61,455 bases of DNA. It comes from an uncultured Desulfobacterales bacterium. GTDB lineage: Bacteria; Desulfobacterota; Desulfobacteria; Desulfobacterales; JAUVVS01. The notes under the pieces are model-generated. The model was not told where the DNA came from and did no database searches. It saw only the letters and a list, made by a program, of their open reading frames with translations. Both the position numbers and the translations under genes were made by a program. How positions within the stretch are numbered: the first letter of the stretch is position 1; each line of letters opens with the position of its first letter. The DNA lies in the NCBI GenBank assembly GCA_964561845.1, contig CAZLRK010000003.1, positions 1-61,455 on the forward strand, given 5' to 3'. Shown here piece after piece: positions 1 through 61,455 of this stretch.

Positions 1-237
1 TTCTTTGGCAAAAGTCGCTTAACTGGGTGTCCATTTTTACTTGACCAGATCAACTTTGGAATATGTGATTGAGGCAGTTGCCGGGATGATGGTAATGATA
101 TTCGGATTGCTTTTTCTTGCAGTTACGCTTTGAGTACATTATTCAGGATACCCTCAAAAAAGTTATGATCGTTTAGCATTTAACTTAATTTGTCTAATTC
201 AAAAAGGACAAAAGGGATGTTTTTCAAAGGTTCAACA

Positions 238-276
238 TGTAAACAATTGCTACAATAACCGCAGCGAAATGCTACA
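238..276 (+). promoter_or_regulatory. Putative upstream activator sites for a sigma54 enhancer-binding protein
   Basis: TGTA-N9-TACA at 238-254 and a similar site ending TGCTACA at 260-276, about 200 bp upstream of the sigma54 promoter at 463. Confidence 0.4.
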
Positions 277-462
277 GTTCCATAATTAAATGATTTTATT
301 CCATATATTATATTTATCCTCGACTTATCCCTTCAAGGTGTAAACGATTTTATCATATTAGTCTTTTCCCTTAGATTCACTAAACATTGAATACCTTTCA
401 GCACATCGAAAAAAATCCAACAATTTCAATATGAAATGAAATTAAAAGGGCATTAAGGTTTT

Positions 463-478
463 TGGCATCGTAGTTGCA
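463..478 (+). promoter_or_regulatory. sigma54 (-24/-12) promoter of the GcvH-like gene
   Basis: TGGCATCGTAGTTGCA: GG at 464-465 and GC at 476-477 with exact 10-nt spacing. Confidence 0.75.
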
Positions 479-557
479 TTTAAAGAGGATAAGAGCAAAC
501 TTTAAAAGAGGGTTCAAGAGGTCTTGGCTCCAATCAAGAAGAAAGGAGGTTAATAAT

Positions 558-1499
558 ATGAAAACAAAAGCAGGCAAAAATAAAGAAAGGAAAGCAAAGC
601 GGATTGTGGGATTCCAGGTTATAGAAGAGGAATGTATCTGGATGAAGGCAGGGATTGTAAATTTCCGGCTGTGTGACAATGCATATGATTGCTACAATTG
701 TCCCTTTGATCTGGGGATGAGAAAGGCTATGGATCTGAAATCACCTACCGATATAACAGAGGAACAGCCGGCCTGGGTGCAATATCTGAAGAAAAGGTAT
801 CATGGTGTATCTCGGCCATGTCGTCATGCCTTAACGGGGCGCATTAACGCGCCGAAAATCTGCACGCTTAGCTACGAGTGTTACCATTGTCCTTATGATC
901 AGATGCTGGATGATTTCGATCTATCTTATACTATGGAAGCTCCCAGCTACCAAGTAGCATCGGGTTATCGAATAGCTCAAGGCTATTATTACCACATGGG
1001 GCACAGTTGGGCTCGGATAGAACATGGTGGACGTGTCAGAATAGGATTTGATGACTTCCTCGTCAAGGTGTTTGGAACACCACTGAACCTTGCCCTTCCT
1101 CCGCTGGGCGCCGCTTTGAAACAAGACGAAATGGGATGGACATTTGGCAGGAATGGCCATAAGGCTGCGGTTTTGTCCCCTGTAACAGGGACCGTGCTCG
1201 CTGTGAACCACAAGACTATGGAGCATCCTGAAATCACTCATCATGATCCTTATCAGGAGGGATGGCTGTTTATATTAGAACCTAAACTCCCTAAAAGGAA
1301 TTTGAAAAGGCTGTTTTTTGGAAAGGAGAGCTTTCAGTGGATGGAACAGGAGAGCCAGAAGTTAATGACACTTATGGGGCCGGAATATGAACAACTGGCA
1401 GCTACGGGTGGTGAGGCGATCAATGACCTCTTTGGTAATTTTCCGGATCTCGGATGGAGCCGTCTGGCGCAAACGTTTCTCCGTACTGAGAGGGTATGA
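558..1499 (+). CDS. Glycine-cleavage H-like protein with two N-terminal Cys-rich repeats; lipoyl Lys apparently absent
   Basis: RBS AAGGAGG before ATG 558. C-terminal GcvH-like signature (YYHMGHSWARIE..VRIGFDDF..VLSPVTGTVLAVN..DPYQEGWL). Two C-x12/13-C-x5-C-x2-C-P-[FY]-D repeats. Confidence 0.8.
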   Translation: MKTKAGKNKERKAKRIVGFQVIEEECIWMKAGIVNFRLCDNAYDCYNCPFDLGMRKAMDLKSPTDITEEQPAWVQYLKKRYHGVSRPCRHALTGRINAPKICTLSYECYHCPYDQMLDDFDLSYTMEAPSYQVASGYRIAQGYYYHMGHSWARIEHGGRVRIGFDDFLVKVFGTPLNLALPPLGAALKQDEMGWTFGRNGHKAAVLSPVTGTVLAVNHKTMEHPEITHHDPYQEGWLFILEPKLPKRNLKRLFFGKESFQWMEQESQKLMTLMGPEYEQLAATGGEAINDLFGNFPDLGWSRLAQTFLRTERV

Positions 1500-1563
1500 C
1501 AAGAATAATTCAACATCGACACAAGATTGTCAATGTGATTGTTAATCATAGATGTCAGGAACA

Positions 1564-1663
1564 GTTTTAGATTTTATGTTTTAACATTTAGGTTGAATGA
1601 TGGCGACCTTTTTAAGATTGAGAGAATACCTCTGCTTAAAACCTAACACCTTAAACTTAAAAC
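1564..1663. repeat. Inverted pair of degenerate heptamer tandem arrays
   Basis: gttttag/attttat/gttttaa/catttag from 1564 versus ttaaaac/ctaacac/cttaaac/ttaaaac at 1636-1663. Confidence 0.6.
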
Positions 1664-1738
1664 GTTTACGTTAAGACATTTGCTTTCTATATGACCTGAA
1701 AGGGGTCTTCAAGGCGAAGTCTTGGATGAGACATAGTA

Positions 1739-2302
1739 TCAATCTTTTGACATTTGTCGCCGCAGATCGTCCCGAAGGTAGGTGGAGCAGTACCTGCAAA
1801 AATAAAGGGGTGTATTGTCCAGATCCCGGAGTTTTCCTGAAAAATGCATAATACACCTTTCATCCATGCAATGAAAGAGATTAAAAAGATGTCCCGACTC
1901 GTGAAGGGCTACTTTAGCGGCTCTCTCAAGTAAAAGAGGCGTGAAGGAGCCGGAGCCCTTTAAATCTTTTCTTAGCCTATAGAGCGAAATCAGTGCATAT
2001 TTTCCCCCTTGCCTTGCTTCACCAAATACATGGGTTAATATGGGAACGAAGATGTCAACATCCAGGATACATACTACTTTAGAATAATCGTGGAAAGATT
2101 CTGATTCAAGGCCCTTAAGGATAGCCCCGGCATTATATTGAAGTCTCTTCTTGTCGTGGGCATAGGCAGGATGTTCCAGAGGGGGGAGAATGTCTGCATC
2201 GAGGTTTAGATAACCAAGGAGATGTGCCGCTATGGTTTTAGATATGATTTCCGGAACATTTCCAATGGGCGCCACTCCCATGCGTATCATTGTTGGGTTC
2301 AT
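1739..2302 (-). CDS. Archaemetzincin-family (M54) Zn metalloprotease
   Basis: HESGHLFNLFHC zinc motif followed by C..CIMHFS..FCRYC; VFGEA motif. Confidence 0.85.
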   Translation of the reverse strand: MNPTMIRMGVAPIGNVPEIISKTIAAHLLGYLNLDADILPPLEHPAYAHDKKRLQYNAGAILKGLESESFHDYSKVVCILDVDIFVPILTHVFGEARQGGKYALISLYRLRKDLKGSGSFTPLLLERAAKVALHESGHLFNLFHCMDERCIMHFSGKLRDLDNTPLYFCRYCSTYLRDDLRRQMSKD

Positions 2303-2327
2303 AACGTGAGATGTTCGACAAATTAGC

Positions 2328-3671
2328 TCAAGGTCTCTTTAAGTTGTAACGTTTTATCATCTTATGCAGGGTGACTCGGTTGATACCCAGGATCTTTGAT
2401 GACTTAGTCACGTTCCACGCACAATCCTCCAAGATCTGTTGAATGTGATTCTTTTCCATTTCACGCAGTGTTCGCGTCTTTAAGATCGGGGAAGCAGAAG
2501 GACGAAGGAATGAGAAACTATTGCTATCAAGGGTCCTGGAGTTGGATAGAACTACAGCCCGTTCAATAGCATTCTCTAATTCTCTCACATTTCCAGGCCA
2601 GTCATAATCCTTTAGCAGTTCTATAGCGCCTTTCTTAACGTGATCAACCCGTTTGGTGGTTTCATGGCTATACTTCTGAAGAAAATGCTGTAGTAAAAGG
2701 GGAATGTCCTCTTTCCTTTCCCTCAATGGAGGGATATGGATTACAATAACATTGATACGATAGAAAAAGTCTTCTCGGAAGGCACCCTCGGCAACTTCTT
2801 TTTCCAGGTCCCGTCTGGTGGCTGAGATCAATCGAAAATCCACATTTATTGGTTCTCTCTCACCGATCCGGATGATTTTCTTCTCTTCCAAAACCCGTAA
2901 AAGATCCACCTGCATCTTTGGGCTGATCTCTCCGATTTCATCAAGAAACAAGGTGCCCCCTGAAACCACTTCCACGAAGCCTTTCCGGGCGTGTATTGCA
3001 CCGGTGAAGGCTCCTTTCTGATGACCAAACAGTTCACTTTCCAACAGAGTGTCCGGTATCGCGCCGCAATTAAGGGTAATGAAAGGAGCGTGAGATCGTT
3101 GACTTTTGGCATGTATGGCCTTGGCGACAAGTTCTTTTCCTGAACCGGTTTCACCAGTAATCAGAACAGAAGAATCGCTTTGAGCAACTACCAGAATTAG
3201 GTCAAAGATCTTCTCCATAGCAGGAGATTGGCCGATGATGTTATCAAAGCGAGTTATTTGCTCTAAACGTCCTTTAAGATAGTTGTATTCAGATTTAAGC
3301 TTTTTTTCATGAGCTATCTTCTCCATTACAAGGGAAAGTTGATCCGGTTTAAAGGGCTTAAGTAAGTAGTCGCTAGCCCCGAGTTTCATTGCATTAACAG
3401 CCGTTTCAATAGAGCCATAGGCTGTGATGATGACTACTATCGTATCAGGGTATTCTTTTTTCACTCTTTCCAGTAGTTCAATGCCATCCATTTTAGGCAT
3501 CTTTATGTCCACAAACAGAAGCTCAAAGGGAAATTTTTCTAATTTTTCCAGGGCCTCAAAACCTGAAGAGGCTGTTTCTACCACATGGCCCATTTTTTTA
3601 AACCAATGGAGAAACGATTCACGGACGATCATTTCATCGTCCACGATCATGATGCTCATCTTTTCATTCAT
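2328..3671 (-). CDS. NtrC-family sigma54-dependent response regulator
   Basis: Receiver domain (DD..DIKMP..TAY..KP), GETGSGKE Walker A, GAFTGA, WPGNVRELEN, Fis-type HTH. Confidence 0.95.
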   Translation of the reverse strand: MNEKMSIMIVDDEMIVRESFLHWFKKMGHVVETASSGFEALEKLEKFPFELLFVDIKMPKMDGIELLERVKKEYPDTIVVIITAYGSIETAVNAMKLGASDYLLKPFKPDQLSLVMEKIAHEKKLKSEYNYLKGRLEQITRFDNIIGQSPAMEKIFDLILVVAQSDSSVLITGETGSGKELVAKAIHAKSQRSHAPFITLNCGAIPDTLLESELFGHQKGAFTGAIHARKGFVEVVSGGTLFLDEIGEISPKMQVDLLRVLEEKKIIRIGEREPINVDFRLISATRRDLEKEVAEGAFREDFFYRINVIVIHIPPLRERKEDIPLLLQHFLQKYSHETTKRVDHVKKGAIELLKDYDWPGNVRELENAIERAVVLSNSRTLDSNSFSFLRPSASPILKTRTLREMEKNHIQQILEDCAWNVTKSSKILGINRVTLHKMIKRYNLKRP

Positions 3672-3699
3672 GGCGTTTTCCCCTCGTATTCGAAAATTC

Positions 3700-5253
3700 T
3701 TAAAAGATCGGGAAATTCAAGATAAAGGAACTTCCCTTTCCAACCCGGTTGTTCACCTTGATATTTCCTCCATGATTCTTAACTATACCATACACCATGG
3801 ATAATCCGAGTCCAGTACCTTCACCATCTTCCTTGGTGGTGAAAAAGGGATCAAAGATGTGGTCCAACTCTTCCTCAGTTATTCCTTGTCCTGTATCTTG
3901 TATTTCTATCAAGGCTTTCTTATGGGCGCTGTCCAGTTTGGAGATCATTGTCAATTGGCCTCCTTGGGGCATGGCCTCGATGGCGTTGAAGATCAGATTG
4001 AGAAAGCATTGCTGCAACTGATTAACATCTCCTTGCATTATTAAAGGCCTGGGATAAAGCTCGGTGTTCAGATAGATGTCCTGTAGCTCCATTTTGTGGC
4101 TGGTCAATGTAATAACTTCCTTTAGGATTTCGCTGATATCAACGTCATTGAATCCAGTGTTGGATTGACGTGAGAAAGAAAGGAGGCCGGAGATAATGTT
4201 GCCACATCTTTCCAACTCACTGGACATAATAGAGAGGTGTTCCTGGAACTTTTTCAGTTCATCCGGGCCCGGCACATCCTCTTTTAGGATATCTATCATA
4301 AGATGGCTGAAGGTCAATAGCCCTTGAATGGGATTGTTGATTTCGTGGACGCAACTGGCCACAAGCTTTCCTAGAGAAATCATTCGATCTTCCTGGACTA
4401 GTTTTTTAAGATCGGCCTTTAATAAATTGACCCGCCTTTCCCATGTGGATGAGAGGTCTTCTGTGAGGTCTCTGCTTATCTCGATAATTCGTGCAACTTC
4501 ACCGTTCTGGTCTTTTAATGGATAGGTAACCAAATCACAGTAAATTGAATGGTCTCCGGAGAGGAAATGTTCATGAAAGACATGGGCTGATTCACCGGTC
4601 CTCAATGTCTCAAGCATAGGGCATCTCAACGCTGGTTGCGAAGCTGAACACGGGGCATTCAGTCCATGGGTGATTTCGTAACAATACGCTCCTATCACCT
4701 CATCTTTGGATTTGTTGAAGGCCTTCAAATAAGCTTCGTTGGCCTCAACAATCATGAAATCAGGACTCAAGACTGAGATCTGTTCGTTGGCCTGTTGCAT
4801 GAGAAAGTTGGAGGCCATTTTCTCAAGAAGTATCTGTTTCTCAACCGATTTCAGTTGCTGATCTTGAAGAAAAAAATTCCTTAATACTCTGCTGATATTG
4901 TGTTCCAGTACACCAACTCCGATGGGCCTTAATCGTATAAGTTCAAGAAGTACCTCCCTACTGCCTGTTAGCTCAATTACACCATCCAGGTCTTTATTTT
5001 TAAAAAGGTCCTGGAAGTCATTTGTTGTATAGATTCCCATCTCTTTGGCGAGACAAAAACCTTCAGCCTCCTGGTTGATATCACAGACACCAACCACCTT
5101 AATATCTAGAAAAGTGAAAGGTTCATTCTGTAAAAGTCTTAAAAAGAATTTACAGGCCCTGCCGCCCCCGACAATAGCTAAATTAAAGGATAATTTCTCG
5201 AGAATAAAGTTGCTTGTCTTATTATTCTCTTTCATAATAATATCTATAGTCAC
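3700..5253 (-). CDS. Cytoplasmic sensor histidine kinase with N-terminal Rossmann-like (NAD-binding) domain and Cys-containing PAS domain
   Basis: LAIVGGGRA..VVGVCDIN..DLDGVIELTG N-terminus; HEINNP H-box; NLIFNA, DTGQGI, FDPFFTTK and GTGLGL boxes. Confidence 0.9.
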   Translation of the reverse strand: MTIDIIMKENNKTSNFILEKLSFNLAIVGGGRACKFFLRLLQNEPFTFLDIKVVGVCDINQEAEGFCLAKEMGIYTTNDFQDLFKNKDLDGVIELTGSREVLLELIRLRPIGVGVLEHNISRVLRNFFLQDQQLKSVEKQILLEKMASNFLMQQANEQISVLSPDFMIVEANEAYLKAFNKSKDEVIGAYCYEITHGLNAPCSASQPALRCPMLETLRTGESAHVFHEHFLSGDHSIYCDLVTYPLKDQNGEVARIIEISRDLTEDLSSTWERRVNLLKADLKKLVQEDRMISLGKLVASCVHEINNPIQGLLTFSHLMIDILKEDVPGPDELKKFQEHLSIMSSELERCGNIISGLLSFSRQSNTGFNDVDISEILKEVITLTSHKMELQDIYLNTELYPRPLIMQGDVNQLQQCFLNLIFNAIEAMPQGGQLTMISKLDSAHKKALIEIQDTGQGITEEELDHIFDPFFTTKEDGEGTGLGLSMVYGIVKNHGGNIKVNNRVGKGSSFILNFPIF

Positions 5254-5301
5254 ATTTGTTCTTTAACGTGGTATCAAATGTTGGAGTGATCAGGAGACCA
5301 A

Positions 5302-5350
5302 GTTATCAGTGACCGGTTACCGGGCACTTCTACGCTTACCATAACTTTTT
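5302..5350. repeat. Remnant of a heptamer-array element sharing a 17-bp terminus with 34331-34347
   Basis: gttatca gtgaccg gttaccg, then gcttaccataacttttt (5334-5350), the reverse complement of aaaaagttatggtaagc (34331-34347). Confidence 0.55.
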
Positions 5351-5574
5351 TAAAAGTTACTGTTTTTATATTAAAACATTATAGGGTTTAAAAGTCAATA
5401 TTGATGAATTATTGAAAAATCTACCGAATATATTAAATGAAATGCTAAAAACGTATGTCTTTTGCGGACAATTTCATTCACGATTAGATAAATGTTAAAA
5501 ATTTTCCTTGTATTTTTAAATTATTTTTATTAATTAAAAAGGTTCTTGGCAAAAATAATTTTTCAGGAGGTTGT

Positions 5575-6837
5575 ATGGTTGATTCAAAAGGCTGGGATTG
5601 GGAAACCAGCGAGAAGACGATTGCAACAAATGATTGGAAAGATAAATTCAAATGGGTTGAAGAACCATATGTCAGCCCTGATGGTGAGAAGATAGCTGCC
5701 GTTGTGAATATTGATGAAGGTGAATTTAATGTATGTGTTAACGGGGATACATGGGAAAACACCTTTGACAAGATATGGTATCTCAGATTCTCACCGGATG
5801 GCCGCCTTACCGCACTGATATCTGAGATGGGCGAATGGACCGTCGCAGTTGACGGAACACCCTGGGGAAATAAATACGGCTATGTTTGGAACACCATGTT
5901 TAGCCCGGACGGTAAAAATATTGTCGTGGCTGTCCAGCAGGATATGAAATACTGCATGGCGATTAATGACGTTCTCTGGGATGAAGCCTTTGCGAATATG
6001 ACAAATGTTATTTTAAGCCCCGATGGAAAAAGAACCGCGGCAACGGTTCAAGTCGTGAATTTTGGTGCGGCCGAGATACATAAGTTTCAAGAGGGCGCTT
6101 ATACGGCTGCAATTGACGGCAAAGCCTGGGACAACAAATTTGTCAATGTTTGGAACAAGGCTTTCAGTTCTGACGGCCAAAAACTGGCTGCTGAAGTGAG
6201 ACTCAATCTTTATGATTATACCATTGCGGTGGACGGTACTGCATGGGATAAAACATTCGGTTGTGTCTGGGAACCGGTGTTTAATCCCAATAACGGATCG
6301 GTTGTGGCGCCGGTGAAGGCAGAAGGAAAATGGAGGCTGGCGGAAGACGGCAATCTGATTTGGGACAGGGGGTTCGTGCAGTTGTGGCACCAGAAGTATA
6401 GTCCTGATGGAAAAAAACTTGCGGCTATCGTAGCGCCCAAATTTGGGAGATGGACCGTAGCCGTGAACGGCAATGCATGGGATAGTACATTCTGTGATCT
6501 TGTAACGGATATGGTTTTCAGCCCGGACAGTAATAAAATAGCAGCAATTGCCAAAGAGGGTGAAAAATGGAAAGTCGTTGTAGATGGTTCGGTATGGTCC
6601 AATACCTTTGATATGGCATGGAAACCTGTTTTCAGTCCGGACAGTGAATATACGGCGACGAAAGTAGAAAAGAATGGAAAATACACAATTGCCGTAAATG
6701 ACAGGTTATGGCAGCATGAGTGTGATGCGGTCTGGGATCCGGTTTTCAGCCCTGATGGAGACAAGATTCTCATCCGTGCCGTTGAAAATGGTACATATTA
6801 TAGACGTATTATGCCTGTAAAAGAACTAACACGCTAA
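5575..6837 (+). CDS. tmcD: Tmc complex subunit D (Trp-rich beta-propeller-like)
   Basis: Repeated FSPDG / W..AVDG..W units; first gene of a tmcD-C-B-A order. Confidence 0.85.
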   Translation: MVDSKGWDWETSEKTIATNDWKDKFKWVEEPYVSPDGEKIAAVVNIDEGEFNVCVNGDTWENTFDKIWYLRFSPDGRLTALISEMGEWTVAVDGTPWGNKYGYVWNTMFSPDGKNIVVAVQQDMKYCMAINDVLWDEAFANMTNVILSPDGKRTAATVQVVNFGAAEIHKFQEGAYTAAIDGKAWDNKFVNVWNKAFSSDGQKLAAEVRLNLYDYTIAVDGTAWDKTFGCVWEPVFNPNNGSVVAPVKAEGKWRLAEDGNLIWDRGFVQLWHQKYSPDGKKLAAIVAPKFGRWTVAVNGNAWDSTFCDLVTDMVFSPDSNKIAAIAKEGEKWKVVVDGSVWSNTFDMAWKPVFSPDSEYTATKVEKNGKYTIAVNDRLWQHECDAVWDPVFSPDGDKILIRAVENGTYYRRIMPVKELTR

Positions 6838-6847
6838 GGGGGAAAAC

Positions 6848-7507
6848 ATGCATGATTTTTACAATTTTGTAACCGGTCCGCTTGCATGGGTGGCTTTTAT
6901 TATTTTTATCGGCGGCAGCCTGTACAGACTGATTAATATGATTTCTCTGGTAAATAAGAAAGAAAAATTAATTTTTAGCTATATGAGCTGGAAGTACAGC
7001 CTGAGATCCATACTTCACTGGATCACACCCTTTGCCACGGTAAACATGAAAAAACATCCTGCAATGACCATTGTATCTTTTGCATTTCATATCTGTCTTA
7101 TTATCACTCCCATTTTTCTTCTATCCCATATTATCCTGTGGGATGAATCCTGGAATATAAGCTGGTGGTCTCTGCCGGACAATGTTGCGGATATAATGAC
7201 CCTTATCGTTATTGCCGGTTGCGTATTCTTTCTTGTCAGGAGACTTAAATCGCCGGAAGTACAATTTGTAACATCAGCCTCTGATTATATTTTGCTTGCC
7301 ATCGTGGCAGCGCCGTTTATCACCGGATTTTTAGCCTATCATCAGTGGTTTGGTTATAAATTTTTTCTAAACTTCCATATTCTTTCTGGAGAGATCATGC
7401 TTGCGGCCATTCCTTTTACCCGATTGAGCCACATGTTGTTTTCGGCGTTTACAAGAGCCTATATGGGATCTGAGTTTGGCGGAGTAAGACATGTAAAAGA
7501 CTGGTAA
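6848..7507 (+). CDS. tmcC: Tmc complex membrane cytochrome b subunit (NarI/HmcE-like)
   Basis: Multiple TM helices with conserved His (FAFHI, LSHII, YHQ, FHIL); IPFTRLSHM motif. Confidence 0.85.
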   Translation: MHDFYNFVTGPLAWVAFIIFIGGSLYRLINMISLVNKKEKLIFSYMSWKYSLRSILHWITPFATVNMKKHPAMTIVSFAFHICLIITPIFLLSHIILWDESWNISWWSLPDNVADIMTLIVIAGCVFFLVRRLKSPEVQFVTSASDYILLAIVAAPFITGFLAYHQWFGYKFFLNFHILSGEIMLAAIPFTRLSHMLFSAFTRAYMGSEFGGVRHVKDW

Positions 7508-7542
7508 TCTTATTTATCATTGTAAATTGAGGAGGAACTTTC

Positions 7543-8877
7543 ATGGCTGAACCTGCAATAAAGGAAGAAAAAAAGATTTTTGATGAAGGTTTGGAAGTAG
7601 GAGCAGCAAAGCTTACTGAAGAAAAGATTGAAAAGACAATAAATACAATACTAGGCGCTGAAACAGGCGCACGTCTTAAAACTTATGTAGATACATGTGT
7701 CCACTGCGGCCTCTGCTCTGAAGCATGCCATTTTTACCTTTCCAATGATAATGATCCGCGCTTTTCCCCTGTTGGCAAGGTGAAACAGACCATGTGGGAA
7801 ATATTGAAAAACAAGGGTAAAGTAAGTCCCGAGTTTATCAAAAGGGCTTCCGAGATTGCCTCAACAGAGTGTAACTTGTGTCGACGATGTGTCCAGTATT
7901 GTCCCTTTGGTATCGATATTGCCTACATCATAACCGTGGTGCGGCGCATTTGTCATCGCCTGGGTGTAACTCCCCTTTATATTCAAGACACTGCGCACAG
8001 CCACTCTGCTACCATGAACCAGATGTGGGTTAAAGACGACGAGTGGCCCGATACATTACAGTGGCAGGAAGAGGAAGCACAGGGTGAAATTCCTACGCTG
8101 CGTATCCCCCTTGAAAAAGAAGGTTCTGATATTATGTACTCAATTATAGCGCCGGAACCAAAATTCCGCGCTCAATTGATATATCAAGCAGCCGTGATAA
8201 TGGATGTTGCAGGAATGAACTGGACAATGCCGGCGACTTCCGGATGGGACAACAGCGATATGGCCATGTTTACCGGTGATTATGAAATGATGGGGAGACT
8301 GAAAAGGCATCATTTTGAAACCGCGGCGCGGCTGAAGGTCAAAAAAATCGTCATGGGGGAGTGTGGTCATGCCTTCCGTTCAATTCATGATGTAGGCAAC
8401 AGATGGCTCGCCTGGAAATGGGCGCCGATTCCCGTGATCCATGCGGTCCAATTCTTTTATGAATTGCTGCGGGACGGCAAAATAAAAGTGGCCAAAAAAC
8501 TTGACCAAACTGTTACAATCCAGGATCCATGCAATATCGTCAGGGGCATGGGACTCCATGAAATGATCCGTGAGCTCGCCAGGGCATTTTGCAAGGACGT
8601 GGTGGAAATGGAACCGAATCGTGAACACAATTACTGCTGCTGCGCAGGCGGTGGAGTTGTTAACTGCGGCCCCCCATATAAGATGAAACGCGTGAAGGGA
8701 AACAGGATAAAAGCAGAACAATTGTTTGCCGCTAAGTCAAGGGGAGCACAGACCATTATTTCTCCTTGTCATAATTGCCACGGGGGTCTTGAAGACATCG
8801 TTAGTCACTATGAACTCGGGATGCATCAAAAATTCCTGGGTGATATCATTTATGAATGCATGGAAAAACCTGAATGA
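7543..8877 (+). CDS. tmcB: Tmc complex cytoplasmic Fe-S/CCG subunit (HdrD/DsrK-like)
   Basis: CVHCGLCSEAC and CNLCRRCVQYCP; CCG-domain motifs MGECGH, QDPC, YCCCAGGG, PCHNC. Confidence 0.9.
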   Translation: MAEPAIKEEKKIFDEGLEVGAAKLTEEKIEKTINTILGAETGARLKTYVDTCVHCGLCSEACHFYLSNDNDPRFSPVGKVKQTMWEILKNKGKVSPEFIKRASEIASTECNLCRRCVQYCPFGIDIAYIITVVRRICHRLGVTPLYIQDTAHSHSATMNQMWVKDDEWPDTLQWQEEEAQGEIPTLRIPLEKEGSDIMYSIIAPEPKFRAQLIYQAAVIMDVAGMNWTMPATSGWDNSDMAMFTGDYEMMGRLKRHHFETAARLKVKKIVMGECGHAFRSIHDVGNRWLAWKWAPIPVIHAVQFFYELLRDGKIKVAKKLDQTVTIQDPCNIVRGMGLHEMIRELARAFCKDVVEMEPNREHNYCCCAGGGVVNCGPPYKMKRVKGNRIKAEQLFAAKSRGAQTIISPCHNCHGGLEDIVSHYELGMHQKFLGDIIYECMEKPE

Positions 8878-8893
8878 TAAAGGAGAAAACAGG

Positions 8894-9274
8894 ATGAAAA
8901 AGACCGCCATATTTTTATTGACATTTATATTTATTTCCGGGTTCATATTCGTATCAGCATATTCTCAGGACGAAATGGAATTTGTTGATAACCGTGTCTT
9001 TGAAAATCCGGAGAGAGTATCTTCAGTTTTTCCACATGATGGGCATAACGAAACAGCAGAAATTGAAGAATGTAATGACTGCCACCATATTTATGAAGAT
9101 GGAAAATTAGTGGAAGATGAATCGTCCGAAGATCAGATGTGTTCGGAATGCCATGAAATAAAAGCTTCCGGAAATATGCCGGCATTGATGAAGGCGTATC
9201 ACACAAACTGTAAAGGGTGTCACCTGGAAAAAAAGAAAGGCCCGATTATGTGCGGTGAATGTCATAAAAAATAG
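8894..9274 (+). CDS. tmcA: Acidic tetrahaem cytochrome c3 (Tmc subunit A)
   Basis: RBS AAGGAG; signal peptide; four CxxCH motifs (CNDCH, CSECH, CKGCH, CGECH); acidic composition. Confidence 0.9.
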   Translation: MKKTAIFLLTFIFISGFIFVSAYSQDEMEFVDNRVFENPERVSSVFPHDGHNETAEIEECNDCHHIYEDGKLVEDESSEDQMCSECHEIKASGNMPALMKAYHTNCKGCHLEKKKGPIMCGECHKK

Positions 9275-9312
9275 ATTTTAATTCACCAAAAAATACAAAG
9301 GAGAGGTATAAA

Positions 9313-9663
9313 ATGGCAAAAAAGATTCTGGTCATCGACGATGAACCCGTTACCGTTAAATATCTTGTAACGCTTTTTGAAGACAATGGTTATGAGACTT
9401 GTAGCGCCGCTGATGGTGCGGATGCAATGGAAGTTGTAAAAAATGAAAAACCGGATCTAATAACCCTTGACCTCGACATGCCGCAGGAATGGGGCCCGAG
9501 ATTTTATCGAAGACTTATAAAAAATAAAGAATTTAAAGACATACCGGTTATTGTTATCAGCGGAATAGACGGCGATCATGCCATAGGAAAGGCTGTAGCT
9601 TTCGTAAAAAAACCGTTCGATACGGATAAACTTTTAGGAATAGTTAAAAGAACGATCGGTTAA
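9313..9663 (+). CDS. Single-domain response regulator (tmc-associated type)
   Basis: ILVIDDE..ITLDLDMPQEWGPRFYR..ISG..KKP. Confidence 0.9.
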   Translation: MAKKILVIDDEPVTVKYLVTLFEDNGYETCSAADGADAMEVVKNEKPDLITLDLDMPQEWGPRFYRRLIKNKEFKDIPVIVISGIDGDHAIGKAVAFVKKPFDTDKLLGIVKRTIG

Positions 9664-9796
9664 AGCAACTGAGAATATTATCACAAAACCGGAGTATTAA
9701 GATCCAGATTTCCATAATATTCTACACACTTAATTTGTGCTGGTCTAAATTAATTCCCCCTTTTTGCCCTCCGAAAACTACCCAGGAGTATTATTC

Positions 9797-11344
9797 ATGG
9801 TTATTTCCAACCTTTGGAAAGTTGTTCTAATCGACGATGAAGAAGATATCCGTGAAGTAACAAAAATATCCCTTGAAGACAAGGGGTATACAGTAAACAC
9901 TGCTAAAGACGGTGAGGCAGGAATACAACTGTGCAAAGAGATGTCTCCTCAAATCGTTATCACGGACATTCGCATGCCGAAAATGAACGGAATTCAGGTC
10001 CTCGATACCATAAAAAAGGATGATCCAGATATAGAAGTCATTGTAATTACTGCATTTGGTGAGATGGACCTGGCCATCCAGGCTCTCCAGTTAGACGCTT
10101 CGGATTTTATAACTAAACCGATCAATGATGAAGCGCTTCACCTTGCCTTGAAGCGTGCTCAACACCGCTACACTTCTAAAAAACAACTTAAGGACTACAC
10201 CGCTCTTCTGGAAAAGGAAAAGGCAGAAACCGCCCAAGAGCTGATAAGAACACTGTCTTTCCGAGAAAATCTCATAGAGAGTTCCATGGACGGGATAATA
10301 GGATGTGATGAAAAAGAAAATGTGATTATATTCAACAAAAGCATGGAAAAGATGCTCGGTTATTCCAAAAATGAAGTTTTCAATAAAATGACCCTTGATC
10401 AGTTTTTTTTTCCAGGCGAAGAAATACGGTTCAAAACAGAACTCGCAAGTGAGAAGTATGGTGGGGAAAACCGGCTTTTTCTCTATGAAACTACACTGCT
10501 GGAAAGCTCCGGCCTGACAATTCCCGTTGAAGTTTCGGTCATTGTACTGTTTAACGAGAACAGGGAAGATGGTTTGGTCTGTTTTTTCAGGGACCTTCGT
10601 GAAATCCGGAAACTTGAGCGAGAGGTTGCTGATCAGGCCCGCATACTTCACCAGGACAAAATGATGTCCCTGGGGCGGCTTGCGGCAAGCGTAGTGCATG
10701 AAATTAACAATCCTCTATCCGGAATTCTCAATTATTTGAGGCTTATGGCACGTATTCTGCAACGCGGCACACTAGATGAAAAGCGCCAAAATAAATTTCA
10801 GCAGTATCTAGACCTTGTGGAAAACGAAACGAGTCGTTGTTCTCGGATCATTTCCAACCTTCTTACTTTTTCGCGAAAATCCGCTCCGTCTTTTGAGCAG
10901 GTGCAAATTGACGAACTTTTAAACCGATGCATGCTTCTTAGTCAGCATAAACTTGAGTTGAGCAACATCAACCTTGTTCATTCCATGGAACCGGGAATAC
11001 CTCCTGTACTTGGCGACTTCAACCAACTACAGCAATGTATCATAAATCTTATTTTCAACGCGATTGACGCCATGCCGAATGGGGGAACACTTAATCTTGA
11101 GGGGCGTTGCGATTCTACAACCGGTTTTGTATTTATCAAGGTGAAAGATTCAGGGCCGGGAATTCCCGAGGAGGATATTCCACATATCTTTGAACCCTTT
11201 TTCACCACCAAAAAAGAGGGATATGGGGTAGGGCTCGGACTTTCCACAATTTACGGTATTATGGAACGTCATAAGGGAACCGTGACCATAGAAAACCGGT
11301 CCGGGCAAGGCGCTGCATTTATACTCAAACTTCCTGTAGGATAA
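9797..11344 (+). CDS. Hybrid REC-PAS-histidine kinase
   Basis: RBS AGGAG before ATG 9797; receiver domain, PAS, HEINNP H-box, G1/F/G2 boxes. Confidence 0.92.
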   Translation: MVISNLWKVVLIDDEEDIREVTKISLEDKGYTVNTAKDGEAGIQLCKEMSPQIVITDIRMPKMNGIQVLDTIKKDDPDIEVIVITAFGEMDLAIQALQLDASDFITKPINDEALHLALKRAQHRYTSKKQLKDYTALLEKEKAETAQELIRTLSFRENLIESSMDGIIGCDEKENVIIFNKSMEKMLGYSKNEVFNKMTLDQFFFPGEEIRFKTELASEKYGGENRLFLYETTLLESSGLTIPVEVSVIVLFNENREDGLVCFFRDLREIRKLEREVADQARILHQDKMMSLGRLAASVVHEINNPLSGILNYLRLMARILQRGTLDEKRQNKFQQYLDLVENETSRCSRIISNLLTFSRKSAPSFEQVQIDELLNRCMLLSQHKLELSNINLVHSMEPGIPPVLGDFNQLQQCIINLIFNAIDAMPNGGTLNLEGRCDSTTGFVFIKVKDSGPGIPEEDIPHIFEPFFTTKKEGYGVGLGLSTIYGIMERHKGTVTIENRSGQGAAFILKLPVG

Positions 11345-11383
11345 AGCAGGGATCATATTGTATTTAAAAAGAAACGCCTATTC

Positions 11384-11653
11384 GTAATATTTTAGCTGTT
11401 TGAAAACCAGGTCACTTCAAAGGTAATTAAATTTTAAACCGTGTAAAACTCGCGCATAAGTGAGCGTAAAGAAAGAACAGTGCATGTCTCTTTAATAAAA
11501 CATCAAAGCTATAAATGCCGATTAGCCGTTAACACAAATAATGCAAGCCCCTGTTCTTTCTTAACTCTCACTAATACGCTCAGACAGTTACACGATTAAA
11601 AATTAAACAACCTTTGAAGTTTGACAGTTACTTTTAAAAGGCTAAAATGTTAC
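11384..11653. mobile_element. MITE-like palindromic element, family A copy 1 (270 bp)
   Basis: Termini GTAATATTTTAGC / GCTAAAATGTTAC; flanked by 8-bp direct repeat GCCTATTC (11376-11383, 11654-11661); nested internal inverted repeats. Confidence 0.85.
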
Positions 11654-11678
11654 GCCTATTCAAATTTGAGGAATAAGG

Positions 11679-13430
11679 ATGGCAATAAAAATAGGTAAAC
11701 CCGCCGATCCCAATTTAAGCGTAATTCAGTGTGAGAAATGGATAGAGCTCCTGGATGAATTGAATGTCGGGGCATTCACTGTGGATCTTCACCGTCGGAT
11801 TTCATCCATGAACTTAAACGCTCAGGCGCTTATTGGGATGCGAGAAGTTGAAGTGGTCGGCAGAGATTGTCGTGAAGTCTTTGTAGGGGTCCCCTGTTTA
11901 ACGACTTGCATATTCAGTGAGAAAGTTGATGTTGAAGCAGAAGAGCCTATTGTGGAAATCTTTGACGAAGATGATACCAGACACCTGGTGACACGGATGG
12001 CCACGCCCTTTTACGGACCGGATCGAAATGTGGCAGGATGTTTGACCATACTCCAAGACAACTCACCCATTGCCGACCTTATCAATAGAGTTCACCACGA
12101 AGAACGCAGCCTTAAAATCATTCTTGACAACCTTGATGTGGGTATTTTCACGGTAAACCGTGGAGGGCTCATCACATTTTTTAATAGGGCAGCTGAAAAG
12201 ATTCTTGGTTACAATCGCGGTCAGGTGTTGGGAGAACCCTGTTCAGCAATTTTTGGAGGAGATCAAACGCCTGATATTTGTTTGCTAAAGGCGTCCATAG
12301 AAGACGGCAGCTCGCGCGTTTCTCAGGGCGGAAGGATGTATACCATTGATGATGTATCCATTCCGGTTCGTGCTACTTATATGGCTCTTAAAAACGAAAA
12401 AGGAACCGTTGTAGGAGGGCTTGTTACTTTCCATGATCTCACTTTAATTCGTCAGCTCAACCAGGTAATCAGCGACCGCTATACTTTTTATGACATGATC
12501 GGAAAAAGCCCTGCCATGCAGAATATCTTCGAAATGGTGAATGTGGTATCAGAAAGCGATGCCACGATTCTTATTGAAGGAGATACAGGTACCGGAAAGG
12601 ACCTATTGGCCAAGGTTATCCATTCCGCAGGCAGGCGTTCTGATAAGCATATGATCAAGGTAAATTGTGCGGCAATTCCGGATAATCTTCTTGAATCGGA
12701 ATTATTCGGTTACATCAGGGGGGCATTTACCGGAGCGGATCGGGATAAACCCGGGCGTTTTCAGGAGGCAGACGGAGGAACAATATTTCTGGATGAGATC
12801 GGCGAAATACCTCTTTCCCTTCAGGCTAAACTTTTAAGGGTTTTGGAAGATAAAGAATTTTATCCCCTAGGTGGTCGTAGAACCGTAAAAGTTAATGTAC
12901 GTATTATTTCTGCTACAAACCGTAGTTTGGAAAGGTTGGTGGACGAGCAACTTTTCCGTGAGGATCTCTTTTATCGGCTTAATGTGCTGCGATTAGAGCT
13001 GCCTTCCCTGAAAAATCGACGTGAGGATCTTTCTTTACTTATTTCTCATATAATCAGGAAATTGTGCGTTACAAAAGAGAGCGGGCCACCTGCGATTTCC
13101 CAAAAAACCATGGAAATTTTGCTCAACTATGATTATCCTGGTAATGTCAGGGAACTTGAAAACATTCTTGAACACTCTCTGTTAATCTGTCGTGGCAAGG
13201 AGATAAAGCCTGAACATCTTCCAATTTCTATCCAAAAGCGTTCTGCAATTCACATGCCCGGTATTTCTATCGCTCATATGGTTGCGAGCGGTTCAAATGG
13301 CGGAGAACGAAAAAAGATTCTTCGAGCACTTAAACAATACAACGGGCATAGGGGAAAGACTTCCCGCGCTCTGGGCATGGACCGCACCACCCTTTGGCGA
13401 AAAATGAAAAGGCTCGGTCTTACCTTTTGA
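11679..13430 (+). CDS. PAS-PAS sigma54-dependent transcriptional activator
   Basis: Two PAS domains, GDTGTGKD Walker A, GAFTGA, YPGNVRELEN, C-terminal HTH (LGMDRTTLWRK). Confidence 0.93.
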   Translation: MAIKIGKPADPNLSVIQCEKWIELLDELNVGAFTVDLHRRISSMNLNAQALIGMREVEVVGRDCREVFVGVPCLTTCIFSEKVDVEAEEPIVEIFDEDDTRHLVTRMATPFYGPDRNVAGCLTILQDNSPIADLINRVHHEERSLKIILDNLDVGIFTVNRGGLITFFNRAAEKILGYNRGQVLGEPCSAIFGGDQTPDICLLKASIEDGSSRVSQGGRMYTIDDVSIPVRATYMALKNEKGTVVGGLVTFHDLTLIRQLNQVISDRYTFYDMIGKSPAMQNIFEMVNVVSESDATILIEGDTGTGKDLLAKVIHSAGRRSDKHMIKVNCAAIPDNLLESELFGYIRGAFTGADRDKPGRFQEADGGTIFLDEIGEIPLSLQAKLLRVLEDKEFYPLGGRRTVKVNVRIISATNRSLERLVDEQLFREDLFYRLNVLRLELPSLKNRREDLSLLISHIIRKLCVTKESGPPAISQKTMEILLNYDYPGNVRELENILEHSLLICRGKEIKPEHLPISIQKRSAIHMPGISIAHMVASGSNGGERKKILRALKQYNGHRGKTSRALGMDRTTLWRKMKRLGLTF

Positions 13431-13528
13431 GCGTTACCCACTTTTTACCTTTTGTCTCAGAATTTCAAATCCGTTTATCATGCTTTGCTTATATCAGGCA
13501 TGAACATAGGAGTTTTAACTAAAAAATC

Positions 13529-13640
13529 TGCAACACTATGTTGCAATAATGTTGCGCAACATAGCTATATTAATATAGCTATCCGTTAATTAAACATATT
13601 TAAACTTATCAGGCTGTGTGTTGTTGCACAACATGCAACA
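13529..13640. promoter_or_regulatory. Palindromic upstream activator sites (TGCAACA/TGTTGCA)
   Basis: TGCAACA-CTA-TGTTGCA (13529-13545), TGTTGCGCAACA (13550-13561) and TGTTGCA-CAACA-TGCAACA (13622-13640), 90-200 bp upstream of a sigma54 promoter. Confidence 0.6.
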
Positions 13641-13725
13641 TCTCGCTTGTTTCTTATAAAGCCCCCTCCATGCCTTTCACGTGATAACCTTCTGTAAATA
13701 AAGTATATATTTTATAATTCGATCT

Positions 13726-13741
13726 TGGTATATTATTTGCT
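13726..13741 (+). promoter_or_regulatory. sigma54 (-24/-12) promoter upstream of the Hdr cluster
   Basis: TGGTATATTATTTGCT: GG at 13727-28 and GC at 13739-40 with 10-nt spacing. Confidence 0.65.
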
Positions 13742-13829
13742 ATATAATCAGTATTGGAAATATTCCAATTTCGATATGGATATCATTTTCCCAAATGTGT
13801 CGTATGAATACAAATAAGGGCACTTTGAC

Positions 13830-14270
13830 ATGGCTAAGGAAAGAAAGAGGATTCTGGTAGTAGCTGACGAAGCAGATATTAGGATTTTTTTATCGAACCT
13901 TCTGGATGCACGAGGTTTTGAGCTCATCGAAGCCGGAAATGGAACAGAGGGGTTAAAAATAGCCGAAACAATGAAACCGGCTCTTATCATTCTTGACGTA
14001 ATGATGTCAAATAAAGAAGGTATTCAAGTATACCACAACCTCAAAAAAGATGAGACCTTGAAAATGATTCCCGTTATTATGCTTTCGGCCATAGACCGAA
14101 AGACTTTTTTTCTTTACAAAAAATTTCAGAGCACTCCATCCGGTGCAGGAGTGCCTGAGCCTGAAGCTTATTTGGAAAAACCCCCAGAAGCTGAAGAACT
14201 TATGGGTATAGTTCAGATGCTAACAAAAACAGGTGTAGAAACAATTAAACGAACCTTTGAAGATAGATAG
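13830..14270 (+). CDS. Single-domain response regulator with an atypical acidic pocket
   Basis: ILVVADE (Ala at the first Asp), IILDVMM phospho-Asp, LSA, EKP. Confidence 0.85.
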   Translation: MAKERKRILVVADEADIRIFLSNLLDARGFELIEAGNGTEGLKIAETMKPALIILDVMMSNKEGIQVYHNLKKDETLKMIPVIMLSAIDRKTFFLYKKFQSTPSGAGVPEPEAYLEKPPEAEELMGIVQMLTKTGVETIKRTFEDR

Positions 14271-14340
14271 TTCTAATTCCAGAGCTGAACCCCCCAGCTA
14301 TGCAGGGAAGAATGGCAAAAGCTATGCTGTGGTATTTATT

Positions 14341-14677
14341 TGTTCGTAAACGTAAACATACACGTGCTCGTGCTCGTGAACGAAAGGAATATGTTTATCA
14401 ATGTTCAATCGAATTTCTCGCTTTAGCGTTTGAAGTTATAGAAAATATTTCAAGAGGGTATTTGTTAATTATAAATGAATATACACAGCAATTCTAATTA
14501 TGGAAAATAAGCCTTATTATAGGAGTGCGTTTAACCATTAAAATCGGCTTTGGAGTATTGGGATGGTGGAGTTCAATTAGCACCTTGCACTAAGTCAATG
14601 CAATCTGGCAATCCGCCAAAATTAGAATTGCTGGAATATACGTTCACGAGCACGAGCACGTATACGTGTACGAGCAC
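14341..14677. repeat. Inverted hexamer-array (GTGCTC/GAGCAC) pair enclosing a decayed ORF
   Basis: Perfect 21-bp inverted repeat acgtgctcgtgctcgtgaacg (14362-14382) / cgttcacgagcacgagcacgt (14641-14661). Confidence 0.8.
14387..14640 (+). pseudogene. Probable remnant of a four-helix-bundle (23S rRNA IVP / bAvd-like) gene
   Basis: Translates to VYQCSIEFLALAFEVIENISRGY, resembling the L-x-V-Y-Q-x-[AS]-I-E-F...P-R-G N-terminus of that family; the frame then hits stops. Confidence 0.5.
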
Positions 14678-14775
14678 GGGAGAAAATCCTTAAGGGCTGC
14701 ATGTATTTTATGCCCTTTTAGGGTTATAATTAAGCCACCGCCGATGCCGGTGGTCATGACTATCCGGAGGTATAT

Positions 14776-16128
14776 ATGTCCATAAAAATCGGTTTTTATA
14801 TCTGCCACTGCGGGATTAATATCGCATACAGAGTACGCGTGGAGGAAGTGGCCGCCTTTGCCGGGCAGTTGAAAAACGTTGCAGTAGCCCGTGACTATAA
14901 GTTTATGTGCTCTGATCCCGGGCAGGAAATGATTGAAAAAGACATTAAGGAACTTGATTTGAACCGGGTTGTTGTGGCTTCCTGTTCACCCAGGCTACAT
15001 GAAAAAACATTTCAAGGTGCCTGCCAGAGAGCGGGACTTAACCCTTACAGGTTCCAGATGGCTTCTGTTCGAGAACAGGTTTCATGGGTAACCGAAGACG
15101 AAGACGAAGCCACAAGAAAGGCAAAGAGCCTGATTGCAGGGGCAATCAACAGGGTTAACTTCAATGAAGCCCTGGAAAGCCGTGAAGTAAGTGTTCATCC
15201 TGACATCATGGTGGTGGGAGGCGGCATTGCAGGCATGCAGGCTGCTCTGGATATAGGTGCTTCCGGCCATAAAGCATATTTGGTTGAAAAAGATCCTACA
15301 ATCGGCGGACACATGCTTCAGTTCGACAAGACCTTCCCAACACTCGATTGTGCCGCCTGTATCGGCACACCGAAAATGGTTTCCGTGGCGCAAGATCCTA
15401 ACATTGAATTGCTTTCCTATAGTGAAGTTGAGGAAGTATCTGGATTCATTGGGAACTACAAGGTTAAGACACGAAAGAAACCTCGCTATGTCGACGTAAA
15501 AAAATGCACCGGCTGTGGAGATTGCGCCCAGGCATGTGTTGTTCACAATGTCATTCAATTTCCCGAAAAACCTCCCTTGCCGGTTATGGAACAGGATGAA
15601 GAAAGTGCCCTGAAAGCCACTCTATCGGCCCACGAAAACCGGCAAAGCGACCTCATCGCCATGCTCATAGAAATAAGCGATGAACTCGGATACTTACCTC
15701 GGCCCGTATTGACAAATCTGGCAGACCGGTTGGATATTCCCCTGTCCCACGTTTTTCGAGTGGCTACTTTTTACGCTCAGTTTCGTTTTCAGCCCTTGGG
15801 TAAACATCAAATCATGGTTTGCCAGGGTACTGCCTGTCATGTCCAGGGAAGTAGACGTATTCTGGATGCAGTGATCAAAAAACTTGATATCATGCCAGGT
15901 GAGACCACGCCAGACTTGGAGTTTAGCCTGGACAGGGTGGCTTGTTTTGGTGCATGCGCTCTGGCTCCTGTGGTGGTTGTTGACGATAAGGTTTTTGGAG
16001 GAATGTCTTCCACGAAAACGGAAGAGATTATAGATGAACTTTATACGGGGAAAAAGATTCAGGAACTTACCGTGGTAAAGCAAATCCATGAACCTAAGAT
16101 GGAAACTCATGTTGAGGAACTAAGATGA
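14776..16128 (+). CDS. hdrA: HdrA N-terminal half fused to a NuoE/HydC-like [2Fe-2S] domain
   Basis: ICHCGINI, FMCSDPG, VASCSPRLHE, GGGIAG FAD motif, KTFPTLDCAAC, PRYVD..CTGCGDCAQAC; then NuoE-like VATFYAQF..CQGTAC..CFGAC. Confidence 0.88.
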   Translation: MSIKIGFYICHCGINIAYRVRVEEVAAFAGQLKNVAVARDYKFMCSDPGQEMIEKDIKELDLNRVVVASCSPRLHEKTFQGACQRAGLNPYRFQMASVREQVSWVTEDEDEATRKAKSLIAGAINRVNFNEALESREVSVHPDIMVVGGGIAGMQAALDIGASGHKAYLVEKDPTIGGHMLQFDKTFPTLDCAACIGTPKMVSVAQDPNIELLSYSEVEEVSGFIGNYKVKTRKKPRYVDVKKCTGCGDCAQACVVHNVIQFPEKPPLPVMEQDEESALKATLSAHENRQSDLIAMLIEISDELGYLPRPVLTNLADRLDIPLSHVFRVATFYAQFRFQPLGKHQIMVCQGTACHVQGSRRILDAVIKKLDIMPGETTPDLEFSLDRVACFGACALAPVVVVDDKVFGGMSSTKTEEIIDELYTGKKIQELTVVKQIHEPKMETHVEELR

Positions 16129-19100
16129 AGTTTGAAGAGATAAGAAACAAGGCAATGGTGGAATGGGAAGAATTCGTACTAAAGGATCGAGCTGCAATCC
16201 TTATAGGCGCGGGTACGTGCGGACGAGCTGCGGGCGCACTGGAGGTATTTTCTGCCTTTCAAAGCGAATTGGACAAAAGATCCCTGTCTGACAGGTGCAA
16301 GCTTGTAGCGGTAGGATGCCTGGGGCTATGTTATGCAGAACCGTTGGTGGAGATAAAGGATGAACAGGGAAGGCGCATACTTTATCAAGGCGTAGATCAG
16401 GAAACGGTACCCCAGTTGATTGAATCTCATCTGGGAAAAGGAGAGCCTGTATTGTCAAAGGCTATGGCAGTAATGGAGGGCCAGCCTCTTAATGGTATTC
16501 CGCTTTTTAACGATCTGCCAATGATGCGTCATCAGTTTAGGATTGCGCTTAATAACTGTGGCCAGATTGATCCCACCAATATAAATCACTACATTGCCAG
16601 GGGAGGATACTCTTCTCTGGATCGTGTCCTTTCAATGAACCCTGAAGATGTTATCGACATGGTTGAGACATCACTTTTACGAGGTCGCGGTGGAGCCGGC
16701 TTCCCGACCGGTACCAAATGGCGGTTTTGTCGAAATGCCCCCGGAGATATTCGATATTTGATATGTAATGGAGACGAGGGCGATCCGGGCGCCTTCATGG
16801 ATCGCAGTATCATGGAGGGCGATCCTCATGCAATCATAGAGGGTATGCTGATTGGCGCTTTTGCAATGGATGCAAAGGAAGGAGCCCTTTATGTGCGGGG
16901 TGAGTATCCACTGGCAATCGAGCACCTGAACCAGGCGCTTAACGATGCCAGGGAAATGGGAATATTGGGTAAGAATGTGATGGGCACGGATTTTAACTTT
17001 GAGTTGCACATTGTTCGTAACGCGGGGGCCTTCGTTTCAGGTGAGGAAACAGCTCTTTTGCGTTCGGTGGAAGGAAGTGTTGCTGAGCCAAGGCCTCGAC
17101 CTCCTTTTCCTGCCCAATCAGGTCTTTATGGCCAACCTACATGTATAAACAACGTGGAGACTTGGGCCAATGTCCCTATTATTGTTAAAAAAGGTCCTGA
17201 CTGGTTTAAAAATGTTGGTGTGGAAAAGAATGGGGGAACCAAGTTGTTCAGCCTGGCAGGCAAGGTTAAAAACACGGGCCTGGTTGAGATACCCATGGGA
17301 ACTAGCGTGCGTGATGTTGTCTTCGAAGTTGGCGGCGGCATTCTGGGGGATAATCCCATTAAGGCCGTACAGACCGGAGGTCCATCAGGCGGGTGCATAC
17401 CGGAATCTATGTTAGACTTGCCTTTGACTTACGAGGGTCTAGTAGAAGCAGGGACTATTATGGGATCAGGTGGTATGATTGTTATGGACAGTGAGACATG
17501 CATGGTAGACATAGCTCGGTTCTTCCTGGAGTTTACCACGAAAGAGTCCTGCGGAAAGTGTACACCCTGTCGGGAAGGAACCGAAAAAATGCTTGAAATC
17601 ATGGAACGAATCTGCGCAGGCGAAGCCGAGGAGGATGACATCGCTCTCCTGGAGCGACTTGCTAATGGCGTAGCCGCTACATCGCTGTGCGGTTTGGGCC
17701 AAACCGCTCCGAACCCGGCAAAATCAACCTTGAAATATTTTAAGGAAGAATACCTTGCCCATATAAGGGATAAATATTGCCCTGCAGGCGTTTGCAAAAA
17801 ACTGGTACCGGGTCATTGTCAGAAGGCATGTCCGGCCGGCATTGATGTTCCCAGTTATGTAGCATTAATTGCACATGGGAGGTTTGAAGAGGCTGTTAGG
17901 GTTATTCGCGAGGACAATCCATTCCCCTGGGTCTGTGGCCTTGTTTGCCCAGCTCCATGCGAAAAAGAATGTGAAAGGGGAACGGTGGATAAGCCAATCA
18001 GTATTAGGGTACTTAAAGCCTTTGCGAGTAAATATGTCATGGAAAATCTTGGGAGCTATAAAACCGCCATTAAGACGAAACGGGACGACAAGATCGCCAT
18101 CATAGGTTCAGGACCTGCCGGGCTATCTGCGGCCTACTATCTTGCTATGGAGGGATATAAAATAACTGTCTTTGAAGCCCTTCCAAAAGCGGGTGGAATG
18201 CTGCGTGTGGGTATCCCACCCCATCGTTTGCCGAAAAGTATCCTGGATAAGGAAATAGAAAGCTTTTCAAACCTGGGTATAGAGATAAAAACAAACACAC
18301 CTCTTGGTCCGGACATGACCCTGGAAAACCTCTTTGATCAGAGATTTAAAGCTGTTTATCTTTGCATTGGCGCCCATAAACCCATGCCGCTTCGTATAAA
18401 AGGTGAAGACTCAAACGAAGTGATGCAAGGAGTTACATATCTTAAGAAGTTAAACCTGGGCGAACCCGTTCCTCAAGGAAATAAAGTTGTTGTCATAGGC
18501 GGAGGGAATGTAGCCGTCGATGTTGCGAGATCTGCTGTAAGAAAAGGAGCAGCCAATGTGACGATCTTGTATCGAAGAACTCGTAGAGAAATGCCTGCCT
18601 ATGATACGGAGATCGAAGAGGCCCTTGAAGAAGGTATCAATATAACCTTTCTGTCCGCGCCCGAAGAGATATTGGTAAAAAATAACAAGGTTACAGGGCT
18701 AAGATGTATTAAGATGGAGTTGGGGAAGCCGGATGCTTCAGGGCGCCGCAGGCCGGTTCCTGTTGCCGATTCGCAATATGAAATGGAAGCAGACCTTGTT
18801 TTTCCTGCTATAGGGCAGATCCCTGATACAACCCATTTGAAAGAGATTGAAGGTCTTGAGATGATTAAAGGGGGCACAATTAAGGTAGACCATGAGACCT
18901 TTGCCACAACAGTAAAAGGAGTATTTGCGGGAGGAGATGCGGTAACCGGTCCCGCTACTGTTATTGAAGCCATTTCTGGGGGAAAGAAAGCGGCTCTTTA
19001 CATAGATGCTTTTATTCAAGGAGAAGAAAAACCAAGAAAACCACCGGTGCCTGTAAGAAGAATGAATGTTGAAAAGTTTGAAGTAAGTGAAGAAAAGATG

Positions 19101-19238
19101 GAAAAATTGAAGCGCCCTGAAATTCCCTTACTTCCGATTAAAAAAAGAAAAACAACATTCAAGCAGGTGGAGCTTGGCTTCACAGAAAAGATCGCCTGTG
19201 ATGAGGCCCAGAGATGCCTTCGTTGTGATTTGAGCTGA
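16125..19238 (+). CDS. NuoF/HydB-like FMN/NADH subunit fused to a GltD/NfnB-like FAD/NAD(P)H domain
   Basis: LRGRGGAGFPTG, NGDEGDPGAFMDR, SCGKCTPCREG, SLCGLG; then CQKACPAG..CGLVCPAPCE, GSGPAG, GGGNVA..YRR, RCLRCD. Confidence 0.9.
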   Translation: MKFEEIRNKAMVEWEEFVLKDRAAILIGAGTCGRAAGALEVFSAFQSELDKRSLSDRCKLVAVGCLGLCYAEPLVEIKDEQGRRILYQGVDQETVPQLIESHLGKGEPVLSKAMAVMEGQPLNGIPLFNDLPMMRHQFRIALNNCGQIDPTNINHYIARGGYSSLDRVLSMNPEDVIDMVETSLLRGRGGAGFPTGTKWRFCRNAPGDIRYLICNGDEGDPGAFMDRSIMEGDPHAIIEGMLIGAFAMDAKEGALYVRGEYPLAIEHLNQALNDAREMGILGKNVMGTDFNFELHIVRNAGAFVSGEETALLRSVEGSVAEPRPRPPFPAQSGLYGQPTCINNVETWANVPIIVKKGPDWFKNVGVEKNGGTKLFSLAGKVKNTGLVEIPMGTSVRDVVFEVGGGILGDNPIKAVQTGGPSGGCIPESMLDLPLTYEGLVEAGTIMGSGGMIVMDSETCMVDIARFFLEFTTKESCGKCTPCREGTEKMLEIMERICAGEAEEDDIALLERLANGVAATSLCGLGQTAPNPAKSTLKYFKEEYLAHIRDKYCPAGVCKKLVPGHCQKACPAGIDVPSYVALIAHGRFEEAVRVIREDNPFPWVCGLVCPAPCEKECERGTVDKPISIRVLKAFASKYVMENLGSYKTAIKTKRDDKIAIIGSGPAGLSAAYYLAMEGYKITVFEALPKAGGMLRVGIPPHRLPKSILDKEIESFSNLGIEIKTNTPLGPDMTLENLFDQRFKAVYLCIGAHKPMPLRIKGEDSNEVMQGVTYLKKLNLGEPVPQGNKVVVIGGGNVAVDVARSAVRKGAANVTILYRRTRREMPAYDTEIEEALEEGINITFLSAPEEILVKNNKVTGLRCIKMELGKPDASGRRRPVPVADSQYEMEADLVFPAIGQIPDTTHLKEIEGLEMIKGGTIKVDHETFATTVKGVFAGGDAVTGPATVIEAISGGKKAALYIDAFIQGEEKPRKPPVPVRRMNVEKFEVSEEKMEKLKRPEIPLLPIKKRKTTFKQVELGFTEKIACDEAQRCLRCDLS

Positions 19239-19269
19239 TGGTTTAAAGCTCTAAGAAGGCAAGAGACAG

Positions 19270-19545
19270 GTAATATTTTATCTGTTTGGAAACAAAGTAG
19301 CTTCAAAGGTAATTAAATTTTAAACCGTGTAAAACTCGCGCATAAGTGAGTGTAAAGAAAGAACAGTGCATGTCTTTTAAATAAAACATCTAAGTTATAA
19401 ATGCCGATTAGCCATTAAAACGCATAATGCAAGCCCCTGTTCTTTCTTAACGCTCACTAATACGCTCAGACAGTTACACGGTTAAAAATTAAACAACCTT
19501 TGAAGCTTGCTAGTTCTAATTTTTTTCATAAGGCTAAAATGTTAC
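19270..19545. mobile_element. MITE-like family A copy 2 (276 bp)
   Basis: Near-identical to 11384-11653; 8-bp direct repeat AGAGACAG (19262-19269, 19546-19553). Confidence 0.88.
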
Positions 19546-19579
19546 AGAGACAGAAGTTTTACAGAGAGAGGAGTTATTG

Positions 19580-21394
19580 ATGAATAAGGAAAACATTACA
19601 CTTACCATCGACGGCAATGAGGTGGAGGTGGAGCAGGGCCAGACCCTGCTGACGGCTGCAAAAAAGCTGGGAATCTGGATCCCGACCCTGTGTCATCACG
19701 ATGCTCTGGGACCCCAAGGCGCTTGTCGGCTTTGTCTTGTAGAAGTTGAGATCCAGGGGCGGCGACGTCTGATGGCCAGTTGTGCCTATCCCGTATCCGA
19801 GGGACTCAAGGTTTTTACTGATACGGAAAACGTAATCGAAAATCGCAAGATCGTAGCTGAACTCCTGCTTGCTCGTTGCAGTGAAAACGAGCAAATAAAG
19901 GAATTGTGTGCAAAAATGGGTGTCACTGACACACCTTTTACCAAGAAAAAAGAAGACTGTGTCCTTTGTGGACAGTGTGTACGAATGTGTAACGAAAGAA
20001 TGAAGGTAGGCGCCATAAACTTTATGGGCAGGGGCCAGACACGGAAAGTCGGTACCCCCTATGAAGAGTATTCTGACATATGCCGGACATGTGGCGCATG
20101 CGAGACTGTTTGCCCGACGGGCTGTATCGACGTCCGTGATTCATCAAAGATCGAGCCAAAGCCTCTTACTTCTGATTGGGATGTTGGACTTAAAAAAAGG
20201 TCAGCCGCCTATATTCCGTTTCCACAGGCGGTTCCTCTCTCTTCTGTTATTGATCCCAAGGCCTGTGCGCATGTCCTTACGGATAACTGCGGTGTTTGCA
20301 GGGAATTTTGTGAGGCCGACGCTATTGATTTCGATCAGAAAGAGGAAATTATTGAAATTGATGTGGGCTCGATCATTCTGGCTACAGGGTTTGATTTAAT
20401 GGACCCGGCTCCCATGAAGCAGTTTGGCTATGGCAAGTTTCCCAATGTTTTTACAAGTCTCGAGTTCGAGCGGCTTAGCAATGCAACAGGTCCCACCGGG
20501 GGCAATATTCTAATCAGAGACGAAAACGGCGAACTTACAAAGTCCCCTGAAAGCGTAGCTATTCTCCACTGCATCGGCAGCAGGGATGTGAATTATCATG
20601 AATACTGCTCACGCGTCTGCTGTATGTATGCACTTAAGTATACCCATCTTATCAAGGAAAAGGTCGGGCATGATACTGCTGTCTATGATTTTTATATTGA
20701 TCAGCGTTGCTACGGAAAGGGGTATGAAGAATTTTACGAACGATGCCAGCGGGAAGGAACCACATTCGTTAGGGGTAAAGTAGCTGAAATTACCGACCAG
20801 GCCATTGAGCAAAAAGAGGAAGGCAAGCTTATTGCCATTGCTGAAGACACGCTTTTGGGTATTCGACTACGTGTGCCGGTAGATATGGTGGTCCTGTGTG
20901 CCGCCATAGAGGCTCGCAAGAGCGCCATTGAGGTAGGAAGAATATTCGGTGTTAATCTGGGAGCAGACGGCTTTTTCCTTGAGGAGCATCCTAAGTTAGG
21001 GCCATTAAATACAGCCACGGACGGAGTTTTTCTGGCCGGTGCATGCCAATCTCCTAAGGATATACCAGATACCGTCGCCCAGGCTTCAGGCGCCGCGGCT
21101 AAAGCCCTTTCTTTGGCCGCTCGAGGAAAAGTAGAAGTTCCGTCGACAATCTCTTGGATAGATCCGAATATTTGTGCAGGGTGTCAGACCTGTATTGAAC
21201 TTTGTGCCTACTCTGCAATAGATTTTGACGAACGAAGAGGTGTGTCTGTGATAAACGAGGCTGTCTGCAAAGGGTGCGGGAGTTGCAGCGGATTTTGCCC
21301 CAGTGGCGCGGCCCAGGTTAAACATTTCAAAAAGAAACAAATATTTTCAGAATTCGACGGAATTATTGATGCATTGAATGCCGTGGGAATGTAA
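19580..21394 (+). CDS. hdrA: NuoG/HydA N-terminal Fe-S domains fused to the HdrA C-terminal half
   Basis: IPTLC..GACRLCLVEV..ASC [2Fe-2S], CVLCGQC and CRTCGAC; then AYIPFPQAVP, IILATG, LEFERL, HCIGSRD..YCSRVCCMY, GACQSPKDIP and a C-terminal 2[4Fe-4S] domain. Confidence 0.88.
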   Translation: MNKENITLTIDGNEVEVEQGQTLLTAAKKLGIWIPTLCHHDALGPQGACRLCLVEVEIQGRRRLMASCAYPVSEGLKVFTDTENVIENRKIVAELLLARCSENEQIKELCAKMGVTDTPFTKKKEDCVLCGQCVRMCNERMKVGAINFMGRGQTRKVGTPYEEYSDICRTCGACETVCPTGCIDVRDSSKIEPKPLTSDWDVGLKKRSAAYIPFPQAVPLSSVIDPKACAHVLTDNCGVCREFCEADAIDFDQKEEIIEIDVGSIILATGFDLMDPAPMKQFGYGKFPNVFTSLEFERLSNATGPTGGNILIRDENGELTKSPESVAILHCIGSRDVNYHEYCSRVCCMYALKYTHLIKEKVGHDTAVYDFYIDQRCYGKGYEEFYERCQREGTTFVRGKVAEITDQAIEQKEEGKLIAIAEDTLLGIRLRVPVDMVVLCAAIEARKSAIEVGRIFGVNLGADGFFLEEHPKLGPLNTATDGVFLAGACQSPKDIPDTVAQASGAAAKALSLAARGKVEVPSTISWIDPNICAGCQTCIELCAYSAIDFDERRGVSVINEAVCKGCGSCSGFCPSGAAQVKHFKKKQIFSEFDGIIDALNAVGM

Positions 21395-21438
21395 TCGATT
21401 TTGGATTACGGAAAATGAAAAATAATTTGGAGGAGAGC

Positions 21439-21861
21439 ATGGAAGACTTTGAACCTACTATCATCGCCTTTGTTTGTAACTGGTGTACATACACTGCTGC
21501 AGATTTGGCCGGCACTTCAAGGTTGAGTTACCCTAAAAATGTTCGATTGATTCGTGTCATGTGTACCGGAATGGTAGACCCTCAATATGTAATCAAAGCA
21601 CTTTTGGAAGGGGCTGACGGGGTTCTTGTCAGTGGATGCCGCCCAGGAGATTGCCATTACATTAATGGAAATTTCAAAGCCCGCAGGCGAGTCAAACTCC
21701 TAAAGGAGATTCTTCCTCAATTCGGTTTTGAGCAGGAACGGCTCAGGCTCACCTGGATCGGCGCAAGTGATGGAATCATGTTTGCCGAAATCATGCGGGA
21801 CCTCTCTGCTCAGATGAAAGCACTTGGGCCAAATGAAGCTAAATTAAAAATGGTCATTTAA
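21439..21861 (+). CDS. mvhD: MvhD-like [2Fe-2S] subunit
   Basis: IIAFVCNWCTYTAADLAG, RVMCTG, GADGV..GCRPGDCHY. Confidence 0.92.
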   Translation: MEDFEPTIIAFVCNWCTYTAADLAGTSRLSYPKNVRLIRVMCTGMVDPQYVIKALLEGADGVLVSGCRPGDCHYINGNFKARRRVKLLKEILPQFGFEQERLRLTWIGASDGIMFAEIMRDLSAQMKALGPNEAKLKMVI

Positions 21862-21863
21862 TT

Positions 21864-22135
21864 AAGGGATCGGGGAGTTTTTTTGTTCAATCGCTCCATG
21901 GATAATCATCACGAATAACATACAAACTCATGTATAAGGACTCGTAAAGAAAGAAAAGTGAATGACATATTAATACAATAAATTAGTTAATTGAACAGTT
22001 TTCTTTTTTTAAATTCCATGCAAAACGCTTTTCTTTCTTAACGATTCCTAATACCTTCAAACAGTGTATGCTTTTCGTGACGATCATCCATTCCGCTTAA
22101 AATGGAGATAAAAGAGAAAAACTCCCCGACTACTC
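21864..22135. mobile_element. MITE-like family C element carrying a core homologous to family A
   Basis: Termini tcggggagttttt / aaaaactccccga; flanking direct repeat TCATTTAATTA (21854-21864, 22134-22144); nested inverted repeats. Confidence 0.75.
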
Positions 22136-22211
22136 ATTTAATTATAGTTCTTTTTCTACTCAACTACTTAACCACTCAACTATTTGACGATATCTGAATT
22201 AGGAGAGAACA

Positions 22212-23366
22212 ATGGGAATAACGGCAAAAATTGACGTAAAAGACCAGGAACTTTTAGCATCACTTCATGATTTTTTCAGATCTATCCTTGAGTTGGAAGA
22301 TGTCAGCGCCATTCTGACGCCGCAAAAACTCCCCATGAAAAACATGGTGATGCATACCCTTGTGACAGATCCCGAGCGCCTGAACGGAGTCGATCCACTG
22401 GCGCCGTGCTTTCCCTTAAATGTTGCCAGGGTTGTTGCAAGACTTACCCGTAAACCGATAGGAGGAAAGGTGGCGGCGGTGTTACGTCCATGCGAGATAA
22501 GGGCATTTATTGAGCTGGTTAAGCTCAAGCAGGGAACTGTCGACGATATTGTTTTGATCGGGATTGATTGTTTAGGAGCTTATCGGAATACGGATTATTT
22601 CCGGTTTGTCGGGGAAGACGTGGCCGCATCAACAGGGAGTTTTTATCAAAGTGCCCTTATGGGAAAGACCACCGTCATTGAAGATATCGATTTGGCGCCG
22701 GCCTGCAAAGCATGCGAATATCCCATCCCGACGGGCGCAGATGTTCTGATAGGACTTTTGGGCGTTGACACAAATAAACAGTTGTTGGTTCAATCACGGA
22801 CGCCAAAAGGAGAAGATTTTTTAGCGAACCTCAATCTTTCAAATACAGATGAACCTTTGAAACGCCAAGAAACTATTGATTCTTTAGTTGCCGAACATAA
22901 AGCTTACAGGGAAAATATGTTTACCAAAACCGGTAATATTATCAATAACATAGAAAAGTTGACCACATATTTTGCCAATTGTGTAAACTGTTACAACTGC
23001 AGGGTCGCCTGCCCGGTATGTTATTGCAAAGAATGCGTTTTTGTCACTGATGTTTTTAATCACGATCCTTCACAATATCTGCAGTGGTCCCGGCGCAAGG
23101 GAGCAATTAAGATGCCCACGGATACGGTCTTTTACCACATAACACGTCTGGCTCATATGAGCACGGCCTGTGTCGGGTGCGGCCAGTGTTCTAACGCTTG
23201 TCCTAATGACATCCCGGTAATGGAACTGTTCCGTACTGTGGCGCAACATACACAGAAGGCTTTTGACTATGAGGCAGGCAGAAGCCTTGAGGAAGATCCG
23301 CCTCTTTCCGTTTTCCGTGAGGATGAGTTTGAAGATGTGGTTGGAATATCTGCAAAAATTGCTTAA
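22212..23366 (+). CDS. FdhB/FrhB-like Fe-S protein
   Basis: AVLRPCEIRA, IGIDCLG, ACKAC, CVNCYNCRVACPVCYCKEC, CVGCGQCSNACP. Confidence 0.75.
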   Translation: MGITAKIDVKDQELLASLHDFFRSILELEDVSAILTPQKLPMKNMVMHTLVTDPERLNGVDPLAPCFPLNVARVVARLTRKPIGGKVAAVLRPCEIRAFIELVKLKQGTVDDIVLIGIDCLGAYRNTDYFRFVGEDVAASTGSFYQSALMGKTTVIEDIDLAPACKACEYPIPTGADVLIGLLGVDTNKQLLVQSRTPKGEDFLANLNLSNTDEPLKRQETIDSLVAEHKAYRENMFTKTGNIINNIEKLTTYFANCVNCYNCRVACPVCYCKECVFVTDVFNHDPSQYLQWSRRKGAIKMPTDTVFYHITRLAHMSTACVGCGQCSNACPNDIPVMELFRTVAQHTQKAFDYEAGRSLEEDPPLSVFREDEFEDVVGISAKIA

Positions 23367-23381
23367 TAAGAGGAGCAGGCT

Positions 23382-24701
23382 ATGGGTGAAGTTGCAATCA
23401 AACTTGGAGGTAAAAAAAAGAGTATGTTCATTGACAGGGTTAAGGAGCTCCTTCCCGAGGGAGGGAATCTTAATCTCTGCCTGACATGTGGCGCCTGTTC
23501 TTCGGGATGTCCTGCTACGTCTCTGGATGGGATGGATCCGAGAAAATTTTTGCGCATGGCTGCACTGGGGATGGATAATGAACTCCTCAAATTGGATTGG
23601 ACCTGGATGTGCACGTTATGTCAACGCTGCAGTTATGTTTGTCCCATGAAAATTGATATTCCACAGCTTGTTTTCAATACCCGCGCATCATGGCCAAGGA
23701 AAGATCGCCCAAAGGGTATTCTTGGATCATGTGATATGGCACTGAAAAATGACAGTTGCAGTGCAATGGGCGCAGCCCCTGATGATTTTAAGTTCGTGGT
23801 GGAAGATGTTCTTGAAGAATATCAAGAAACGCAGCCTGAATTCAAAGACATGAAGGCACATGTAAATAAACAGGGGGCCAAATTTTTTCTGAACCAGAAT
23901 TCCAGAGAACCGGTAACCGAGCCGGATGAAATGGTGCCGCTCTGGAAGATTCTCAATCTTGGAGAGGCGGACTGGACATACGGAACAAAGGGTTGGGCTG
24001 CGGAAAATTATTGTATGTTTCTGGCGGACAATGAGAACTGGGAGAACATTGTGCGCATTAAGGCCAAAGCAGTGGAGGAACTTGGTTGTAAAGTCTGGCT
24101 CAATACGGAATGAGGGCACGAACTCTTTGCAGTCCGGGCCGGACTGAAAAAATTTAACATTGATTATAATTTCGAGATAAGGAGCATTATTCAGTATTAT
24201 GCACAGTGGATTCGGGAAGGAAAATTGAAAGTCAATTCAGACTGGAACAAGGACATTAAGGCTAAATTTACGGTACAGGATCCGTGCCAACTGGTGCGAA
24301 AGTCATTTGGAGATCCTGTTGCAGAAGATCTAAGATTTGCTGTTAAATCGGTGATTGGAGAAGAGAATTTTATCGACATGGTTCCCAACAAATCAAACAA
24401 TTACTGCTGCGGCGGCGGAGGGGGTTATCTTCAGTCAGGGTATACCGAGGCGCGTCGTAAATATGGCAAGATCAAGCTGGATCAGGTTCTTCAGACGGGA
24501 GCCGATTATTGCATTACGCCGTGTCACAACTGCCATGCCCAGATTCACGATATGCGTGATCATTATGGAGCAAAATTTCATACGGTTCATTTGTGGACGA
24601 TGATCTGTCTTTCTCTTGGAATACTGGGTCCCAATGAACGTGAATATCTGGGTGATGATCTCAAGGAGGTATTACCTTTTCATCCTGAATCGGCAATGTA
24701 A
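23382..24701 (+). CDS. HdrD/GlpC-like Fe-S + CCG protein with selenocysteine (UGA 24111-24113)
   Basis: ORFs 23382-24113 and 24225-24701 are in frame. Read-through gives NTE-U-GH at the conserved ECGH position. A hairpin follows the UGA; QDPC, YCCGGGGG and PCHNC motifs lie downstream. Confidence 0.88.
24114..24146 (+). promoter_or_regulatory. Putative bacterial SECIS element
   Basis: Stem CAGTCCG (24130-24136) / CGGACTG (24140-24146) with a G-rich apical loop about 24 nt after the UGA. Confidence 0.75.
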
Positions 24702-24729
24702 TAACTTATGTTAATCCATGTTAGAGTAA

Positions 24730-24974
24730 TTGCCAAAATAATGTTCCGTTACAAAGACTGTATGCAGCGTCTGGGCTTCCGAGCGAATCCATTTGGGGTC
24801 ATTTGATTCAGCGTTCTCGGTGAAGCGGAGCGTAAAAATTGAAGCTGTTTGAGTCCCGAGCTTTGCGAGGTCGAGTTCTTTAATTTTAGCTCAGCAAGCC
24901 TTAGAACGCTTCAAATGTACCCAGGAGGCGTTCGGAAGTTTAGACGTGATTCAATCGGAACATATTTATGACAA
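24730..24974. repeat. Long nested palindrome (element D)
   Basis: Successive arm pairs: aatgttccg/cggaacat, cgtctgggcttccgagcg/cgttcggaagtttagacg, catttga/tcaaatg, agcgttct/agaacgct. Confidence 0.7.
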
Positions 24975-24990
24975 CCGGTATAAAGGTTTG

Positions 24991-25252
24991 GTAACGTTCA
25001 AAAGTGTTCGTATAATTGTCTTCCAAAATAAATGGGACTCATTGAATAATCATTCGGTAATGCATATTTCCGAAAGACGATATCAATTTACCTAGTAGGA
25101 GGTGATCAAATATTTGGGATTTAACAGACAGTTTCTTTAACACTAGAGCTTATGAGGCGCAAATCCCAAATATTTGATCACTGTGAGCAATCGAGGAATT
25201 ATACAGTGATATCGTCTTTCGGAAACATCCATTACCTTCTCAGATTTAAATG
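24991..25252. mobile_element. MITE-like family B, copy lacking its right end
   Basis: Begins GTAACGTTCAAAAGTGT; about 260 bp collinear with 44510-44805. Confidence 0.8.
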
Positions 25253-25309
25253 CTACCAAACGATTACAACAACGGACAACGGACAATAACCAATAGTGGA
25301 GGAAGTTTC

Positions 25310-28300
25310 ATGAAAAGAAAGATCGGTTCGGCCGTGGTAGTGGGAGCCGGAATCAGTGGTATCCGGACTGCACTTGATCTGGCGGAAGTCGGATATGGTG
25401 TGACGATTATAGACCGGTCACCGCATCTTGGAGGGATTCTAAGTCAGCTCGATTATCAATTTCCAACGGACCGCTGCGGCATGTGTAAAATGCTTCCCCT
25501 GGTGGATCGGGATGCTTCTTCTCAGTATTGCCTTCGCAAAGGGCTTTTCCACGAAAATATAGAAATCCTTCTTTCCGCCGAACTTGTTTCAGTGGAAGGA
25601 GAACCGGGCAATTTTCAAGTCATGCTAAGGCAGAAACCGAACCTGGTTGATCCTGAACTGTGCATGGGATGTGGTGTATGCGTGGAAGTTTGTCCTGTAG
25701 AGGTCCCGGACACATTTAATGCCGGTTTGGTTTCCAGAAAGGCCATCTATCTCCCGGTTCCCCATGCTATCCCGAATCCGTACCTGATCGATTTTGCTGC
25801 GTGCACCAGATGCGGTGAGTGTGAAAAGATATGCCCCACCAATGCAATCCGACTGCTTGAAGAAGAGCGACAGAAATTTCGAATTTTGGTGGTGGACGAT
25901 GAACTGATTGTTCGTGAATCGCTAAAGGAATGGCTCGAAGAAGAAGGCTTTACAGTGGAAACTGCAGGATCCGGCACCGAGGCACTGGATAGCCTTACAG
26001 AAGGAGCGTACCACTTAATGCTCACCGATATAAAAATGCCGGGAATGGACGGCATTGAAGTGCTTCAAAAGGCCAGGGAGAATTTCCCTGACCTTACCGT
26101 AGTTATGATGACGGCCTACGCTACGGTGGAAAGCGCAGTTGAAGCGATGAAAATAGGCGCCCTTGACTATCTCATGAAACCCTTTGACCCTGACAAAATA
26201 GTAGCCATGGTACGTGGAATTTATGGAGATATAGAAGCTGCCCAAGGACGTCAACTGGAAGCGGGGGCTATAGTCTTTTGCGGCGGTACAGACTATTTCG
26301 ATCCTGCAAGCGGTAAGAACACCTTTGGTTATGGAGTATATCCCAACGTTGTAACGAGTCTGGAATTCGAAAGGATCTTTAGCGGCAGCGGTCCCAGCCA
26401 TGGCAAGTTGGTACGTCCTTTTGACGGAAAACCGATCAACAAGGTTGCGTGGATTCAGTGTGTGGGATCAAGGGATTTGCAGACCGATGCCGATTTTTGT
26501 TCAAATATATGCTGTATGTATGCCATTAAGGAAGCTCTTGTGGCAAAAGAAAAGACCGAGGGAAAATTGGACGCAACCATCTTTTATATGGACATGCGAA
26601 CCTTTGGTAAACCTTTTCAGCGTTATCGATATAAGGCAGAAAAAGAACACGGCGTTCGATTTAAACGGGGTCGTATTCATTCCGTAACTCCCGATAGTGA
26701 AACAGGGAATCTCTTAATCAGGTATGCCGATCAAAGTGGTGAAATCCATGAAGATCAACAGGACATGGTGGTCCTTTCCATAGGTCAAAGACCCGCGTCG
26801 GGAACGACAAATTTGGCCGATATGGTGGGAATCGGTCTTAGTTCCTGGGGATTTGGCGAGACAGAACCTTTCTCCCTTACCCGCACAGAAAAAGAAGGCG
26901 TAATTCTCGGCGGCGCCTTTTCCGGTCTCAAGGACATAAGTGAATCGGTAATCCAGGCTTCTGCGGCAGCGCTTTCCGCATCCCGCGTGATTCACGCCTC
27001 TGGAGGCGGCCTTGCTCCGGAACCAGCTGCTGTTCCTGAGGTAATTGACGTTTCACGCGAACTTCCGCGTATTCTGGTAGCAATTTGTACTTGTAGCGGC
27101 ACACTGTCCGAATTTATCAATTCAAAAAAAATTATATCGAATTTAAAACTTGATCCTTTTGTAGAGGAGGTCGAATTTCTGGAGCAGACATGCACCTCCA
27201 ATGGATGGGAGGCTCTTGTTGAGCTTGTGAAGAAACAGAAACCAAATCGACTTCTCGTAGGAGCCTGTCATCCCTATACTTATTCCCAAAAGCTTCACGA
27301 GTTAGGGCAGAAGGCAGGTTTATCACCTTCACTCATGGATGTTGTTGATCTCAAGCTCATCGATCATAGTTTAAAGTTCAAAGATGAAAAACCGTCACCA
27401 GATGAACTATCTGTTATCAGCAATGAGCTGTCTTCCACTTTAGCGATGGGCCTTGCCAAACTAAAACGGATTGACCCCTCTCCTGTTGACACTGTTCCGA
27501 TTCAACAGCAGGCTCTGGTGGTGGGCGGAGGCATCGCCGGTATGACCGCTGCGATGGCTATTGCAGATCACGGTTTTAATGTTGATATAGTAGAAGAGGC
27601 AGAGGAGTTGGGGGGCAACCTTAACTGGTTGCAAACAACTCTGGATGGCCATTCAACGAAGGCGCTTTTGGGCGAAACACTTTCCAGAATAGAAAAACAC
27701 CCACTGATAAAGGTTCACACCCAGTCAAGGGTGATGGGCTCCTATGGTCAGGTGGGATGCTTTTACACAACAATTGAAGGCGAAGAAGGAGATGTTTCCA
27801 ATATTGAGCATGGTGTGACAATCCTTGCAACCGGAGGCACCGAGGCAACAACTGCTTCTTATAGCTACAAAGACAGCGATCTGATAATTACACAAAAAGA
27901 GCTGGGAATAAAACTCGAAGACAACACTCTCGATTCAAGCAAACTGGAATCGGTGGTCATGATCCAATGTGTAGATTCCAGAGAGGAGCCCAGGAATTAT
28001 TGCAGCCGTGTGTGTTGTTCTTCAGCTTTAAAACATGCTCTGCACCTGAAAGAGCAGAATCCGGACATTAATATCTATATTCTTTATCGGGATATGATGG
28101 CCTATGGATTTAACGAGGCCTATTACACAAAGGCACGCAGGGCGGAAGTTATTTTCATCCAGTACAACCTGGAAAACAAACCGGATGTAAAACCAGGAGA
28201 CGAATCTGTTCAGGTGACTGTATTTGAGCCGATAATAGGAAAAAATATTGAAATAAACGCCGACATAGCGGTTCTTGCAACAGGCGTAGTTCCGAACCTT

Positions 28301-28750
28301 CCGTCATATCTGGCAGAAGCCTTTGGCGCCACGATTGATCAGGATGGTTTCTTTGAGGAAGCCGAATCGAAATGGAGACCCGTGGATGCACTCAAGGATG
28401 GTGTCTTTGCCTGTGGTTTGGCGCATTCCCCGCGTTCCATTGCCGAGGCTATAACAACAGCCGAGGCTGCCGCCCAGAGGTCTCTTAGAATTCTTTCCCG
28501 GCCGGATATGCCGGCAGGAAAAGTGGTGGCAAAAGTTCGTCACAGCATATGCAGTCTGTGTGAACGATGTATTGATGCTTGTCCCTATGGCGCACGAACA
28601 CTCGATGTTGACGAGGAAAAGGTGGAAGTCAATCCGATCATGTGTCAGGGTTGCGGTTCATGCGCTACTGTTTGCCCCAATAGTGCTTCCATTTTGGATG
28701 GATTTCATAAACAGCAGATGCTCGATGTCATAGATGCTGCGTTTTTTTAA
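25310..28750 (+). CDS. hdrA: Tandem (two-module) HdrA with an internal response-regulator receiver domain
   Basis: RBS GGAGG. Module 1: GAGISG, FPTDRCGMC, ferredoxin insert, receiver domain (ILVVDD..TDIKMPG..MTAY..MKP), QCVGSRD..CSNICCMY. Module 2: ICTC..GACHP, GGGIAG, QCVDSR..YCSRVCC and a C-terminal 2[4Fe-4S] domain. Confidence 0.9.
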   Translation: MKRKIGSAVVVGAGISGIRTALDLAEVGYGVTIIDRSPHLGGILSQLDYQFPTDRCGMCKMLPLVDRDASSQYCLRKGLFHENIEILLSAELVSVEGEPGNFQVMLRQKPNLVDPELCMGCGVCVEVCPVEVPDTFNAGLVSRKAIYLPVPHAIPNPYLIDFAACTRCGECEKICPTNAIRLLEEERQKFRILVVDDELIVRESLKEWLEEEGFTVETAGSGTEALDSLTEGAYHLMLTDIKMPGMDGIEVLQKARENFPDLTVVMMTAYATVESAVEAMKIGALDYLMKPFDPDKIVAMVRGIYGDIEAAQGRQLEAGAIVFCGGTDYFDPASGKNTFGYGVYPNVVTSLEFERIFSGSGPSHGKLVRPFDGKPINKVAWIQCVGSRDLQTDADFCSNICCMYAIKEALVAKEKTEGKLDATIFYMDMRTFGKPFQRYRYKAEKEHGVRFKRGRIHSVTPDSETGNLLIRYADQSGEIHEDQQDMVVLSIGQRPASGTTNLADMVGIGLSSWGFGETEPFSLTRTEKEGVILGGAFSGLKDISESVIQASAAALSASRVIHASGGGLAPEPAAVPEVIDVSRELPRILVAICTCSGTLSEFINSKKIISNLKLDPFVEEVEFLEQTCTSNGWEALVELVKKQKPNRLLVGACHPYTYSQKLHELGQKAGLSPSLMDVVDLKLIDHSLKFKDEKPSPDELSVISNELSSTLAMGLAKLKRIDPSPVDTVPIQQQALVVGGGIAGMTAAMAIADHGFNVDIVEEAEELGGNLNWLQTTLDGHSTKALLGETLSRIEKHPLIKVHTQSRVMGSYGQVGCFYTTIEGEEGDVSNIEHGVTILATGGTEATTASYSYKDSDLIITQKELGIKLEDNTLDSSKLESVVMIQCVDSREEPRNYCSRVCCSSALKHALHLKEQNPDINIYILYRDMMAYGFNEAYYTKARRAEVIFIQYNLENKPDVKPGDESVQVTVFEPIIGKNIEINADIAVLATGVVPNLPSYLAEAFGATIDQDGFFEEAESKWRPVDALKDGVFACGLAHSPRSIAEAITTAEAAAQRSLRILSRPDMPAGKVVAKVRHSICSLCERCIDACPYGARTLDVDEEKVEVNPIMCQGCGSCATVCPNSASILDGFHKQQMLDVIDAAFF

Positions 28751-28776
28751 GAGTATTACAATAAAGGAGCTACTTA

Positions 28777-29355
28777 ATGAATCAAACGGCCATAAAAGAA
28801 ACGGGAACAGCAACTGTAGAAGAGATGTCGATTCCAGATCCCATGGCGCCGATCAAGGAGATGGTCCAGGCATGCATCCAGTGCGGAACCTGTACAGGCT
28901 CCTGTCCCAATGCATTTGCCATGGATCAAACCCCACGTAAAATGTGGCGTATGGTTTTGTTGGGACAAAAAGATGCTATTTTTTGCAGTAAGACCTTTAT
29001 TTTGTGTTCTTCCTGTTATTATTGCACCCTACGGTGTCCCCGTGGCCTGCCACTTACAGAGGCAATGGGAGCGCTCAAACAGATTGCTTCCAGGGAAAAC
29101 CTGGCGCAATACAGGCAGAGTACGCTTTTTTATAAAAAATTCATGGATAGCGTGCGCCGCCATGGCAAGGTGAGAGAAATGGAATTCATGAGCCTTTACT
29201 TTGTATCCATGAGAAACCCCTTTATTCCCTTGCGATTTGCCCCCCTTGGGATGAAGCTTATGACAAAGGGAAAGATTTCCATACAGTTTCCTTCAAAAAG
29301 AAAGGCCCCGTTAGAGCAGATCTTCCGCAAGGTCGAAGAAATGGAGGGAGGATAA
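28777..29355 (+). CDS. hdrC: Heterodisulfide reductase subunit C-like
   Basis: CIQCGTCTGSCP and CSSCYYCTLRCPRG. Confidence 0.9.
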   Translation: MNQTAIKETGTATVEEMSIPDPMAPIKEMVQACIQCGTCTGSCPNAFAMDQTPRKMWRMVLLGQKDAIFCSKTFILCSSCYYCTLRCPRGLPLTEAMGALKQIASRENLAQYRQSTLFYKKFMDSVRRHGKVREMEFMSLYFVSMRNPFIPLRFAPLGMKLMTKGKISIQFPSKRKAPLEQIFRKVEEMEGG

Positions 29356-29357
29356 AA

Positions 29358-30221
29358 ATGAAGTACCTATACTATCCAGGTTGCTCCCTGGAAGGGACGG
29401 CCCGGGAATACGATATTTCTACCCGCGCTTTGATGCAATTAGCAGGTACGGATTTGCTTGAATTAAGGGATTGGAACTGTTGCGGCGCAACTGCAGCCGA
29501 GCCCACCAGCTTTCTTCTTTCCCTTGTCCTTCCGGCTCGAAACCTCGCCATAGCCGAAGAGATGAACGATGTCCAAGACATCCTGGTACCATGCAGCGCA
29601 TGCTATTTGAACCTTAAAAAAGTAGAAGAAAAAACAAAAAAGGAGCCAGATATTTTTGCTAAAATCAATACTATTTTACTCGAAGATAAGCTCGAGTATA
29701 AAGGCAAGATACGGGTGAGACATCTACTGGATGTTATAATCAATGATATTGGCCCGGAAACCATCCGCCCCCTTGTGAAAAAGCAGCTTAACGGCTTTGT
29801 CATCGTGCCTTACTATGGATGTCAATGCCTGCGTCCTTACCCTGTATTTGATGATCCTGAAGACCCGCACTCCATGGAACCGATAATTGATAGCATTGGA
29901 GCAACTGTTCGCCCCTGGAACATGGGTGGAAAATGCTGCGGCGCATCCCACATGAATACCAAAATGGAGGTTGGGATAGAACTTGTGACCGCCATATTGA
30001 AGGCGGCAAAAGGAGCGGACGCTATCGTAACGGTCTGTCCCATGTGCCAGATGAATCTGGAGGCTTACCAGAAGAAGATATCCAGTCTGTCAAATGAAGA
30101 CCTCAACATATCAATCCTCTATCTTCCACAGCTTATAGGTCTGGCCCTTGGGATAGCGAAACAGGAGCTTGGGATAGATTTGAACCTCTCCGTAACCGAT
30201 AAATTCCTGAAGAAATTTTAG
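29358..30221 (+). CDS. hdrB: Heterodisulfide reductase subunit B-like
   Basis: YYPGCSL, WNCCGA, PCSAC, YYGC, KCCGA, VCPMCQMNL (two CCG domains). Confidence 0.92.
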   Translation: MKYLYYPGCSLEGTAREYDISTRALMQLAGTDLLELRDWNCCGATAAEPTSFLLSLVLPARNLAIAEEMNDVQDILVPCSACYLNLKKVEEKTKKEPDIFAKINTILLEDKLEYKGKIRVRHLLDVIINDIGPETIRPLVKKQLNGFVIVPYYGCQCLRPYPVFDDPEDPHSMEPIIDSIGATVRPWNMGGKCCGASHMNTKMEVGIELVTAILKAAKGADAIVTVCPMCQMNLEAYQKKISSLSNEDLNISILYLPQLIGLALGIAKQELGIDLNLSVTDKFLKKF

Positions 30222-30272
30222 CCTGGATGCCTCAGGCTTGAACCTTTAAACGATGAACGGTTATAAGATATC

Positions 30273-32561
30273 ATGTTAAAACACCTGAAAAATCTTCGCC
30301 ATCGCCTTGTTGCAAAACTTATCCTCACCGTGGGATTTGTCTTACTCTTCCTCGTATCAACCTGGGCCTATTTCAACATTAATTACCAAAAAGAAAAAAT
30401 GATGCAAAATATTACTGCCGGCATCGACAGATTAACCAATACCATCAAGCTAGGCACCCATTATGCAATGATGCTTAATTCAAGGGATGACATAAACCAG
30501 ATCATCAACAATATCGGCAAACAGAGAGAACTCGAGAACATTCGTATTTATAATAAAGAAGGGCAAATAAAATTTTCAAATAAGCCTGCTGAAGTCGACA
30601 TGATCACCAATATTAAGGCAGAGGCCTGTGATATCTGTCACAGAACCGATCCGCCCCTGACAGAGCTTGAGTTAAGTGAAAGAACACGGATATTTAATTC
30701 CACAAAAGGGCATCGACTGCTTGGGATTATCAGTCCTGTTTACAATGAAACAGGTTGTTCAGCGGATGACTGCCATGTTCATCCCGAGGGGAAAAAGATT
30801 TTAGGCGCCCTTGATGTTGTTGTTTCCCTTGAAACAACAGATAGAGAAATCGTTCAAGCTGAAAAAGGAATCGTAGGGTTGGCTGTTTTTGTGTTCCTGG
30901 TAACATCAACAATTATTTTTATTTTTGTGTTAAGATTCGTGAACCGGCCCATAAAGAGATTGATAAAAAGAACAAAGCTTATAGCAAAGGGTGAATATAT
31001 TATTGAAGAAGGTATTGGCCAGAGCGATGAAATAGGTGAGCTGTCTGTTGCCATTAGCAAGATGGGCAAAGAGATCGGGGAAAAACAGACCGAATTAAAC
31101 AGGCAGAGAAATGAATATCAGGATCTTTTCGAACACGTACCATGCTTAATCACGGTTCAGGACAGAAACTATAAAATTATCAGGTATAATCGAGAATTTG
31201 CCGAAAAGTTTAAACCGGAACCGGGAGATTACTGCTACAGCGCTTATAAGGGCCGTGAGGAAAAGTGCCCGATTTGCCCGGTTGAAAAAACATTCAAAGA
31301 CGGCAAGTCCCATTTCAGCGAAGAGAAGGGCTTTACCAAAGATGGAACTGTAACGCATTGGATTGTAAACACTTCTCCAATTAAGAATGCAAAAGGCGAA
31401 ATCGTTGCCGCCATGGAGGTAAATCTTGATATAACGCACAGGAAGCAGCTTGAAGAAGATCTGGAGAAATCAGAAAAGAAATATCATGCCATTTTCAATA
31501 ATATACCAAACCCTGTCTTTGTTTTGGACACGGACTCCCTTGAGATACTTGATTGTAACGAAAGTGTGAAAACCATTTACGGCTATGCCAAAGATGAGAC
31601 CATTGGCGAATCCTTTCTGGAGCTATTTGCGGAAGAAGAAAAAGACACATATGATTCAAAGATAAAAACATCTGCGGTTATCAACCAGGCAAAACATGTC
31701 AGCAAAGCCGGTGAAACTCTTTTTGTTAATATCAGGGTTTCACCTTCCGAATATCCCGGAAAGAAGGTTCTCCTTGTTACAACCAGTGACATCACAAAGC
31801 GGCTTGAGACCGAACAACAGCTTATACAGGCCAGTAAAATGGCAACCCTGGGTGAGATGGCTACCGGAGTGGCACACGAATTGAATCAACCTCTTTCGGT
31901 CATTAAAACGGCCAGCAGTTTTTTTATGAAAAAGATCCATATAAAGGAAAAAATCGAAAACAACATTCTTGATATCATGCTAACCAAAGTTGACAACAAT
32001 GTGGATCGTGCCACAAAAATTATTAATCACATGCGGGAATTTGCACGCAAGTCCGATATAAAGTTGTCAAAAATACAGCTTAATGAGGTATTGAAAAGCG
32101 CTTTTGAAATATTCAGCCAGCAACTGAGAGTTAGAGGGATTGAAGTAATATGGGACATTCAGGATGATTTGCCTAAGATAATGGCTGATCCCAGCCGCCT
32201 GGAACAGGTCTTTATCAATCTTTTGTTAAATGCAAGGGATGCTATTGAAGAAAAATGGGCATCTGAAAAACATATTGATGGAGATAAAAAGATTACGCTT
32301 AAGACTATATTCGACGGGGAGTATATAATTTGCAAGATATGTGATTCAGGCAAGGGAATTCCAAAGGCCATTTCAAATAAGATATTTGAGCCTTTTTTTA
32401 CGACTAAGGAAGTGGGTAAAGGAACCGGCCTTGGTCTTTCCATCAGCTATGGTATTATAAAGGAATGTCGAGGGAATATCGAGGTTAAAACTGATAATGA
32501 CGAAGGAACCTGTTTTGTTATAAAATTTCCTGTTCGGGATATAAAAGATGAGCCGCTCTAA
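30273..32561 (+). CDS. Membrane histidine kinase with a periplasmic c-type haem-motif domain, HAMP and two PAS domains
   Basis: Two TM helices enclosing CDICH and CSADDCH; HAMP (DEIGEL); PAS domains; HELNQP H-box; G boxes. Confidence 0.9.
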   Translation: MLKHLKNLRHRLVAKLILTVGFVLLFLVSTWAYFNINYQKEKMMQNITAGIDRLTNTIKLGTHYAMMLNSRDDINQIINNIGKQRELENIRIYNKEGQIKFSNKPAEVDMITNIKAEACDICHRTDPPLTELELSERTRIFNSTKGHRLLGIISPVYNETGCSADDCHVHPEGKKILGALDVVVSLETTDREIVQAEKGIVGLAVFVFLVTSTIIFIFVLRFVNRPIKRLIKRTKLIAKGEYIIEEGIGQSDEIGELSVAISKMGKEIGEKQTELNRQRNEYQDLFEHVPCLITVQDRNYKIIRYNREFAEKFKPEPGDYCYSAYKGREEKCPICPVEKTFKDGKSHFSEEKGFTKDGTVTHWIVNTSPIKNAKGEIVAAMEVNLDITHRKQLEEDLEKSEKKYHAIFNNIPNPVFVLDTDSLEILDCNESVKTIYGYAKDETIGESFLELFAEEEKDTYDSKIKTSAVINQAKHVSKAGETLFVNIRVSPSEYPGKKVLLVTTSDITKRLETEQQLIQASKMATLGEMATGVAHELNQPLSVIKTASSFFMKKIHIKEKIENNILDIMLTKVDNNVDRATKIINHMREFARKSDIKLSKIQLNEVLKSAFEIFSQQLRVRGIEVIWDIQDDLPKIMADPSRLEQVFINLLLNARDAIEEKWASEKHIDGDKKITLKTIFDGEYIICKICDSGKGIPKAISNKIFEPFFTTKEVGKGTGLGLSISYGIIKECRGNIEVKTDNDEGTCFVIKFPVRDIKDEPL

Positions 32562-33717
32562 TAATAAAGATAAAATATTACTGGTTGATGATGAAGACGA
32601 TATCCGGGAGGTTTTGAGCATATCTTTGTACGATATGGGATATAACGTGTTTGCAACCGAAAATGGAGAGGAAGCCCTGCGCATTTTTAAAGAGGTTAAT
32701 CCTTTAATCGTACTTACGGACATAAAGATGCCGGGTATGGATGGAATCGAGCTACTTCGAAGGATTAAACATGAAAACCCGGATACCGAGGTCGTAATGA
32801 TTACCGGCCATGGAGATATGAACCTGGCTGTAAAAAGCCTCAAATATGAGGCAACTGATTTTATCACCAAGCCAATCAGCGTTGATGCCCTGGGAATCGC
32901 ACTTAGAAGGGCCCATGATAAAATTATAATGAAAAAGAAATTAAGGGAATACACTCAAAACCTTGAGGCAATAGTTCGTGAAAAGAGTGAGTTGCAGGAT
33001 CGTCTTTCATCATTGGGTTTTATGATCGGTTCCATTTCACATAGCATAAAAGGACTGCTGACAGGATTAGACGGCGGGATGTACTTGCTTGATTCCGGTT
33101 TTGCAAAAGAGAACCAGGACAGGATTAAAGAAGGATGGGGAGTTGTAAAATTTATTGTTGATCGCATACGAAAAATGGTCCTTGACATCCTTTTTTATGC
33201 AAAGGAGAGGGAGCTGAAATGGGAGCAGATCGATGTTTTAAGTTTTGCTAATGAGGTTGCTTTGATTATTGAACCTAAGGCGCAAAATCAACATGTTGAA
33301 TTTGTATATGATTTTGATTCATCGCCGGGAAAGTTTGAGATCGATTCAGGCTTTCTCCATTCAGCGCTCATTAATATTCTAGAAAATGCTGTTGATGCAT
33401 GTATAAAAGATAAATTAAAAAAATTGCATAAAGTAATCTTTAATGTAACTCATGACAGAGATCACATTATATTTGATGTCATTGATAATGGCATAGGAAT
33501 GGATAATGAAACAAAGGAAAAAATATTTACGCTTTTCTTCTCATCAAAAGGAGACAAGGGGACAGGTCTGGGTCTCTTTATCTCAAACAATATAATTAAA
33601 CAACACGGCGGTGAAATAAAAGTACAATCAACGCTTTGGCAGGGATCAAAATTTAGTATAAAGATTCCAAAGATAATCCCGAAGTCAGCTAAAACCCCTT
33701 ATAGTGAAAAGAAATAG
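32548..33717 (+). CDS. Hybrid REC-histidine kinase
   Basis: ILLVDDE..TDIKMPG..ITGH..TKP; SHSIKG H-box; NILENA, DNGIGM, GTGLGL. Confidence 0.9.
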   Translation: MSRSNNKDKILLVDDEDDIREVLSISLYDMGYNVFATENGEEALRIFKEVNPLIVLTDIKMPGMDGIELLRRIKHENPDTEVVMITGHGDMNLAVKSLKYEATDFITKPISVDALGIALRRAHDKIIMKKKLREYTQNLEAIVREKSELQDRLSSLGFMIGSISHSIKGLLTGLDGGMYLLDSGFAKENQDRIKEGWGVVKFIVDRIRKMVLDILFYAKERELKWEQIDVLSFANEVALIIEPKAQNQHVEFVYDFDSSPGKFEIDSGFLHSALINILENAVDACIKDKLKKLHKVIFNVTHDRDHIIFDVIDNGIGMDNETKEKIFTLFFSSKGDKGTGLGLFISNNIIKQHGGEIKVQSTLWQGSKFSIKIPKIIPKSAKTPYSEKK

Positions 33718-33850
33718 GACGAGTTAAACCGTCCATGATAAGTTGTAAATAACATTTCACAAATATTTCATAAACAATATTCACTTCCATTCATTTCAAA
33801 CTTCTTCTTTACTAATTCCCTTCATATTATTAAACTATTATAATCTTTTT

Positions 33851-33996
33851 GTAATATTTTAGCTGTTTGAAAACTTGGCCGAATGTGTAAAACTCGCGTA
33901 TAAGTGAGTGAGACGCTCAGACAGTTACACGATTAAAAATTTAAAAACCTTTGAAGATAGCTGGTGCTAATTGTTTTCATAAGGCTAAATTAAAAC
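33851..33996. mobile_element. MITE-like family A copy 3, internally deleted (146 bp)
   Basis: Same left terminus; 8-bp direct repeat ATCTTTTT (33843-33850, 33997-34004); inner hairpin missing. Confidence 0.8.
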
Positions 33997-34028
33997 ATCT
34001 TTTTATCCTAGTGGCCTTATTTTAAAAA

Positions 34029-34075
34029 ATCATAGATATTGTGTATTTTTTTTCTTGACATACAACATATAGTAT
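34029..34075 (+). promoter_or_regulatory. Tandem NrdR boxes
   Basis: atcatagatattgtgt (34029-34044) and atacaacatatagtat (34060-34075), 31 bp apart, overlapping TTGACA, upstream of a ribonucleotide reductase. Confidence 0.7.
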
Positions 34076-34125
34076 GAGAATGGATATTTTACGCTCTATC
34101 GCAGGTATACATAAAACTTAAAACT

Positions 34126-34325
34126 GTAACCCCAATTGAGTAAAAAACCAATTGGAAGTTATTCGTTATTCGTTATTTGTTATTGATTAATCGTTTAAAA
34201 GGAATAAAATTCGTTTTTATGTTTCATCAATCCTATATTTATAAAATAAGACGATCATTTAATTCTAATAACTAATAACAATTAACGCCTAATTGAGCAC
34301 TATTTTCGCTCAATTAGGGTGTAAC
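34126..34325. repeat. Element with GTAAC-type termini enclosing inverted heptamer arrays
   Basis: gtaaccccaattgag ... ctcaattagggtgtaac; (gttattN)x4 at 34158-34185 versus taataac-like x3 at 34266-34286. Confidence 0.65.
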
Positions 34326-34330
34326 TTCTC

Positions 34331-34402
34331 AAAAAGTTATGGTAAGCTATGTGGTGACCGGTGAACAGTGATCGGTAATCAGTAGTTGGTAATCGGTAAT
34401 CC
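34331..34402. repeat. 17-bp terminus followed by seven degenerate heptamers
   Basis: gtgaccg gtgaaca gtgatcg gtaatca gtagttg gtaatcg gtaatcc (34354-34402). Confidence 0.65.
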
Positions 34403-34424
34403 AAATTTTTCAACGGAGGAGTCA

Positions 34425-36911
34425 ATGAGTGAAAACAGCAAAGTCTTAGTAACGGAAGGAGCGCGACTCGATTTAAGCGCTTACAGGTTGGATGATCATC
34501 TTTTCTCTGATATCCTTGTTAAAGAGAACTCTATCGATACTGATCAAGCCATGGACATTAGCCGGTTCCTGAGAGAAGAAATCGACAAAACAAAAGATCG
34601 AACCATTACAATGCCTCTTATCGAGAAGATAATAGAGACAAAGTTGCAAGAATACGGACTTACAAAAATATCACCGATTCGTTTGGATGAGTCCATTTTT
34701 AAAAAAAATGGACCGGTTCTTTCTAAAAATGCTAAGGCAGTGCTGGAAAGAAGGTATCTAAAGAAAAACAATGAAGGAAAGGTTATAGAAAAACCCGAGG
34801 AAATGTTTAAGAGAGTTGCAAATCATATCGCAAAAGCGGAGAAAAAATATAAAACCTCTTCGCAAGAAGGAAAAATGGAAGAAGTTTTTTATGATATGAT
34901 GACGGAATTTAAATTTTTACCCAATTCACCCACCTTGATGAATGCCGGGCGAAGACTGGGTCAGTTGGCGGCCTGCTTTGTCCTGCCCGTTGAGGACAGT
35001 ATGGACGGAATTTTTGATTCTTTAAAAAATGCGGCCCTTATTCATAAATCGGGAGGTGGGACCGGGTTTTCCTTTTCCCGCCTCAGGCCAAAAAAAAGCC
35101 GTGTAGGGACAACCGGAGGTGTTGCCTCGGGCCCTGTTTCTTTTATGAAGATCTTCAATACCGCCACCGAACAGGTTAAACAGGGCGGCACCCGCCGTGG
35201 GGCCAATATGGGTATTCTGCGGGTAGACCACCCGGACATCATGGAATTTATTTATAGCAAAAGGGACAACAAGGAACTCAACAATTTTAATATTTCTGTT
35301 GGCGTTACGGAAGCTTTCATGGAAGCGGCTAAGAATAGACAAACATATGATTTGCTGGATCCCGGCAGTCGAAAAAAAGTTGGAGAGTTAAATGCTGCTA
35401 AAGTATATCGGACCCTGGTGAAGCAGGCATGGGAAACCGGGGATCCGGGCATCGTTTTTTTAGACAGATTAAACAAGGACAACCCAACCCCTTTACTGGG
35501 TGAAATAGAAAGCACAAATCCATGTGGTGAGCAGCCATTGCTTCCCATGGAGGCCTGTAATCTTGGGTCTATTAATCTGGCCAAATTTATAATAAAAAAT
35601 GAAGACAAGGCGACAATCGACTATAAGAACCTAAGGGGAACCGTTTGGAGTGCTGTTAGGTTTCTGGATAACACCATTGACATGTCCAAATATCCGATTC
35701 CAGAAATAGATAACATGGTAAAGGGTAACCGTAAAATTGGTCTTGGAGTTATGGGATTTGCTGATATGTTGTACAGATTAAAAATTCCCTACAACTCGGA
35801 AAAGGCCCTTAAGATAGCCGAAGAGGTCATGGAGTTTATACAAAAGGAGTCTCGAGATGCATCAAGCGATTTAGCTAATGATCGAGACTGTTTTAACAAT
35901 TTTGATAAAAGTATTTTTAAAGATAAAAACGGCTGTACCTATCGAAATGCTACAACTACAACCATTGCTCCGACGGGCACATTAAGCATTATTGCCGATT
36001 GTTCAAGTGGGATTGAGCCGTTATTTGCCCTCAGTTTCGTCAGAAATGTTATGGATAATGATAAACTTCTGGAGGTAAATCCATATTTCGAAAGTATTGC
36101 AAGAGAGAGGGGATTCTATAGCAAAGAGTTGATGGATATGATCGCCAAGAAGGGAAGTATTAAAAAAATCGAAGAAATACCTGAAGATGTGAGAAAGGTT
36201 TTTGTAACTGCGCATGATGTGTCACCTGAATGGCATATCAGAATGCAGGCCGCTTTTCAGAAGTTTACAGACAACGCAGTTTCAAAAACGGTCAACCTGT
36301 CTCAGGATGCCACGGTGGATGACGTCTTAAAAATTTACAATCTTGCTTATGAGCTGTACTGTAAAGGAGTTACCATATACAGAGACGGGAGCAAAGAAAA
36401 TCAGGTTCTTTCCTTTTCCGGAAAGGATGAAGAAAAAAACGGTATTATAGCAGCAGTGAAAAAGAGACCCGACACCCTGGAAGGTTTTACAACAAGGATT
36501 GTCACGGGTATGGGCCGACTTTATGTTACCGTAACCGAATACGAAGGACAACCCTTTGAAGTTTTTGCTACTATCGGCAAATCGGGGAGATCCACCACTG
36601 CCAAAACAGAGGCTATAGGCAGACTTACTTCTCTGGCTCTCAGATCAGGAGTGAAGGTGGGAAAAATAGTTGAGCAGCTGAAAGGTATTGGCGGAGAGCA
36701 TCCCGTATTTCAAAAGGATGGCCTGGTTTTATCTATACCGGACGCAATTGGTCGTGTACTTGAGAAAAGATATCTAAAAGGCGAACCCAAAAAAACCCGC
36801 AAATATAGTCAAAGCCTTCGCGGAGAAATCTGCCCTGACTGCGGTCAGACTGCCACTCATGAAGAAGGCTGTATGACATGCCATTTCTGTGGCTTTACTA
36901 AATGCGGGTAA
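34425..36911 (+). CDS. nrdJ: Class II (B12-dependent) ribonucleotide reductase
   Basis: PNSPTLMNAG, QLAACFV, GGGTG, TNPCGEQ, ACNLGSINL, TIAPTGT, SKTVN; C-terminal S-I-P-D domain and CPDC..CHFCG Zn ribbon. Confidence 0.95.
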   Translation: MSENSKVLVTEGARLDLSAYRLDDHLFSDILVKENSIDTDQAMDISRFLREEIDKTKDRTITMPLIEKIIETKLQEYGLTKISPIRLDESIFKKNGPVLSKNAKAVLERRYLKKNNEGKVIEKPEEMFKRVANHIAKAEKKYKTSSQEGKMEEVFYDMMTEFKFLPNSPTLMNAGRRLGQLAACFVLPVEDSMDGIFDSLKNAALIHKSGGGTGFSFSRLRPKKSRVGTTGGVASGPVSFMKIFNTATEQVKQGGTRRGANMGILRVDHPDIMEFIYSKRDNKELNNFNISVGVTEAFMEAAKNRQTYDLLDPGSRKKVGELNAAKVYRTLVKQAWETGDPGIVFLDRLNKDNPTPLLGEIESTNPCGEQPLLPMEACNLGSINLAKFIIKNEDKATIDYKNLRGTVWSAVRFLDNTIDMSKYPIPEIDNMVKGNRKIGLGVMGFADMLYRLKIPYNSEKALKIAEEVMEFIQKESRDASSDLANDRDCFNNFDKSIFKDKNGCTYRNATTTTIAPTGTLSIIADCSSGIEPLFALSFVRNVMDNDKLLEVNPYFESIARERGFYSKELMDMIAKKGSIKKIEEIPEDVRKVFVTAHDVSPEWHIRMQAAFQKFTDNAVSKTVNLSQDATVDDVLKIYNLAYELYCKGVTIYRDGSKENQVLSFSGKDEEKNGIIAAVKKRPDTLEGFTTRIVTGMGRLYVTVTEYEGQPFEVFATIGKSGRSTTAKTEAIGRLTSLALRSGVKVGKIVEQLKGIGGEHPVFQKDGLVLSIPDAIGRVLEKRYLKGEPKKTRKYSQSLRGEICPDCGQTATHEEGCMTCHFCGFTKCG

Positions 36912-37016
36912 GCTTTTAGTCACTCAACAGCGACAAAAAAAGTCGATATGATTGTAAATCATGTTTTTTGTTTTTTTGACATAAAAACGAAAAAAAACGG
37001 ACATCAGGAACATTTT

Positions 37017-37280
37017 ATGCGTCTTGAAAAAAATCCTGTATTCAGAAAAGTAATTGTTCCCTGGTATGACTCTGAAACATTATGTTTTCTTTTGATTTTC
37101 TTTATGGTCATTGTATTTTTGTTTAGTATTGTGGGCATATTAGTATCAGGGGAAGAATTGGGATACCGTGATTACGTTTGGGTTCCAATCCTTCTTACAA
37201 TAATGAGTGGAGTCGTAATCACCTCAATTACAGTACGCATAGCTAGAAGATATATGGAGCAGTATTCAAATAGGATTTGA
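37017..37280 (+). CDS. Small two-TM hypothetical protein
   Basis: MRLEKNPVFRKVIVPWYD followed by two hydrophobic helices. Confidence 0.6.
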   Translation: MRLEKNPVFRKVIVPWYDSETLCFLLIFFMVIVFLFSIVGILVSGEELGYRDYVWVPILLTIMSGVVITSITVRIARRYMEQYSNRI

Positions 37281-37307
37281 GACCTTTGTAAAACGCTCCC
37301 GTTTGCC
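37279..37307. mobile_element. Left-end fragment of family E
   Basis: gagacctttgtaaaacgctcccgtttgcc matches the start of the copies at 46435 and 61317. Confidence 0.55.
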
Positions 37308-37366
37308 ACTTTTAATAATCAATTGCTAATTGTGAATAGTTAATGTCTTTTTATTTAAGTTAGCGC

Positions 37367-37969
37367 TTATGCCCTTTGAAGAGGCAAATCACTATTATCT
37401 TCAAAGTAAGGATGTAAAATCTCGATAAAATAGTGCAATATTCTGGCTGTAGCTCCCCAGATAACAACATCTTCAAAGGGGTATAAAAGATCCCGGACGT
37501 CAGGTATTTGACCGTGAAACTTGTTTTCTTTATGTATTCGAACAAGTTCTAATAAAGGGATCTTGAAAACTCTTGAAATCTCTTCTGAATCAAAGTGTAT
37601 TGTTCCCTGTCCGTTCCAAAATCCAATAAATACTTCTATGTCGACAAAATTTATTGTTTGGAAATGTCCCATTGAACCCAAGAGTTCAACCTGATCCATG
37701 GTAATGTTAAGTTCTTCTTCGAGTTCACGAAAGGCTGCATCAACCGGACCCGAATCTTCTTTGTCCAGGTGGCCGCCCGGCAGCGCCACCTGGTTTCTCC
37801 ACGGATATCCTTCGTTGTCAGATTTTTGGATTGCTAAAAGATAAGGCTCTTTTACGCCGAAAAGAAGAAGAAATACACATGCCGATTTATAAGAAACGTC
37901 GGTAGGAGGCTGCGGATGAATTACAGTTTCTATAACATGTTTTAAGGCTGGTTTTAATTTTTTAATCAC
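37367..37969 (-). CDS. Nudix hydrolase, CoA pyrophosphatase-like
   Basis: QVALPGG..D..AAFRELEEEL Nudix box; IWGATARI. Confidence 0.85.
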   Translation of the reverse strand: MIKKLKPALKHVIETVIHPQPPTDVSYKSACVFLLLFGVKEPYLLAIQKSDNEGYPWRNQVALPGGHLDKEDSGPVDAAFRELEEELNITMDQVELLGSMGHFQTINFVDIEVFIGFWNGQGTIHFDSEEISRVFKIPLLELVRIHKENKFHGQIPDVRDLLYPFEDVVIWGATARILHYFIEILHPYFEDNSDLPLQRA

Positions 37970-38436
37970 TTAATTTTATTAACAAAATCTTTAAATGCCA
38001 TTTTTTTAAAACTGTTTGTATTAATATATTTAAGGATATCGATTAACATCTTCGGCGGAATATATCCTGGTAGATCGCTGATTTCATTACCCTTTTCCGA
38101 AATGAACCATGATACCGGAAGCCCCATAATATTATAATTGGAAGCAACTTTTTGTTCTTTTTCGACATTAACTTTAATGGAAATAAAGTTTTTATTTAGA
38201 TAGGCGATCACCTTAGGGTCTTTGAAAGTGTCTTTTGCCATTTTCGCGCAATATTTACACCAAGCCGCCCAGAAGTGGAGAAATATTTTTTTCTTCTCAA
38301 TTTTCCCAAGTACTGTGCCTTCATCATATGCGTACCATTTAATACTCTCTGAAGAGGCAAAACCATAAGGCAATCCCCAACAAAAAAGTAATACTATTAG
38401 TATTATAAAACAAATATATTTTTGTTTGGTTTTCAT
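37966..38436 (-). CDS. Exported thioredoxin-fold protein
   Basis: Signal peptide, WCKYC, NFISIKVN, LPGY. Confidence 0.85.
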   Translation of the reverse strand: MKTKQKYICFIILIVLLFCWGLPYGFASSESIKWYAYDEGTVLGKIEKKKIFLHFWAAWCKYCAKMAKDTFKDPKVIAYLNKNFISIKVNVEKEQKVASNYNIMGLPVSWFISEKGNEISDLPGYIPPKMLIDILKYINTNSFKKMAFKDFVNKIK

Positions 38437-39140
38437 AGGCTAACTCTTATTAAAAAATTAAGCTGATTGGATACAAGTAATAGACCCATCAGTATCAACA
38501 GGATTCCTGCTACCAGATTTATATATTTTATTCCCAAAGATGCCCTCTTTATGAATACAAGAAGAAAATTTATAAAAACAGACATTATAAGAAAAGGCAA
38601 GGCAAGTCCTGAAGAATATATGGCAAGCAGCAAAACACCTTGCCACACAGTTTCCTGACTGCCGGCGACAATAAGGATAGATCCAAGCAAGGGGCCGATG
38701 CAAGGGCTCCAGCCGGCCCCAAATGCCATACCAATAATAAATATTCCGAATAAATGCAAAGGTTTTTTGTGAAAATGCATCCGCTTTTCAAAATCGAGAG
38801 CCTTTATACGGATTAAACCCGTTAAATGGACACCGAGAACAATAATTAAAATGCCACCAATTATCCTGATTAATTCTTTGTATTTAGTGGTAATGCCTCC
38901 GAGATAGGAAGCTGAAGCACCCATGAGAATGAAAACAAATGAAAAACCGGCTACGTATAAGACAGTTGAAGTAAAAACTTTTTTTCTGATTTCCGCATTA
39001 ATATTGTCGGTCAGTTCTTCTAATGAAAAACCTGTTATAAAGGTAAAATATACAGGTATAAGCGGCAGTATACAGGGGGAAAAAAAAGAGAGAAGTCCTG
39101 CTAAAAATGCTGCATGATATGTTACGGTTTGAGTAAACAT
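38433..39140 (-). CDS. ccdA: CcdA-type thiol:disulfide transporter
   Basis: SFFSPCILPLIP and GWSPCIGP; six TM helices. Confidence 0.9.
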   Translation of the reverse strand: MFTQTVTYHAAFLAGLLSFFSPCILPLIPVYFTFITGFSLEELTDNINAEIRKKVFTSTVLYVAGFSFVFILMGASASYLGGITTKYKELIRIIGGILIIVLGVHLTGLIRIKALDFEKRMHFHKKPLHLFGIFIIGMAFGAGWSPCIGPLLGSILIVAGSQETVWQGVLLLAIYSSGLALPFLIMSVFINFLLVFIKRASLGIKYINLVAGILLILMGLLLVSNQLNFLIRVSL

Positions 39141-39174
39141 AATAGAGATAGGAAATGCATAAATTGCCTAAAAT

Positions 39175-39280
39175 GACCTGCCCGCCAATGCCTATATGCT
39201 TATAAATCATCAGCCTTCCTAAACAATGAGACGGAATTTTGAATACACCGTAACTCATAAATGGCTATGGCAGGCGGGTC
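39175..39280. mobile_element. 106-bp inverted-repeat element inserted in an aatgcctaa tandem repeat
   Basis: gacctgcccgcca / tggcaggcgggtc ends; direct repeat TAAAAT at 39169-39174 and 39281-39286. Confidence 0.55.
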
Positions 39281-39320
39281 TAAAATGCCTAAAATAAAGG
39301 AACTAAAGGGTAAGCCGGAA

Positions 39321-39418
39321 GAGTTATTCGTTATCTGTTATTCGTTATTAGTTTGAGGTCGGTCATTGAAAATGGATTTTAGTCATTCCATTAACCAATA
39401 ACAAATAACCAATAACTC
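39321..39418. repeat. Inverted heptamer arrays (gttattc / Naataac)
   Basis: gttattc gttatct gttattc gttatta (39323-39350) versus caataac aaataac caataac (39396-39416). Confidence 0.75.
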
Positions 39419-39492
39419 AGGTGGCATTTTCTAATATGAAAAATATTTTTCCTAAAAAGCACAAATTTCAAGACTCAGAAGCTGAGGTAAAT

Positions 39493-39690
39493 TCATCCTC
39501 CGGAAATCATGGGAATCAGAAATATCTCTGAATTATCGGGAATAAGGGTCTTTTTAAAATCCGGTCTTGATACGAATTTACCATTTATTTTTACAACGGC
39601 ATAGTGTCTGGGGTCGTCTAAATCTTTGAGTAGATCCGCAACAGTCATTCCCTCACGCCATGGTATACTTTCATCCTTTATTTTGATCAT
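39493..39690 (-). CDS. ThiS/MoaD-family sulfur carrier
   Basis: 65 aa, beta-grasp-like, C-terminal GG; overlaps the aor stop codon. Confidence 0.85.
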   Translation of the reverse strand: MIKIKDESIPWREGMTVADLLKDLDDPRHYAVVKINGKFVSRPDFKKTLIPDNSEIFLIPMISGG

Positions 39691-41831
39691 TCTTCGATTC
39701 CGTTTTCCTTGAGCACTTCTAAGACTTCAGGAAGATCAATACCAAGCCGTTTTACGGTTTCAATTGTTGGAATACCGTCATTAGTCCAGCCCCTTCGTTT
39801 ATATACCGCGTCCTTGAGTTTTTCATATTGTTCCTCACGAAATTTACGTAAAAGCTTGATTTTCTCCTCTGTGTTCTTCCCAGTGATATCTGTTTTATGT
39901 TTTTCAGTAAGTTGTTTGTCATACCTGTCCTGCCGGGATTCATATTCATCAACCGTCACAGGTCCAACGGCGCGGTAGGGAATAGTGTCATGCTCGCGAC
40001 GACCAAAGCCCATTTTCAGATTGAAGATGCGTTGGAAATTATATACTGCTTCACTCATAATTATAAGATCATCGGGTGTCTTCTTTATTCCTGTAATAGC
40101 ACTGAAGTAATCCGCATACCACTGCACGTGTTTCATTACCTTGGCAGGCTCCGGCATATCCTTGTTGTCTTCAGGAACAATATCGTTCCAGGGAAGTTTG
40201 CACAGGCCGCATAAACCGAACCATGTTCGGAGCATTGGGAACCAGTGGAGAGCTTCTGCCTTTTGTTCAAAGGTCGGCATGAAATTATGTACCATATCAA
40301 GAAAGATCAGCCATGCTTCGTCATGCTGAGGGCCCTTGAGTGCCAGACCGTATCCACCCTGTTGAGCAAGAGATTCTTTTGTCATGTACTCGGAAAACTC
40401 AAGCCCCTTTGACTCCATACCTATATCACGCAATAGTTCAGCATCAGCGCCATAGTCCACGGCAAAGATTCTTTTCATTTTTCGAATACCTTGACCTATA
40501 ATTTTTCCAAAGCCCTCACCTTTGGCCATTTGATGTAACAGCTCCAGAGCGCTCATCCGGTTGCCAAAAGAAAGGTCCATACCTTTTGTATGAGACTCAT
40601 CAATCAAACCCTTCTCAAAACATTCCATTGCAAAAGCAATCGATGTCCCTACCGAGATCGTATCAAGGCCATAGGTGTCACAATAAAAATTCATCTCAAC
40701 TACTGTAAATGGGTCAAAGACGCCTATATTTGAACCACAGCCTGCAATTGTTTCATATTCCGGTCCGTCAACAAAGACTTTCTTTCCCTTGTAAGGGCCT
40801 GTAAGGGGAACAAAATCTTTAACACCATGCGCACAGGCAACGGTGCATCCCAACCAGCACCCGTCATAGCCTTTGTCAAATATACGTCTGTACGCTTCAG
40901 CACCTATATTGGGGGCTTCGGGATGTTTACCATACTGGAAATTATTTGTAGGCAGTAGATCATAATCATTCATAATGGTAACGATATGTGTAGTACCTAT
41001 CCTTGACATTTCGTTTTGCTTTGGATCGAGATTTACAATTTCGCGAGAGTATTCTTTCCCAATCTCTTTTATTAAAGACTTATCTGCCGGATTATTTGAG
41101 CTTAAAGTAACATTATCCCATCGAGTCACAATTGCTTTTATACCTTTATCAGCAAAAACACTGCCTATACCACCGCGTCCCGCCTGTTTATATCTCACTC
41201 GTTTACGTTTTGAATCATACCATGTGAAGTTAAGACATCCAATCAGGGTGTGTTTTGCGCCGGGACCCGTAGAGACCACGGAAATGTTACGAGATTTACC
41301 ACTGCCAAATTGCTCTGTTAAAATCGCTGATAATTCATATGATTCCTCCGCCAATTCAACGGCCTCAAAAATTTGAATTTTCTTATCAATACCATCAATA
41401 TAAATAAGAATATCTTTTGATGATTTTCCTGTTATTTCTAGCGCGTCAAATCCCGAAAATTTCAGATAAGGGCCAAAATATCCCCCAACGTTGGAATCCA
41501 TAACAGACTCCGTTGTCGGGGAGATTGTAGTTACAATACTTTTTCCGGAACCAGGGAATACCGGAGTCCCTCCCATAGGTCCCGATCCAATACATATTGC
41601 ATTCTCAGGATCATTCCATTTTGTATTCTTCTTGACGGCATTCCACAGCAGCCAGAGATCAAACCCTTTGCCGCCGACAAAGGTTGATTTAATTTCTTCA
41701 GGTACTTTCTTAATAGAAATATCTAAACCAGAAATGTCTATACAAAGAAACTGGTCAGCATATCCTTTATTTATAGTTGGTCTTTCATAGCTAATGGTTT
41801 TCAATTCTTTTAAATTTTCATATTCAGTCAT
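39687..41831 (-). CDS. aor: Aldehyde:ferredoxin oxidoreductase (W-pterin family)
   Basis: DSNVGGYFG, QAGRGG, CWLGCTVAC, GPEYET, CDTYGLDTIS, GLCKLPW. Confidence 0.88.
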   Translation of the reverse strand: MTEYENLKELKTISYERPTINKGYADQFLCIDISGLDISIKKVPEEIKSTFVGGKGFDLWLLWNAVKKNTKWNDPENAICIGSGPMGGTPVFPGSGKSIVTTISPTTESVMDSNVGGYFGPYLKFSGFDALEITGKSSKDILIYIDGIDKKIQIFEAVELAEESYELSAILTEQFGSGKSRNISVVSTGPGAKHTLIGCLNFTWYDSKRKRVRYKQAGRGGIGSVFADKGIKAIVTRWDNVTLSSNNPADKSLIKEIGKEYSREIVNLDPKQNEMSRIGTTHIVTIMNDYDLLPTNNFQYGKHPEAPNIGAEAYRRIFDKGYDGCWLGCTVACAHGVKDFVPLTGPYKGKKVFVDGPEYETIAGCGSNIGVFDPFTVVEMNFYCDTYGLDTISVGTSIAFAMECFEKGLIDESHTKGMDLSFGNRMSALELLHQMAKGEGFGKIIGQGIRKMKRIFAVDYGADAELLRDIGMESKGLEFSEYMTKESLAQQGGYGLALKGPQHDEAWLIFLDMVHNFMPTFEQKAEALHWFPMLRTWFGLCGLCKLPWNDIVPEDNKDMPEPAKVMKHVQWYADYFSAITGIKKTPDDLIIMSEAVYNFQRIFNLKMGFGRREHDTIPYRAVGPVTVDEYESRQDRYDKQLTEKHKTDITGKNTEEKIKLLRKFREEQYEKLKDAVYKRRGWTNDGIPTIETVKRLGIDLPEVLEVLKENGIEE

Positions 41832-41835
41832 AATA

Positions 41836-42684
41836 TCAATCCTTTTGGTTTGCGAAGTTTTTTATCATCATTTCTCCCAATTCGGTAGATCTTTGTGAAG
41901 CTGCTTCAACGGCATTGATTAATGTAGTTCGGAGTCCGCCTTTTTCTAATGTATGAATACCGGCAATAGCTGTTCCTCCGGGGGAGGTGACTTTATCCTT
42001 TAAGCTTCCCGGGTGTTCTTTTGTTTCCTTTAATAATTTCGCTGCCCCCAAAACCGTTTGGATTGCAAGAAATTGAGAATCCTGTCTTGAAAGGCCCATC
42101 TTTACTCCAGCATCGGCAAGGGCATCAACAATTATAAAGATATATGCAGGACCGCTACCGCTTAATCCAGTGATAGCATCCATTAAAATATTTTCTTCAA
42201 TAAAAACACTTTCTCCCACTGAATCGAAAATTTCTTTTGCCAGATTAATGTCACCGTCAAGAACATGTTTTCCTGCAGCAATTGCAGTAGCTCCCTCCCT
42301 GACGAATGCAGCAATATTGGGCATGACACGGATGAGCCGTAAATCTTTTCCAAGACGCGACTCGATCGCAGCCAGAGGAACGCCGGCAGCAATTGAGATA
42401 ATTAGCTTTGACATATCAAGGTATGAAGCTGTTTCCCGAAGTATCGAAGCCATTATCTGTGGTTTAATCGCATAGATTACGATTTCCGACATCTCGATTG
42501 CTTCTATGTTGTTTGTTGTAGTAGTAACACCATATTCTTCATTAATCCTTTTGAGGTTATCCTCCCGAACATCAGAGCAGATGATATTCGCGGGGTTGGA
42601 TGATCCGTTACCAATTAGTCCGCCAACAAGGGCCTCACCCATATTCCCTGTTCCGATTATGCTGATCTTCTTATCATTTAACAT
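41836..42684 (-). CDS. proC: Pyrroline-5-carboxylate reductase
   Basis: IGTGNMG, RVMPN, GLSGSGPAY, VTSPGGTAI. Confidence 0.95.
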   Translation of the reverse strand: MLNDKKISIIGTGNMGEALVGGLIGNGSSNPANIICSDVREDNLKRINEEYGVTTTTNNIEAIEMSEIVIYAIKPQIMASILRETASYLDMSKLIISIAAGVPLAAIESRLGKDLRLIRVMPNIAAFVREGATAIAAGKHVLDGDINLAKEIFDSVGESVFIEENILMDAITGLSGSGPAYIFIIVDALADAGVKMGLSRQDSQFLAIQTVLGAAKLLKETKEHPGSLKDKVTSPGGTAIAGIHTLEKGGLRTTLINAVEAASQRSTELGEMMIKNFANQKD

Positions 42685-42834
42685 TATCTATATTCTCCTT
42701 ACATCATAAAAATATTGCCTTTTTGTTGCGTAACTTTAAAGATTAGTTTTTATAGAGTCAAGAGAAAAGATGCTTTCTATAATTTGACAAAAATTACTTT
42801 GATATTATGAGATATCAATGATATCACTATTATT

Positions 42835-43623
42835 ATGAAACCGTTTAAAGAGTTCCCTGAACATTTAAGAAAGAAAATTCGTTATATTCTAACTGATATC
42901 GATGACACGCTGACTGTAAATGGTCGTTTGCCTTCAGAGGTTTTTGCTGCAATGGATCTTTTACAAGATGCGGGATTCCATATAATACCGATTACCGGAA
43001 GGCCGGCCGGATGGTGCGATCATATTGCGAGAATGTGGCCGGTAGATGGAGTAGTTGGAGAAAATGGCGCATTTTACTTCAGTTATGACGAACAACAAAA
43101 AAAAATGCGGAGACGGTACTGGAAATCAGAAGTTGAACGAGAAGAAGATCGAAAGAAATTAGAGATTATAAAACACAAAATTTTAAATGAAGTTGATGGA
43201 TGCGGTGTCTCTGCCGACCAGGCATATCGTGAAGCTGATCTTGCAATTGACTTTTGTGAAGATGTTCCTCCCCTTCCCATGGAAGACATCGAGCGAATTG
43301 TTAACTATTTTGAAGAAGCAGGTGCTCAGGCTAAGATGAGTTCAATCCATGTGAACGGCTGGTTTGGAAGCTATGATAAATTAGCTATGAGCAGGATTCT
43401 GTTTGATGAAGTTTTTAAGATAAGTCTGGATAGTATCAGAGAAAAGGTGATATTCACCGGCGATTCTCCCAATGACGCGCCGATGTTTGCTTTTTTTCCG
43501 CATTCAATAGGCATGGCCAATATCCTGCATTTCAAAGGAAAAATAGCCACTGAACCGGCCTGGATTACAAAAAAGGAGGGTGGATACGGCTTTGCGGAAA
43601 TGGTTGAGACTGTTCTTTCTTAG
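42835..43623 (+). CDS. HAD-superfamily IIB hydrolase
   Basis: TDIDDTLT, ITGRP, GDSPND. Confidence 0.88.
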   Translation: MKPFKEFPEHLRKKIRYILTDIDDTLTVNGRLPSEVFAAMDLLQDAGFHIIPITGRPAGWCDHIARMWPVDGVVGENGAFYFSYDEQQKKMRRRYWKSEVEREEDRKKLEIIKHKILNEVDGCGVSADQAYREADLAIDFCEDVPPLPMEDIERIVNYFEEAGAQAKMSSIHVNGWFGSYDKLAMSRILFDEVFKISLDSIREKVIFTGDSPNDAPMFAFFPHSIGMANILHFKGKIATEPAWITKKEGGYGFAEMVETVLS

Positions 43624-43717
43624 GGCTTTAGTCCATCATATAAACCCTTGCCCTCAGGGCAAGATCAGAGTTCATTGGCTTTGCCTGAAAAGAATAAACG
43701 CGGGATATCGAATTTAT

Positions 43718-43889
43718 AAACCCCAAATTCCAAGCACCAAATTACAAATAAATCTCAAATTTCAATATCCAATGACCTAAACAAATTTTGGTTTTTCTTC
43801 TTCAAGATCAAAGAGTTTGGAATTTTGAATTTCGGTTCCGCCTGCGGCGGATTATTTGTTTGATATTTGATATTTGTTATTTGGAATTT
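43718..43889. repeat. Inverted heptamer arrays inside a larger element related to 58320-58680
   Basis: aaattcc/aagcacc/aaattac... versus ...tgatatt tgttatt tggaattt; mini-hairpin tccgcctgcggcgga (43837-43851); flanking ggtccttggggcccggat. Confidence 0.7.
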
Positions 43890-43986
43890 AAATGATTCCA
43901 TTTGAGATAGATACACCCCTATGAGGTGAAACCAAAGCCGGGTCCTTGGGGCCCGGATTCTTTACTTTGTATTATCGATGAAGTAA

Positions 43987-44403
43987 TTATCCGGGTATTT
44001 CAATATTGTTGAAAAAATAGCTTATTTCAAAGGCGGCGGTTTCCGGTGAATCTGAGCCGTGAACTATGTTTGCCTGGATGTCCCTTGCAAAATCCCTGCG
44101 AATAGTCCCCTCTGCAGCTTCTTTATAATTGGTAGCCCCCATTATTTCGCGGTTTTTCTTGATAACATTTTTTCCTTCAAGAATCATGACAACAACAGGC
44201 CCTGACGCCATAAAATCCGTTACACTGTCAAAAAAAGGTCGTTCTTTATGCACTGCATAAAAGCCTTCTGCCTGTGACTTTGTCATCCGTATCATTTTTA
44301 TGGCAATAATTTTTATATCATTTTTTTCAAAACGTTTTATAACCTCGCCAATGAGTTTCCGCTCAACACCGTCCGGTTTAATAATAGATAAAGTTCTTTC
44401 CAT
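43987..44403 (-). CDS. ndk: Nucleoside diphosphate kinase
   Basis: [22 protein letters not shown]. Confidence 0.97.
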
Positions 44404-44509
44404 GATTTTCTTATCCTCTCGTTAGAATTTTGATTTACAGTGCAATATCAAACAGAAATCTTCAAGTCAACTGTTGTCAACATTTCAATGTGTAATACCT
44501 AAAAAATTA

Positions 44510-44805
44510 ATAACGTTCAAAAGTGTGCGCATAATTGTTTTCCCAACAAATGGGATCCATTTAACAATCATTCGGTAATGCATATTTCCAAAAGACGATA
44601 TCAATTTACCTATTAGGGGGTGATCAAATATTTGGGATTTAACAGACAGTTTCTTGAACAATAGGGCTTATGTAGCGCAAATCCCAAATATTTAATCTAT
44701 GTGAGCAGTCGAGGAATTATACAGTGATATCGTCTTTTGAGAACATCCATTACCTTTTCAAATTTTAACCGCTTGCAAAGAAATGCGCACACTTTTGAAC
44801 GTTAC
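44510..44805. mobile_element. MITE-like family B, complete copy (296 bp)
   Basis: 21-bp inverted termini taacgttcaaaagtgtgcgca / tgcgcacacttttgaacgtta; flanking AAAAATTA repeat; nested inverted repeats. Confidence 0.85.
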
Positions 44806-44907
44806 TAAAAATTATAATTGTTGTGCCATTGCTGTTGACAAAAAGCTTTTCAAAATGTTAAACGGTCGATATTCATATGAAACTTGCAATATGAGACAGG
44901 AGTAACA

Positions 44908-45402
44908 ATGCCCATATATGAATTCTATTGTGCGGACTGTAATACGATTTTTAATTTCTTTTCAAAAACTATAAATACAAAAAAAATTCCTCTATGCCCG
45001 AAATGCAAAACAAAAAAGCTTTCAAGACAGGTTTCTCTTTTTTCATTTACAGGAAAGGCTAATGAAGACAGCGATCTTGATGATCTTCCTTTTGATGAAA
45101 GTAAGATGGAGCAGGCCATGAATATGCTGGCGGGAGAGGCTGATAAAATAAATGAAGACGACCCACGCCAGGCTGCTAATCTTATGCGAAAGCTCTCTGA
45201 TATGACCGGCATGGAACTCGGTCCAAGTATGGATGAGGCCTTGAGCCGAATGGAAAAAGGTGAAAATCCGGAACAGATAGAGGCTGAAATGGGGGATCTA
45301 CTGGAAGGTGAAGAGCCCTTTTTACTGCCGGAGAAAAAGGGAAAAGGTAAAAAAGTAAAACGGCCAGATCCATTAAGAGATGAAACGCTTTATGATCTTT
45401 AA
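44908..45402 (+). CDS. FmdB-family zinc-ribbon protein
   Basis: MPIYEFYCADC..CPKC; acidic C-terminus. Confidence 0.85.
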   Translation: MPIYEFYCADCNTIFNFFSKTINTKKIPLCPKCKTKKLSRQVSLFSFTGKANEDSDLDDLPFDESKMEQAMNMLAGEADKINEDDPRQAANLMRKLSDMTGMELGPSMDEALSRMEKGENPEQIEAEMGDLLEGEEPFLLPEKKGKGKKVKRPDPLRDETLYDL

Positions 45403-45431
45403 TCTTTGTCCTAAAGATTGACGAGGTAGAT

Positions 45432-45962
45432 ATGGAAAATGAAATACTTGATAGAATTGAGATTGTGCAAGGGGATATTACAAAGATGGATGTTGACGCC
45501 ATTGTCAACGCAGCAAACAAGTCGTTACTGGGCGGAGGAGGCGTAGACGGAGCAATTCACAGGGTTGCAGGACGGAAGCTTTTAGAAGAATGCCGTACAA
45601 TCGGAGGATGTCCCACCGGAGAAGCAAGGATAACCAAAGGATATAACCTTTCTGCAAAATATGTAATTCACACGGTAGGACCGATTTACAGGGGGAAACC
45701 TCAAGACAGCGTTCTTCTCACTCAATGCTACACTAATAGCCTGCGACTTGCTGTAGAAAACAATGTTACCTCCATCGCGTTTCCCGCAATAAGTTGCGGG
45801 GTATACGGATATCCCATAAATGAGGCCTGTAAGATTGCAATCGATACAACTTGCAATTTTCTCAAAGAAAATCAACCTATTAGCAAGGTGATGTTTGTCC
45901 TTTTTTCCTCCAGCGATTATCAGGTTTACGTTAACTATTTGAATAAATATGATAGATTTTGA
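45432..45962 (+). CDS. ymdB: Macro-domain O-acetyl-ADP-ribose deacetylase
   Basis: GDITK..DAIVNAAN..LLGGGGVDGAIH..IHTVGP..AFPAISCGVYGYP. Confidence 0.92.
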   Translation: MENEILDRIEIVQGDITKMDVDAIVNAANKSLLGGGGVDGAIHRVAGRKLLEECRTIGGCPTGEARITKGYNLSAKYVIHTVGPIYRGKPQDSVLLTQCYTNSLRLAVENNVTSIAFPAISCGVYGYPINEACKIAIDTTCNFLKENQPISKVMFVLFSSSDYQVYVNYLNKYDRF

Positions 45963-45971
45963 TATTCTTTA

Positions 45972-46000
45972 TTGACAAAAATAATAATCGTGACTAATTT
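45972..46000 (+). promoter_or_regulatory. sigma70 promoter of the HesB-like gene
   Basis: TTGACA-N17-TAATTT. Confidence 0.55.
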
Positions 46001-46064
46001 ATTCTGAATTAATTATAAGCAAAATTGAGTAAATTGTTTTTATTTACTTTACAAGGAGGCTAAA

Positions 46065-46376
46065 ATGATAGAAGTAACACAACCGGCAACAGAGCAAATA
46101 GCTGAATATTTTAAAGACAAACAGGCTTCGCCCATTCGGATCTTTTTAAACGAAGGTGGTTGAGGGGGCCCCTCCCTTGCAATGGCTCTGGATGAGCCAA
46201 GAGATACCGATGATGTTTTTGAAGTTGATGGTTTCAAGTACATTGTAAATAAAGAGTTCATGGAAAGGGCAAAACCGATAAAGGTAGATTATCAAGTTTA
46301 TGGCTTTAAAGTTGACTCCGGTATAGATTTAGGGGAAGGCTGTAAGAGCTGCGGATCAACTGAATCCTGTAGCTAA
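46065..46376 (+). CDS. HesB/IscA-like selenoprotein (UGA 46161-46163)
   Basis: RBS AAGGAGG; MIEVT..IRIFLNEGG-U-GGPSLAMALDE; hairpin TGGCTC-TGGAT-GAGCCA (46183-46199); C-terminal CKSC. Confidence 0.88.
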
Positions 46377-46394
46377 TACAAAATAAATTGACAA

Positions 46395-46434
46395 AAAGGG
46401 CAACTATCCATGTGGTGTTGCCCTTTCTTTCTTT
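46395..46434 (+). terminator. Rho-independent terminator
   Basis: Stem aaagggcaac / gttgcccttt followed by a U-rich tract. Confidence 0.65.
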
Positions 46435-46576
46435 GAGACCTTTGCAAAACGCCCCCTTTTGTCCAATTTCTGTGTTAGGCTCAAATTTTAATCCTCGAAA
46501 TACTCAATGTATGCCTGTGGTTAAAATTCTCGCCTGCCTTGAACTTGAACAAAATTGAACATTTTTCAAAGGTCTC
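46435..46576. mobile_element. MITE-like family E (142 bp)
   Basis: Termini GAGACCTTTGCAAAA / TTTTTCAAAGGTCTC; second copy at 61317. Confidence 0.85.
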
Positions 46577-46587
46577 TCTTCTTGATT

Positions 46588-46639
46588 TTCGTGATGATTA
46601 TCCTTGGAGCGATTGAATAAAAAAACTCCCCGACCCCTG
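46588..46639 (-). mobile_element. Terminal fragment of family C
   Basis: Reverse complement of about 21864-21914 (ttcgtgatgattatcc..aaaaactccccgacccctg). Confidence 0.75.
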
Positions 46640-46693
46640 AAAATAATAACTACTCCGGCCCCAAAACCCTTTCAGCATTAATCAAAGTTCCCA

Positions 46694-47308
46694 CTATTTT
46701 ACACATGGAATACAAAGCAGCTTGCCGTTTTCACCAGCTATCATTTTAGTTGACATGGTCATCTCACCGCATTTCGCACAGGCTTTTGAAGGAGCTAATG
46801 GAGCATAAGACGGCATAATAAATTTTTGCTTAATAGTTGTAAATACTTCATCAAAAGGTCTCGAAAGAAGATCCTCTGATTTTAGCAGCTTTTGGCGCCA
46901 TTTTTCTTTTTCGGTTGCCGAACCAGAAGAAATGGCTTTATCAAGCCGGTCAAACTCATCTTTATATTTACCTTTATAACTGAAAAAATCATTTCTGAAA
47001 AAACGATAAGCCCCTTTTGATGAACGGTTAAGGATTGTATAGGCATTTTTCCCATAATTTTTAATAATAAGGTTACCTTTTCCAGCCGTGGTGCCGAGTA
47101 GCACTTGAAGTGCATCAACAGCGCATGAATCATTTTCACAGATTGTGACCACCTCTTCATCTCTTGATCGTTTAAGTTCGAGAAGACTTATTGCCTCTTT
47201 AGCAACAAGGTAGCCATATATAAGACCCGGGCATAGGTGCCCATGAAATGCAATGCATTCTTTGAGATCTTCCGGTATATTTAGTTCTATGTTTTCCATA
47301 TTTTCCAT
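46694..47308 (-). CDS. FmdE/FwdE-family protein
   Basis: FHGHLCPG, ENDSCAVDALQ, GKGNL; C-terminal CAKCGE..CIPC. Confidence 0.88.
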   Translation of the reverse strand: MENMENIELNIPEDLKECIAFHGHLCPGLIYGYLVAKEAISLLELKRSRDEEVVTICENDSCAVDALQVLLGTTAGKGNLIIKNYGKNAYTILNRSSKGAYRFFRNDFFSYKGKYKDEFDRLDKAISSGSATEKEKWRQKLLKSEDLLSRPFDEVFTTIKQKFIMPSYAPLAPSKACAKCGEMTMSTKMIAGENGKLLCIPCVK

Positions 47309-47329
47309 AAACAACCTCTTCAATAATCT

Positions 47330-49282
47330 TCAATCGCCAATCTTACTGATATGCTTTTCAATAACAGCCAACAGATCAGCCTTTTTAATAGGTTTGATCA
47401 GAAGGGCGTTGCAACCTGCCCGATGGCCTTTTTGGGTATGCTCAACAAGTGCGTGGGCGGTAAGTACAATGATAGGTGTTTCCTTTCTTCGGTTTTCCCT
47501 TTCCCATTTCCTTATCTCATTAGTAGCCGTATAACCATCCATGACCGGCATTTCAATGTCCATGAGAACAAGATCATATTTGTCAGTTGTAAATTTATCC
47601 ACAGCTATTTTGTCATTTTCCGCTGTATCCAAAATATATTGTGTCTTTTTCAGAAACGCCTGAATAAGTACTTGGTTATCCTCATTATCTTCAACTAGTA
47701 AAATACGAATCTGTTCCAGATCTTCTTGGACATTGATCGTTTGCTGCTGAGAACGATTTACAACTGATTCCTTAGAGGTCTCAATATTCTTTTTATCTGA
47801 TTGTACCTCGAACTTGGCAGTAAAATAGAAGGTACTCCCCTGTCCAATATCGCTTTCCACCCATATTCGTCCACCCACTAATTTAACAAGCCGGTGTGAA
47901 ATTGCCAGGCCAAGCCCGGTGCCGCCATATTCCCTTGTAGTGGAGGAATCGGCCTGTGAAAATCGGTCAAATATTGCTTCTTTTTTTTCCGGTGATATGC
48001 CGATACCGGTATCAGTTACTGAAAAAAGAAGTTCTACATGTGAATCTCTTTTTTCAGATTGTCCTGAAACCTCATGAGGCTTAACTTCTACAGCAACTTT
48101 TCCTTTTTCAGTAAATTTAAGTGCGTTTCCAATTAGATTGGTTAAAATCTGACCCAAACGAGTAGGGTCGCCCATAAGGTACATTTTTATATCAGGGCTG
48201 ATCCGCCATGATAATTCTAGACCTTTCTCCTGTGCTTTAAAAACCTGTGCTTCACAAGTGCTGCTTACCACCTCCATTAAATCAAATGAAATTTTTTCGA
48301 TCTCAATCTGTCCTGCCTCAATCTTGGACAGATCCAGAATGTCGTTAATTAATAGCAAGAGATTTTCGCCGGATGATTGTATTGCACTAATGAATTTTTT
48401 TTGTTCAGCAGTCAGAGAGGTCTCCCGGAGAAGATCTGCCATACCTATGACAGTATTCATGGGTGTCCTGATCTCGTGGCTCATACTTGCCAAAAACTCG
48501 CTTTTGGCCCGGCTTGCAGCCTCTGCCTGCTCCATTGCCAACTTTAATTTTTCATCCGTTTGTTTGCGCTCTTTGATTTCAGCTAAATAATTTCTATTGA
48601 GTTCTTCAATTCGATCCTTTTCAGAGGCTAAATGGTTAATTAGATCGCTGTTTTCAAACTGCAATCTCAATGAAGATACAGTAACTTTATTTATGCGCTT
48701 TGCGGTGGAAAACATCAGAATACCGAAAAGGAGAGTCATTCCACCCATGGCAAGATGGATGTCGTCGCCAATAACGAAAAACCTTACAATAACAGGAATT
48801 AAGATCGGCAGACTGTAAGCAAGGAAAGATTTTATTATTACTGAATATATTCCTGCCGCTCCGGCCACCATTCCGCCCAGCACAAAAACAAGAAACATCT
48901 GGTGTGCTATGGAGTCAACGGGAAATAGAAAGATACTGGCAGAACCCCAGATGATGCCGGAAAAGGCCATGCCAATGATAAACCATGTATCCCAGGGATA
49001 AATTTCAGCACGCACTTTTGATGAGTATCTGAATCTAAGTAATTTCAAATACCGAAGAATTGATATTATCGAAATTGCGAAAAACCAGATAAATAATACT
49101 GAATGCTCAATGAACTCCCGTAGTATGAAGACGAGGATGAGTGAATTGATGAAAGTGGCGATTATACCTATGGGTAAATGCTTGTAAAGCTGTGCAACCT
49201 GTGCTGCATATAGCCGCTGGGTTTCATTCAATATCTGTGCTTGATTATTAAATTTCTCTTTGGTTTTACTTCCATCTATCAT
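47330..49282 (-). CDS. Membrane hybrid sensor histidine kinase (HK-REC)
   Basis: Multi-TM N-terminus; FLASMSHEIRTP, NLIGNA, DTGIGI, GGTGLGL; C-terminal receiver domain. Confidence 0.93.
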   Translation of the reverse strand: MIDGSKTKEKFNNQAQILNETQRLYAAQVAQLYKHLPIGIIATFINSLILVFILREFIEHSVLFIWFFAISIISILRYLKLLRFRYSSKVRAEIYPWDTWFIIGMAFSGIIWGSASIFLFPVDSIAHQMFLVFVLGGMVAGAAGIYSVIIKSFLAYSLPILIPVIVRFFVIGDDIHLAMGGMTLLFGILMFSTAKRINKVTVSSLRLQFENSDLINHLASEKDRIEELNRNYLAEIKERKQTDEKLKLAMEQAEAASRAKSEFLASMSHEIRTPMNTVIGMADLLRETSLTAEQKKFISAIQSSGENLLLLINDILDLSKIEAGQIEIEKISFDLMEVVSSTCEAQVFKAQEKGLELSWRISPDIKMYLMGDPTRLGQILTNLIGNALKFTEKGKVAVEVKPHEVSGQSEKRDSHVELLFSVTDTGIGISPEKKEAIFDRFSQADSSTTREYGGTGLGLAISHRLVKLVGGRIWVESDIGQGSTFYFTAKFEVQSDKKNIETSKESVVNRSQQQTINVQEDLEQIRILLVEDNEDNQVLIQAFLKKTQYILDTAENDKIAVDKFTTDKYDLVLMDIEMPVMDGYTATNEIRKWERENRRKETPIIVLTAHALVEHTQKGHRAGCNALLIKPIKKADLLAVIEKHISKIGD

Positions 49283-49441
49283 TTTTCCAAACTTTTATTG
49301 TTAAGTGGAATTCGCTTTGTTCCAAAATTCAAATTAACGGAATACCTTGAATCGCCAATCTTCAATCATCTCCGATGAATCGGGATTTACGCCGGATGTG
49401 CACAAGTCCGCTTCGCTTCAACGCTCACCAATCCTAATAGC

Positions 49442-49501
49442 ATGCTTTTCAATAGCAGTCAACAGATCCGCTTTTTCGATAGATTTAGTCAGATGAGCGT
49501 T
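49442..49501 (-). pseudogene. 3'-end remnant of a paralogous receiver-domain gene
   Basis: Encodes NAHLTKSIEKADLLTAIEKH versus NALLIKPIKKADLLAVIEKH at 47351-47410. Confidence 0.65.
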
Positions 49502-49663
49502 TCAAGCGGTATTATGGCTTTATTGGGGTTAGTTATTTTTTTTATAATATAAAAGCGCCACCTCCCTTGATCAGTAGCTTTTATACAAAAATATTAAGGA
49601 TTATTTTAAAAGCCTTCCATACCCCACTGTATCGCTGGTATTCTATCGAAATACCTTTTATTC

Positions 49664-49708
49664 TTGACAAAGGTCACGCGATAAGTATATTACTTAATTT
49701 GAATATAA
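49664..49708 (+). promoter_or_regulatory. sigma70 promoter with possible ArsR operator
   Basis: TTGACA (49664) N16 TATATT (49686), overlapped by an ATATT..AATAT inverted repeat. Confidence 0.5.
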
Positions 49709-49718
49709 AGGAGTACAA

Positions 49719-50063
49719 ATGAAAGCTTTCCTTAAAGTGATGAAGGCCCTTTCCGATCCTAACAGGGTCAAAATTGTTAAGATGCTTCAGCATAAAACAA
49801 TGTGTGTTTGTGAGCTTCAAGCCGCTCTGAAAATAACCCAACCCAGTGTATCGAAGCACCTTAAAATTTTGGAAGATGCTTGTATCGTTGACTATCAGAA
49901 AGATGGTTTGTGGGTCAACTATCACCTCACAGATGGAAGTAGCAATCCTTATGTTGCCAGCCTTTTAGGAAATCTTAGGCACTGGCTAGAGGATGAGCCT
50001 GAAATAGATAAAATCGTAAGAAAACTTCCAGAAATTAGGAGGGAAGAGATCTGTAAAAAGTAG
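49719..50063 (+). CDS. arsR: ArsR/SmtB metalloregulator
   Basis: KALSDPNR..MCVCEL..QPSVSKHL. Confidence 0.9.
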   Translation: MKAFLKVMKALSDPNRVKIVKMLQHKTMCVCELQAALKITQPSVSKHLKILEDACIVDYQKDGLWVNYHLTDGSSNPYVASLLGNLRHWLEDEPEIDKIVRKLPEIRREEICKK

Positions 50064-50228
50064 TTTTTAAACGAAATATATAGCTATATAAGAATATATT
50101 TGCTACAGAAATCGTAAGTTATAGCGTATCATAGTGTGATGAATTAGTAAAAAGATCTCTTTTTGATTTTTTAGGGAACCATCAACACTGAGTATCCCAT
50201 AAAAACCACATATTCCGGGGAAATTTAT

Positions 50229-51401
50229 ATGAAAGAAAAAACCAAGCTTTTGCTTATCGTGTTGGTTTTCCTTGCCTGCTATTATATCCCGTGGGACAAC
50301 ACTACAATACGCCAATCAGGGCTTGAGGCCTTCATGATGCTCCGGGAGTATGCCAGAGAGCACGTGTTGACCTGTCTGATCCCTGCCTTTTTTATTGCAG
50401 GAGCCATTGCGGTTTTTGTCTCCCAGGCGGCTGTCCTTAAATATTTTGGATCGACAGCAAAAAAAATTCTTTCTTACTCTGTGGCCTCAGTTTCAGGGAC
50501 GATATTGGCTGTCTGCTCTTGTACCGTTCTTCCTCTTTTTGCAGGAATTTACACTCAGGGTGCTGGGATTGGCCCTGCCACTGCATTCCTTTATTCCGGG
50601 CCCGCCATCAATGTCCTCGCCATTGTCCTTACAGGGAGAATCCTGGGCTGGGAATTGGGATTGGCTCGTGCTATTGGCGCCATCTTTTTTGCTATTATAA
50701 CCGGCCTTCTTATGGCCTTCTTATTCCGAAAGGAGGAGTCAACCCGCGGGGCAGGACAGGTCTATCTCCCGGATGAGGAAAGACAGGAACGCACCTTGAC
50801 TCAGAATGCCTTTTACATGCTGACTATGGTCTTGATTCTGATCTTTGCTGCTTTTGCCAGGCCGGCAACAGGTTCGATAGGTCTCTGGCCCTTTATCTTC
50901 GCTGCCAAGTGGTATATCACAGCCGGTCTTTTGATTGTCCTGACCATCATGCTCAAATCCTGGTTTACTAAAGATGAGCGCATTAACTGGGTTCAATCAA
51001 CATGGGGATTTATGAAGCAAATCTTTCCACTCCTTGGTGCAGGGGTTTTGGTGGCCGGTTTCATGTTGGGCCGACCGGGTCATTCTGCCATGATTCCAGA
51101 GCAATATATCCATACTCTGGTAGGAGGAAACTCTTTATGGGCAAACCTTTTTGCATCACTATCCGGCGCCCTTATGTATTTTGCCACCCTCACCGAAGTC
51201 CCAATTCTTCAGGGGTTGATAGGCGCCGGTATGGATAAAGGGCCAGCCTTAGCCCTGCTACTGGCAGGCCCAGCACTTTCGCTTCCCAATATGCTGGTAA
51301 TAGGGGGAGTGATGGGAGTCAAGAAAACAGTCACTTTTTGTGTTATTATTGTAATCCTGTCCACCATCGCCGGTATGGCTTACGGCTTGATCGCGGGGTA
51401 A
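50229..51401 (+). CDS. ArsP/DUF318-family permease
   Basis: AVCSCTVLP, SGPAIN, MYFATLTEVP, GPALSLP; multiple TM helices. Confidence 0.8.
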   Translation: MKEKTKLLLIVLVFLACYYIPWDNTTIRQSGLEAFMMLREYAREHVLTCLIPAFFIAGAIAVFVSQAAVLKYFGSTAKKILSYSVASVSGTILAVCSCTVLPLFAGIYTQGAGIGPATAFLYSGPAINVLAIVLTGRILGWELGLARAIGAIFFAIITGLLMAFLFRKEESTRGAGQVYLPDEERQERTLTQNAFYMLTMVLILIFAAFARPATGSIGLWPFIFAAKWYITAGLLIVLTIMLKSWFTKDERINWVQSTWGFMKQIFPLLGAGVLVAGFMLGRPGHSAMIPEQYIHTLVGGNSLWANLFASLSGALMYFATLTEVPILQGLIGAGMDKGPALALLLAGPALSLPNMLVIGGVMGVKKTVTFCVIIVILSTIAGMAYGLIAG

Positions 51402-51411
51402 AGGAGGAAAA

Positions 51412-51933
51412 ATGTCAGGAAACGACGTCACTCAAATAAGAGTCGGCAAGCACCCCTCGGGAATCATCGGGTTGAAACAAGTTTTGGAAGAGGTGTCAAA
51501 CGAGTGCAAAGGAATGTCCGACGATGAAATTAATGCTGAGCTGTTAAAACGATTATCCAAAAAAAACTACATTAGCAACAACGCAAAGGAGGTCTACGGC
51601 CAGGCATTTTTAAGAGAGTATAAGAAGTTTGTCGGGGAGGCGTTTGAGGACCCGGACGGGGGCGGGTTAGAGATAAAAGTCTTAGGGCCTGGCTGTCCTC
51701 AATGTGAAAAGCTCGAACAGGATCTCATAGCAGTAATGGTTGAACTCAATATTGCCGCCGGGCTTGAACATGTTCGGGATATAGCAGAAATCGGGAGCTA
51801 CGGTGTTATGGGAACACCAGGTCTGATCATCAACGGTGTGGTAAAGGCGGTAGGGTCTGTGCCGCCAAAAACCAAAATCATGGGCTGGTTGAAAGAAGCC
51901 GAAAAAAATAAGAACCTGGCACATAAAACCTAA
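51412..51933 (+). CDS. Thioredoxin-like redox-disulfide protein with an N-terminal extension
   Basis: IKVLGPGCPQC..YGVMGTP. Confidence 0.8.
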   Translation: MSGNDVTQIRVGKHPSGIIGLKQVLEEVSNECKGMSDDEINAELLKRLSKKNYISNNAKEVYGQAFLREYKKFVGEAFEDPDGGGLEIKVLGPGCPQCEKLEQDLIAVMVELNIAAGLEHVRDIAEIGSYGVMGTPGLIINGVVKAVGSVPPKTKIMGWLKEAEKNKNLAHKT

Positions 51934-51941
51934 GGAAACTT

Positions 51942-52019
51942 ATCACGAAAGCACGAAAAAACGAAGACACGAAAAACATAATAAAATTTCGCGCTTTCCC
52001 CCTTTCGTGTTTTCGTGAT
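51942..52019. repeat. Inverted cacgaaa tandem arrays (long hairpin)
   Basis: atcacgaaagcacgaaa...tttcgtgttttcgtgat. Confidence 0.7.
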
Positions 52020-52061
52020 TATCAAGGTGAGTAATTTATTAACATTGGAAAGGAGAAAATC

Positions 52062-52295
52062 ATGGAAATCAAAATATTAGGACCCGGCTGTCCGAGGTGT
52101 CAACAAACAGCGGAACATGTCAAGCAGGCGGTTGCCGAAGCAAATGTGGCTGCCGATATCGCAAAGGTGACCGATGCGATGGAGATTGCCGGATATGGTG
52201 TTTTTGGCACCCCTGCGGTCGTTATTGACGGCGAGGTTAAAAGTGTCGGCAAAATTCCTGCAAAAGAGGACATCAAAACATGGTTGAGTAAATAG
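52062..52295 (+). CDS. Small redox-active disulfide protein (MTH895-like)
   Basis: MEIKILGPGCPRC..YGVFGTPAVVIDG. Confidence 0.88.
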   Translation: MEIKILGPGCPRCQQTAEHVKQAVAEANVAADIAKVTDAMEIAGYGVFGTPAVVIDGEVKSVGKIPAKEDIKTWLSK

Positions 52296-52350
52296 CTGTT
52301 GAATTAAACTTAACTGATCGGAGTAAAACGCGCGGAGATTTGAAAGGAAT

Positions 52351-52737
52351 ATGGAAAAACTACGATCAAAATCTCTTTCAGCAACCTTGGCGGTGTTGTT
52401 TATATCGATTTTGACTTCAGGAATCATCCGGGCAGACGAATTTAACGATGTTCCGGTCAAAGGGATGGTTACAATGATCGACCTGGGGGCAAAAAAGTGC
52501 ATCCCCTGTAAAATGATGGCGCCGATCATGGAAAAGATGGAAAAAGTATATAAAGAAAAGGCCGCGATTGTATTTATCGATGTTTGGGAGCACCGTGAAC
52601 AAGCCTCCCGATTTAAAATCCGGGCTATTCCGACACAGATATTCTACGATAAAGATAGCAAAGAAGTGTACCGGCATGTCGGATTCATGAGTGAAAAGGA
52701 AATCATCAGGCAATTGAAAAAATTGGGTGTTCATTGA
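52351..52737 (+). CDS. Exported thioredoxin
   Basis: Signal peptide, CIPC, RAIPTQIF. Confidence 0.85.
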   Translation: MEKLRSKSLSATLAVLFISILTSGIIRADEFNDVPVKGMVTMIDLGAKKCIPCKMMAPIMEKMEKVYKEKAAIVFIDVWEHREQASRFKIRAIPTQIFYDKDSKEVYRHVGFMSEKEIIRQLKKLGVH

Positions 52738-52768
52738 ATACGCAGTTGAAGAAAAGGACAATGAACAG

Positions 52769-53476
52769 ATGCTTGAGACACTATTTTTAACGATTAACGA
52801 ATGGATCGCTGGTGGCACGGCCATAGCCGCGCTGGGATGTTTTCTGTGGGGGATGGTCAGTGTAATGTTCAGCCCCTGCCATCTGGCATCGATTCCTTTG
52901 ATTGTCGCTTATGTGGGCGGACAAGATCGGGCAGTTGACCCCAGACAAGCCGGTATTTACTCTGGGGCGTTTACAACAGGCCTTTTTATCACCATTACAC
53001 TGATCGGAATTATCTGCGCCTTGCTGGGCCGCATGCTTGGGGATGTGGGCAGCTACTGGCAAATTCTGATCGGTGCCATATTGATATGGGTAGCACTTGG
53101 CGTGTTCGGAGTGGAAAAGTGTTCCATGTCCGGCAGCTTGCTGTATCGTTTGAAATTAAAAGGATTAACAGGCGCCTTTGCGCTGGGACTGGCCTACGGG
53201 ATTCTATCCGGTTCCTGTACTTTCGGGTTTATCGCACCGATTTTGGCCATAGTTACCGTCCAACAGAAAGTTGCTACCGGTATTCTTTTTATCCTTCTGT
53301 TCGCCATCGGCCATTGCCTGCCGATCGTGGTTGCCGGAAGCTCCACGGCTGCGGTGAGGAAACTGATGGAAAATAGTGCATGGCAAGGCGCCGGAAACTG
53401 GTTCCGAAAAGGAGCGGGTGCCGTCATCGGCATTATGGGCATCTATTTTATTGTAAATCCGTTTTTGAGGGCTTGA
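52769..53476 (+). CDS. CcdA-like thiol:disulfide transporter
   Basis: FSPCHLASIP and SGSCTFG; six TM helices. Confidence 0.8.
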   Translation: MLETLFLTINEWIAGGTAIAALGCFLWGMVSVMFSPCHLASIPLIVAYVGGQDRAVDPRQAGIYSGAFTTGLFITITLIGIICALLGRMLGDVGSYWQILIGAILIWVALGVFGVEKCSMSGSLLYRLKLKGLTGAFALGLAYGILSGSCTFGFIAPILAIVTVQQKVATGILFILLFAIGHCLPIVVAGSSTAAVRKLMENSAWQGAGNWFRKGAGAVIGIMGIYFIVNPFLRA

Positions 53477-53614
53477 AGATATTAGTGTAAATGTCGGCTT
53501 TGATTAGTCTGAAGAACGTGATGCTCCTTCTCAAAAAAGTATTTTTCATGTAACACTTTAGCCCTTTGAAACCAGTTTATACAAATAAGCTTGAGACCGC
53601 AAAGAAGGATTATT

Positions 53615-54139
53615 GTGTTACTTAAAAACTATACCAAAGAAATCTTCAGGTCAGTATGCAACCCTGGTGCTCAAAATCTCCACTGTTTTGCATACCTTGA
53701 AGAAGACATTGGAGATGCACTTCCGTATCTTAATGCCGAACTGGGTGGATTTTCGTATACAAAGAATCCCCCGTCTGTGACATTTAAGTCTCAGGGCAAA
53801 CTGATCACCATTCATGCCAGAAAGATCGCCATCAATGCCCTTAAAGACGAAGAAGAGGCGGAAAAGATCATTGAATGGCTTAAAAGGGAGATCAATATGG
53901 TCTGGGAAAAGCGCGCGGAGATCGAACCCAGCTACGAATCTGCGTCCAGGCCCAGTATTATGGAGATTCTCAAACTGTTGCCCAAAACCAACTGTAAAGA
54001 ATGTGACCAGCTCACCTGCATGGTCTTTGCCTCAATGGTAGCAGAGGGAGCAAAAGGCCCCGAAGACTGCCCGCCGCTGAATGATGACAGCAGCAAACAA
54101 TTGTCGGAATATCTGAGCCAGTTTCGTTTCGATTTCTAA
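53615..54139 (+). CDS. Protein with a C-terminal putative [4Fe-4S] domain
   Basis: LLPKTNCKECDQLTCMVFA..DCPPL; GTG start after GAAGGA. Confidence 0.75.
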   Translation: MLLKNYTKEIFRSVCNPGAQNLHCFAYLEEDIGDALPYLNAELGGFSYTKNPPSVTFKSQGKLITIHARKIAINALKDEEEAEKIIEWLKREINMVWEKRAEIEPSYESASRPSIMEILKLLPKTNCKECDQLTCMVFASMVAEGAKGPEDCPPLNDDSSKQLSEYLSQFRFDF

Positions 54140-54170
54140 ATGCATTAACTTAACTAAAGGGAAATATATA

Positions 54171-54323
54171 ATGGTGTTAAACATCTCGGAGCAAGAATTT
54201 CAGCAGATGAAGATGGTGGTCATGGACGGAGACAAAGACGAAGCCCTTGTTCTGATCAAAGTATTTATCAAAAGGCTGGAGCATCAGAAGCAACAGGGCA
54301 TGAAATCTCATTTAGATAGATGA
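54171..54323 (+). CDS. 50-aa hypothetical protein (below the ORF-track cut-off)
   Basis: MVLNISEQEFQQMKMVVMDGDKDEALVLIKVFIKRLEHQKQQGMKSHLDR; fills the gap between two operon genes; AAGGG upstream. Confidence 0.6.
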   Translation: MVLNISEQEFQQMKMVVMDGDKDEALVLIKVFIKRLEHQKQQGMKSHLDR

Positions 54324-54341
54324 TAAAAAAGGAGTAAAATA

Positions 54342-55526
54342 ATGACAACCGAAGTGGTTATCACTAAAGAAGGCAAAGGACTAAGTTTTTTTGAAAAATA
54401 CCTTTCTGTCTGGGTGGTTCTCTCAATTGTAGCGGGAATTGTCCTGGGTAAAATTGCTCCTGCTGTGGCGAAATACCTTGACGGATTAGCGATTTACGTA
54501 GGTGAAGCACCTGTAGTTTCTATCCCCATCGCCGTCTGCCTTTTCTTCATGATGTATCCCATCATGGTGAAGATCGATTTCGGTGAAGTACTTATGGCCG
54601 GTAAAAATATCAAACCAGTCGGACTGACCCTTTTTGTCAACTGGGCTATCAAACCGTTTACCATGTATGCCATTTCGATATTTTTTCTCGGAACTCTTTT
54701 TTATAACTTTATCGGTCCCGAAGCCGTGGATTATGTGAAGATGCCCCTGGGTCTCGATCTTCCTGTGGGCAGTACCCACGGTGTTGGAAAAGTGGTTTTG
54801 GTCAATGGGATCAGGGTACTGGAGGTACCCCTCTGGCGGAGCTATCTGGCCGGTTGCATTCTCTTGGGAATAGCTCCCTGTACGGCCATGGTTCTCGTCT
54901 GGGGTTTTCTGGCCCGAGGAAATGACGGGCATACCCTTATAATGGTGGCTATCAACTCCCTAACAATGCTCTTTCTCTATGGTCCATTAGGCGGTTTTTT
55001 GTTGGGTGTAGGACGGCTTCCGGTTCCCTGGCAGGCCCTGGTGCTTTCCATCGGCATTTATGTGGCCCTTCCCCTTGTGGCCGGATATATATCCCGCAAG
55101 ATGATAATAAAGGAAAAGGGAGAGACCTGGTTTAAGGAAAAGTTTCTCCACATTTTAACTCCCATTACCATTATGGCCCTGCTGATCACGCTGGTGCTTC
55201 TTTTTTCGTTTAAGGGCGACGTTATCGTATCCAACCCGCTGACCATACTCTGGATCGCCATTCCCCTGTTCATCCAGACCAACCTGATTTTCTGGCTGGG
55301 ATACGGTCTGTCCAGGTTGCTGAATCTTACTTACGAAGACGCAGCCCCATCAGCCATGATCGGGGCCTCTAATCATTTCGAAGTGGCCATTGCCACGGCA
55401 ACCATGCTCTTCGGTCTTTCATCCGGAGCGGCCCTGGCCACGGTTGTGGGTGTGCTGATTGAAGTGCCGGTAATGCTCATGCTGGTAAAAATTTGCCTGG
55501 GAACTGATCGCTGGTTTACCCATTGA
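54342..55526 (+). CDS. acr3: Acr3-family arsenite efflux pump
   Basis: [44 protein letters not shown]. Confidence 0.93.
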
Positions 55527-55644
55527 ACGCAGGTGCATTGAGGATCTGTCAGTAGAAAAATAAACGCAAAGGTGAGTTGATGTATAAAAGCTTTTTGACC
55601 ATGTCCTTTAGCGATAGCTCAATTTGGCTGAAAATATCGGTCAA

Positions 55645-55782
55645 ATTGAAAAGGTAACCGATACGATGGATATTGCCAAGCACGGGGTCTTTGCGACTCC
55701 GGCTGTGGTTATTGACGGCGAGGTCAAATGCGTAGGAAAGATCCCGAACAAGGATGAGATTAAGGCATGGCTTGGGAAGTGA
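55645..55782 (+). pseudogene. 5'-truncated paralog of the small redox-active disulfide gene
   Basis: IEKVTDTMDIAKHGVFATPAVVIDGEVKCVGKIPNKDEIKAWLGK*; the frame upstream is closed and no CxxC is present. Confidence 0.75.
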
Positions 55783-55847
55783 TTTAGGAGATGTTAATAT
55801 GGAATCAGTTAAGATTCAGCTCGGAGTGAGGCGTAAAAATTCGATTT

Positions 55848-56063
55848 CTATTTGTCTTTTAGTGTGCGAAGACAATCTTGAGGGAAACGGTGGGTGCCTT
55901 TGTCTTTCAGGCTTACTCGCACAAGAGCATCCGGATCATTGATTGCGGTATCCGGATCGGTTATGATTCCGTGCAGCCCCACATATTCATCCATGTAACT
56001 CTGCCAAGCTTCGTCATCAGATTTCCTGAAAACTTCAACTTTTTGGCCTTTACGAAAAACCAT
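55848..56063 (-). CDS. Small hypothetical protein (SH3/KOW-like beta fold)
   Basis: RBS AAGGAG; FRKGQKVEV..YVGLHGII..VRV..HRFPQDCL. Confidence 0.7.
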   Translation of the reverse strand: MVFRKGQKVEVFRKSDDEAWQSYMDEYVGLHGIITDPDTAINDPDALVRVSLKDKGTHRFPQDCLRTLKDK

Positions 56064-56141
56064 TTATATCTCCTTGTTATCGGTTAACCGTATAAGTTTG
56101 TTTACCGGTTTGCCGAATAATCATGCTAATGTCAAATGATG

Positions 56142-58298
56142 TTATATATTAGAAAGCGGAAGACTTGTTTTTGCCGTTTCTTTTCTGGCACACACCTCAC
56201 AAACAGCATGATCCGGAGTAACCTCGGATATTCCACCAACCTTTTTTCTGATATAGTCAAGGTACTTGGCAGGCCCTATTACGGCGCCACATCTTTCACA
56301 CCTGACCAGCTTCTGTCGATTTAATATGGTTCCGCAAAGGGATAGAATTCTTTCATCCTTTCTGTCCTCTATTATCATGGCTTCATTTGGGCAGTTGGCA
56401 GCACAGGCGCCGCATGCAATGCATATTTCCTCAGTATGTCTGAAATCGGTCTTAACAGGGTGATCAAAATCAAGATAACCCATTTGCAAAGCATCAATTT
56501 TCATTTTGTCCCGGCAAACTTTAACACATTCCCCGCATCGCCTACAAATATCGCAGCGGAGGCATCTTCTGGCTTCCTCTCTTGCCATATTTTCCGAATA
56601 ACCCAGTTCCACCTGTTGAAAGGTAGTACGCCTTCTGTCAATATTCAACAGAGGCATTTCAGGCTTTTTCAAGGCCATCTTTGTAGCGGCAGGAACTTCA
56701 AACCACTCGGTTCGATCACGACGAACAGGAACAGGAGGCATCTTTGGTTGAGGTATGCCGGATAAAAATCGATCGATGGAATCAGCAGCTTTCTTTCCTC
56801 CGCCGATTGCTTCTATGACGGTAGCAGGGCCTATAACAGCGTCCCCGGCCGCAAAAACACCTTCCATAGATGTTGTCATATTGGCTATGTCAACGTCAAT
56901 AGTATTACGTCTTGTCCAGTTAAGATCTGTTAAGGAATCCATGCATTTTTGGTTTACTTTCTGACCGATTGCAGGAATTACCACATCCACATCAACAAAG
57001 TGATCACTCCCTTCTATTGGCACGGGACGCCGTCTGCCGCTTTCATCCGGCGGACCCAGCTTGGCTCTCAGACAATGGAGAGATGTAACCTTGCCATTAG
57101 TCCCCATTATCTCTATCGGGATGGCCAGAAAGGAAAACTTTACACCCTCTTCCTCTGCCTGCTCCACTTCTTCTTCGTCTGCCGGCATTTCTGCGCGGGT
57201 CCGGCGATATAATATGGCGACTTCCTCGCTGCCCAGGCGGATACAGGTCCGAGCTGCATCAATGGCTACATTTCCTCCACCTATAACGGCCACCTTCTCC
57301 CCCGGAATATGTCTGTTTCCCAGGGCAACCTCTCTAAGCAAATCTATGGCATCGATCACCTGTGAGAATTCTTTTTCGCCTCGAATCCCCAATTTAACAG
57401 AATTATGGGCGCCAATGGCAAAAAAGAATGCTTCAAATCCTTCTTTTTTCAATTGCTCCAGTGTAACATCATCACCGAATCTGGTATTGAAGACAATTTC
57501 AACGCCTAAATCTTCAATCATGGCCACTTCCCTGTCAATGATTTCCCTGGGAAGACGATACCGCGGAATCCCCACCATCATCATTCCACCCGCCATGGGA
57601 AGAGCCTCTATTATCCTCACTACATACCCTTTGAGAGCTAAATAGTAGGCAGCAGCCAATCCTGCAGGGCCTGCCCCAATTATACAAACCTTTTTATTTT
57701 TATTATCTTCCTTTTCAGGATTCTTATAACGCCTTTCCGACATGGCCCTTTCCGCAGCAAAAGCCTTGAGAAATTTTATTGACACCGGAGTGTCGATTCG
57801 ACCCCTGACACACATAAATTCACAGGGTCTCGTACAAATAAGGCCGCATACCCATGGGAAAGGGTTATCCTTTCTAATGACATCTATGGCTTCTGTATCG
57901 TATCCCAATCCAATAAGGGAAACATATGTCGGAATATCTATGCCTGCAGGACATGTCATCTGGCATGGAGCAGGGGCCAGCTTGACACAATCTCCAATGG
58001 TACAGTTATGTGTATTTATATGGCTTAAAAATACTTCCCGGTTTTCAGACACGGCAGATTTAATTATTTTGCCGGTTTCAACACATTTTACATCCGGGCC
58101 TTCTTCAATTAACTCTATTGATAAAGATTCAACCGCGGGTAAATGTTCTTCACCTGCCCTACCCCAGGCAGTGTCTTCCAGGAGTTCCAGAATCTCTTCT
58201 GCGATGCGCCTGCATTTGGGGTCCTTAAGATGGTTAGCGTTTATGATTTCATTTAACTTTAAGATGGTATCGTTGACCGGGCAGGTTTTATCGGGCAT
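56142..58298 (-). CDS. GltD/NfnB-like FAD/NAD(P)H oxidoreductase with a vestigial NuoF tail and C-terminal ferredoxin
   Basis: PCQMTCPAG, CGLICTRPCE, GAGPAG, GGGNVA..YRR, CRRCGEC, CIACGAC. Confidence 0.88.
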   Translation of the reverse strand: MPDKTCPVNDTILKLNEIINANHLKDPKCRRIAEEILELLEDTAWGRAGEEHLPAVESLSIELIEEGPDVKCVETGKIIKSAVSENREVFLSHINTHNCTIGDCVKLAPAPCQMTCPAGIDIPTYVSLIGLGYDTEAIDVIRKDNPFPWVCGLICTRPCEFMCVRGRIDTPVSIKFLKAFAAERAMSERRYKNPEKEDNKNKKVCIIGAGPAGLAAAYYLALKGYVVRIIEALPMAGGMMMVGIPRYRLPREIIDREVAMIEDLGVEIVFNTRFGDDVTLEQLKKEGFEAFFFAIGAHNSVKLGIRGEKEFSQVIDAIDLLREVALGNRHIPGEKVAVIGGGNVAIDAARTCIRLGSEEVAILYRRTRAEMPADEEEVEQAEEEGVKFSFLAIPIEIMGTNGKVTSLHCLRAKLGPPDESGRRRPVPIEGSDHFVDVDVVIPAIGQKVNQKCMDSLTDLNWTRRNTIDVDIANMTTSMEGVFAAGDAVIGPATVIEAIGGGKKAADSIDRFLSGIPQPKMPPVPVRRDRTEWFEVPAATKMALKKPEMPLLNIDRRRTTFQQVELGYSENMAREEARRCLRCDICRRCGECVKVCRDKMKIDALQMGYLDFDHPVKTDFRHTEEICIACGACAANCPNEAMIIEDRKDERILSLCGTILNRQKLVRCERCGAVIGPAKYLDYIRKKVGGISEVTPDHAVCEVCARKETAKTSLPLSNI

Positions 58299-58320
58299 TT
58301 TTTTCTCCCTGAATTACACA

Positions 58321-58680
58321 ATCCTGGCCCAAAGGACCAGGATTTAATTTATCCCCTCGAAGGGGAAAAAAGCGCTTTGGAACCTAAATTCGAAACTCGA
58401 AGCACGAAATCCGAAACAAATTCGAATGACCAAAATTCGAAATATTAAACAAAAATTGGGCTATGTCCAACATACCAAAAAGCTAGCTATATTGAGACTC
58501 TTTAGGCCTATTTTTGACTTTGTTTTTGTCATTTGAACATTAGAATTTCGGATTTGTTTCGAATTTCGAAATTCGTATTTCGTGCTTTGCACCGTATTTC
58601 TCGCCGGAACGGTAGAACCTTTCCGGATCCACCACTGGAAGTGGTGGGTTTAAATCAAACTAAAATCTTGGGACCGACCA
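58321..58680. repeat. Element with cctggcccaaaggaccagg end enclosing inverted cgaaatt-type heptamer arrays
   Basis: cgaaact cgaagca cgaaatc cgaaaca (from 58391) versus ttcggatttgtttcgaatttcgaaattcgtatttcgtgcttt (to 58588); the end matches the reverse complement of about 43930-43958. Confidence 0.65.
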
Positions 58681-59481
58681 TTTTACTGCTGATCCTCGTA
58701 GGGCTCCATCCCTACGAGTCTCTGAAGCGCGATCCCTCTTTTCATAACATTCAGGGCAAATGTAGTTAATAAGCTCCAGGCCTTTAGGTTTGTATGCTTT
58801 TTCATTTATAAGGTCCATGTATTTTTTTGGAGCAAAAGGCGTATTGCAATGTTCACATCGTTCAAGCTTAAAGCGTGCAAACACCTGTCCCCATGTAAAT
58901 ATTTTTCTTTCGTCTCCGCGGTCTTCTAATTTGATTGCACCTGTTGGACAAACCTGGGCACAAGCACCGCATCCGATACAATACTCTGAAAGCTTTTCAA
59001 AATCCGTTGTTACTTTACGTTCGTAGCCTCGGTTTATCCAGCAGAGAGCATAAGCACCGATTCTGTCGCGACAAACACGCACGCAACGGCCACAACGCAC
59101 ACAATCATCATCCTCGCCGGTTCGGAAACGACTGGTAACAACTCCGCATTTTCCAGCCAGGTCAATGAGTTCTCTGGAATAAGGCGATCTCCCCAATAAA
59201 AGTTCTAAAATAAGCCTGCGATTATTCTTAATCCGTTCTGTTTCCGTCTCTACAATAAGTTCTTCTTTTACTTCCTGAATACAGGAGACACGAATGGCAT
59301 GCTTAATCGAACCTCTGACTTCAACAATACAAAGTCTGCACGTCCCTTCGGGTTCTAAAGCTTCATGATGGCAAAGGGTGGGGATATAAATACCTTCCCT
59401 TTTGGCCGTTTCAAGGACGGTCATTCCTTCAGGAGCTTCAATCCATTTACCGTTGATTGTAAGATTGATCGTTCTCGGCAT
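58660..59481 (-). CDS. NuoG/HydA-N-like Fe-S protein without a catalytic domain
   Basis: IPTLC..GTCRLCIVEV..SC, CVRCGRCVRVC, CIGCGACAQVCP, CEHC..CPEC. Confidence 0.88.
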   Translation of the reverse strand: MPRTINLTINGKWIEAPEGMTVLETAKREGIYIPTLCHHEALEPEGTCRLCIVEVRGSIKHAIRVSCIQEVKEELIVETETERIKNNRRLILELLLGRSPYSRELIDLAGKCGVVTSRFRTGEDDDCVRCGRCVRVCRDRIGAYALCWINRGYERKVTTDFEKLSEYCIGCGACAQVCPTGAIKLEDRGDERKIFTWGQVFARFKLERCEHCNTPFAPKKYMDLINEKAYKPKGLELINYICPECYEKRDRASETRRDGALRGSAVKWSVPRF

Positions 59482-59493
59482 AGATATCCCTCC

Positions 59494-61275
59494 CTATCCT
59501 TTGAGTACGGCACTAAACTTACATTGCTCATAACAAACACGACATTTAACACACTTATCCTGGTTGATATAATGGGGCTCTTTCTTTGCACCTGTTATGG
59601 CTTCTGAAGGACAATTTCGAGCACATACCATACATCCGGTGCACTTTTTTTCATCTATGGTAAAAGAGGTCAGTGCCTTGCATGCTCCGGCAGGGCACCG
59701 CTTATCTCTGATGTGGGCCTCGTATTCGTCGCGGAAATACTTAAGAGTAGATAAAACAGGATTTGGTGCACTCTTACCAAGGCCGCAAAGAGAAGTGTCC
59801 TTAATCATTGGGGATAGCTCTTCCAATAAGGAAATATGCTCTGGTGTGCCTTTTCCCTCTGTGATCTCGGCCAGCAACCGCACCATCTGGGCAACACCTT
59901 CTCTGCATGGTGTACATTGACCGCATCCTTCATCCCTGCAAAATTGTAGAAAATATTTGGCCACATCCACCATGCATGTATCCTCGTCCATAACGATCAT
60001 GCCCCCTGACCCCATCATGGAACCTGCCTTCAAGAGATGTTCATAGTCAACGGGCATGTCTAAATGGCTGGCCGGAATACATCCGCCGGATGGTCCGCCG
60101 GTTTGAACAGCCTTGAATTCTTTTTTTTGGGGAATACCACCGCCTATGCTATAAATAATATCCCTCAGAGGAATACCCATAGGGACTTCCACCAGACCGG
60201 TGTTTTTTATCTTCCCTACTAAAGAGAATATCTTGGTTCCTTTACTCGTATTGCTGCCGATCCCGGCATACCATTTTGCACCTTTTTGGATGATCAAAGG
60301 TATATTTGCCCATGTCTCCACGTTGTTTAAGTTGCTGGGTTTGCCCCAAACTCCGCTATCTGTGGTGTGTATGTATTTGGGTCTTGGCTCTCCTGCCTTA
60401 TCTTCAATGGATGTCATAAGGGCAGTGGACTCACCACAGACAAACGCTCCGGCGCCAAGCACAACTTTGATATCAAAATTGAAATCTGTGCCAAAGATAT
60501 TTTCCCCTAAGTAATTTCGTTCCCTTGCCTGATCAATGGCCAGCCGAAGACGATTCACTGCTAAAGGGTATTCGGCCCGGATATAGACATAGCCGTTACA
60601 AGATCCGATTGCATGGGCGCCAATTATCATCCCCTCAATGACAGAATGAGGATTCCCCTCAATGATAGAGCGGTCCATAAAGGCGCCTGGGTCACCCTCG
60701 TCGGCGTTACACAAAACATACTTAATATTACCGCTGGCCCGCCGACATCTTTCCCACTTGACACCGGTAGGAAAACCGCCTCCCCCACGACCCCTTAGTC
60801 CTGCTTCTGTGATAATCCTGATTATTTCATTAGGGTCCATTTTTAGGGCCTTGCGAGCAGATTCATATCCGTCTCTCGCAATATACTCTTCAATGGATTC
60901 GGGGTTAATCTGACCGCAATTGGCAAGCACTAGCTTCTGTTGCTTGCTGTGGAAGGAATGGTAGTCTTTTTTTACCAACATTTTTTTTACAGGTTCACCG
61001 CCAATGATATGTTTCTCCACAATCGTTTTTACTTTTTCCGGCGTGATAAACTGGTAAATCTCCTTCTCACCGTCAATGGCGATATCTACCAACACATCCT
61101 TTGCACAGAAACCACGGCAGCCTACCTTGTGGGTTCGAGCTTCGTATTTTACAGTCAGCTCCTTTTCCCTTAATGCCTCCTCAAATGCTTCTATGACCTT
61201 ATATCCTCCGGCAGCAACACCCCCGGTACCAGTGCAGATACTTATTACAATTTTTTTGCTGTTTTTAGAAGCCAT
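59494..61275 (-). CDS. nuoF: NuoF/HydB-like NADH-binding subunit with C-terminal 2[4Fe-4S]
   Basis: LRGRGGGGFPTG, NADEGDPGAFMDR, GAFVCGE, CGQCTPCREG, CTGCMVCARNCP, CVKCRVCYEQC. Confidence 0.9.
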   Translation of the reverse strand: MASKNSKKIVISICTGTGGVAAGGYKVIEAFEEALREKELTVKYEARTHKVGCRGFCAKDVLVDIAIDGEKEIYQFITPEKVKTIVEKHIIGGEPVKKMLVKKDYHSFHSKQQKLVLANCGQINPESIEEYIARDGYESARKALKMDPNEIIRIITEAGLRGRGGGGFPTGVKWERCRRASGNIKYVLCNADEGDPGAFMDRSIIEGNPHSVIEGMIIGAHAIGSCNGYVYIRAEYPLAVNRLRLAIDQARERNYLGENIFGTDFNFDIKVVLGAGAFVCGESTALMTSIEDKAGEPRPKYIHTTDSGVWGKPSNLNNVETWANIPLIIQKGAKWYAGIGSNTSKGTKIFSLVGKIKNTGLVEVPMGIPLRDIIYSIGGGIPQKKEFKAVQTGGPSGGCIPASHLDMPVDYEHLLKAGSMMGSGGMIVMDEDTCMVDVAKYFLQFCRDEGCGQCTPCREGVAQMVRLLAEITEGKGTPEHISLLEELSPMIKDTSLCGLGKSAPNPVLSTLKYFRDEYEAHIRDKRCPAGACKALTSFTIDEKKCTGCMVCARNCPSEAITGAKKEPHYINQDKCVKCRVCYEQCKFSAVLKG

Positions 61276-61316
61276 AACGAATACTTAGATTGAATAGGTG
61301 TAACCGTTCACTCCAA

Positions 61317-61455
61317 GAGACCTTTGCAAAACGCCCCCTTTTGCCCAATTTCTGCGTCAGACTTAAATTTTAATCCTCAAAATACTCAATGTATTCCTGC
61401 GGTTAAAATTTTCGCCTTCCTTGAACTTGAACAAAATTGAGCATTTTTCAAAGGT
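61317..61455. mobile_element. MITE-like family E copy (cut by the window end)
   Basis: Collinear with 46435-46576. Confidence 0.85.

Follow-up and report, generated by a model that had tools for sequence, protein, structure and literature searches.

A receiver inserted in a Desulfobacterales HdrA is a paralog of a neighboring NtrC-type receiver and may answer to a kinase of its own

The window, by which we mean the whole stretch of DNA analyzed (61,455 nucleotides from an uncultured Desulfobacterales bacterium), contains an hdr/flox-like operon, a two-component cassette with an NtrC-type regulator, and further sensor kinases:

463-478, plus strand: candidate -24/-12 sigma54 promoter, TGGCAT-N5-TTGCA with one mismatch, upstream of the GcvH-like gene
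474-1499, plus strand: GcvH-like protein with an eight-Cys N-terminal region (Pfam GCV_H)
1739-2302, minus strand: archaemetzincin-like protein, third gene of the cassette operon (Pfam Peptidase_M54)
2328-3671, minus strand: NtrC-type sigma54 activator, the type-1 cassette regulator (Pfam REC, AAA+, HTH_8), with its REC at about 3333-3653
3700-5253, minus strand: Rossmann-like/PAS histidine kinase, the type-1 cassette kinase (Pfam)
9764-11344, plus strand: REC-PAS hybrid histidine kinase (Pfam)
11679-13430, plus strand: PAS-sigma54 activator without a receiver (Pfam, synteny)
13726-13741, plus strand: candidate -24/-12 motif, TGGTAT-N5-TTGCT with two mismatches to the strict consensus, upstream of 13830-14270
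25250-28750, plus strand: tandem HdrA-like flavoprotein with an inserted receiver (Pfam Pyr_redox/FAD, Fer4, Response_reg)
25865-26239, plus strand: the REC domain inside HdrA (Pfam, residues 212-322, E 9e-33)
28777-30221, plus strand: hdrC-like (28777-29355) and hdrB-like (29358-30221) genes after hdrA (synteny; family names are blastp labels only)
30273-32561, plus strand: membrane kinase with a periplasmic CxxCH and two PAS domains, directly 3' of hdrACB (Pfam)
32548-33717, plus strand: REC-kinase hybrid overlapping the preceding kinase gene by 14 bases and following the membrane kinase in most loci

The 25250-28750 product (1146 aa from its database start, probably 25310) aligns to methanogen HdrA in four stretches (PDB; E 5e-118) and scores under the cut-offs of the NCBIfam HdrA models (NF040770, 658 of 1100 bits; NF041891, 541 of 1300; NF041778, 527 of 1400). 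Judged by sequence, it is an HdrA homolog in fold and cofactor-binding motifs, not an equivalog. Its FAD-binding, inserted ferredoxin, N-terminal, and C-terminal ferredoxin domains are like those of methanogen HdrABC-MvhAGD and related complexes (PDB 5ODC, 8RVU, 7BKB), from which it differs in carrying two HdrA-like modules per chain and a 115-residue receiver insert. The insert scores 113.2 bits against PF00072 (cut-off 30.2), comes directly after the inserted ferredoxin domain, and enters between the equivalents of residues 321 and 325 of the archaeal HdrA 8rvu_a (PDB alignment). The phosphorylation-site residues D, D, D, T, and K are found in the window protein and in 66 of 66 receiver-HdrA orthologs, and PF00072 was detected in 120 of the 120 best homologs of the window HdrA. 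Receiver-bearing HdrA is widely distributed in sulfate reducers of the Desulfobacterales type: of 150 genomes sampled from the order, 65 encode it. Our literature search, in sources available to us in part, found no published description of such a protein. The same receiver type, with the same helix 1, also occurs in USP-REC-USP proteins of some genomes.

The 2328-3671 product combines REC, Sigma54_activat AAA+, and HTH_8 domains (Pfam), with a GAFTGA loop in the translation; its best NCBIfam matches are AtoC, ZraR, and NtrC, every one under cut-off. Orthologs with 63-86% identity lie in 27 cassette loci, and every ortholog of the type-1 cassette kinase adjoins an NtrC ortholog (ortholog thresholds were our choice, and cassettes were typed by hand). 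From this adjacency, the 3700-5253 kinase is the predicted cognate of the NtrC-type regulator. An earlier note had described this kinase as Rossmann-PAS and adjacent; the Rossmann part is only borderline (GFO_IDH_MocA, 24.0 bits at a Pfam cut-off of 24), and the kinase is adjacent to the NtrC gene but not to hdrA, which lies about 20-21 kb off. The archaemetzincin-like gene is kept across cassettes, and its product narrowly misses the cut-off of NCBIfam NF033823 (142.5 bits against 145). Convergent on the cassette operon lies the GcvH-like gene, whose start is probably 558; in its orthologs, the eight Cys are invariant (29/29), and the lipoyl-Lys position holds K in only 8 of 29.

Of 24 distinct regions upstream of the GcvH-like ortholog, 19 contain a -24/-12 motif; the figures are 0/25 to 0/55 for most other genes, 1/57 for receiver-hdrA, and 6/33 for the ortholog of the single-domain receiver 13830-14270, the first gene of the hdr/flox-like operon. 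The GcvH-like gene is a likely sigma54 target of the cassette, and its position beside the operon suggests that the NtrC-type regulator acts at the 463-478 motif. Like AtoS/AtoC and ZraS/ZraR, the cassette places genes for a PAS kinase and a REC-AAA+-HTH_8 activator side by side. It scores below the equivalog cut-offs for AtoC (443/714) and AtoS (197/646), and its archaemetzincin-like and GcvH-like partners set it apart from both systems. By gene content, the cassette (kinase, NtrC, archaemetzincin-like protein, and sigma54-driven GcvH-like protein) is self-contained and recurs across phyla with a common helix-1 signature, x-V-R-[DE]-S-L-x-x-W.

The earlier note had reported that the HdrA receiver reads DDELIVRESLKEW...KPFDPD and the NtrC-type receiver DDEMIVRESFLHW...KPFKPD, with a different signature in the two hybrid kinases. 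We found the first motif in the 25250-28750(+) product and the second in the 2328-3671(-) product; DDEEDIREVTKISL is present in 9764-11344(+) and DDEDDIREVLSISL in 32548-33717(+), and the receivers of these two kinases cluster together in a clade of their own (SH-aLRT 100). Response_reg is found in all four proteins, in three by Pfam and in the fourth by a receiver HMM. Iterated searching of the genome (412 contigs) with this HMM returned 71 receiver domains in 66 stop-to-stop ORFs; 68 of these domains were long enough to be aligned. Among the 67 others, the nearest to the HdrA receiver is the NtrC receiver, at 49.2% identity over profile columns, followed by 47.9%, 45.0%, and 43.6% (median 30.3%); a BLASTP alignment of the HdrA receiver segment to the NtrC-type protein has 58/109 identities (53%, E 1e-41). 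The NtrC receiver's next-best paralog after HdrA reaches 41%, so the two are reciprocally closest. At what we take to be the helix-1 face (+3, +4, +7, +10, and +11 after the second Asp), NtrC matches the HdrA receiver at four of five positions; of the remaining 66 receivers, four share two, 15 share one, and 47 share none. Over all 14 helix-1 residues, NtrC has seven in common with HdrA, tied with one other receiver (C295_2301).

In phylogenies, the HdrA receiver joins the lineage to which the local NtrC-type receiver belongs and not unrelated regulators. By sequence comparison, the two receivers are paralogous. Among receiver-only best matches to the HdrA receiver in contigs representing one genome per species, 57 of 58 are NtrC-type genes; an archaemetzincin-like neighbor accompanies 52 of these 58 and all four cassette genes 40, and most carry the same helix-1 signature, as judged by eye. 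The receivers of HdrA and of the USP-REC proteins form one clade (100/99), sister to deltaproteobacterial cassette receivers of types 1 and 2 (97/88 in a tree of 71 rows, 97/92 in one of 83). Cassette receivers from Acidobacteriota and Bacteroidota branch outside this trio, in a sample that leans toward look-alikes because the far-phylum loci were fetched with the HdrA receiver as query. The kinases run in parallel: a clade (99/96) unites the REC-PAS hybrid kinase with the cassette kinases of types 1 and 2, far-phylum cassette kinases are its next sister (99/91), and the core of the hybrid kinase is sister to the type-1 kinase (93/83). The membrane kinase falls elsewhere in the kinase tree, and a tree of all 36 kinases of this genome gives the same picture. 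The branching within the two trios differs, with the HdrA receiver splitting off before types 1 and 2 but the hybrid kinase sister to type 1; when the alternative kinase order is put to an AU test, the outcome is borderline (p 0.045), for a group named after the tree was seen.

From the receiver likeness, the earlier note had proposed that the NtrC-type activator and the HdrA receiver may have one kinase in common, most simply that at 3700-5253, which would place transcription and enzyme under a single signal. We consider this improbable. Branched pathways of this kind are known, as from CheA to CheY and CheB, and the proposal resembles that system in having two receivers with similar interface residues and one kinase. 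In its favor, the two receivers are reciprocal best paralogs of sister lineages, and no receiver of this genome except NtrC matches that of HdrA at four of the five helix-1 face positions. Gene linkage points the same way in part: in 14 genomes, the cassette shares a contig with receiver-hdrA and lies 4.5-22 kb from it (by eye from coordinates), namely 13 at 4.5-14 kb plus this one at about 21 kb. It stands directly after hdrACB in five loci (G006, G088, G092, G142, G145), and in those five the HdrA receiver has Ser or Ala, not Glu, at +10. In G103, a complete genome, receiver-HdrA and the cassette are present but a membrane-kinase ortholog is not.

Unlike CheA, however, the cassette kinase is missing from most genomes with the second receiver: it was not found in 40 of 65 receiver-HdrA genomes (present in 25) and occurs in 7 of 85 without receiver-HdrA, including a same-genus genome that is 95% complete, where the contig ends at the kinase. 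These counts overstate independence, as do all those from the 150 genomes (65 with and 85 without receiver-HdrA), because the genomes are related to each other. Conservation of HdrA helix 1 is equal in the 39 sequences from genomes lacking the cassette kinase and the 27 from genomes having it; the Trp at +11 is, if anything, retained more often where the kinase is lacking (36/39 versus 21/27). In G037 and G146, receiver-hdrA and the cassette are megabases apart, and the cassette is self-contained across phyla with a sigma54 target of its own.

A further difference from CheY and CheB is that the HdrA and NtrC receivers differ by conserved charge reversals. Over +10, +13, +14, +15, and the residue after KPF, net charge is -4.27 in HdrA receivers (n = 66) and +1.64 in type-1 NtrC receivers (n = 28), in a post hoc comparison of four families at presumed interface positions. 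The reversals are family-wide at +10, at +14, and in the beta5-alpha5 loop: His at +10 occurs in 0/66 HdrA and 22/28 NtrC receivers, and the residue after KPF is D or E in 64/66 of the former and K in 26/28 of the latter. On the kinase side, DHp positions H+14 to H+23 carry -1.47 in type-1 cassette kinases (-2 in the window's kinase), acidic as is the HdrA receiver, +3.18 in the hybrid kinases, where H+14, H+18, and H+22 are R or K in 11 of 11, and +2.36 in the membrane kinases. Charges did not covary across 27 type-1 kinase/receiver pairs (r from -0.46 to 0.32), so contact between the charged positions is not supported. The likeness of the two receivers is best read as common ancestry of two separate sensor-kinase pairs, not as one kinase for both, and separate kinases probably serve them.

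Which kinase would then serve HdrA? The REC-PAS hybrid kinase 9764-11344 is the better candidate because its core is sister to the cassette kinase, it carries the basic stripe, and its family (match at E<=1e-100) occurs in 59 of 65 receiver-HdrA genomes against 13 of 85 without, two of the 13 having USP-REC-USP. A match at this threshold is absent from six receiver-HdrA genomes, four of them 97-100% complete (G037, G062, G090, G126). The hybrid-kinase gene and receiver-hdrA are on one contig in 36 genomes, and in 34 of these they lie within 20 kb of each other (median 8.9 kb); the kinase gene is often immediately 5' of the hdr operon. The 11679-13430-type activator usually lies just 5' of that operon (synteny). 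That it is the direct donor to the HdrA receiver is plausible, though we put it just short of an even prospect.

The direct donor could instead be the membrane kinase 30273-32561 or the REC-kinase 32548-33717, with no direct part for the hybrid kinase, which we think rather unlikely. The membrane kinase is the first downstream same-strand kinase after receiver-hdrACB in 40 of 67 loci, the REC-kinase usually coming next, and it occurs in 61 of 65 receiver-HdrA genomes; its DHp is basic too, and its CxxCH, found in 40/40 orthologs, suggests a redox sensor suited to an electron-transfer enzyme. It is less specific than the hybrid kinase, however, being present in 31 of 85 genomes without receiver-HdrA, and its DHp class (H-E-L-N-Q-P...) is unlike the cassette class that serves the sister receivers. 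The receiver of the adjacent REC-kinase, of a quite different helix-1 type, is a more obvious substrate for it, and in some genomes (G018, G149) the kinase pair flanks a PD40/DsrMK-like/cytochrome c operon instead. An upstream or a direct role of the 30273-33717 pair may both be envisaged.

That the HdrA receiver has no dedicated kinase at all, being charged by acetyl phosphate or serving as a structural or dimerization module with helix 1 kept for intra-enzyme contacts, is very unlikely. Helix 1 is indeed very conserved whatever kinases are present, and the position of the receiver within the HdrA fold, beside the inserted ferredoxin domain, makes intramolecular contacts plausible. Yet all five phosphorylation-site residues persist in every one of the 66 orthologs, kinase genes are conserved neighbors, and USP-REC-USP keeps the same helix 1 in another host protein, which argues against HdrA-specific packing.

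We propose that an old, self-contained sigma54 two-component cassette of many phyla was the parent of both the HdrA and the NtrC receivers. In Desulfobacterales-type bacteria, it would have radiated into three kinase and three receiver lineages, two of which stayed cassettes (types 1 and 2, the former in this window). The third kinase lineage would be the hybrid kinase 9764-11344; the third receiver lineage would have been inserted into the tandem HdrA and, in some genomes, into the USP-REC-USP protein. The hybrid kinase would phosphorylate the HdrA receiver directly, and charge would insulate the pairs: the HdrA receiver, strongly acidic toward the C-terminus of helix 1 and just past KPF, would stand opposite the conserved Arg/Lys stripe of the hybrid kinase, and the NtrC receiver, basic at those positions, opposite the neutral-to-acidic cassette kinase. 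We regard this combination, paralogous pairs from an old cassette with the hybrid kinase for HdrA charge-insulated from the cassette pair, as evenly poised between right and wrong. The heme-type membrane kinase and the REC-kinase after hdrACB would probably act upstream, through the N-terminal receivers of both hybrid kinases, which are of one class, and phosphorylation would change HdrA activity.

A wider version, in which a complete sensor pair was copied from the ancient cassette, the receiver copy entered the electron-bifurcation-type flavoenzyme HdrA, a kinase cascade gates electron flow, and the parent cassette still controls the GcvH-like eight-Cys protein, is possible but doubtful. If true, the cascade would run from a periplasmic heme sensor kinase through the hybrid kinases to the HdrA receiver, with post-translational gating of the enzyme, and the GcvH-like gene beside the hdr genes would make these two insulated branches of one redox-control network. 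The inferred origin and kinase assignment of the HdrA receiver are what is new here: the enzyme's receiver is traced to a putative, defined ancestral cassette, a case in which receiver motif likeness can reflect descent and not a shared kinase. Identifying the kinase is the first step toward asking whether phosphorylation acts as a switch on an enzyme of core energy metabolism; the candidates now come down to four kinase cores and two receivers, with three positions for charge swaps.

A precedent for such divergence lies in EnvZ/OmpR and RstB/RstA, paralogous pairs that became insulated once duplicated. As reported by Capra et al. (2010; PMC2991266), three helix-1 changes together with the beta5-alpha5 loop are enough to switch OmpR to another kinase, the loop making the largest contribution. 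Here too, kinase and receiver lineages run parallel, and most of the helix-1 face is retained in the receivers, which diverge at a handful of positions and within the beta5-alpha5 loop. In the present case, by contrast, the daughter kinase would have acquired a receiver of a different class at its N-terminus, and one daughter receiver sits inside a flavoenzyme and not in a transcription factor.

Receivers are fused to enzymes in the CheB methylesterase, the PleD diguanylate cyclase, and RpfG. As in these, the HdrA receiver is covalently joined to a catalytic module that we propose it controls; their receivers are N-terminal modules of signaling enzymes, whereas this one is an internal insert in an HdrA-type iron-sulfur flavoprotein.

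The window corresponds to contig C3 in a genome of 4.34 Mb and 412 contigs, and one of its ORFs encodes a tandem HdrA-like flavoprotein into which a full receiver domain is built. By name, the nearest database proteins are MAG proteins of Desulfobacterales or Deltaproteobacteria, from which the lineage is deduced. Aligned against solved structures, the product matches methanogen HdrA in four stretches, and the receiver is inserted exactly between HdrA positions 321 and 325, directly after the inserted ferredoxin domain; the protein scores far under the cut-offs of the NCBIfam HdrA models. Our literature search turned up no published account of an HdrA with an internal receiver. Regulators close to hdr genes, and no receiver-HdrA fusion, are mentioned in the accessible text of the genome papers on Desulfobacterium autotrophicum and Desulfococcus multivorans, whose supplements might bear on the point. 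New here are the cassette origin of the HdrA receiver, a paralogous kinase candidate and a charge pattern, all of which we infer. The genes concerned are as follows.

Features of the window (Pfam assignments where indicated)
474-1499: GcvH-like gene of the cassette
1739-2302: archaemetzincin-like gene of the cassette
2328-3671 (-): NtrC-type sigma54 activator of the cassette, REC-AAA+-HTH_8 (Pfam)
3700-5253 (-): cassette kinase, a PAS histidine kinase with a borderline Rossmann-type N-terminus (Pfam)
9313-9663: single-domain receiver (Pfam/receiver HMM)
9764-11344 (+): hybrid kinase, REC-PAS-kinase (receiver-bearing)
13830-14270: single-domain receiver (Pfam/receiver HMM)
14776-16128: HdrA N-terminal part fused to a NuoE-like 2Fe-2S domain (Pfam)
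16125-19238: NuoF-like/GltD-like fusion (Pfam)
19577-21394: 2Fe-2S and 4Fe-4S domains (Pfam), later part HdrA-like by a blastp-based label only, not by Pfam
25250-28750 (+): tandem HdrA-like protein with FAD/NAD-binding motifs (residues 28-61 and 755-867), 4Fe-4S domains (residues 132-201 and 1094-1145) and a full Response_reg domain (residues 212-322, E 9e-33) (all Pfam)
30273-32561 (+): membrane kinase
32548-33717 (+): REC-kinase (receiver-bearing)
47330-49282 (-): kinase-REC (receiver-bearing)

An earlier note had pointed to residues shared by the HdrA and NtrC-type receivers and proposed that one kinase, most simply the cassette kinase, serves both. The four motifs it quoted are all found in the translations, and the likeness of the two receivers, which are 53% identical over 109 residues by BLASTP, stands. 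A receiver HMM iterated on six-frame ORFs of the whole genome recovered 71 receiver domains in 66 ORFs, 68 of them alignable. Of the 67 others, none is closer to the HdrA receiver than that of NtrC (49.2%; then 47.9, 45.0 and 43.6; median 30.3), and the relation is reciprocal, with the next best match of the NtrC receiver at 41%. At five helix-1 positions that we take to be the kinase-facing face (+3, +4, +7, +10 and +11 after the second Asp), the NtrC receiver shares four residues with the HdrA receiver (I, V, S, W) and every other receiver of this genome at most two, while over all 14 helix-1 residues it has 7 in common, tied with one other receiver. In the accessible text of Capra et al. 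2010 (PMC2991266), which gives no residue numbers for the OmpR specificity positions, three helix-1 changes together with the beta5-alpha5 loop switch OmpR to another kinase, the loop contributing most; four matches at five helix positions thus do not prove that the two receivers share a kinase.

To place the HdrA receiver, we built a tree of 71 rows and 122 columns from random subsamples (16 of 66 HdrA, 14 of 28 type-1 NtrC, that is, of the window's cassette type, 22 of 58 loci from distant phyla, and all 6 USP-REC-USP receivers), to which 11 further sigma54-type receivers encoded in this genome and the two window receivers were joined. HdrA and USP-REC-USP receivers form a single clade (100/99), with the latter nested inside the former, and the sister group of this clade (97/88) comprises the type-1 cassette receivers (100/98) plus four other deltaproteobacterial activators, in a tree whose bootstrap had not fully converged. 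When 12 of 20 receivers of a second cassette type were added (83 rows), types 1 and 2 together (96/90) were the sister group of the HdrA clade (97/92), and the cassette receivers of Acidobacteriota and Bacteroidota fell outside. The HdrA receiver thus groups with cassette receivers and not among unrelated regulators. The USP-REC-USP proteins, in which two universal-stress domains surround a receiver that belongs to the HdrA type and shares its helix 1, are encoded at L132:12449-13762 (+) (Pfam on L132), in L142, L144, L146, L149 and L150, and also in L012; most of their genes adjoin a REC-PAS-kinase-like gene.

The cassette itself is a self-contained unit with a very wide distribution. Among 150 genomes sampled from the same order, 32 have an ortholog of its kinase (52-70% identical, with one more at 43% and three copies partial or broken), and it always adjoins an ortholog of the NtrC gene; in 27 fetched loci the gene order, as far as contigs extend, is kinase, NtrC, archaemetzincin-like gene and convergent GcvH-like gene. 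The best NCBIfam matches of the cassette proteins are AtoC/AtoS-like, under cut-off. Across 58 receiver-only loci, taken as the best HdrA-receiver matches in a one-genome-per-species collection and hosted by Acidobacteriota, Bacteroidota, Gemmatimonadota, Ignavibacteria and others, an NtrC-type gene was present in 57, a kinase in 55, an archaemetzincin-like gene in 52, a GcvH-like gene in 43, and all four in 40. Most of these loci, read by eye from the listing, carry x-V-R-[DE]-S-L-x-x-W and KP[FV]DP. Retrieval with the HdrA receiver as query biases this set towards look-alikes; even so, these loci show the helix-1 signature to be a trait of the family rather than a local match. The four-gene cassette (window 474-5253; loci L018-L078 and L151-L197) recurs in at least five phyla. 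Its type-2 paralog, with a kinase 31-34% and an NtrC 51-55% identical to the window's, was seen in 20 of 20 further fetched loci and was not found in this genome. In 10 of these 20 loci (L178-L197, other genomes) it lies beside NuoF-GltD or HdrA-fragment/NuoE-type genes, and the cassette family overall therefore appears tied to Hdr/Flox-like electron-transfer genes. Descent accounts best for the likeness of the HdrA and NtrC receivers, the former being a putative copy of the cassette receiver.

What the cassette activator controls was sought in conserved promoter motifs. A sigma54 consensus scan of the whole window gave 37 matches against 28.45 +/- 5.96 expected, that is, no enrichment; sites were retained only if conserved across genomes. 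Of 24 distinct regions upstream of the GcvH-like gene, 19 contain a -24/-12 motif (window copy at 463-478), compared with 0/52, 0/55, 0/50 and 0/48 regions for four control genes, 6/33 for the single-domain receiver heading the hdr operon and 1/57 for receiver-hdrA, the gene for the HdrA-like protein with a receiver. The predicted target of the activator is therefore likely the GcvH-like gene, not hdrA. Eight Cys are invariant in the GcvH-like protein of Desulfobacterales copies (29/29); a lipoyl-carrier role was considered and rejected, the lipoylation-equivalent Lys being present in only 8 of 29 orthologs. Our literature search returned nothing linking archaemetzincin with sigma-54.

Receiver-HdrA is found in 65 of the 150 genomes. 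In sets compiled by hand with thresholds of our choosing, from genomes that are related and hence not independent, the cassette kinase occurs in 25/65 genomes with receiver-HdrA versus 7/85 without, the membrane kinase in 61/65 versus 31/85, and the REC-PAS hybrid kinase family in 59/65 versus 13/85; two of these last 13 carry USP-REC-USP with the same receiver type. Helix 1 of the HdrA receiver is conserved to the same degree whether the genome has the cassette kinase (27 sequences) or lacks it (39), Trp at +11 being present in 21/27 versus 36/39, so its conservation is independent of that kinase. These two results speak against the proposal of one kinase for both receivers. Where both genes lie on one contig, the hybrid kinase is within 20 kb of receiver-hdrA in 34 of 36 genomes (median 8.9 kb), commonly just upstream of the hdr operon. 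The cassette lies 4.5-14 kb from receiver-hdrA in 13 genomes (by eye) and megabases away in G037 and G146. Three hybrid-kinase orthologs (G141:C226, G010:C463 and G130:C79) have one or two in-frame TGA/TAG codons and are otherwise full-length; pseudogenes, sequencing errors or recoding could each account for this.

In a kinase-core tree of 56 rows, which retained 8 of this genome's 36 kinases, omitted the REC-kinases and two long-branched far kinases and thinned the membrane kinases to 5, the type-1, type-2 and REC-PAS hybrid kinases form one clade (99/96), within which the hybrid and type-1 kinases are sisters (93/83); the next sister group is formed by the cassette kinases of far phyla (99/91). 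A quick tree that included every one of this genome's 36 kinases agreed with this, and an AU test of the alternative branching order was borderline (p 0.045), which we do not take as proof. Kinases and receivers each show three lineages, apparently from one radiation, whose internal order differs between the trees.

Fixed differences separate the two receiver families at +10, +14 and the residue after KPF. HdrA receivers (n=66) have E, A, D, S or L, never His, at +10, Asp or Glu at +14 in 57 and Asp or Glu after KPF in 64; type-1 NtrC receivers (n=28) have His or Tyr in 27, Lys or Arg in 26 and Lys in 26, respectively. Net charge over +10, +13, +14, +15 and KPF-x is -4.67 for USP-REC-USP, -4.27 for HdrA receivers, -2.02 for far-phylum cassettes, -1.50 for type 2 and +1.64 for type 1. 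Among the kinases, all 11 hybrid-kinase sequences compared carry Arg or Lys at H+14, H+18 and H+22, and net charge over H+14..H+23 is +3.18 for the hybrid kinase, +2.36 for the membrane kinase, +2.29 for far-phylum cassette kinases, +0.06 for type 2 and -1.47 for type 1 (-2 in the window). In this comparison of four families, made post hoc, the charge ranks would agree if the hybrid kinase were paired with the HdrA receiver. Across 27 type-1 kinase/NtrC pairs there is no charge covariation (r from -0.46 to 0.32), so covariation does not support the proposed direct contacts.

Two insulated kinase-receiver pairs would be the most economical wiring: the cassette kinase would act on NtrC and through it on the GcvH-like gene, and the paralogous hybrid kinase on the HdrA receiver. 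Residual cross-talk from the cassette kinase to the HdrA receiver may persist, especially in the two lineages in which the cassette directly follows hdrACB (receiver-hdrA with hdrC/hdrB-like genes) and the acidic residue at +10 of the HdrA receiver has been lost. Kinases downstream of hdrACB may also enter the scheme. At 67 receiver-hdrA loci (L146 was dropped, its HdrA having no receiver), the first same-strand kinase downstream (beyond hdrCB, if these genes are there) is the membrane kinase in 40 (38 scored by script, two by eye) and the cassette kinase in 5; it is unknown at a contig end in 9, and another or none in 13. The N-terminal receivers of the hybrid kinases form one clade, and the membrane kinase and REC-kinase probably feed in through them; alternatively, both may act on HdrA directly. 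The periplasmic part of the membrane kinase contains CDICH (CxxCH) and Cx4CH, and retention of CxxCH in 40/40 full-length orthologs suggests a candidate c-type heme redox sensor.

Two further gene groups lie in the window. An operon at 5575-9663 encodes a PD40-repeat protein, a NarI-like membrane protein, a DsrK/HdrD-like CCG protein, a class III cytochrome c and a single-domain receiver; operons of this type are flanked by the membrane kinase in G018 and G149, and in G018 by the REC-kinase too. At 14776-21394, HdrA is seemingly split and interrupted, an arrangement that resembles the HdrL-type fusions named in the accessible part of PMC2702500.

Follow-up and report, generated by a model that had tools for sequence, protein, structure and literature searches.

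Three consecutive genes in the window, by which we mean the whole 61,455-nucleotide stretch of DNA analysed from an uncultured Desulfobacterales bacterium, encode a split HdrA with a three-gene NAD(P)H module fused into it, an arrangement that is conserved, though apparently not described so far. The N-terminal part of gene 1 has to combine with the C-terminal part of gene 3 to build one HdrA-type FAD domain. The two also make up a composite inserted ferredoxin domain, to which gene 1 supplies Cys motif 1 and gene 3 Cys motif 2. Between the HdrA halves is a Bfu/Stn-like module, fused covalently at either end to one half of that ferredoxin domain. Its parts are a [2Fe-2S] domain like HydC, an FMN/NADH core like HydB that bears an NfnL/GltD-like FAD/NADPH domain, and a short chain of clusters resembling BfuA. 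Four kinds of electron-bifurcating machinery are known, and HdrA and HydABC/Bfu are two of them. To our knowledge their chaining has been shown only recently and for one enzyme only, class II benzoyl-CoA reductase. The locus described here, together with a larger split-HdrA NuoE/F/G family, represents a second natural wiring of HdrA and Bfu.

Genes 1 and 2 overlap by four bases, genes 2 and 3 are separated by 340 bases and the three products combined comprise 2091 amino acids (Table 1). The ATG of gene 3 at 19580 has GGAG 8 nt upstream. Gene 1 matches positions 1-258 of the NCBIfam HdrA2 profile and then, after a linker of about 25 residues, the PF01257 (NuoE) [2Fe-2S] domain at residues 280-422 (15613-16041). 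Its HdrA part holds the N-terminal [4Fe-4S] domain, the FAD GxGxxG and, within the inserted ferredoxin domain, the first CxxCxxCxxxC (CTGCGDCAQAC, C244-C254, 15505-15537); the split lies within that domain, directly after this motif. Gene 2 matches PF01512 and PF10589 (NuoF) at residues 181-546 and PF14691 and PF07992 (GltD) at 557-953. Gene 3 starts with a BfuA/NuoG N-part ([2Fe-2S] plus 2x[4Fe-4S], 19589-20143), detected as PF13510 at residues 5-83 and a 2x[4Fe-4S] domain at 128-183, and continues with HdrA2 profile positions 244-641. This HdrA C-part (20171-21367; DWDVGL begins at 20174, residue 200 when numbered from the TTG) completes the inserted ferredoxin domain with the second Cys motif, supplies what gene 1 lacks of the FAD domain and adds the C-terminal 2[4Fe-4S] domain. 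A preliminary description had read the genes in the same way, namely HdrA to the first ferredoxin motif followed by NuoE, NuoF with a GltD-like domain, and NuoG-N with HdrA resuming near 20174, and its coordinates and motifs are exact to the base. Its overall interpretation is partly supported: the split HdrA and the domain set stand, and its idea of two bifurcating modules is only plausible.

Table 1. Features of the locus (window coordinates).
Feature	Position	Strand	Size	Remarks
Hybrid receiver/PAS histidine kinase, PAS sigma-54 activator, stand-alone receiver protein	9764-14270	+		Upstream regulators
Gene 1	14776-16128	+	450 aa	HdrA N-part (aa 1-257) and NuoE/HydC/BfuC domain
Gene 2	16125-19238	+	1037 aa	HydB/NuoF core and GltD/NfnL-like NADPH-FAD domain
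Palindromic MITE-like repeat	19290-19500		211 bases	Gene 2-gene 3 spacer; nested inverted arms; not part of the enzyme
Gene 3	19577/19580-21394	+	605/604 aa	Short NuoG/BfuA N-part and remaining HdrA
MvhD-like [2Fe-2S] adaptor	21415-21861	+		PF02662, E 6e-53; place after HdrA C-part kept in related loci
FrhB/FdhB-like Fe-S (flavo)protein	22212-23366	+		After MvhD in related loci, 50-75% identity
HdrC-like gene	23382-24113	+		With HdrB-like neighbour in a subset of related loci only
Short HdrB-like gene	24225-24701	+		One CCG domain; with HdrC-like neighbour in a subset of related loci only
Second HdrA	from 25250	+	1166 aa	Two TrxR-like units and embedded receiver domain; conserved in related loci
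HdrC after second HdrA	28777-29355	+		Second HdrA-HdrC-HdrB block (25250-30221) conserved in related loci
HdrB after second HdrA	29358-30221	+		Same conserved block

The HdrA halves are not a single polypeptide; they occupy two ORFs 3.4 kb apart with gene 2 in between. Alignment to the solved HdrA 5odc_A places gene 1 residues 4-257 on residues 5-259 and gene 3 residues 199-597 on residues 262-650, so that the halves are exactly complementary with no part missing. Only both chains combined provide the full HdrA domain set, colinear with 5odc_A residues 5-650, and each half alone falls far under the NCBIfam HdrA cut-offs (350 and 419 bits against 1100). The FAD motif, the cluster cysteines and the flavin-N5-lysine position are all present across genes 1 and 3. 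In an alignment of 48 sequences for gene 1, with homologues of 44-85% identity, the invariant residues include C10, C12, C45, C70, G148, G150, G153, C192, C195, C244, C247, C250, C254, C349, C354, C390 and C394. All 24 listed Cys ligands of gene 3 are invariant in 52 sequences covering the same identity range, as is K353, which by our count in the alignment falls on 5odc_A K409, which we take to be the lysine at flavin N5. The equivalent Lys280 of BamE is called a hallmark residue in a preprint on class II benzoyl-CoA reductase (10.64898/2026.04.10.717634).

A structure model of the complex gave an ipSAE of 0.91 (median of three runs) against 0.00 for the best control, passing a mark that 58 of 80 solved complexes attain, as do 2 of 110 mismatched pairs. 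The three runs have at least 93% of contacts in common, with partner pLDDT of at least 89, and the interface takes in gene 1 residues 243-261 and gene 3 residues 226-251. The model supports one fold for the halves, with the caveat that HdrA structures are already solved, so the pass may be memory and likeness is all it shows. Complementarity, invariant ligands and the model together uphold the proposal that the HdrA FAD domain and its inserted 2[4Fe-4S] domain need two polypeptides.

The best solved matches of gene 2 are BfuB chains of bifurcating enzymes (7t2r_B, 9n5u_B, 8oh5_B). Residues 22-562 align with residues 5-541 of the 597 in 7t2r_B, the HydB/NuoF FMN-NADH core with the B1 [4Fe-4S] cluster spanning residues 149-547. 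Ahead of this core residues 22-100 form a putative thioredoxin-like N-domain, which aligns to 7t2r_B from residue 5 and gives a weak PF01257 match (E 0.002). The BfuC [2Fe-2S] cluster (C1), the BfuB FMN/NADH site and the B1 cluster are present, as judged from PF01257, PF01512 and PF10589 and from the invariant C349, C354, C390 and C394 of gene 1. The GltD/NfnL-like 2[4Fe-4S] and FAD/NADPH domain covers residues 557-965, includes GGGNVA...YRR and is followed by a C-terminal tail that ends RCLRC; residues 565-1035 align with 9bov_A, 9n5u_A (residues 105-594) and 8oh5_C. The GltD part also carries GXGXXA, read as a sign of NADP preference in PMC12054007. These matches to BfuB chains and NfnL-like parts bear out the earlier assignment of the inserted genes to the Stn/NfnABC domain set. 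However, gene 2 is without the HydB C-terminal ferredoxin domain (B3/B4), the place where bifurcating Bfu enzymes bind ferredoxin, since the 7t2r_B alignment stops at 541 of 597 and the GltD Fer4_20 region follows instead. Known Bfu enzymes are therefore no guide to how the module behaves or to whether it bifurcates by itself.

The operon is a cluster known from sulfate reducers, HdrL / MvhD / FdhB-like / HdrA / HdrBC, in which another cassette has taken the central place. The HdrL-operon order (MvhD, FdhB-like Fe-S protein, second HdrA, HdrC/HdrB) is present downstream and recurs in related loci, which are HdrL-type in 57 of the 66 scorable rows. The gene order also matches Sfum_0819-0824 as set out in PMC5947623, according to which the HdrABC/HdrL proteins of S. 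fumaroxidans are abundant only with sulfate. A profile scan of the three genes and 16 neighbouring ORFs found no hydrogenase or formate-dehydrogenase catalytic domain, as had been stated before, and no dsrC or dsrAB was noted among the 16 neighbours. The sigma-54 promoter consensus gave 58 matches where 49 are expected, with nothing convincing upstream of gene 1.

Comparison with HdrL is the most direct. HdrL proteins carry a GltD insert (PMC2702500), an earlier claim that the HdrL loci compared here confirm, and HdrL of Desulfobacterium autotrophicum and Syntrophobacter fumaroxidans corresponds to a 'type III HdrA' with this insert (PMC2702500, PMC5947623, PMC12054007). A genome of the same genus as the window (G001) has an unsplit HdrL of 1129 residues, with GltD insert, at the same locus. 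The two share the HdrA core (92-96% identical), the operon (MvhD, FdhB-like protein, second HdrA, HdrCB) and an NAD(P)H-binding flavoprotein domain within the inserted ferredoxin domain. HdrL, however, is one polypeptide with GltD only, whereas the window has three polypeptides, places GltD on a separate chain and adds HydC-, HydB- and BfuA-like parts. The insertion sites differ also. In HdrL the GltD domain precedes Cys motif 2, about 35 residues downstream of the split in the window, which comes right after motif 1; this was checked in the HdrL of G001 and in a second HdrL (locus L011, Fer4_20 from residue 291). The cassette is therefore not HdrL with extras.

Stn/NfnABC (Nfn-Bfu; 8oh5, 9n5u), among the best solved matches of the module, likewise combines a HydC-like subunit, a HydB-like FMN/NADH subunit, a [2Fe-2S] N-domain and an NfnL/GltD-like FAD/NADPH domain. 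Those enzymes carry the NfnL-like domain on BfuA and retain the ferredoxin-binding C-terminal domain of BfuB; in the window that C-terminal domain has given way to the NfnL-like domain, only a short BfuA is present, and the module runs into an HdrA half at each end. Class II benzoyl-CoA reductase BamBCDEFGHI (Bam-Bfu) unites HydBC-type BamGHI and HdrA-type BamE in one complex, with an MvhD-like BamF and an HdrBC-like BamD, as described in PMC9304861 and the preprint. By the same accounts Bam is made of separate subunits, among them BamE, a fused HdrA dimer that is not split, and BamI feeds the C-terminal ferredoxin domain, the inserted ferredoxin domain being the exit to the tungsten enzyme. 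The window is without BamB and BamC, and here the inserted ferredoxin domain is where the module attaches.

A database family of split HdrA with a NuoE/NuoF/NuoG-N cassette and no GltD has the same split site and the same two fusion genes, annotated for example as 'NAD(P)H-dependent oxidoreductase subunit E' and '2Fe-2S iron-sulfur cluster-binding protein'. It differs in that NuoF keeps a Fer4 C-terminal domain, as seen in L003 and L008, and in L008, L014 and L033 the HdrA N-part (277-285 residues) and NuoE are separate genes. Loci of this family occur in Desulfobacterota, Verrucomicrobiota and Cloacimonadota and, by source names, also in Planctomycetota, Gemmatimonadota, Spirochaetales, Promethearchaeota, Syntropharchaeia and others. 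The GltD-less cassette is commoner than the GltD form of the window and its database family much larger.

The architecture could in principle be an assembly chimera joined at a repeat, or the remains of an HdrL gene destroyed when a foreign operon inserted into it, and we regard either as very improbable. A palindromic repeat, overlooked in the preliminary description, is placed between genes 2 and 3, where it explains the long gap, and it has at least 40 copies of 89-97% identity in the genome of the window. Contigs from public runs break inside it, where depth reaches 992 and 3916 against about 7 and 15 in the flanks, no contig in four public runs bridges genes 2 and 3, and the cassette is absent from two same-genus genomes, all of which favours such an explanation. 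Against it, both fusion junctions lie inside uninterrupted ORFs, and depth differs little from one side of the repeat to the other (15.2 and 16.6; 7.2 and 6.4). The genome has no other gene-1-like or gene-3-like fusion, the next matches to the HdrA parts being at most 43% and 40% identical. The same three genes also occur together elsewhere: MBC8466886, MBC8466887 and MBC8466888, consecutive NCBI accessions from another MAG, correspond to genes 1, 2 and 3, and homologues of all three are common to assemblies with longest contigs of 308746, 13899, 7514 and 7045. Recurrence in other assemblies thus answers the suspicion of a chimera raised at the outset. Decay, seen as relaxed selection on the halves, was not found; compared with the same-genus HdrL the N-part is 95.7% identical (dN/dS 0.058) and the C-part 92.2% (dN/dS 0.078), indicating strong purifying selection, and the cofactor ligands are invariant. 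The cassette arrangement is conserved, neither chance nor artefact. RNA-library contigs cover parts of all three genes at 99-100% identity, a weak support given that DNA may be present in such libraries; stretches of the locus lacking such contigs carry no information either way.

We consider the chances about even that the three genes encode one flavin/iron-sulfur complex acting as an NAD(P)H-linked, HdrL-type heterodisulfide/DsrC reductase. The module would replace free ferredoxin at the ferredoxin arm of HdrA. NADH at the FMN and NADPH at the GltD FAD would supply electrons, which the BfuA-like clusters and then the composite ferredoxin domain would carry to the HdrA FAD. From there one path would lead to HdrBC-type subunits, reducing DsrC or another disulfide. 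A second would run via the C-terminal ferredoxin domain and MvhD and have the FdhB-like protein, the second HdrA or ferredoxin as its acceptor. A comparable role has been proposed for type III HdrA, whose GltD insert would block ferredoxin access and feed electrons from NADH via the inserted ferredoxin domain (PMC12054007).

The direction of flow might be the reverse, a doubtful but not negligible proposition. Electrons would then enter from the FdhB-like protein through MvhD and the C-terminal ferredoxin domain, the HdrA FAD would bifurcate and the low-potential electron would exit into the module, to be used with NADH in making NADPH or NADH; the assembly would join Hdr to an Nfn/Stn-type transhydrogenase and dispense with ferredoxin. 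In methanogen HdrA and in BamE alike, low-potential electrons leave by the inserted ferredoxin domain and do not enter there (preprint 10.64898/2026.04.10.717634), and this counts against entry at that point. Stand-alone NuoE / NuoF-GltD / short NuoG-N operons at 13 loci (L081-L093) imply that the module is probably an enzyme in its own right dealing with ferredoxin, and it is its ferredoxin-type end that is fused to the ferredoxin domain of HdrA. On the other hand the operon offers no donor-specific hydrogenase or formate dehydrogenase catalytic subunit for mid-potential electrons, HdrL/type III HdrA is published as taking NAD(P)H as donor (PMC2702500 and PMC12054007), and delivery of -500 mV electrons to NAD(P)+ squanders energy if no second bifurcation comes after it. 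Less likely again is a double bifurcation like that of class II benzoyl-CoA reductase, in which the module confurcates NADH and reduced ferredoxin and HdrA bifurcates again to reach very low potential. The same two module types are coupled in that enzyme, according to the preprint, and the commoner GltD-less cassette keeps a full HydB with ferredoxin-binding C-terminal domain. In the window, however, GltD has replaced this domain, no tungsten enzyme or other low-potential catalytic subunit is encoded in the 16 neighbouring ORFs scanned, and the module is attached at the other HdrA door: the HydBC-like module of the reductase enters via the C-terminal ferredoxin domain and an MvhD-like subunit, according to the same preprint. 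Plausibility by this precedent, set against the missing ferredoxin-binding domain and the different HdrA ferredoxin domain used, is where the earlier idea of two bifurcating modules now stands.

The fusion points reveal which ends touch, the module being tied to the ferredoxin-reducing arm of HdrA, and the locus is a rare, clean case of a gene split through in-frame operon insertion. Two species of one genus with a 92-96% identical HdrA core, one with a GltD cassette and the other with three genes, constitute a natural experiment through which the part played by HdrL-type complexes in sulfate reducers can be tested directly. Against the same-genus HdrL the two ferredoxin-domain pieces reach an identity of only about 55%, so the inserted ferredoxin domain travels with the cassette. 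A wider and tentative reading, one we would not expect to hold in full, is that the inserted ferredoxin domain of HdrA serves as a plug-in socket, into which redox modules up to a complete three-gene Bfu/Stn-type operon may be inserted in frame and exchanged as cassettes. They would swap together with the cluster-binding halves of the socket, even between species of one genus. The window would then represent a hard-wired three-flavin chain, in which FMN, GltD-FAD and HdrA-FAD, free of ferredoxin, might couple NADH, NADPH and a disulfide (DsrC) through two linked bifurcation sites, using an HdrA door unlike that of class II benzoyl-CoA reductase.

We considered the form in the window as an intermediate between a NuoEFG cassette and HdrL and dropped the idea. 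The insertion sites differ, and the GltD of gene 2 is no closer to the GltD of HdrL (41-52% identity) than to that of stand-alone NuoF-GltD proteins (39-52%).

With a query spanning the junction, 198 of 400 other genomes of the order gave matches, a count that cannot stand for the architecture of the window since most full-span matches are frames of about 1090 residues; in the one examined (G007) NuoG-N is joined to an HdrA-like protein with two TrxR units, and no HdrA-N/NuoE gene adjoins it. In another genome (G395), at a locus with no gene-3-like ORF, HdrC and HdrB precede a 166-residue HdrA N-fragment, NuoE, NuoF-GltD and then regulators. No relative of gene 2 above 57% identity was found in the species-representative genomes and JGI metagenomes scanned. 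Among 400 genomes of the order the closest NuoF-GltD is 61% identical (G262) and belongs to a stand-alone NuoE/NuoF-GltD/NuoG-N set.

The stretch 14776-21394 of the window is occupied by three ORFs, all in the same direction. The preliminary description had read them as HdrA split in two by a NuoE / NuoF-GltD / NuoG-N module, and its coordinates and motifs proved exact when the ORFs, profile matches and motif positions were checked. Genes 1 and 2 overlap by four bases, and the most likely start of gene 3 is an ATG preceded by GGAG. There is also a weak thioredoxin-like match at aa 22-100 of gene 2. Alignment with a solved HdrA (5odc_A) bears out the split; residues 5-259 correspond to gene 1 aa 4-257 and residues 262-650 to gene 3 aa 199-597. 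At the level of sequence the two HdrA parts are exactly complementary. The split point lies within the inserted ferredoxin domain of HdrA, immediately 3' of the first Cys motif. Gene 1 carries the FAD dinucleotide fold (GGGIAG). Gene 3 carries the SDWDVGL...PFPQAVP stretch, the lysine that aligns with Lys409 of 5odc_A, the second Cys motif of the form C-x8-C-x2-C-x3-C and the flavin motif DGVFLAGA of the C-terminal side.

Features of the split hdrA region and related elements in the window
Feature	Position (strand)	Product	Content
Second copy of 211-base repeat	11404-11614		Upstream of sigma-54 activator
Stand-alone receiver domain	13830-14270
Excess-depth spacer	14361-14661 region		Perfect 21-base inverted repeat, 14361-14381 / 14641-14661, arms ~260 bases apart
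Gene 1	14776-16128	450 aa	NCBIfam HdrA2 profile positions 1-258, then PF01257 (NuoE) aa 280-422
First Cys motif	15505-15537		CxxCxxCxxxC, gene 1
Gene 2	16125-19238	1037 aa	NuoF FMN and [4Fe-4S] domains aa 181-546; GltD-type Fer4_20 and pyridine-nucleotide oxidoreductase domains aa 557-953
211-base repeat	19290-19500		Palindromic, MITE-like
Gene 3	19580-21394		[2Fe-2S] Fer2_4 domain, 2x[4Fe-4S] domain, then HdrA2 profile positions 244-641
Excess-depth spacer	~21780-22000
Downstream genes, in order			MvhD, FrhB/FdhB-like Fe-S protein, HdrC, short HdrB, two-TrxR HdrA, HdrC, HdrB
Two-TrxR HdrA	25250-28750 (+)	1166 aa	Type II / BamE-like; receiver domain aa 212-322
Second Bfu-like gene set	56142-61275 (-)

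The best matches of gene 2 aa 22-562 are the BfuB chains of solved HydABC-type bifurcating (Bfu) enzymes (7t2r_B, 9bov_B, 9n5u_B, 7q4v_B and 8oh5_B). The aligned region ends ahead of the C-terminal ferredoxin domain of these chains. Residues 565-1035 match the NfnL-like part of 9bov_A, NfnA (9n5u_A) and the Stn transhydrogenase subunit 8oh5_C, and the N-terminal part of gene 3 is closest to a short BfuA-like chain, 9mqx_A. Stand-alone NuoE / NuoF-GltD / short NuoG-N operons occur at 13 loci (L081-L093), and other loci have the canonical Stn order, in which NuoG-N carries GltD. Given these matches and the stand-alone operons, the window looks like such a three-gene operon placed in frame into hdrA. 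The GGGNVA sequence of gene 2 fits GXGXXA, a motif taken as NADP-preferring in PMC12054007. HdrL, a one-polypeptide HdrA with a GltD insert, provides a comparison. There GltD is inserted past the EWDVGL...PQAVP stretch and ahead of the second Cys motif, whereas the split type is cut ahead of that stretch, so that each cassette has its own insertion site within this one domain.

In a genome of the same genus that is 65% complete (G001), the equivalent position is taken by an HdrL of 1129 aa that is not split. Gene 1 aa 1-231 shares 95.7% identity with it (dN/dS 0.058) and gene 3 aa 244-604 shares 92.2% (dN/dS 0.078), values that indicate strong purifying selection on both HdrA halves, with no sign of relaxation. 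The ferredoxin-domain pieces beside the insert are only about 55% identical, so that domain is part of the exchanged cassette. A second genome of the genus, 95% complete (G002), gave no counterpart with these queries. When gene 3 aa 186-604 was modelled with FAD and gene 1 aa 1-268, the halves were predicted to form one fold, as the preliminary description supposed, with an ipSAE of 0.91, where the best-scoring of three controls had 0.00; since HdrA structures are already solved, this score shows likeness to HdrA and not binding. Of 80 solved complexes 58 reach this ipSAE mark, as do 2 of 110 mismatched pairs. The runs had at least 93% of contacts in common and partner pLDDT was 89 or more, the predicted contacts joining Cys-motif region to Cys-motif region and flavin-fold strands to flavin-fold strands.

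Genes 2 and 3 are separated by 340 bases that contain the 211-base repeat, which is present at least 40 times in this 4.3-Mb genome, its copies being 89-97% identical. No contig bridging the two genes was found in four public runs, whose contigs all break within the repeat, so these runs give no independent bridge between the two genes in this organism. Contig depth on either side of the repeat agrees in the public runs (15.2 and 16.6; 7.2 and 6.4). Two further operon spacers show a 4- to 10-fold excess of contig depth, and it seems that small repeats land in the spacers of this operon.

How is this cassette distributed? Our locus sample comprised 83 rows, namely the best 80 of 437 confirmed relatives found with gene 1, a further locus (L154), G001 and the window; since its members were picked for their resemblance to gene 1, it does not amount to a census. 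Both HdrA parts were present in 66 rows, which were typed, and 17 truncated rows were left out. The GltD insert alone (HdrL, ~1137 aa) accounts for 57 of the 66 and NuoE/NuoF/NuoG-N without GltD for six. Two are odd forms and one, the window, combines NuoE/F/G-N with GltD. Two-component and sigma-54 regulators lie upstream of gene 1, and HdrL loci share the downstream operon of the window. That operon corresponds to the HdrABC/HdrL cluster of S. fumaroxidans, detected with sulfate only (PMC5947623). At three loci (L008, L014 and L033) a free-standing HdrA N-part of 277-285 aa lies beside a separate NuoE, so the covalent link to NuoE is dispensable. A tree computed from the HdrA core without the cassette puts the window and the G001 HdrL in one group (SH-aLRT 99). 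Four changes of the split label are needed on this tree, and well-supported branches force at least three of them; shuffled labels require 6.8 on average, and in 500 shuffles a count as low as four was never reached.

Other cassettes occupy the same site. Locus L001 has HdrA-N (268 aa), NuoE (168 aa), a 120-aa ORF and a 676-aa protein that joins a partial GltD to HdrA-C. At L005, HdrA-N (278 aa) is accompanied by a [2Fe-2S] protein of 104 aa and by a protein of 501 aa that joins Fer4 to HdrA-C. L285 (G355:C61:2480-8479) is a four-gene split locus (HdrA-N, NuoE, NuoF, NuoG-N+HdrA-C) in which HdrA-N has an N-terminal extension of ~300 aa. Its contig, of 73,995 bp, has the same size as that of L012, bearer of an HdrL operon, and they may be one and the same contig. 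In that case the split locus is near the start with HdrL about 52 kb away (L012 being 11828-32598, reversed), and a single genome holds both types of cassette. At L282 (G395:C1:33000-39000) the order is HdrC, HdrB, a 166-aa HdrA fragment with only the FAD fold and first Cys motif, NuoE, NuoF-GltD and then regulators; a 1075-aa NuoG-N+HdrA-like ORF lies ~22 kb off on the same contig. Across the order NuoG-N is very often fused to ~1090-aa two-TrxR HdrA-like proteins beside NuoF. In the one example examined (L284, G007:C40) no HdrA-N/NuoE gene was seen beside the NuoG-N+HdrA-like fusion. By hand count, about 121 of the 400 other genomes searched in the order contain full-span matches to the junction query, and these are mostly in frames of ~1085-1100 aa.

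Both kinds of fusion gene are abundant. Gene 1 gave at least 8000 scored relatives. Among the 120 listed most combine HdrA-type FAD families with PF01257 in ~420-465 aa, under source names that include Deltaproteobacteria, Planctomycetes, Gemmatimonadota and Spirochaetales. The first 330 residues of gene 3, which bear the junction, gave 5858; most of the 120 listed are ~585-605 aa, with names including Promethearchaeota, Syntropharchaeia, Anaerolineae and Eremiobacterota. When 48 homologues of gene 1 and 52 of gene 3 are aligned, every cofactor ligand is invariant and the split site is identical throughout. The architecture also recurs as a set. GltD-on-NuoF proteins resemble gene 2 at 82-94% identity, and the consecutive NCBI accessions MBC8466886, MBC8466887 and MBC8466888 are gene-1-, gene-2- and gene-3-like. 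This is a stronger sign than the longest-contig sizes (308746, 13899, 7514 and 7045) common to assemblies with homologues of all three genes, which is indirect. Searches of the window's own genome with the gene queries recovered neither a further gene-1-like fusion nor a further gene-3-like one. Contigs from RNA libraries, which can contain DNA, cover parts of each of the three genes. The split-HdrA family is common in databases under misleading names, the GltD-bearing form of the window being a rarer sub-variant.

Beyond composition, split, conservation, cassette exchange and operon, we infer a route for the electrons. By analogy, there is about an even chance that NAD(P)H electrons would enter HdrA through the composite inserted ferredoxin domain. 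This is the same reading as that proposed for type III HdrA, the equivalent of HdrL, where the GltD insert was suggested to block ferredoxin and feed NADH electrons via the inserted domain (PMC12054007). The main rival is the reverse, with low-potential electrons from HdrA passed to the Nfn/Stn-like module without free ferredoxin; in methanogen HdrA and BamE the inserted ferredoxin domain is the low-potential exit (preprint 10.64898/2026.04.10.717634). We consider this direction rather unlikely for the window. Double bifurcation of the kind seen in class II benzoyl-CoA reductase (Bam) is more doubtful still. In that enzyme, according to the same preprint, HydBC-like BamGHI supplies BamE by way of the C-terminal ferredoxin domain and BamF. 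Entry through the inserted ferredoxin domain is the reading we favour.

HdrL, first so named in D. autotrophicum (PMC2702500), type III HdrA and Bam-Bfu are already described in the portions of literature covered. Within those portions we came across no account of an HdrA that a cassette of the NuoE/F/G type splits, with the caveat that a 2021 BBA review of HdrA modules may mention one. The Bfu family paper (PMC9304861) has no such type in two of the three parts of its classification section, though its supplementary tables may. A gene list for Desulfotignum phosphitoxidans in PMC4046663 reads 'nuoEFGmvhD; nuoGEFmvhDhdrA'.

The second Bfu-like set in the window comprises a HydB-like protein of 593 aa that has its C-terminal ferredoxin domain, a short BfuA-like protein of 273 aa and a GltD-type protein of 718 aa; the NuoE-like gene may be located past the end of the window. 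The 1166-aa HdrA, kept at 50-75% identity in most related Desulfobacterota loci, carries its response-regulator receiver domain just past the ferredoxin motifs. Receiver domains recur near these enzymes, in the stand-alone protein of the window, in a 718-aa database protein that joins a receiver to HdrA-N and NuoE (P0023) and in a double-receiver protein beside NuoF in another genome of the order (G007), which hints at direct phospho-control of an Hdr complex.

Follow-up and report, generated by a model that had tools for sequence, protein, structure and literature searches.

A tandem HdrA-like protein encoded in the window (the whole stretch of 61,455 nucleotides of an uncultured Desulfobacterales bacterium analysed here) carries a complete two-component receiver domain in the middle of its first module. 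On balance, we regard this domain as probably a genuine phospho-receiver, maintained by selection since a single insertion at the ferredoxin-exit hinge of the enzyme and serving as a kinase-controlled switch of electron flow. Comparative evidence suggests that the receiver most likely acts on the enzyme as a switch controlled by phosphorylation, which may place a core energy enzyme under the direct control of a signalling kinase. We infer phosphorylation, the identity of the kinase, its binding of haem and the effect on activity from sequence.

A complete receiver nested in a two-module HdrA-like protein

The open frame spans 25250..28750 on the forward strand (1166 residues; residue numbers, e.g., D260, are counted from 25250). 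In the database copy the protein begins at M21 (nt 25310, giving 1146 residues), with GGAGG 7 nt upstream, and there was no Rfam match within 24000-25400. The features of the gene are the following.

25310..28750, forward strand: receiver-bearing tandem HdrA-like gene, likely start ATG 25310
25328..25633, forward strand: module 1, first part of the FAD domain (thioredoxin-reductase-like; Pfam Pyr_redox/DAO from residue 28)
25634..25861, forward strand: module 1, inserted ferredoxin domain (Fer4 matches; aligned to 5odc_A 237-312)
25862..26251, forward strand: inserted receiver (REC) domain with short linkers (Pfam core 25883-26215)
26027..26029, forward strand: predicted phospho-acceptor codon, Asp260, in LTDIKMPG
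26252..26983, forward strand: module 1, remainder of the FAD domain (aligned to 5odc_A 318-562)
27056..27409 (limits approximate), forward strand: module 2, segment like the N-terminal domain (HdrA residues ~2-100; phmmer)
27485..28747, forward strand: module 2, FAD domain and C-terminal 2[4Fe-4S] ferredoxin domain (ferredoxin part 28529-28684)

The FAD-binding thioredoxin-reductase-like domain occurs twice in the protein, and the inserted 2[4Fe-4S] ferredoxin domain in module 1 only. The first FAD part of module 1 aligns to 5odc_A 145-237 and contains GxGxxG; the CGMC pair in its FPTDRCGMCK is the equivalent of HdrA Cys194/Cys197, and both residues (C56 and C59) are invariant in a 119-row alignment. 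Two CxxCxxCxxxCP motifs mark the inserted ferredoxin domain (25661-25696 and 25802-25837). [quoted passage not shown] The N-terminal domain, the Cys pair and the C-terminal ferredoxin are present in one copy each, divided between the modules, the N-terminal match being weak (phmmer E 0.0018 to 5odc_A 2-100). This N-terminal segment falls within a phmmer match of 3e-16 to 8rvu_a 9-244 and has no Pfam family at E<=0.001. An MvhD-like identity of the segment between the modules was considered and dropped, because it has no Pfam family and phmmer leads to the HdrA N-terminal domain. The curated HdrA/HdrA2 NCBIfam models all score below their cut-offs (658.4 against 1100, 541 against 1300 and 527.4 against 1400); these being the equivalog cut-offs of methanogen HdrA/HdrA2, we call the protein HdrA-like.

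The insert matches Response_reg (PF00072) at residues 212-322 (nt 25883-26215) with E 9.3e-33 and 113.2 bits (cut-off 30.2), and covers the profile in full (positions 1-111 of 111). Besides Asp260, it has the acidic pair D216/D217 (25895-25900), T288 in MMTAY (26111-26113) and K310-P311 (26177-26182), with Y307 at the aromatic switch position. The active-site set (D216, D217, D260, T288, K310) is complete in the window's copy, which is hence no pseudo-receiver. The sequence-only reading had placed a full receiver in HdrA module 1 after the inserted ferredoxin domain, with an intact DD pocket, the Asp codon at 26027-26029, the Thr in MTAY and the Lys-Pro in MKP; the Pfam match and the alignment to 5odc_A bear this out residue by residue.

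In that alignment (numbering from M21), residues 7-184 correspond to HdrA 145-312 and residues 315-558 to HdrA 318-562, so that a receiver of ~130 residues stands in for HdrA 313-317, i.e., about five residues. The receiver begins right after the second CxxCxxCxxxCP motif and HdrA picks up again at LEAGAIVFCGG, at the passage from the inserted 2[4Fe-4S] ferredoxin domain back into the FAD domain. Low-potential electrons exit HdrA via this ferredoxin domain, as described in passages of PMC9012536 and PMC13518236. As judged from the alignment, the receiver was inserted at the hinge that leads from the protein's only inserted ferredoxin domain, the predicted exit of low-potential electrons, back to the FAD domain.

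An AlphaFold2 run on the 119-row alignment (mean pLDDT 86.7, pTM 0.86; output without inter-domain geometry) predicted the five-strand, five-helix order of a receiver, from b1-a1 to b5-a5, over residues 191-310 of the database copy (block pLDDT ~76-91), with ~3 residues separating receiver helix 5 from the following HdrA strand. With the helix limits taken from this model, two helices of the receiver, alpha1 (kinase docking) and alpha4 (output), are almost invariant in the same alignment, and alpha5 is not. A complex prediction of the receiver with three further segments of its own protein, run without controls, scored 0.00 twice and is uninformative on docking. Among solved structures, receivers of the NtrC/FixJ/Spo0F types come closest to the insert (1dc7 at 3.4e-21), the curated matches are TIGR01818 ntrC and AtoC (1.6e-27), and the nearest receiver in the same genome lies within an NtrC-type sigma-54 activator (50% identity).

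The fusion is frequent in the order and canonical in most loci

Of 200 other genomes sampled from the order, 89 (~45%) carry the fusion junction, several of them being assemblies of 1-3 contigs, as do 10 of 400 genomes sampled across the phylum; two genomes of the same genus (95% and 65% complete) are without it. The quintet D-D-D-T-K is kept in all 121 sequences formed by the query and the best 120 database relatives listed, and 32 of the 36 independent loci have it. The canonical clade includes many families of the order and proteins with as little as ~55% identity across the junction region, and all 32 of its loci keep the five residues. The fusion thus extends beyond a single assembly and the Asp is conserved in homologues, two points on which the sequence-only reading had depended. 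Nine paralogous HdrA-like loci in this genome lack a receiver at this point, as do tandem HdrAs devoid of REC, such as that of locus L095.

The locus counts use 29 of the 80 loci of a first set (L019-L041, L043, L045-L048 and L050). Set aside were L042 and L044 (partial, at contig ends), as well as L049 and L051-L098, which are receiver-only or HdrA-only matches or have the junction region without a receiver (L086, L091, L094, L095, L098). L104, L107 and L108 of a second set were removed as duplicates of L032, L035 and L033.

The source is a 412-contig metagenome-type assembly with a repeat just upstream of the gene, and these features could point to an error of assembly or gene calling that fused a response-regulator gene to hdrA. 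We find this hardly conceivable. Separately assembled per-run contigs, which may derive from the source samples, span both junctions with no difference (X1, 1529 nt, 25209-26737; X5, 8670 nt, 25209-29000), and the junction recurs in the 89 other genomes of the order and in the 120 listed database clusters. As far as sequence data go, an artefact is refuted. Among RNA runs, none is listed as containing 25500-26600.

A single insertion and a subclade of pseudo-receivers

We built trees in quick IQ-TREE runs (SH-aLRT support only) restricted to proteins of >1100 residues, so that L019 and L040 are out. When the receiver columns were left out, the 35 receiver-bearing proteins formed one clade (SH-aLRT 100), and 8 receiver-less tandem HdrAs, 4 of which are paralogues in this genome, fell apart from it. 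This topology indicates that the receiver was inserted once into a tandem HdrA-like protein.

Four loci of Desulfovibrionales type (L045, L046, L047 and L099) have kept the fold and lost the active-site set, i.e., they carry pseudo-receivers, a category described in part of PMC12632262. Their Response_reg scores are 28-37 bits and their quintets read T-P-D-A-R, T-P-D-A-K, A-D-D-G-K and H-P-A-C-W. None of the four has an orthologue of the kinase or of the receiver-kinase hybrid described below; because they form one clade, this association of a degenerate receiver with absent kinases counts as a single event. Since this subclade keeps the domain without the phospho-chemistry, at least part of the domain's role may be structural.

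Conserved operon and adjoining kinases

The gene lies in an operon that has a conserved order: NuoE/F/G-like, FdhB-like, receiver-bearing HdrA-like, HdrC, HdrB, a kinase with a CxxCH-bearing periplasmic domain, and a receiver-kinase hybrid. In the window, the neighbours are the following.

14776..21394, forward strand: NuoE-like, NuoF-plus-GltD-like and NuoG/HdrA-like genes (upstream, conserved)
22212..23366, forward strand: FrhB/FdhB-like iron-sulfur flavoprotein subunit (PF04432)
23382..24701, forward strand: HdrD-like (HdrC+HdrB-type) protein in two same-frame ORFs (Fer4_8 and CCG)
28777..29355, forward strand: HdrC-like subunit (Fer4_17; TIGR03290 2e-21, under cut-off)
29358..30221, forward strand: HdrB-like subunit with two CCG domains (PF02754 twice; TIGR03288 2.6e-50, under cut-off)
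30273..32561, forward strand: sensor histidine kinase (PAS, PAS, HisKA and HATPase after a sensor domain)
32548..33717, forward strand: receiver-histidine kinase hybrid (REC, coiled segment with SISHS, HATPase; 14-nt overlap with the kinase gene)

The NuoG-like gene is upstream in 28, and the NuoE-like gene in 27, of the 29 loci whose upstream flank reaches 5 kb or more, and the FrhB/FdhB-like gene in all 32 loci whose flank is 1.5 kb or longer. The HdrC-like and HdrB-like genes follow in 27 of 33 loci; HdrCB is missing from the other 6, and HdrD is present in some. The HdrD-like gene of the window has an in-frame TGA (24111-24113) that is probably read through as selenocysteine, and a GC-rich 7-bp hairpin begins 19 nt past it. 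We propose from this gene content a conserved NuoEFG-like / FdhB-like / HdrA-A' / HdrCB (or HdrD) complex with the protein as its core.

The sensor histidine kinase has two transmembrane helices (~residues 12-32 and 199-224), and the domain between them contains CDICH (30627-30641) and CSADDCH (30756-30776); all 19 full-length orthologues keep a CxxCH and a Cx3-4CH between the two membrane helices. These motifs suggest binding of haem c, which makes redox state a candidate input of the kinase. The Pfam match to Mcp40H-20_sensor is under its cut-off (25.8 against 27), and phmmer gave no meaningful match of the sensor region among solved structures (best E 0.53). The receivers of the HdrA-like protein and of the hybrid have the loop TDIKMPGMDG in common.

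Of the 26 canonical loci that extend 5 kb or more downstream, an orthologue of the kinase (55-68% identity) is found downstream in 21 and an orthologue of the hybrid also in 21, at least one of them being present in 23. Neither lies near the gene in the remaining 3, and in two further loci the hybrid alone is present, on the opposite strand. Within the sample of the order, the kinase sensor region is present in 75 of 89 genomes with the fusion versus 26 of 111 without it, a comparison in which related genomes are non-independent, so that a Fisher p overstates the case. Fourteen of the 89 have no match to the sensor region at E<=1e-30; the kinase is neither universal in genomes with the fusion nor exclusive to them. 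Its presence in 26 genomes without the fusion implies that it must have other targets.

Proposed function and alternative explanations

The conserved quintet, the near-invariance of alpha1 and alpha4, the kinases adjoining the gene in 23 of 26 loci and the co-occurrence of kinase and fusion lend indirect support to direct phospho-control, as does, equally indirectly, the kinase-less degenerate subclade (0 of 4). The co-encoded membrane kinase would sense an extracytoplasmic signal, suggested to be redox via haem c, and its phosphate would pass to Asp260 directly or via the adjacent receiver-kinase hybrid. The switch usual in receivers, here Thr288 and Tyr307, would then alter the alpha4-beta5-alpha5 face, and this change would reposition the ferredoxin-exit domain or a neighbouring module, or affect how it docks. 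The result would be a higher or lower electron flow in the complex, without new transcription. More tentatively, a periplasmic sensor kinase of haem-c type could read the redox state outside the cell and directly gate a bifurcating or confurcating Hdr-like complex via the hinge receiver, a scheme that is possible and that we would not call likely. In this scheme the receiver subtype, which is also inserted in a Usp-REC-Usp protein and in a kinase ATPase domain, may be served there too by the same kinase.

Signalling could also run in reverse, the receiver on the enzyme being a phosphate sink or a redox-reporting branch in which the state of HdrA sets the uptake and loss of phosphate by the receiver; we consider this rather improbable. 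We are just as doubtful of its corollary, that phosphate would be drained from, or spared for, the receiver of the hybrid and the enzyme would become a sensor input of the two-component system. The arrangement of one sensor kinase beside two receivers with a common loop fits these ideas, as do the occurrence of the kinase in genomes without the fusion and the presence, in other host proteins near such operons, of 71%-identical receivers, in a Usp-REC-Usp protein (L022) and nested in a kinase ATPase domain (L049). However, a sink needs neither an invariant, precise insertion point nor a near-invariant alpha4 output face, and the pseudo-receiver clade retains the domain even though it is incapable of acting as a sink. 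Alternatively, the domain might be only a structural spacer or scaffold, with the catalytic residues in Desulfobacterales kept through recent common descent and not through use. An entire subclade that keeps the fold with degenerate residues would fit such a role, which we nevertheless hold to be very unlikely: the five residues persist without exception in 121 of 121 sequences (the query and the best 120 relatives listed) and in 32 of 32 canonical loci, the canonical clade keeps dedicated kinases adjoining the gene, and where the residues are lost several decay jointly, as expected after selection on phospho-chemistry ends.

NtrC-type receivers work through changed oligomeric contacts. The receiver might dimerise, or dock a partner module via alpha4-beta5-alpha5, the signal selecting which complex is formed. 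The types of the closest solved and genomic receivers, the strong conservation of alpha4, and the alternative thiol modules in the operon (HdrCB being absent from 6 of 33 loci and HdrD present in some) are compatible with such control of assembly, to which we assign a low probability; the partners that one could propose, i.e., the NuoEFG-like input, the FdhB-like subunit or a second complex, are no more probable. Present evidence does not separate control of assembly from the switch of electron flow that we favour.

Comparison with known systems

Methanogen HdrA (HdrABC-MvhAGD; solved in 5odc, 7bkb, 8rvu/8rvy and 9sfi) has the same FAD domain with an inserted 2[4Fe-4S] ferredoxin, and the similarity is high (phmmer E 1e-99 to 5odc_A; Foldseek 1.8e-46 to 8rvy_A and 4.5e-45 to 5odc_A). 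In contrast to the window's protein, which consists of two fused modules, each incomplete, it has no receiver at 313-317. Since the host is a bacterium, CoM-S-S-CoB is unlikely to be the substrate. Fused HdrAs with complementary loss of domains are thought to form asymmetric pseudo-dimers, according to a section of PMC9012536. The same section describes ANME fused HdrAs and the Moorella MetFV-HdrABC-MvhD, which likewise have two modules per chain and in which the N-terminal FeS domain and Cys197 are complementary. The window's protein has the complementary modules that characterise fused pseudo-heterodimeric HdrAs in that account, in the reverse order (Cys197 in the first module and the N-terminal domain in the second), and a signalling domain is not mentioned there for the ANME and Moorella proteins.

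Other HdrAs have domains inserted in this region. The legend of S8 Fig in PMC9012536 describes an ANME-1 HdrA in which an NfnB-like domain interrupts the inserted ferredoxin domain, and the tandem HdrAs of L086, L098 and L091 have extra ferredoxin modules at the receiver's site. Judging from these sequences, the HdrA region around the receiver site accepts large insertions. Those inserts are redox domains, whereas the one in the window is a cofactor-free domain of two-component signalling. Movements of domains gate Hdr in the account given in part of PMC13518236.

Among signalling proteins, the insert resembles the receiver of the NtrC family, whose AAA+ and HTH outputs are absent (by Pfam) from the window's protein. 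In CheB, PleD/WspR and RpfG an N-terminal receiver is joined to a signalling enzyme that is presumably switched by phosphorylation; here, the receiver is nested within a domain that in its turn is an insertion in a flavoenzyme of energy metabolism. The two-component regulator DVU2394 of Desulfovibrio vulgaris controls transcription of the adh/hdr operon as a DNA-binding regulator (from the relevant passage of PMC3333781), whereas the receiver in the window is part of the enzyme itself. A similar described locus is Locus VIII of Desulfobacterium autotrophicum HRM2 (hdrL/hdrA4-hdrC-hdrB, fdhB, hdrD2, a response regulator and a histidine kinase), which matches the window in gene content and order when compared by its description in PMC2702500; the passages there on this locus do not mention a receiver inside HdrA4. 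Full-text searches of open-access papers and bioRxiv found no description of a receiver in HdrA, consistent with the sequence-only reading, which knew of no characterised example. In a survey of HdrA domain architecture in 501 sequences (bioRxiv 10.1101/2024.09.26.615249), the main text contains neither 'response regulator' nor 'receiver'.

Implications

Desulfobacterales are the order that dominates marine sulfate reduction. To our knowledge, little has been described of how electron-bifurcating enzymes are regulated on short time scales. Control of Hdr has been described, in parts of the respective papers, as conformational gating within the complex (PMC13518236) or as transcriptional (PMC3333781). 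A phosphorylatable switch at the low-potential exit of the enzyme would, if true, be a new layer of control, in a protein family that carries the receiver in ~45% of the sampled genomes of the order. Were the scheme with a haem-c-type sensor also to hold, it would be the first instance in which a two-component system controls a core energy-converting redox enzyme after translation, in about half of the sampled Desulfobacterales genomes. The known outputs of response regulators would widen to nested insertion in a redox enzyme. For the proposed switch, the natural kinase-less subclade of pseudo-receivers provides a built-in comparison.

A receiver domain nested in an HdrA-like protein

The frame of the receiver-HdrA, a tandem HdrA-like protein with a receiver in its first module, runs uninterrupted on the + strand from 25250 to 28750 (1166 aa). 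The public copy begins at Met21 (nt 25310), 7 nt downstream of a GGAGG, and this is likely the true start. Pfam places a Response_reg domain at aa 212-322 (E 9.3e-33, 113.2 bits vs a cut-off of 30.2, profile positions 1-111 of 111), flanked on either side by Fer4 motifs and FAD/pyridine-nucleotide-disulfide oxidoreductase signatures (the latter from aa 28 and aa 755), with a 4Fe-4S dicluster domain in the C-terminal part. The sequence-only reading had reported a receiver within HdrA, complete in the same frame and with intact catalytic residues; the full-length match with HdrA on both sides confirms this, and every residue was found at its codon (numbered from 25250):

D216/D217, + strand: acidic pair of the receiver
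D260, codon 26027-26029, + strand: predicted phospho-Asp
T288 and K310-P311, + strand: receiver Thr and Lys-Pro

In an alignment to 5odc_A, the solved HdrA of Methanothermococcus thermolithotrophicus, residues 7-184 (counted from Met21) correspond to HdrA 145-312 and residues 315-558 to HdrA 318-562. Because these blocks abut HdrA 312 and 318, some 130 residues replace five of HdrA. At this site the chain leaves the inserted ferredoxin domain, directly after the second CxxCxxCxxxCP motif, and re-enters the thioredoxin-reductase-like FAD domain, so that the earlier placement of the receiver right behind the ferredoxin domain, with HdrA then resuming, is borne out. The AlphaFold2 model (119-row alignment; mean pLDDT 86.7, pTM 0.86) has a regular receiver fold, beta1-alpha1 to beta5-alpha5, whose helix 5 leads nearly straight into the following HdrA strand. 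Its top Foldseek matches are HdrA chains of solved Hdr complexes (8rvy_A, 1.8e-46; 5odc_A, 4.5e-45; 7bkd_A, 3.2e-42). Three tandem HdrAs from MAGs labelled Myxococcota or Desulfobulbaceae (loci L086, L098 and L091) carry extra ferredoxin-type Cys motifs in the receiver's place, at the same site; the inserted-ferredoxin region of HdrA looks like a hot spot for insertions.

The two modules are asymmetric. Module 1 holds an FAD domain, the counterparts of Cys194/Cys197 (in FPTDRCGMCK) and the protein's sole inserted ferredoxin domain, and lacks the N-terminal and C-terminal ferredoxin domains; module 2 has an FAD domain without Cys pair or inserted ferredoxin domain, and ends in a C-terminal ferredoxin domain. 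[quoted passage not shown] In ANME archaea and Moorella, fused HdrAs show complementary loss between modules and are thought to form pseudo-heterodimers (PMC9012536); the receiver-HdrA follows the same pattern, but with the module order reversed. Against the NCBIfam models of methanogen HdrA and HdrA2 it scores under the cut-offs, and should be called HdrA-like. Whereas the receiver-HdrA has Cys at the 197-equivalent position, three receiver-less tandem paralogues of the same genome (contigs C89, C106 and C18) have an in-frame TGA precisely there (TNDC-x-x-TGA), matching selenocysteine U197 of Methanococcus HdrA as described in PMC13518236.

Distribution and origin of the fusion

Both junctions are bridged without difference by per-run contigs (X1, 25209-26737; X5, 25209-29000), which perhaps derive from the source samples. 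Across the 291-aa junction region, identity of the 120 best database relatives is 70-100%; they are entered as 'response regulator', 'FAD-dependent oxidoreductase' or 'heterodisulfide reductase subunit A'; with the query, 121/121 keep the insert and its D-D-D-T-K residues. A library clustered at 50% identity has, among its best 150 representatives, 14 that span both junctions within one aligned stretch. The junction is present in 89/200 other sampled genomes of the order. Of the objections raised earlier, neither uniqueness to this assembly nor, among the 120 database relatives, loss of the Asp is what we found. Including the window's genome, it occurs in 71/148 high-quality genomes and 66/126 genera of the order sample, and in 10/400 genomes of a phylum-wide sample; it was not found in two genomes of the same genus (95% and 65% complete). 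Named carriers are Desulfobacterales, Desulfobacteraceae, Desulfosarcinaceae, Desulfococcaceae, Desulfobacula, Desulfosalsimonas and Syntrophobacterales MAGs. A complete-looking genome (G458:C1:2022293-2023165) has the junction with one in-frame TGA within the match and an open frame of just 435 aa around the receiver; this copy may be broken, or may be a form with selenocysteine.

A single junction of this kind occurs in the window's genome, where nine other HdrA-like loci pass directly from the ferredoxin part to the next HdrA part. Tandem HdrAs without receiver (about 1018 aa) are known elsewhere, e.g., at L095. When the receiver columns were left out, the tree placed the 35 receiver-bearing proteins together in a single clade with a long stem (SH-aLRT 100), outside which lie eight receiver-less tandem HdrAs, four of them from the window's genome; a second tree with these columns kept agrees. 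The receiver was inserted once, into an older tandem HdrA. Its nearest relatives are receivers of NtrC type: it matches the solved receiver 1dc7 at 3.4e-21 and the curated ntrC and AtoC models at 1.6e-27, and is 50% identical to the receiver of the sigma-54 activator at 2328-3671.

Sister to 31 canonical loci is a pseudo-receiver subclade, whose inserts still score 28-37 bits for Response_reg. Its catalytic five read T-P-D-A-R in L045 (Desulfocurvus), A-D-D-G-K in L046 (Desulfovibrionaceae), H-P-A-C-W in L047 (Desulfohalobiaceae) and T-P-D-A-K in L099; P0143 and P0149 of the clustered library resemble them.

Gene neighbourhood

Across 36 loci besides the window, the typical order is NuoE-like, NuoF/GltD-like, NuoG/HdrA-like, FdhB/FrhB-like, at times HdrD-like, receiver-HdrA, HdrC, HdrB, sensor kinase and hybrid receiver-kinase.

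Neighbours of the receiver-HdrA, by locus class and available flank.
FdhB-like, upstream: 32/32 loci with at least 1.5 kb upstream
NuoG-like, upstream: 28/29 loci with at least 5 kb upstream
NuoE-like, upstream: 27/29 loci with at least 5 kb upstream
HdrC and HdrB, downstream: 27/33 loci with at least 2 kb downstream
Kinase orthologue: 21/26 canonical loci with at least 5 kb downstream
Hybrid: 21/26 canonical loci with at least 5 kb downstream
Kinase or hybrid: 23/26 canonical loci with at least 5 kb downstream
Kinase or hybrid: 0/4 degenerate loci with at least 5 kb downstream

The contrast between canonical and degenerate loci counts as one evolutionary event, not four, since the degenerate loci are one clade. 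The following features of the window belong to this neighbourhood:

14776-21394, upstream of the receiver-HdrA: NuoE-like, NuoF/GltD-like FAD/NAD fusion (1037 aa) and NuoG/HdrA-like genes
30627-30641 and 30756-30776: CDICH and CSADDCH motifs of the kinase (30273-32561), between two membrane helices

By description, the NuoF-GltD fusion resembles HdrL, the heterodisulfide reductase/glutamate synthase fusion of the HRM2 genome paper. At six loci (L019, L020, L023, L027, L030 and L041) the kinase genes come straight after the receiver-HdrA, with no HdrC/HdrB downstream, and two of these have an HdrD-like gene upstream instead; the thiol-reducing module seems interchangeable. At 23382-24701, a Fer4-type ORF (23382-24113) and a CCG-type ORF (24225-24701) share one frame with a single TGA between them (24111-24113), 19 nt past which a 7-bp GC-rich hairpin begins; judged from these features, they probably form one selenocysteine-containing HdrD-like protein. 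A 200-bp palindromic MITE-like repeat without Rfam match sits just ahead of the hdrA start (25050-25250) and again at 44568-44768. It has at least 40 full-length genome copies (90-94% identity), reaches very high depth and breaks contigs in metagenome runs.

The first 280 residues of the kinase are matched in 75/89 fusion-positive vs 26/111 fusion-negative genomes of the 200-genome sample, where kinship inflates any p-value; because of the exceptions, the kinase is neither obligatory to the fusion nor exclusive to it. CxxCH and a second Cx3-4CH between the membrane helices are kept in 19/19 full-length orthologues, and the sensor region, with a sub-threshold Pfam match and no solved homologue found, may be a periplasmic haem-c-type redox sensor.

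Receivers close to the insert also occur in other proteins. L022 lacks the usual kinase orthologue and encodes, just downstream of hdrB, a Usp-REC-Usp protein (14842-16173, - strand) whose receiver is 71% identical to that of HdrA. A 442-aa ORF (G436:C17) has one that is 66% identical, and a REC-HisKA-HATPase protein (L049:9935-11533) has a second receiver nested in HATPase_c, 71% identical; this arrangement may be genuine or may stem from a chimeric assembly.

Possible role of the nested receiver

Helices alpha1 and alpha4 of the receiver are near-invariant and alpha5 is variable (119-row alignment, helices from AlphaFold2). With alpha1 as the kinase-docking helix and alpha4 as the output helix, this pattern is consistent with a receiver that takes up a signal and also passes it on. 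In the CheY-like fold the N- and C-termini lie close together, opposite the active site; with termini so placed, the fold would suit insertion and the Asp would stay accessible. Asp260 would be phosphorylated by the neighbouring kinase, directly or via the hybrid; the Thr288/Tyr307 switch would then change the alpha4-beta5-alpha5 face, and the switched receiver would modify electron flow or partner docking, because very short linkers tether it where the only ferredoxin-exit domain hinges. That domain is the exit of low-potential electrons from HdrA (PMC9012536; PMC13518236), and domain movements gate Hdr (PMC13518236).

Phospho-control of the enzyme through its built-in receiver, as first proposed, is plausible and partly supported by these sequence features. 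Two other readings, a receiver that acts as a phosphate sink or redox reporter and control of assembly by phosphorylation, both seem unlikely to us. A purely structural role, in line with the pseudo-receivers of the degenerate loci, sits poorly with catalytic residues kept throughout the closest relatives and is very improbable for the receiver-HdrA.

The earlier remark that no characterised example was known agrees with the full-text literature (open-access papers and bioRxiv), where searches gave no account of a receiver in HdrA; the main text of a preprint on HdrA domain architectures (bioRxiv 10.1101/2024.09.26.615249) contains neither 'response regulator' nor 'receiver'. Locus VIII of Desulfobacterium autotrophicum HRM2 (hdrL/hdrA4, fdhB, hdrC, hdrB, hdrD2, response regulator, histidine kinase) resembles the window in gene content by description, and the main-text passages on it (PMC2702500) make no mention of a receiver within HdrA4. 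Since relatives were found and no description was, the architecture is already in databases under automatic names, uncharacterised as far as the literature covered. The receiver-HdrA can be classed as a response regulator whose nested, bioenergetic output would be new, and also as an HdrA-like enzyme with a signalling insert.
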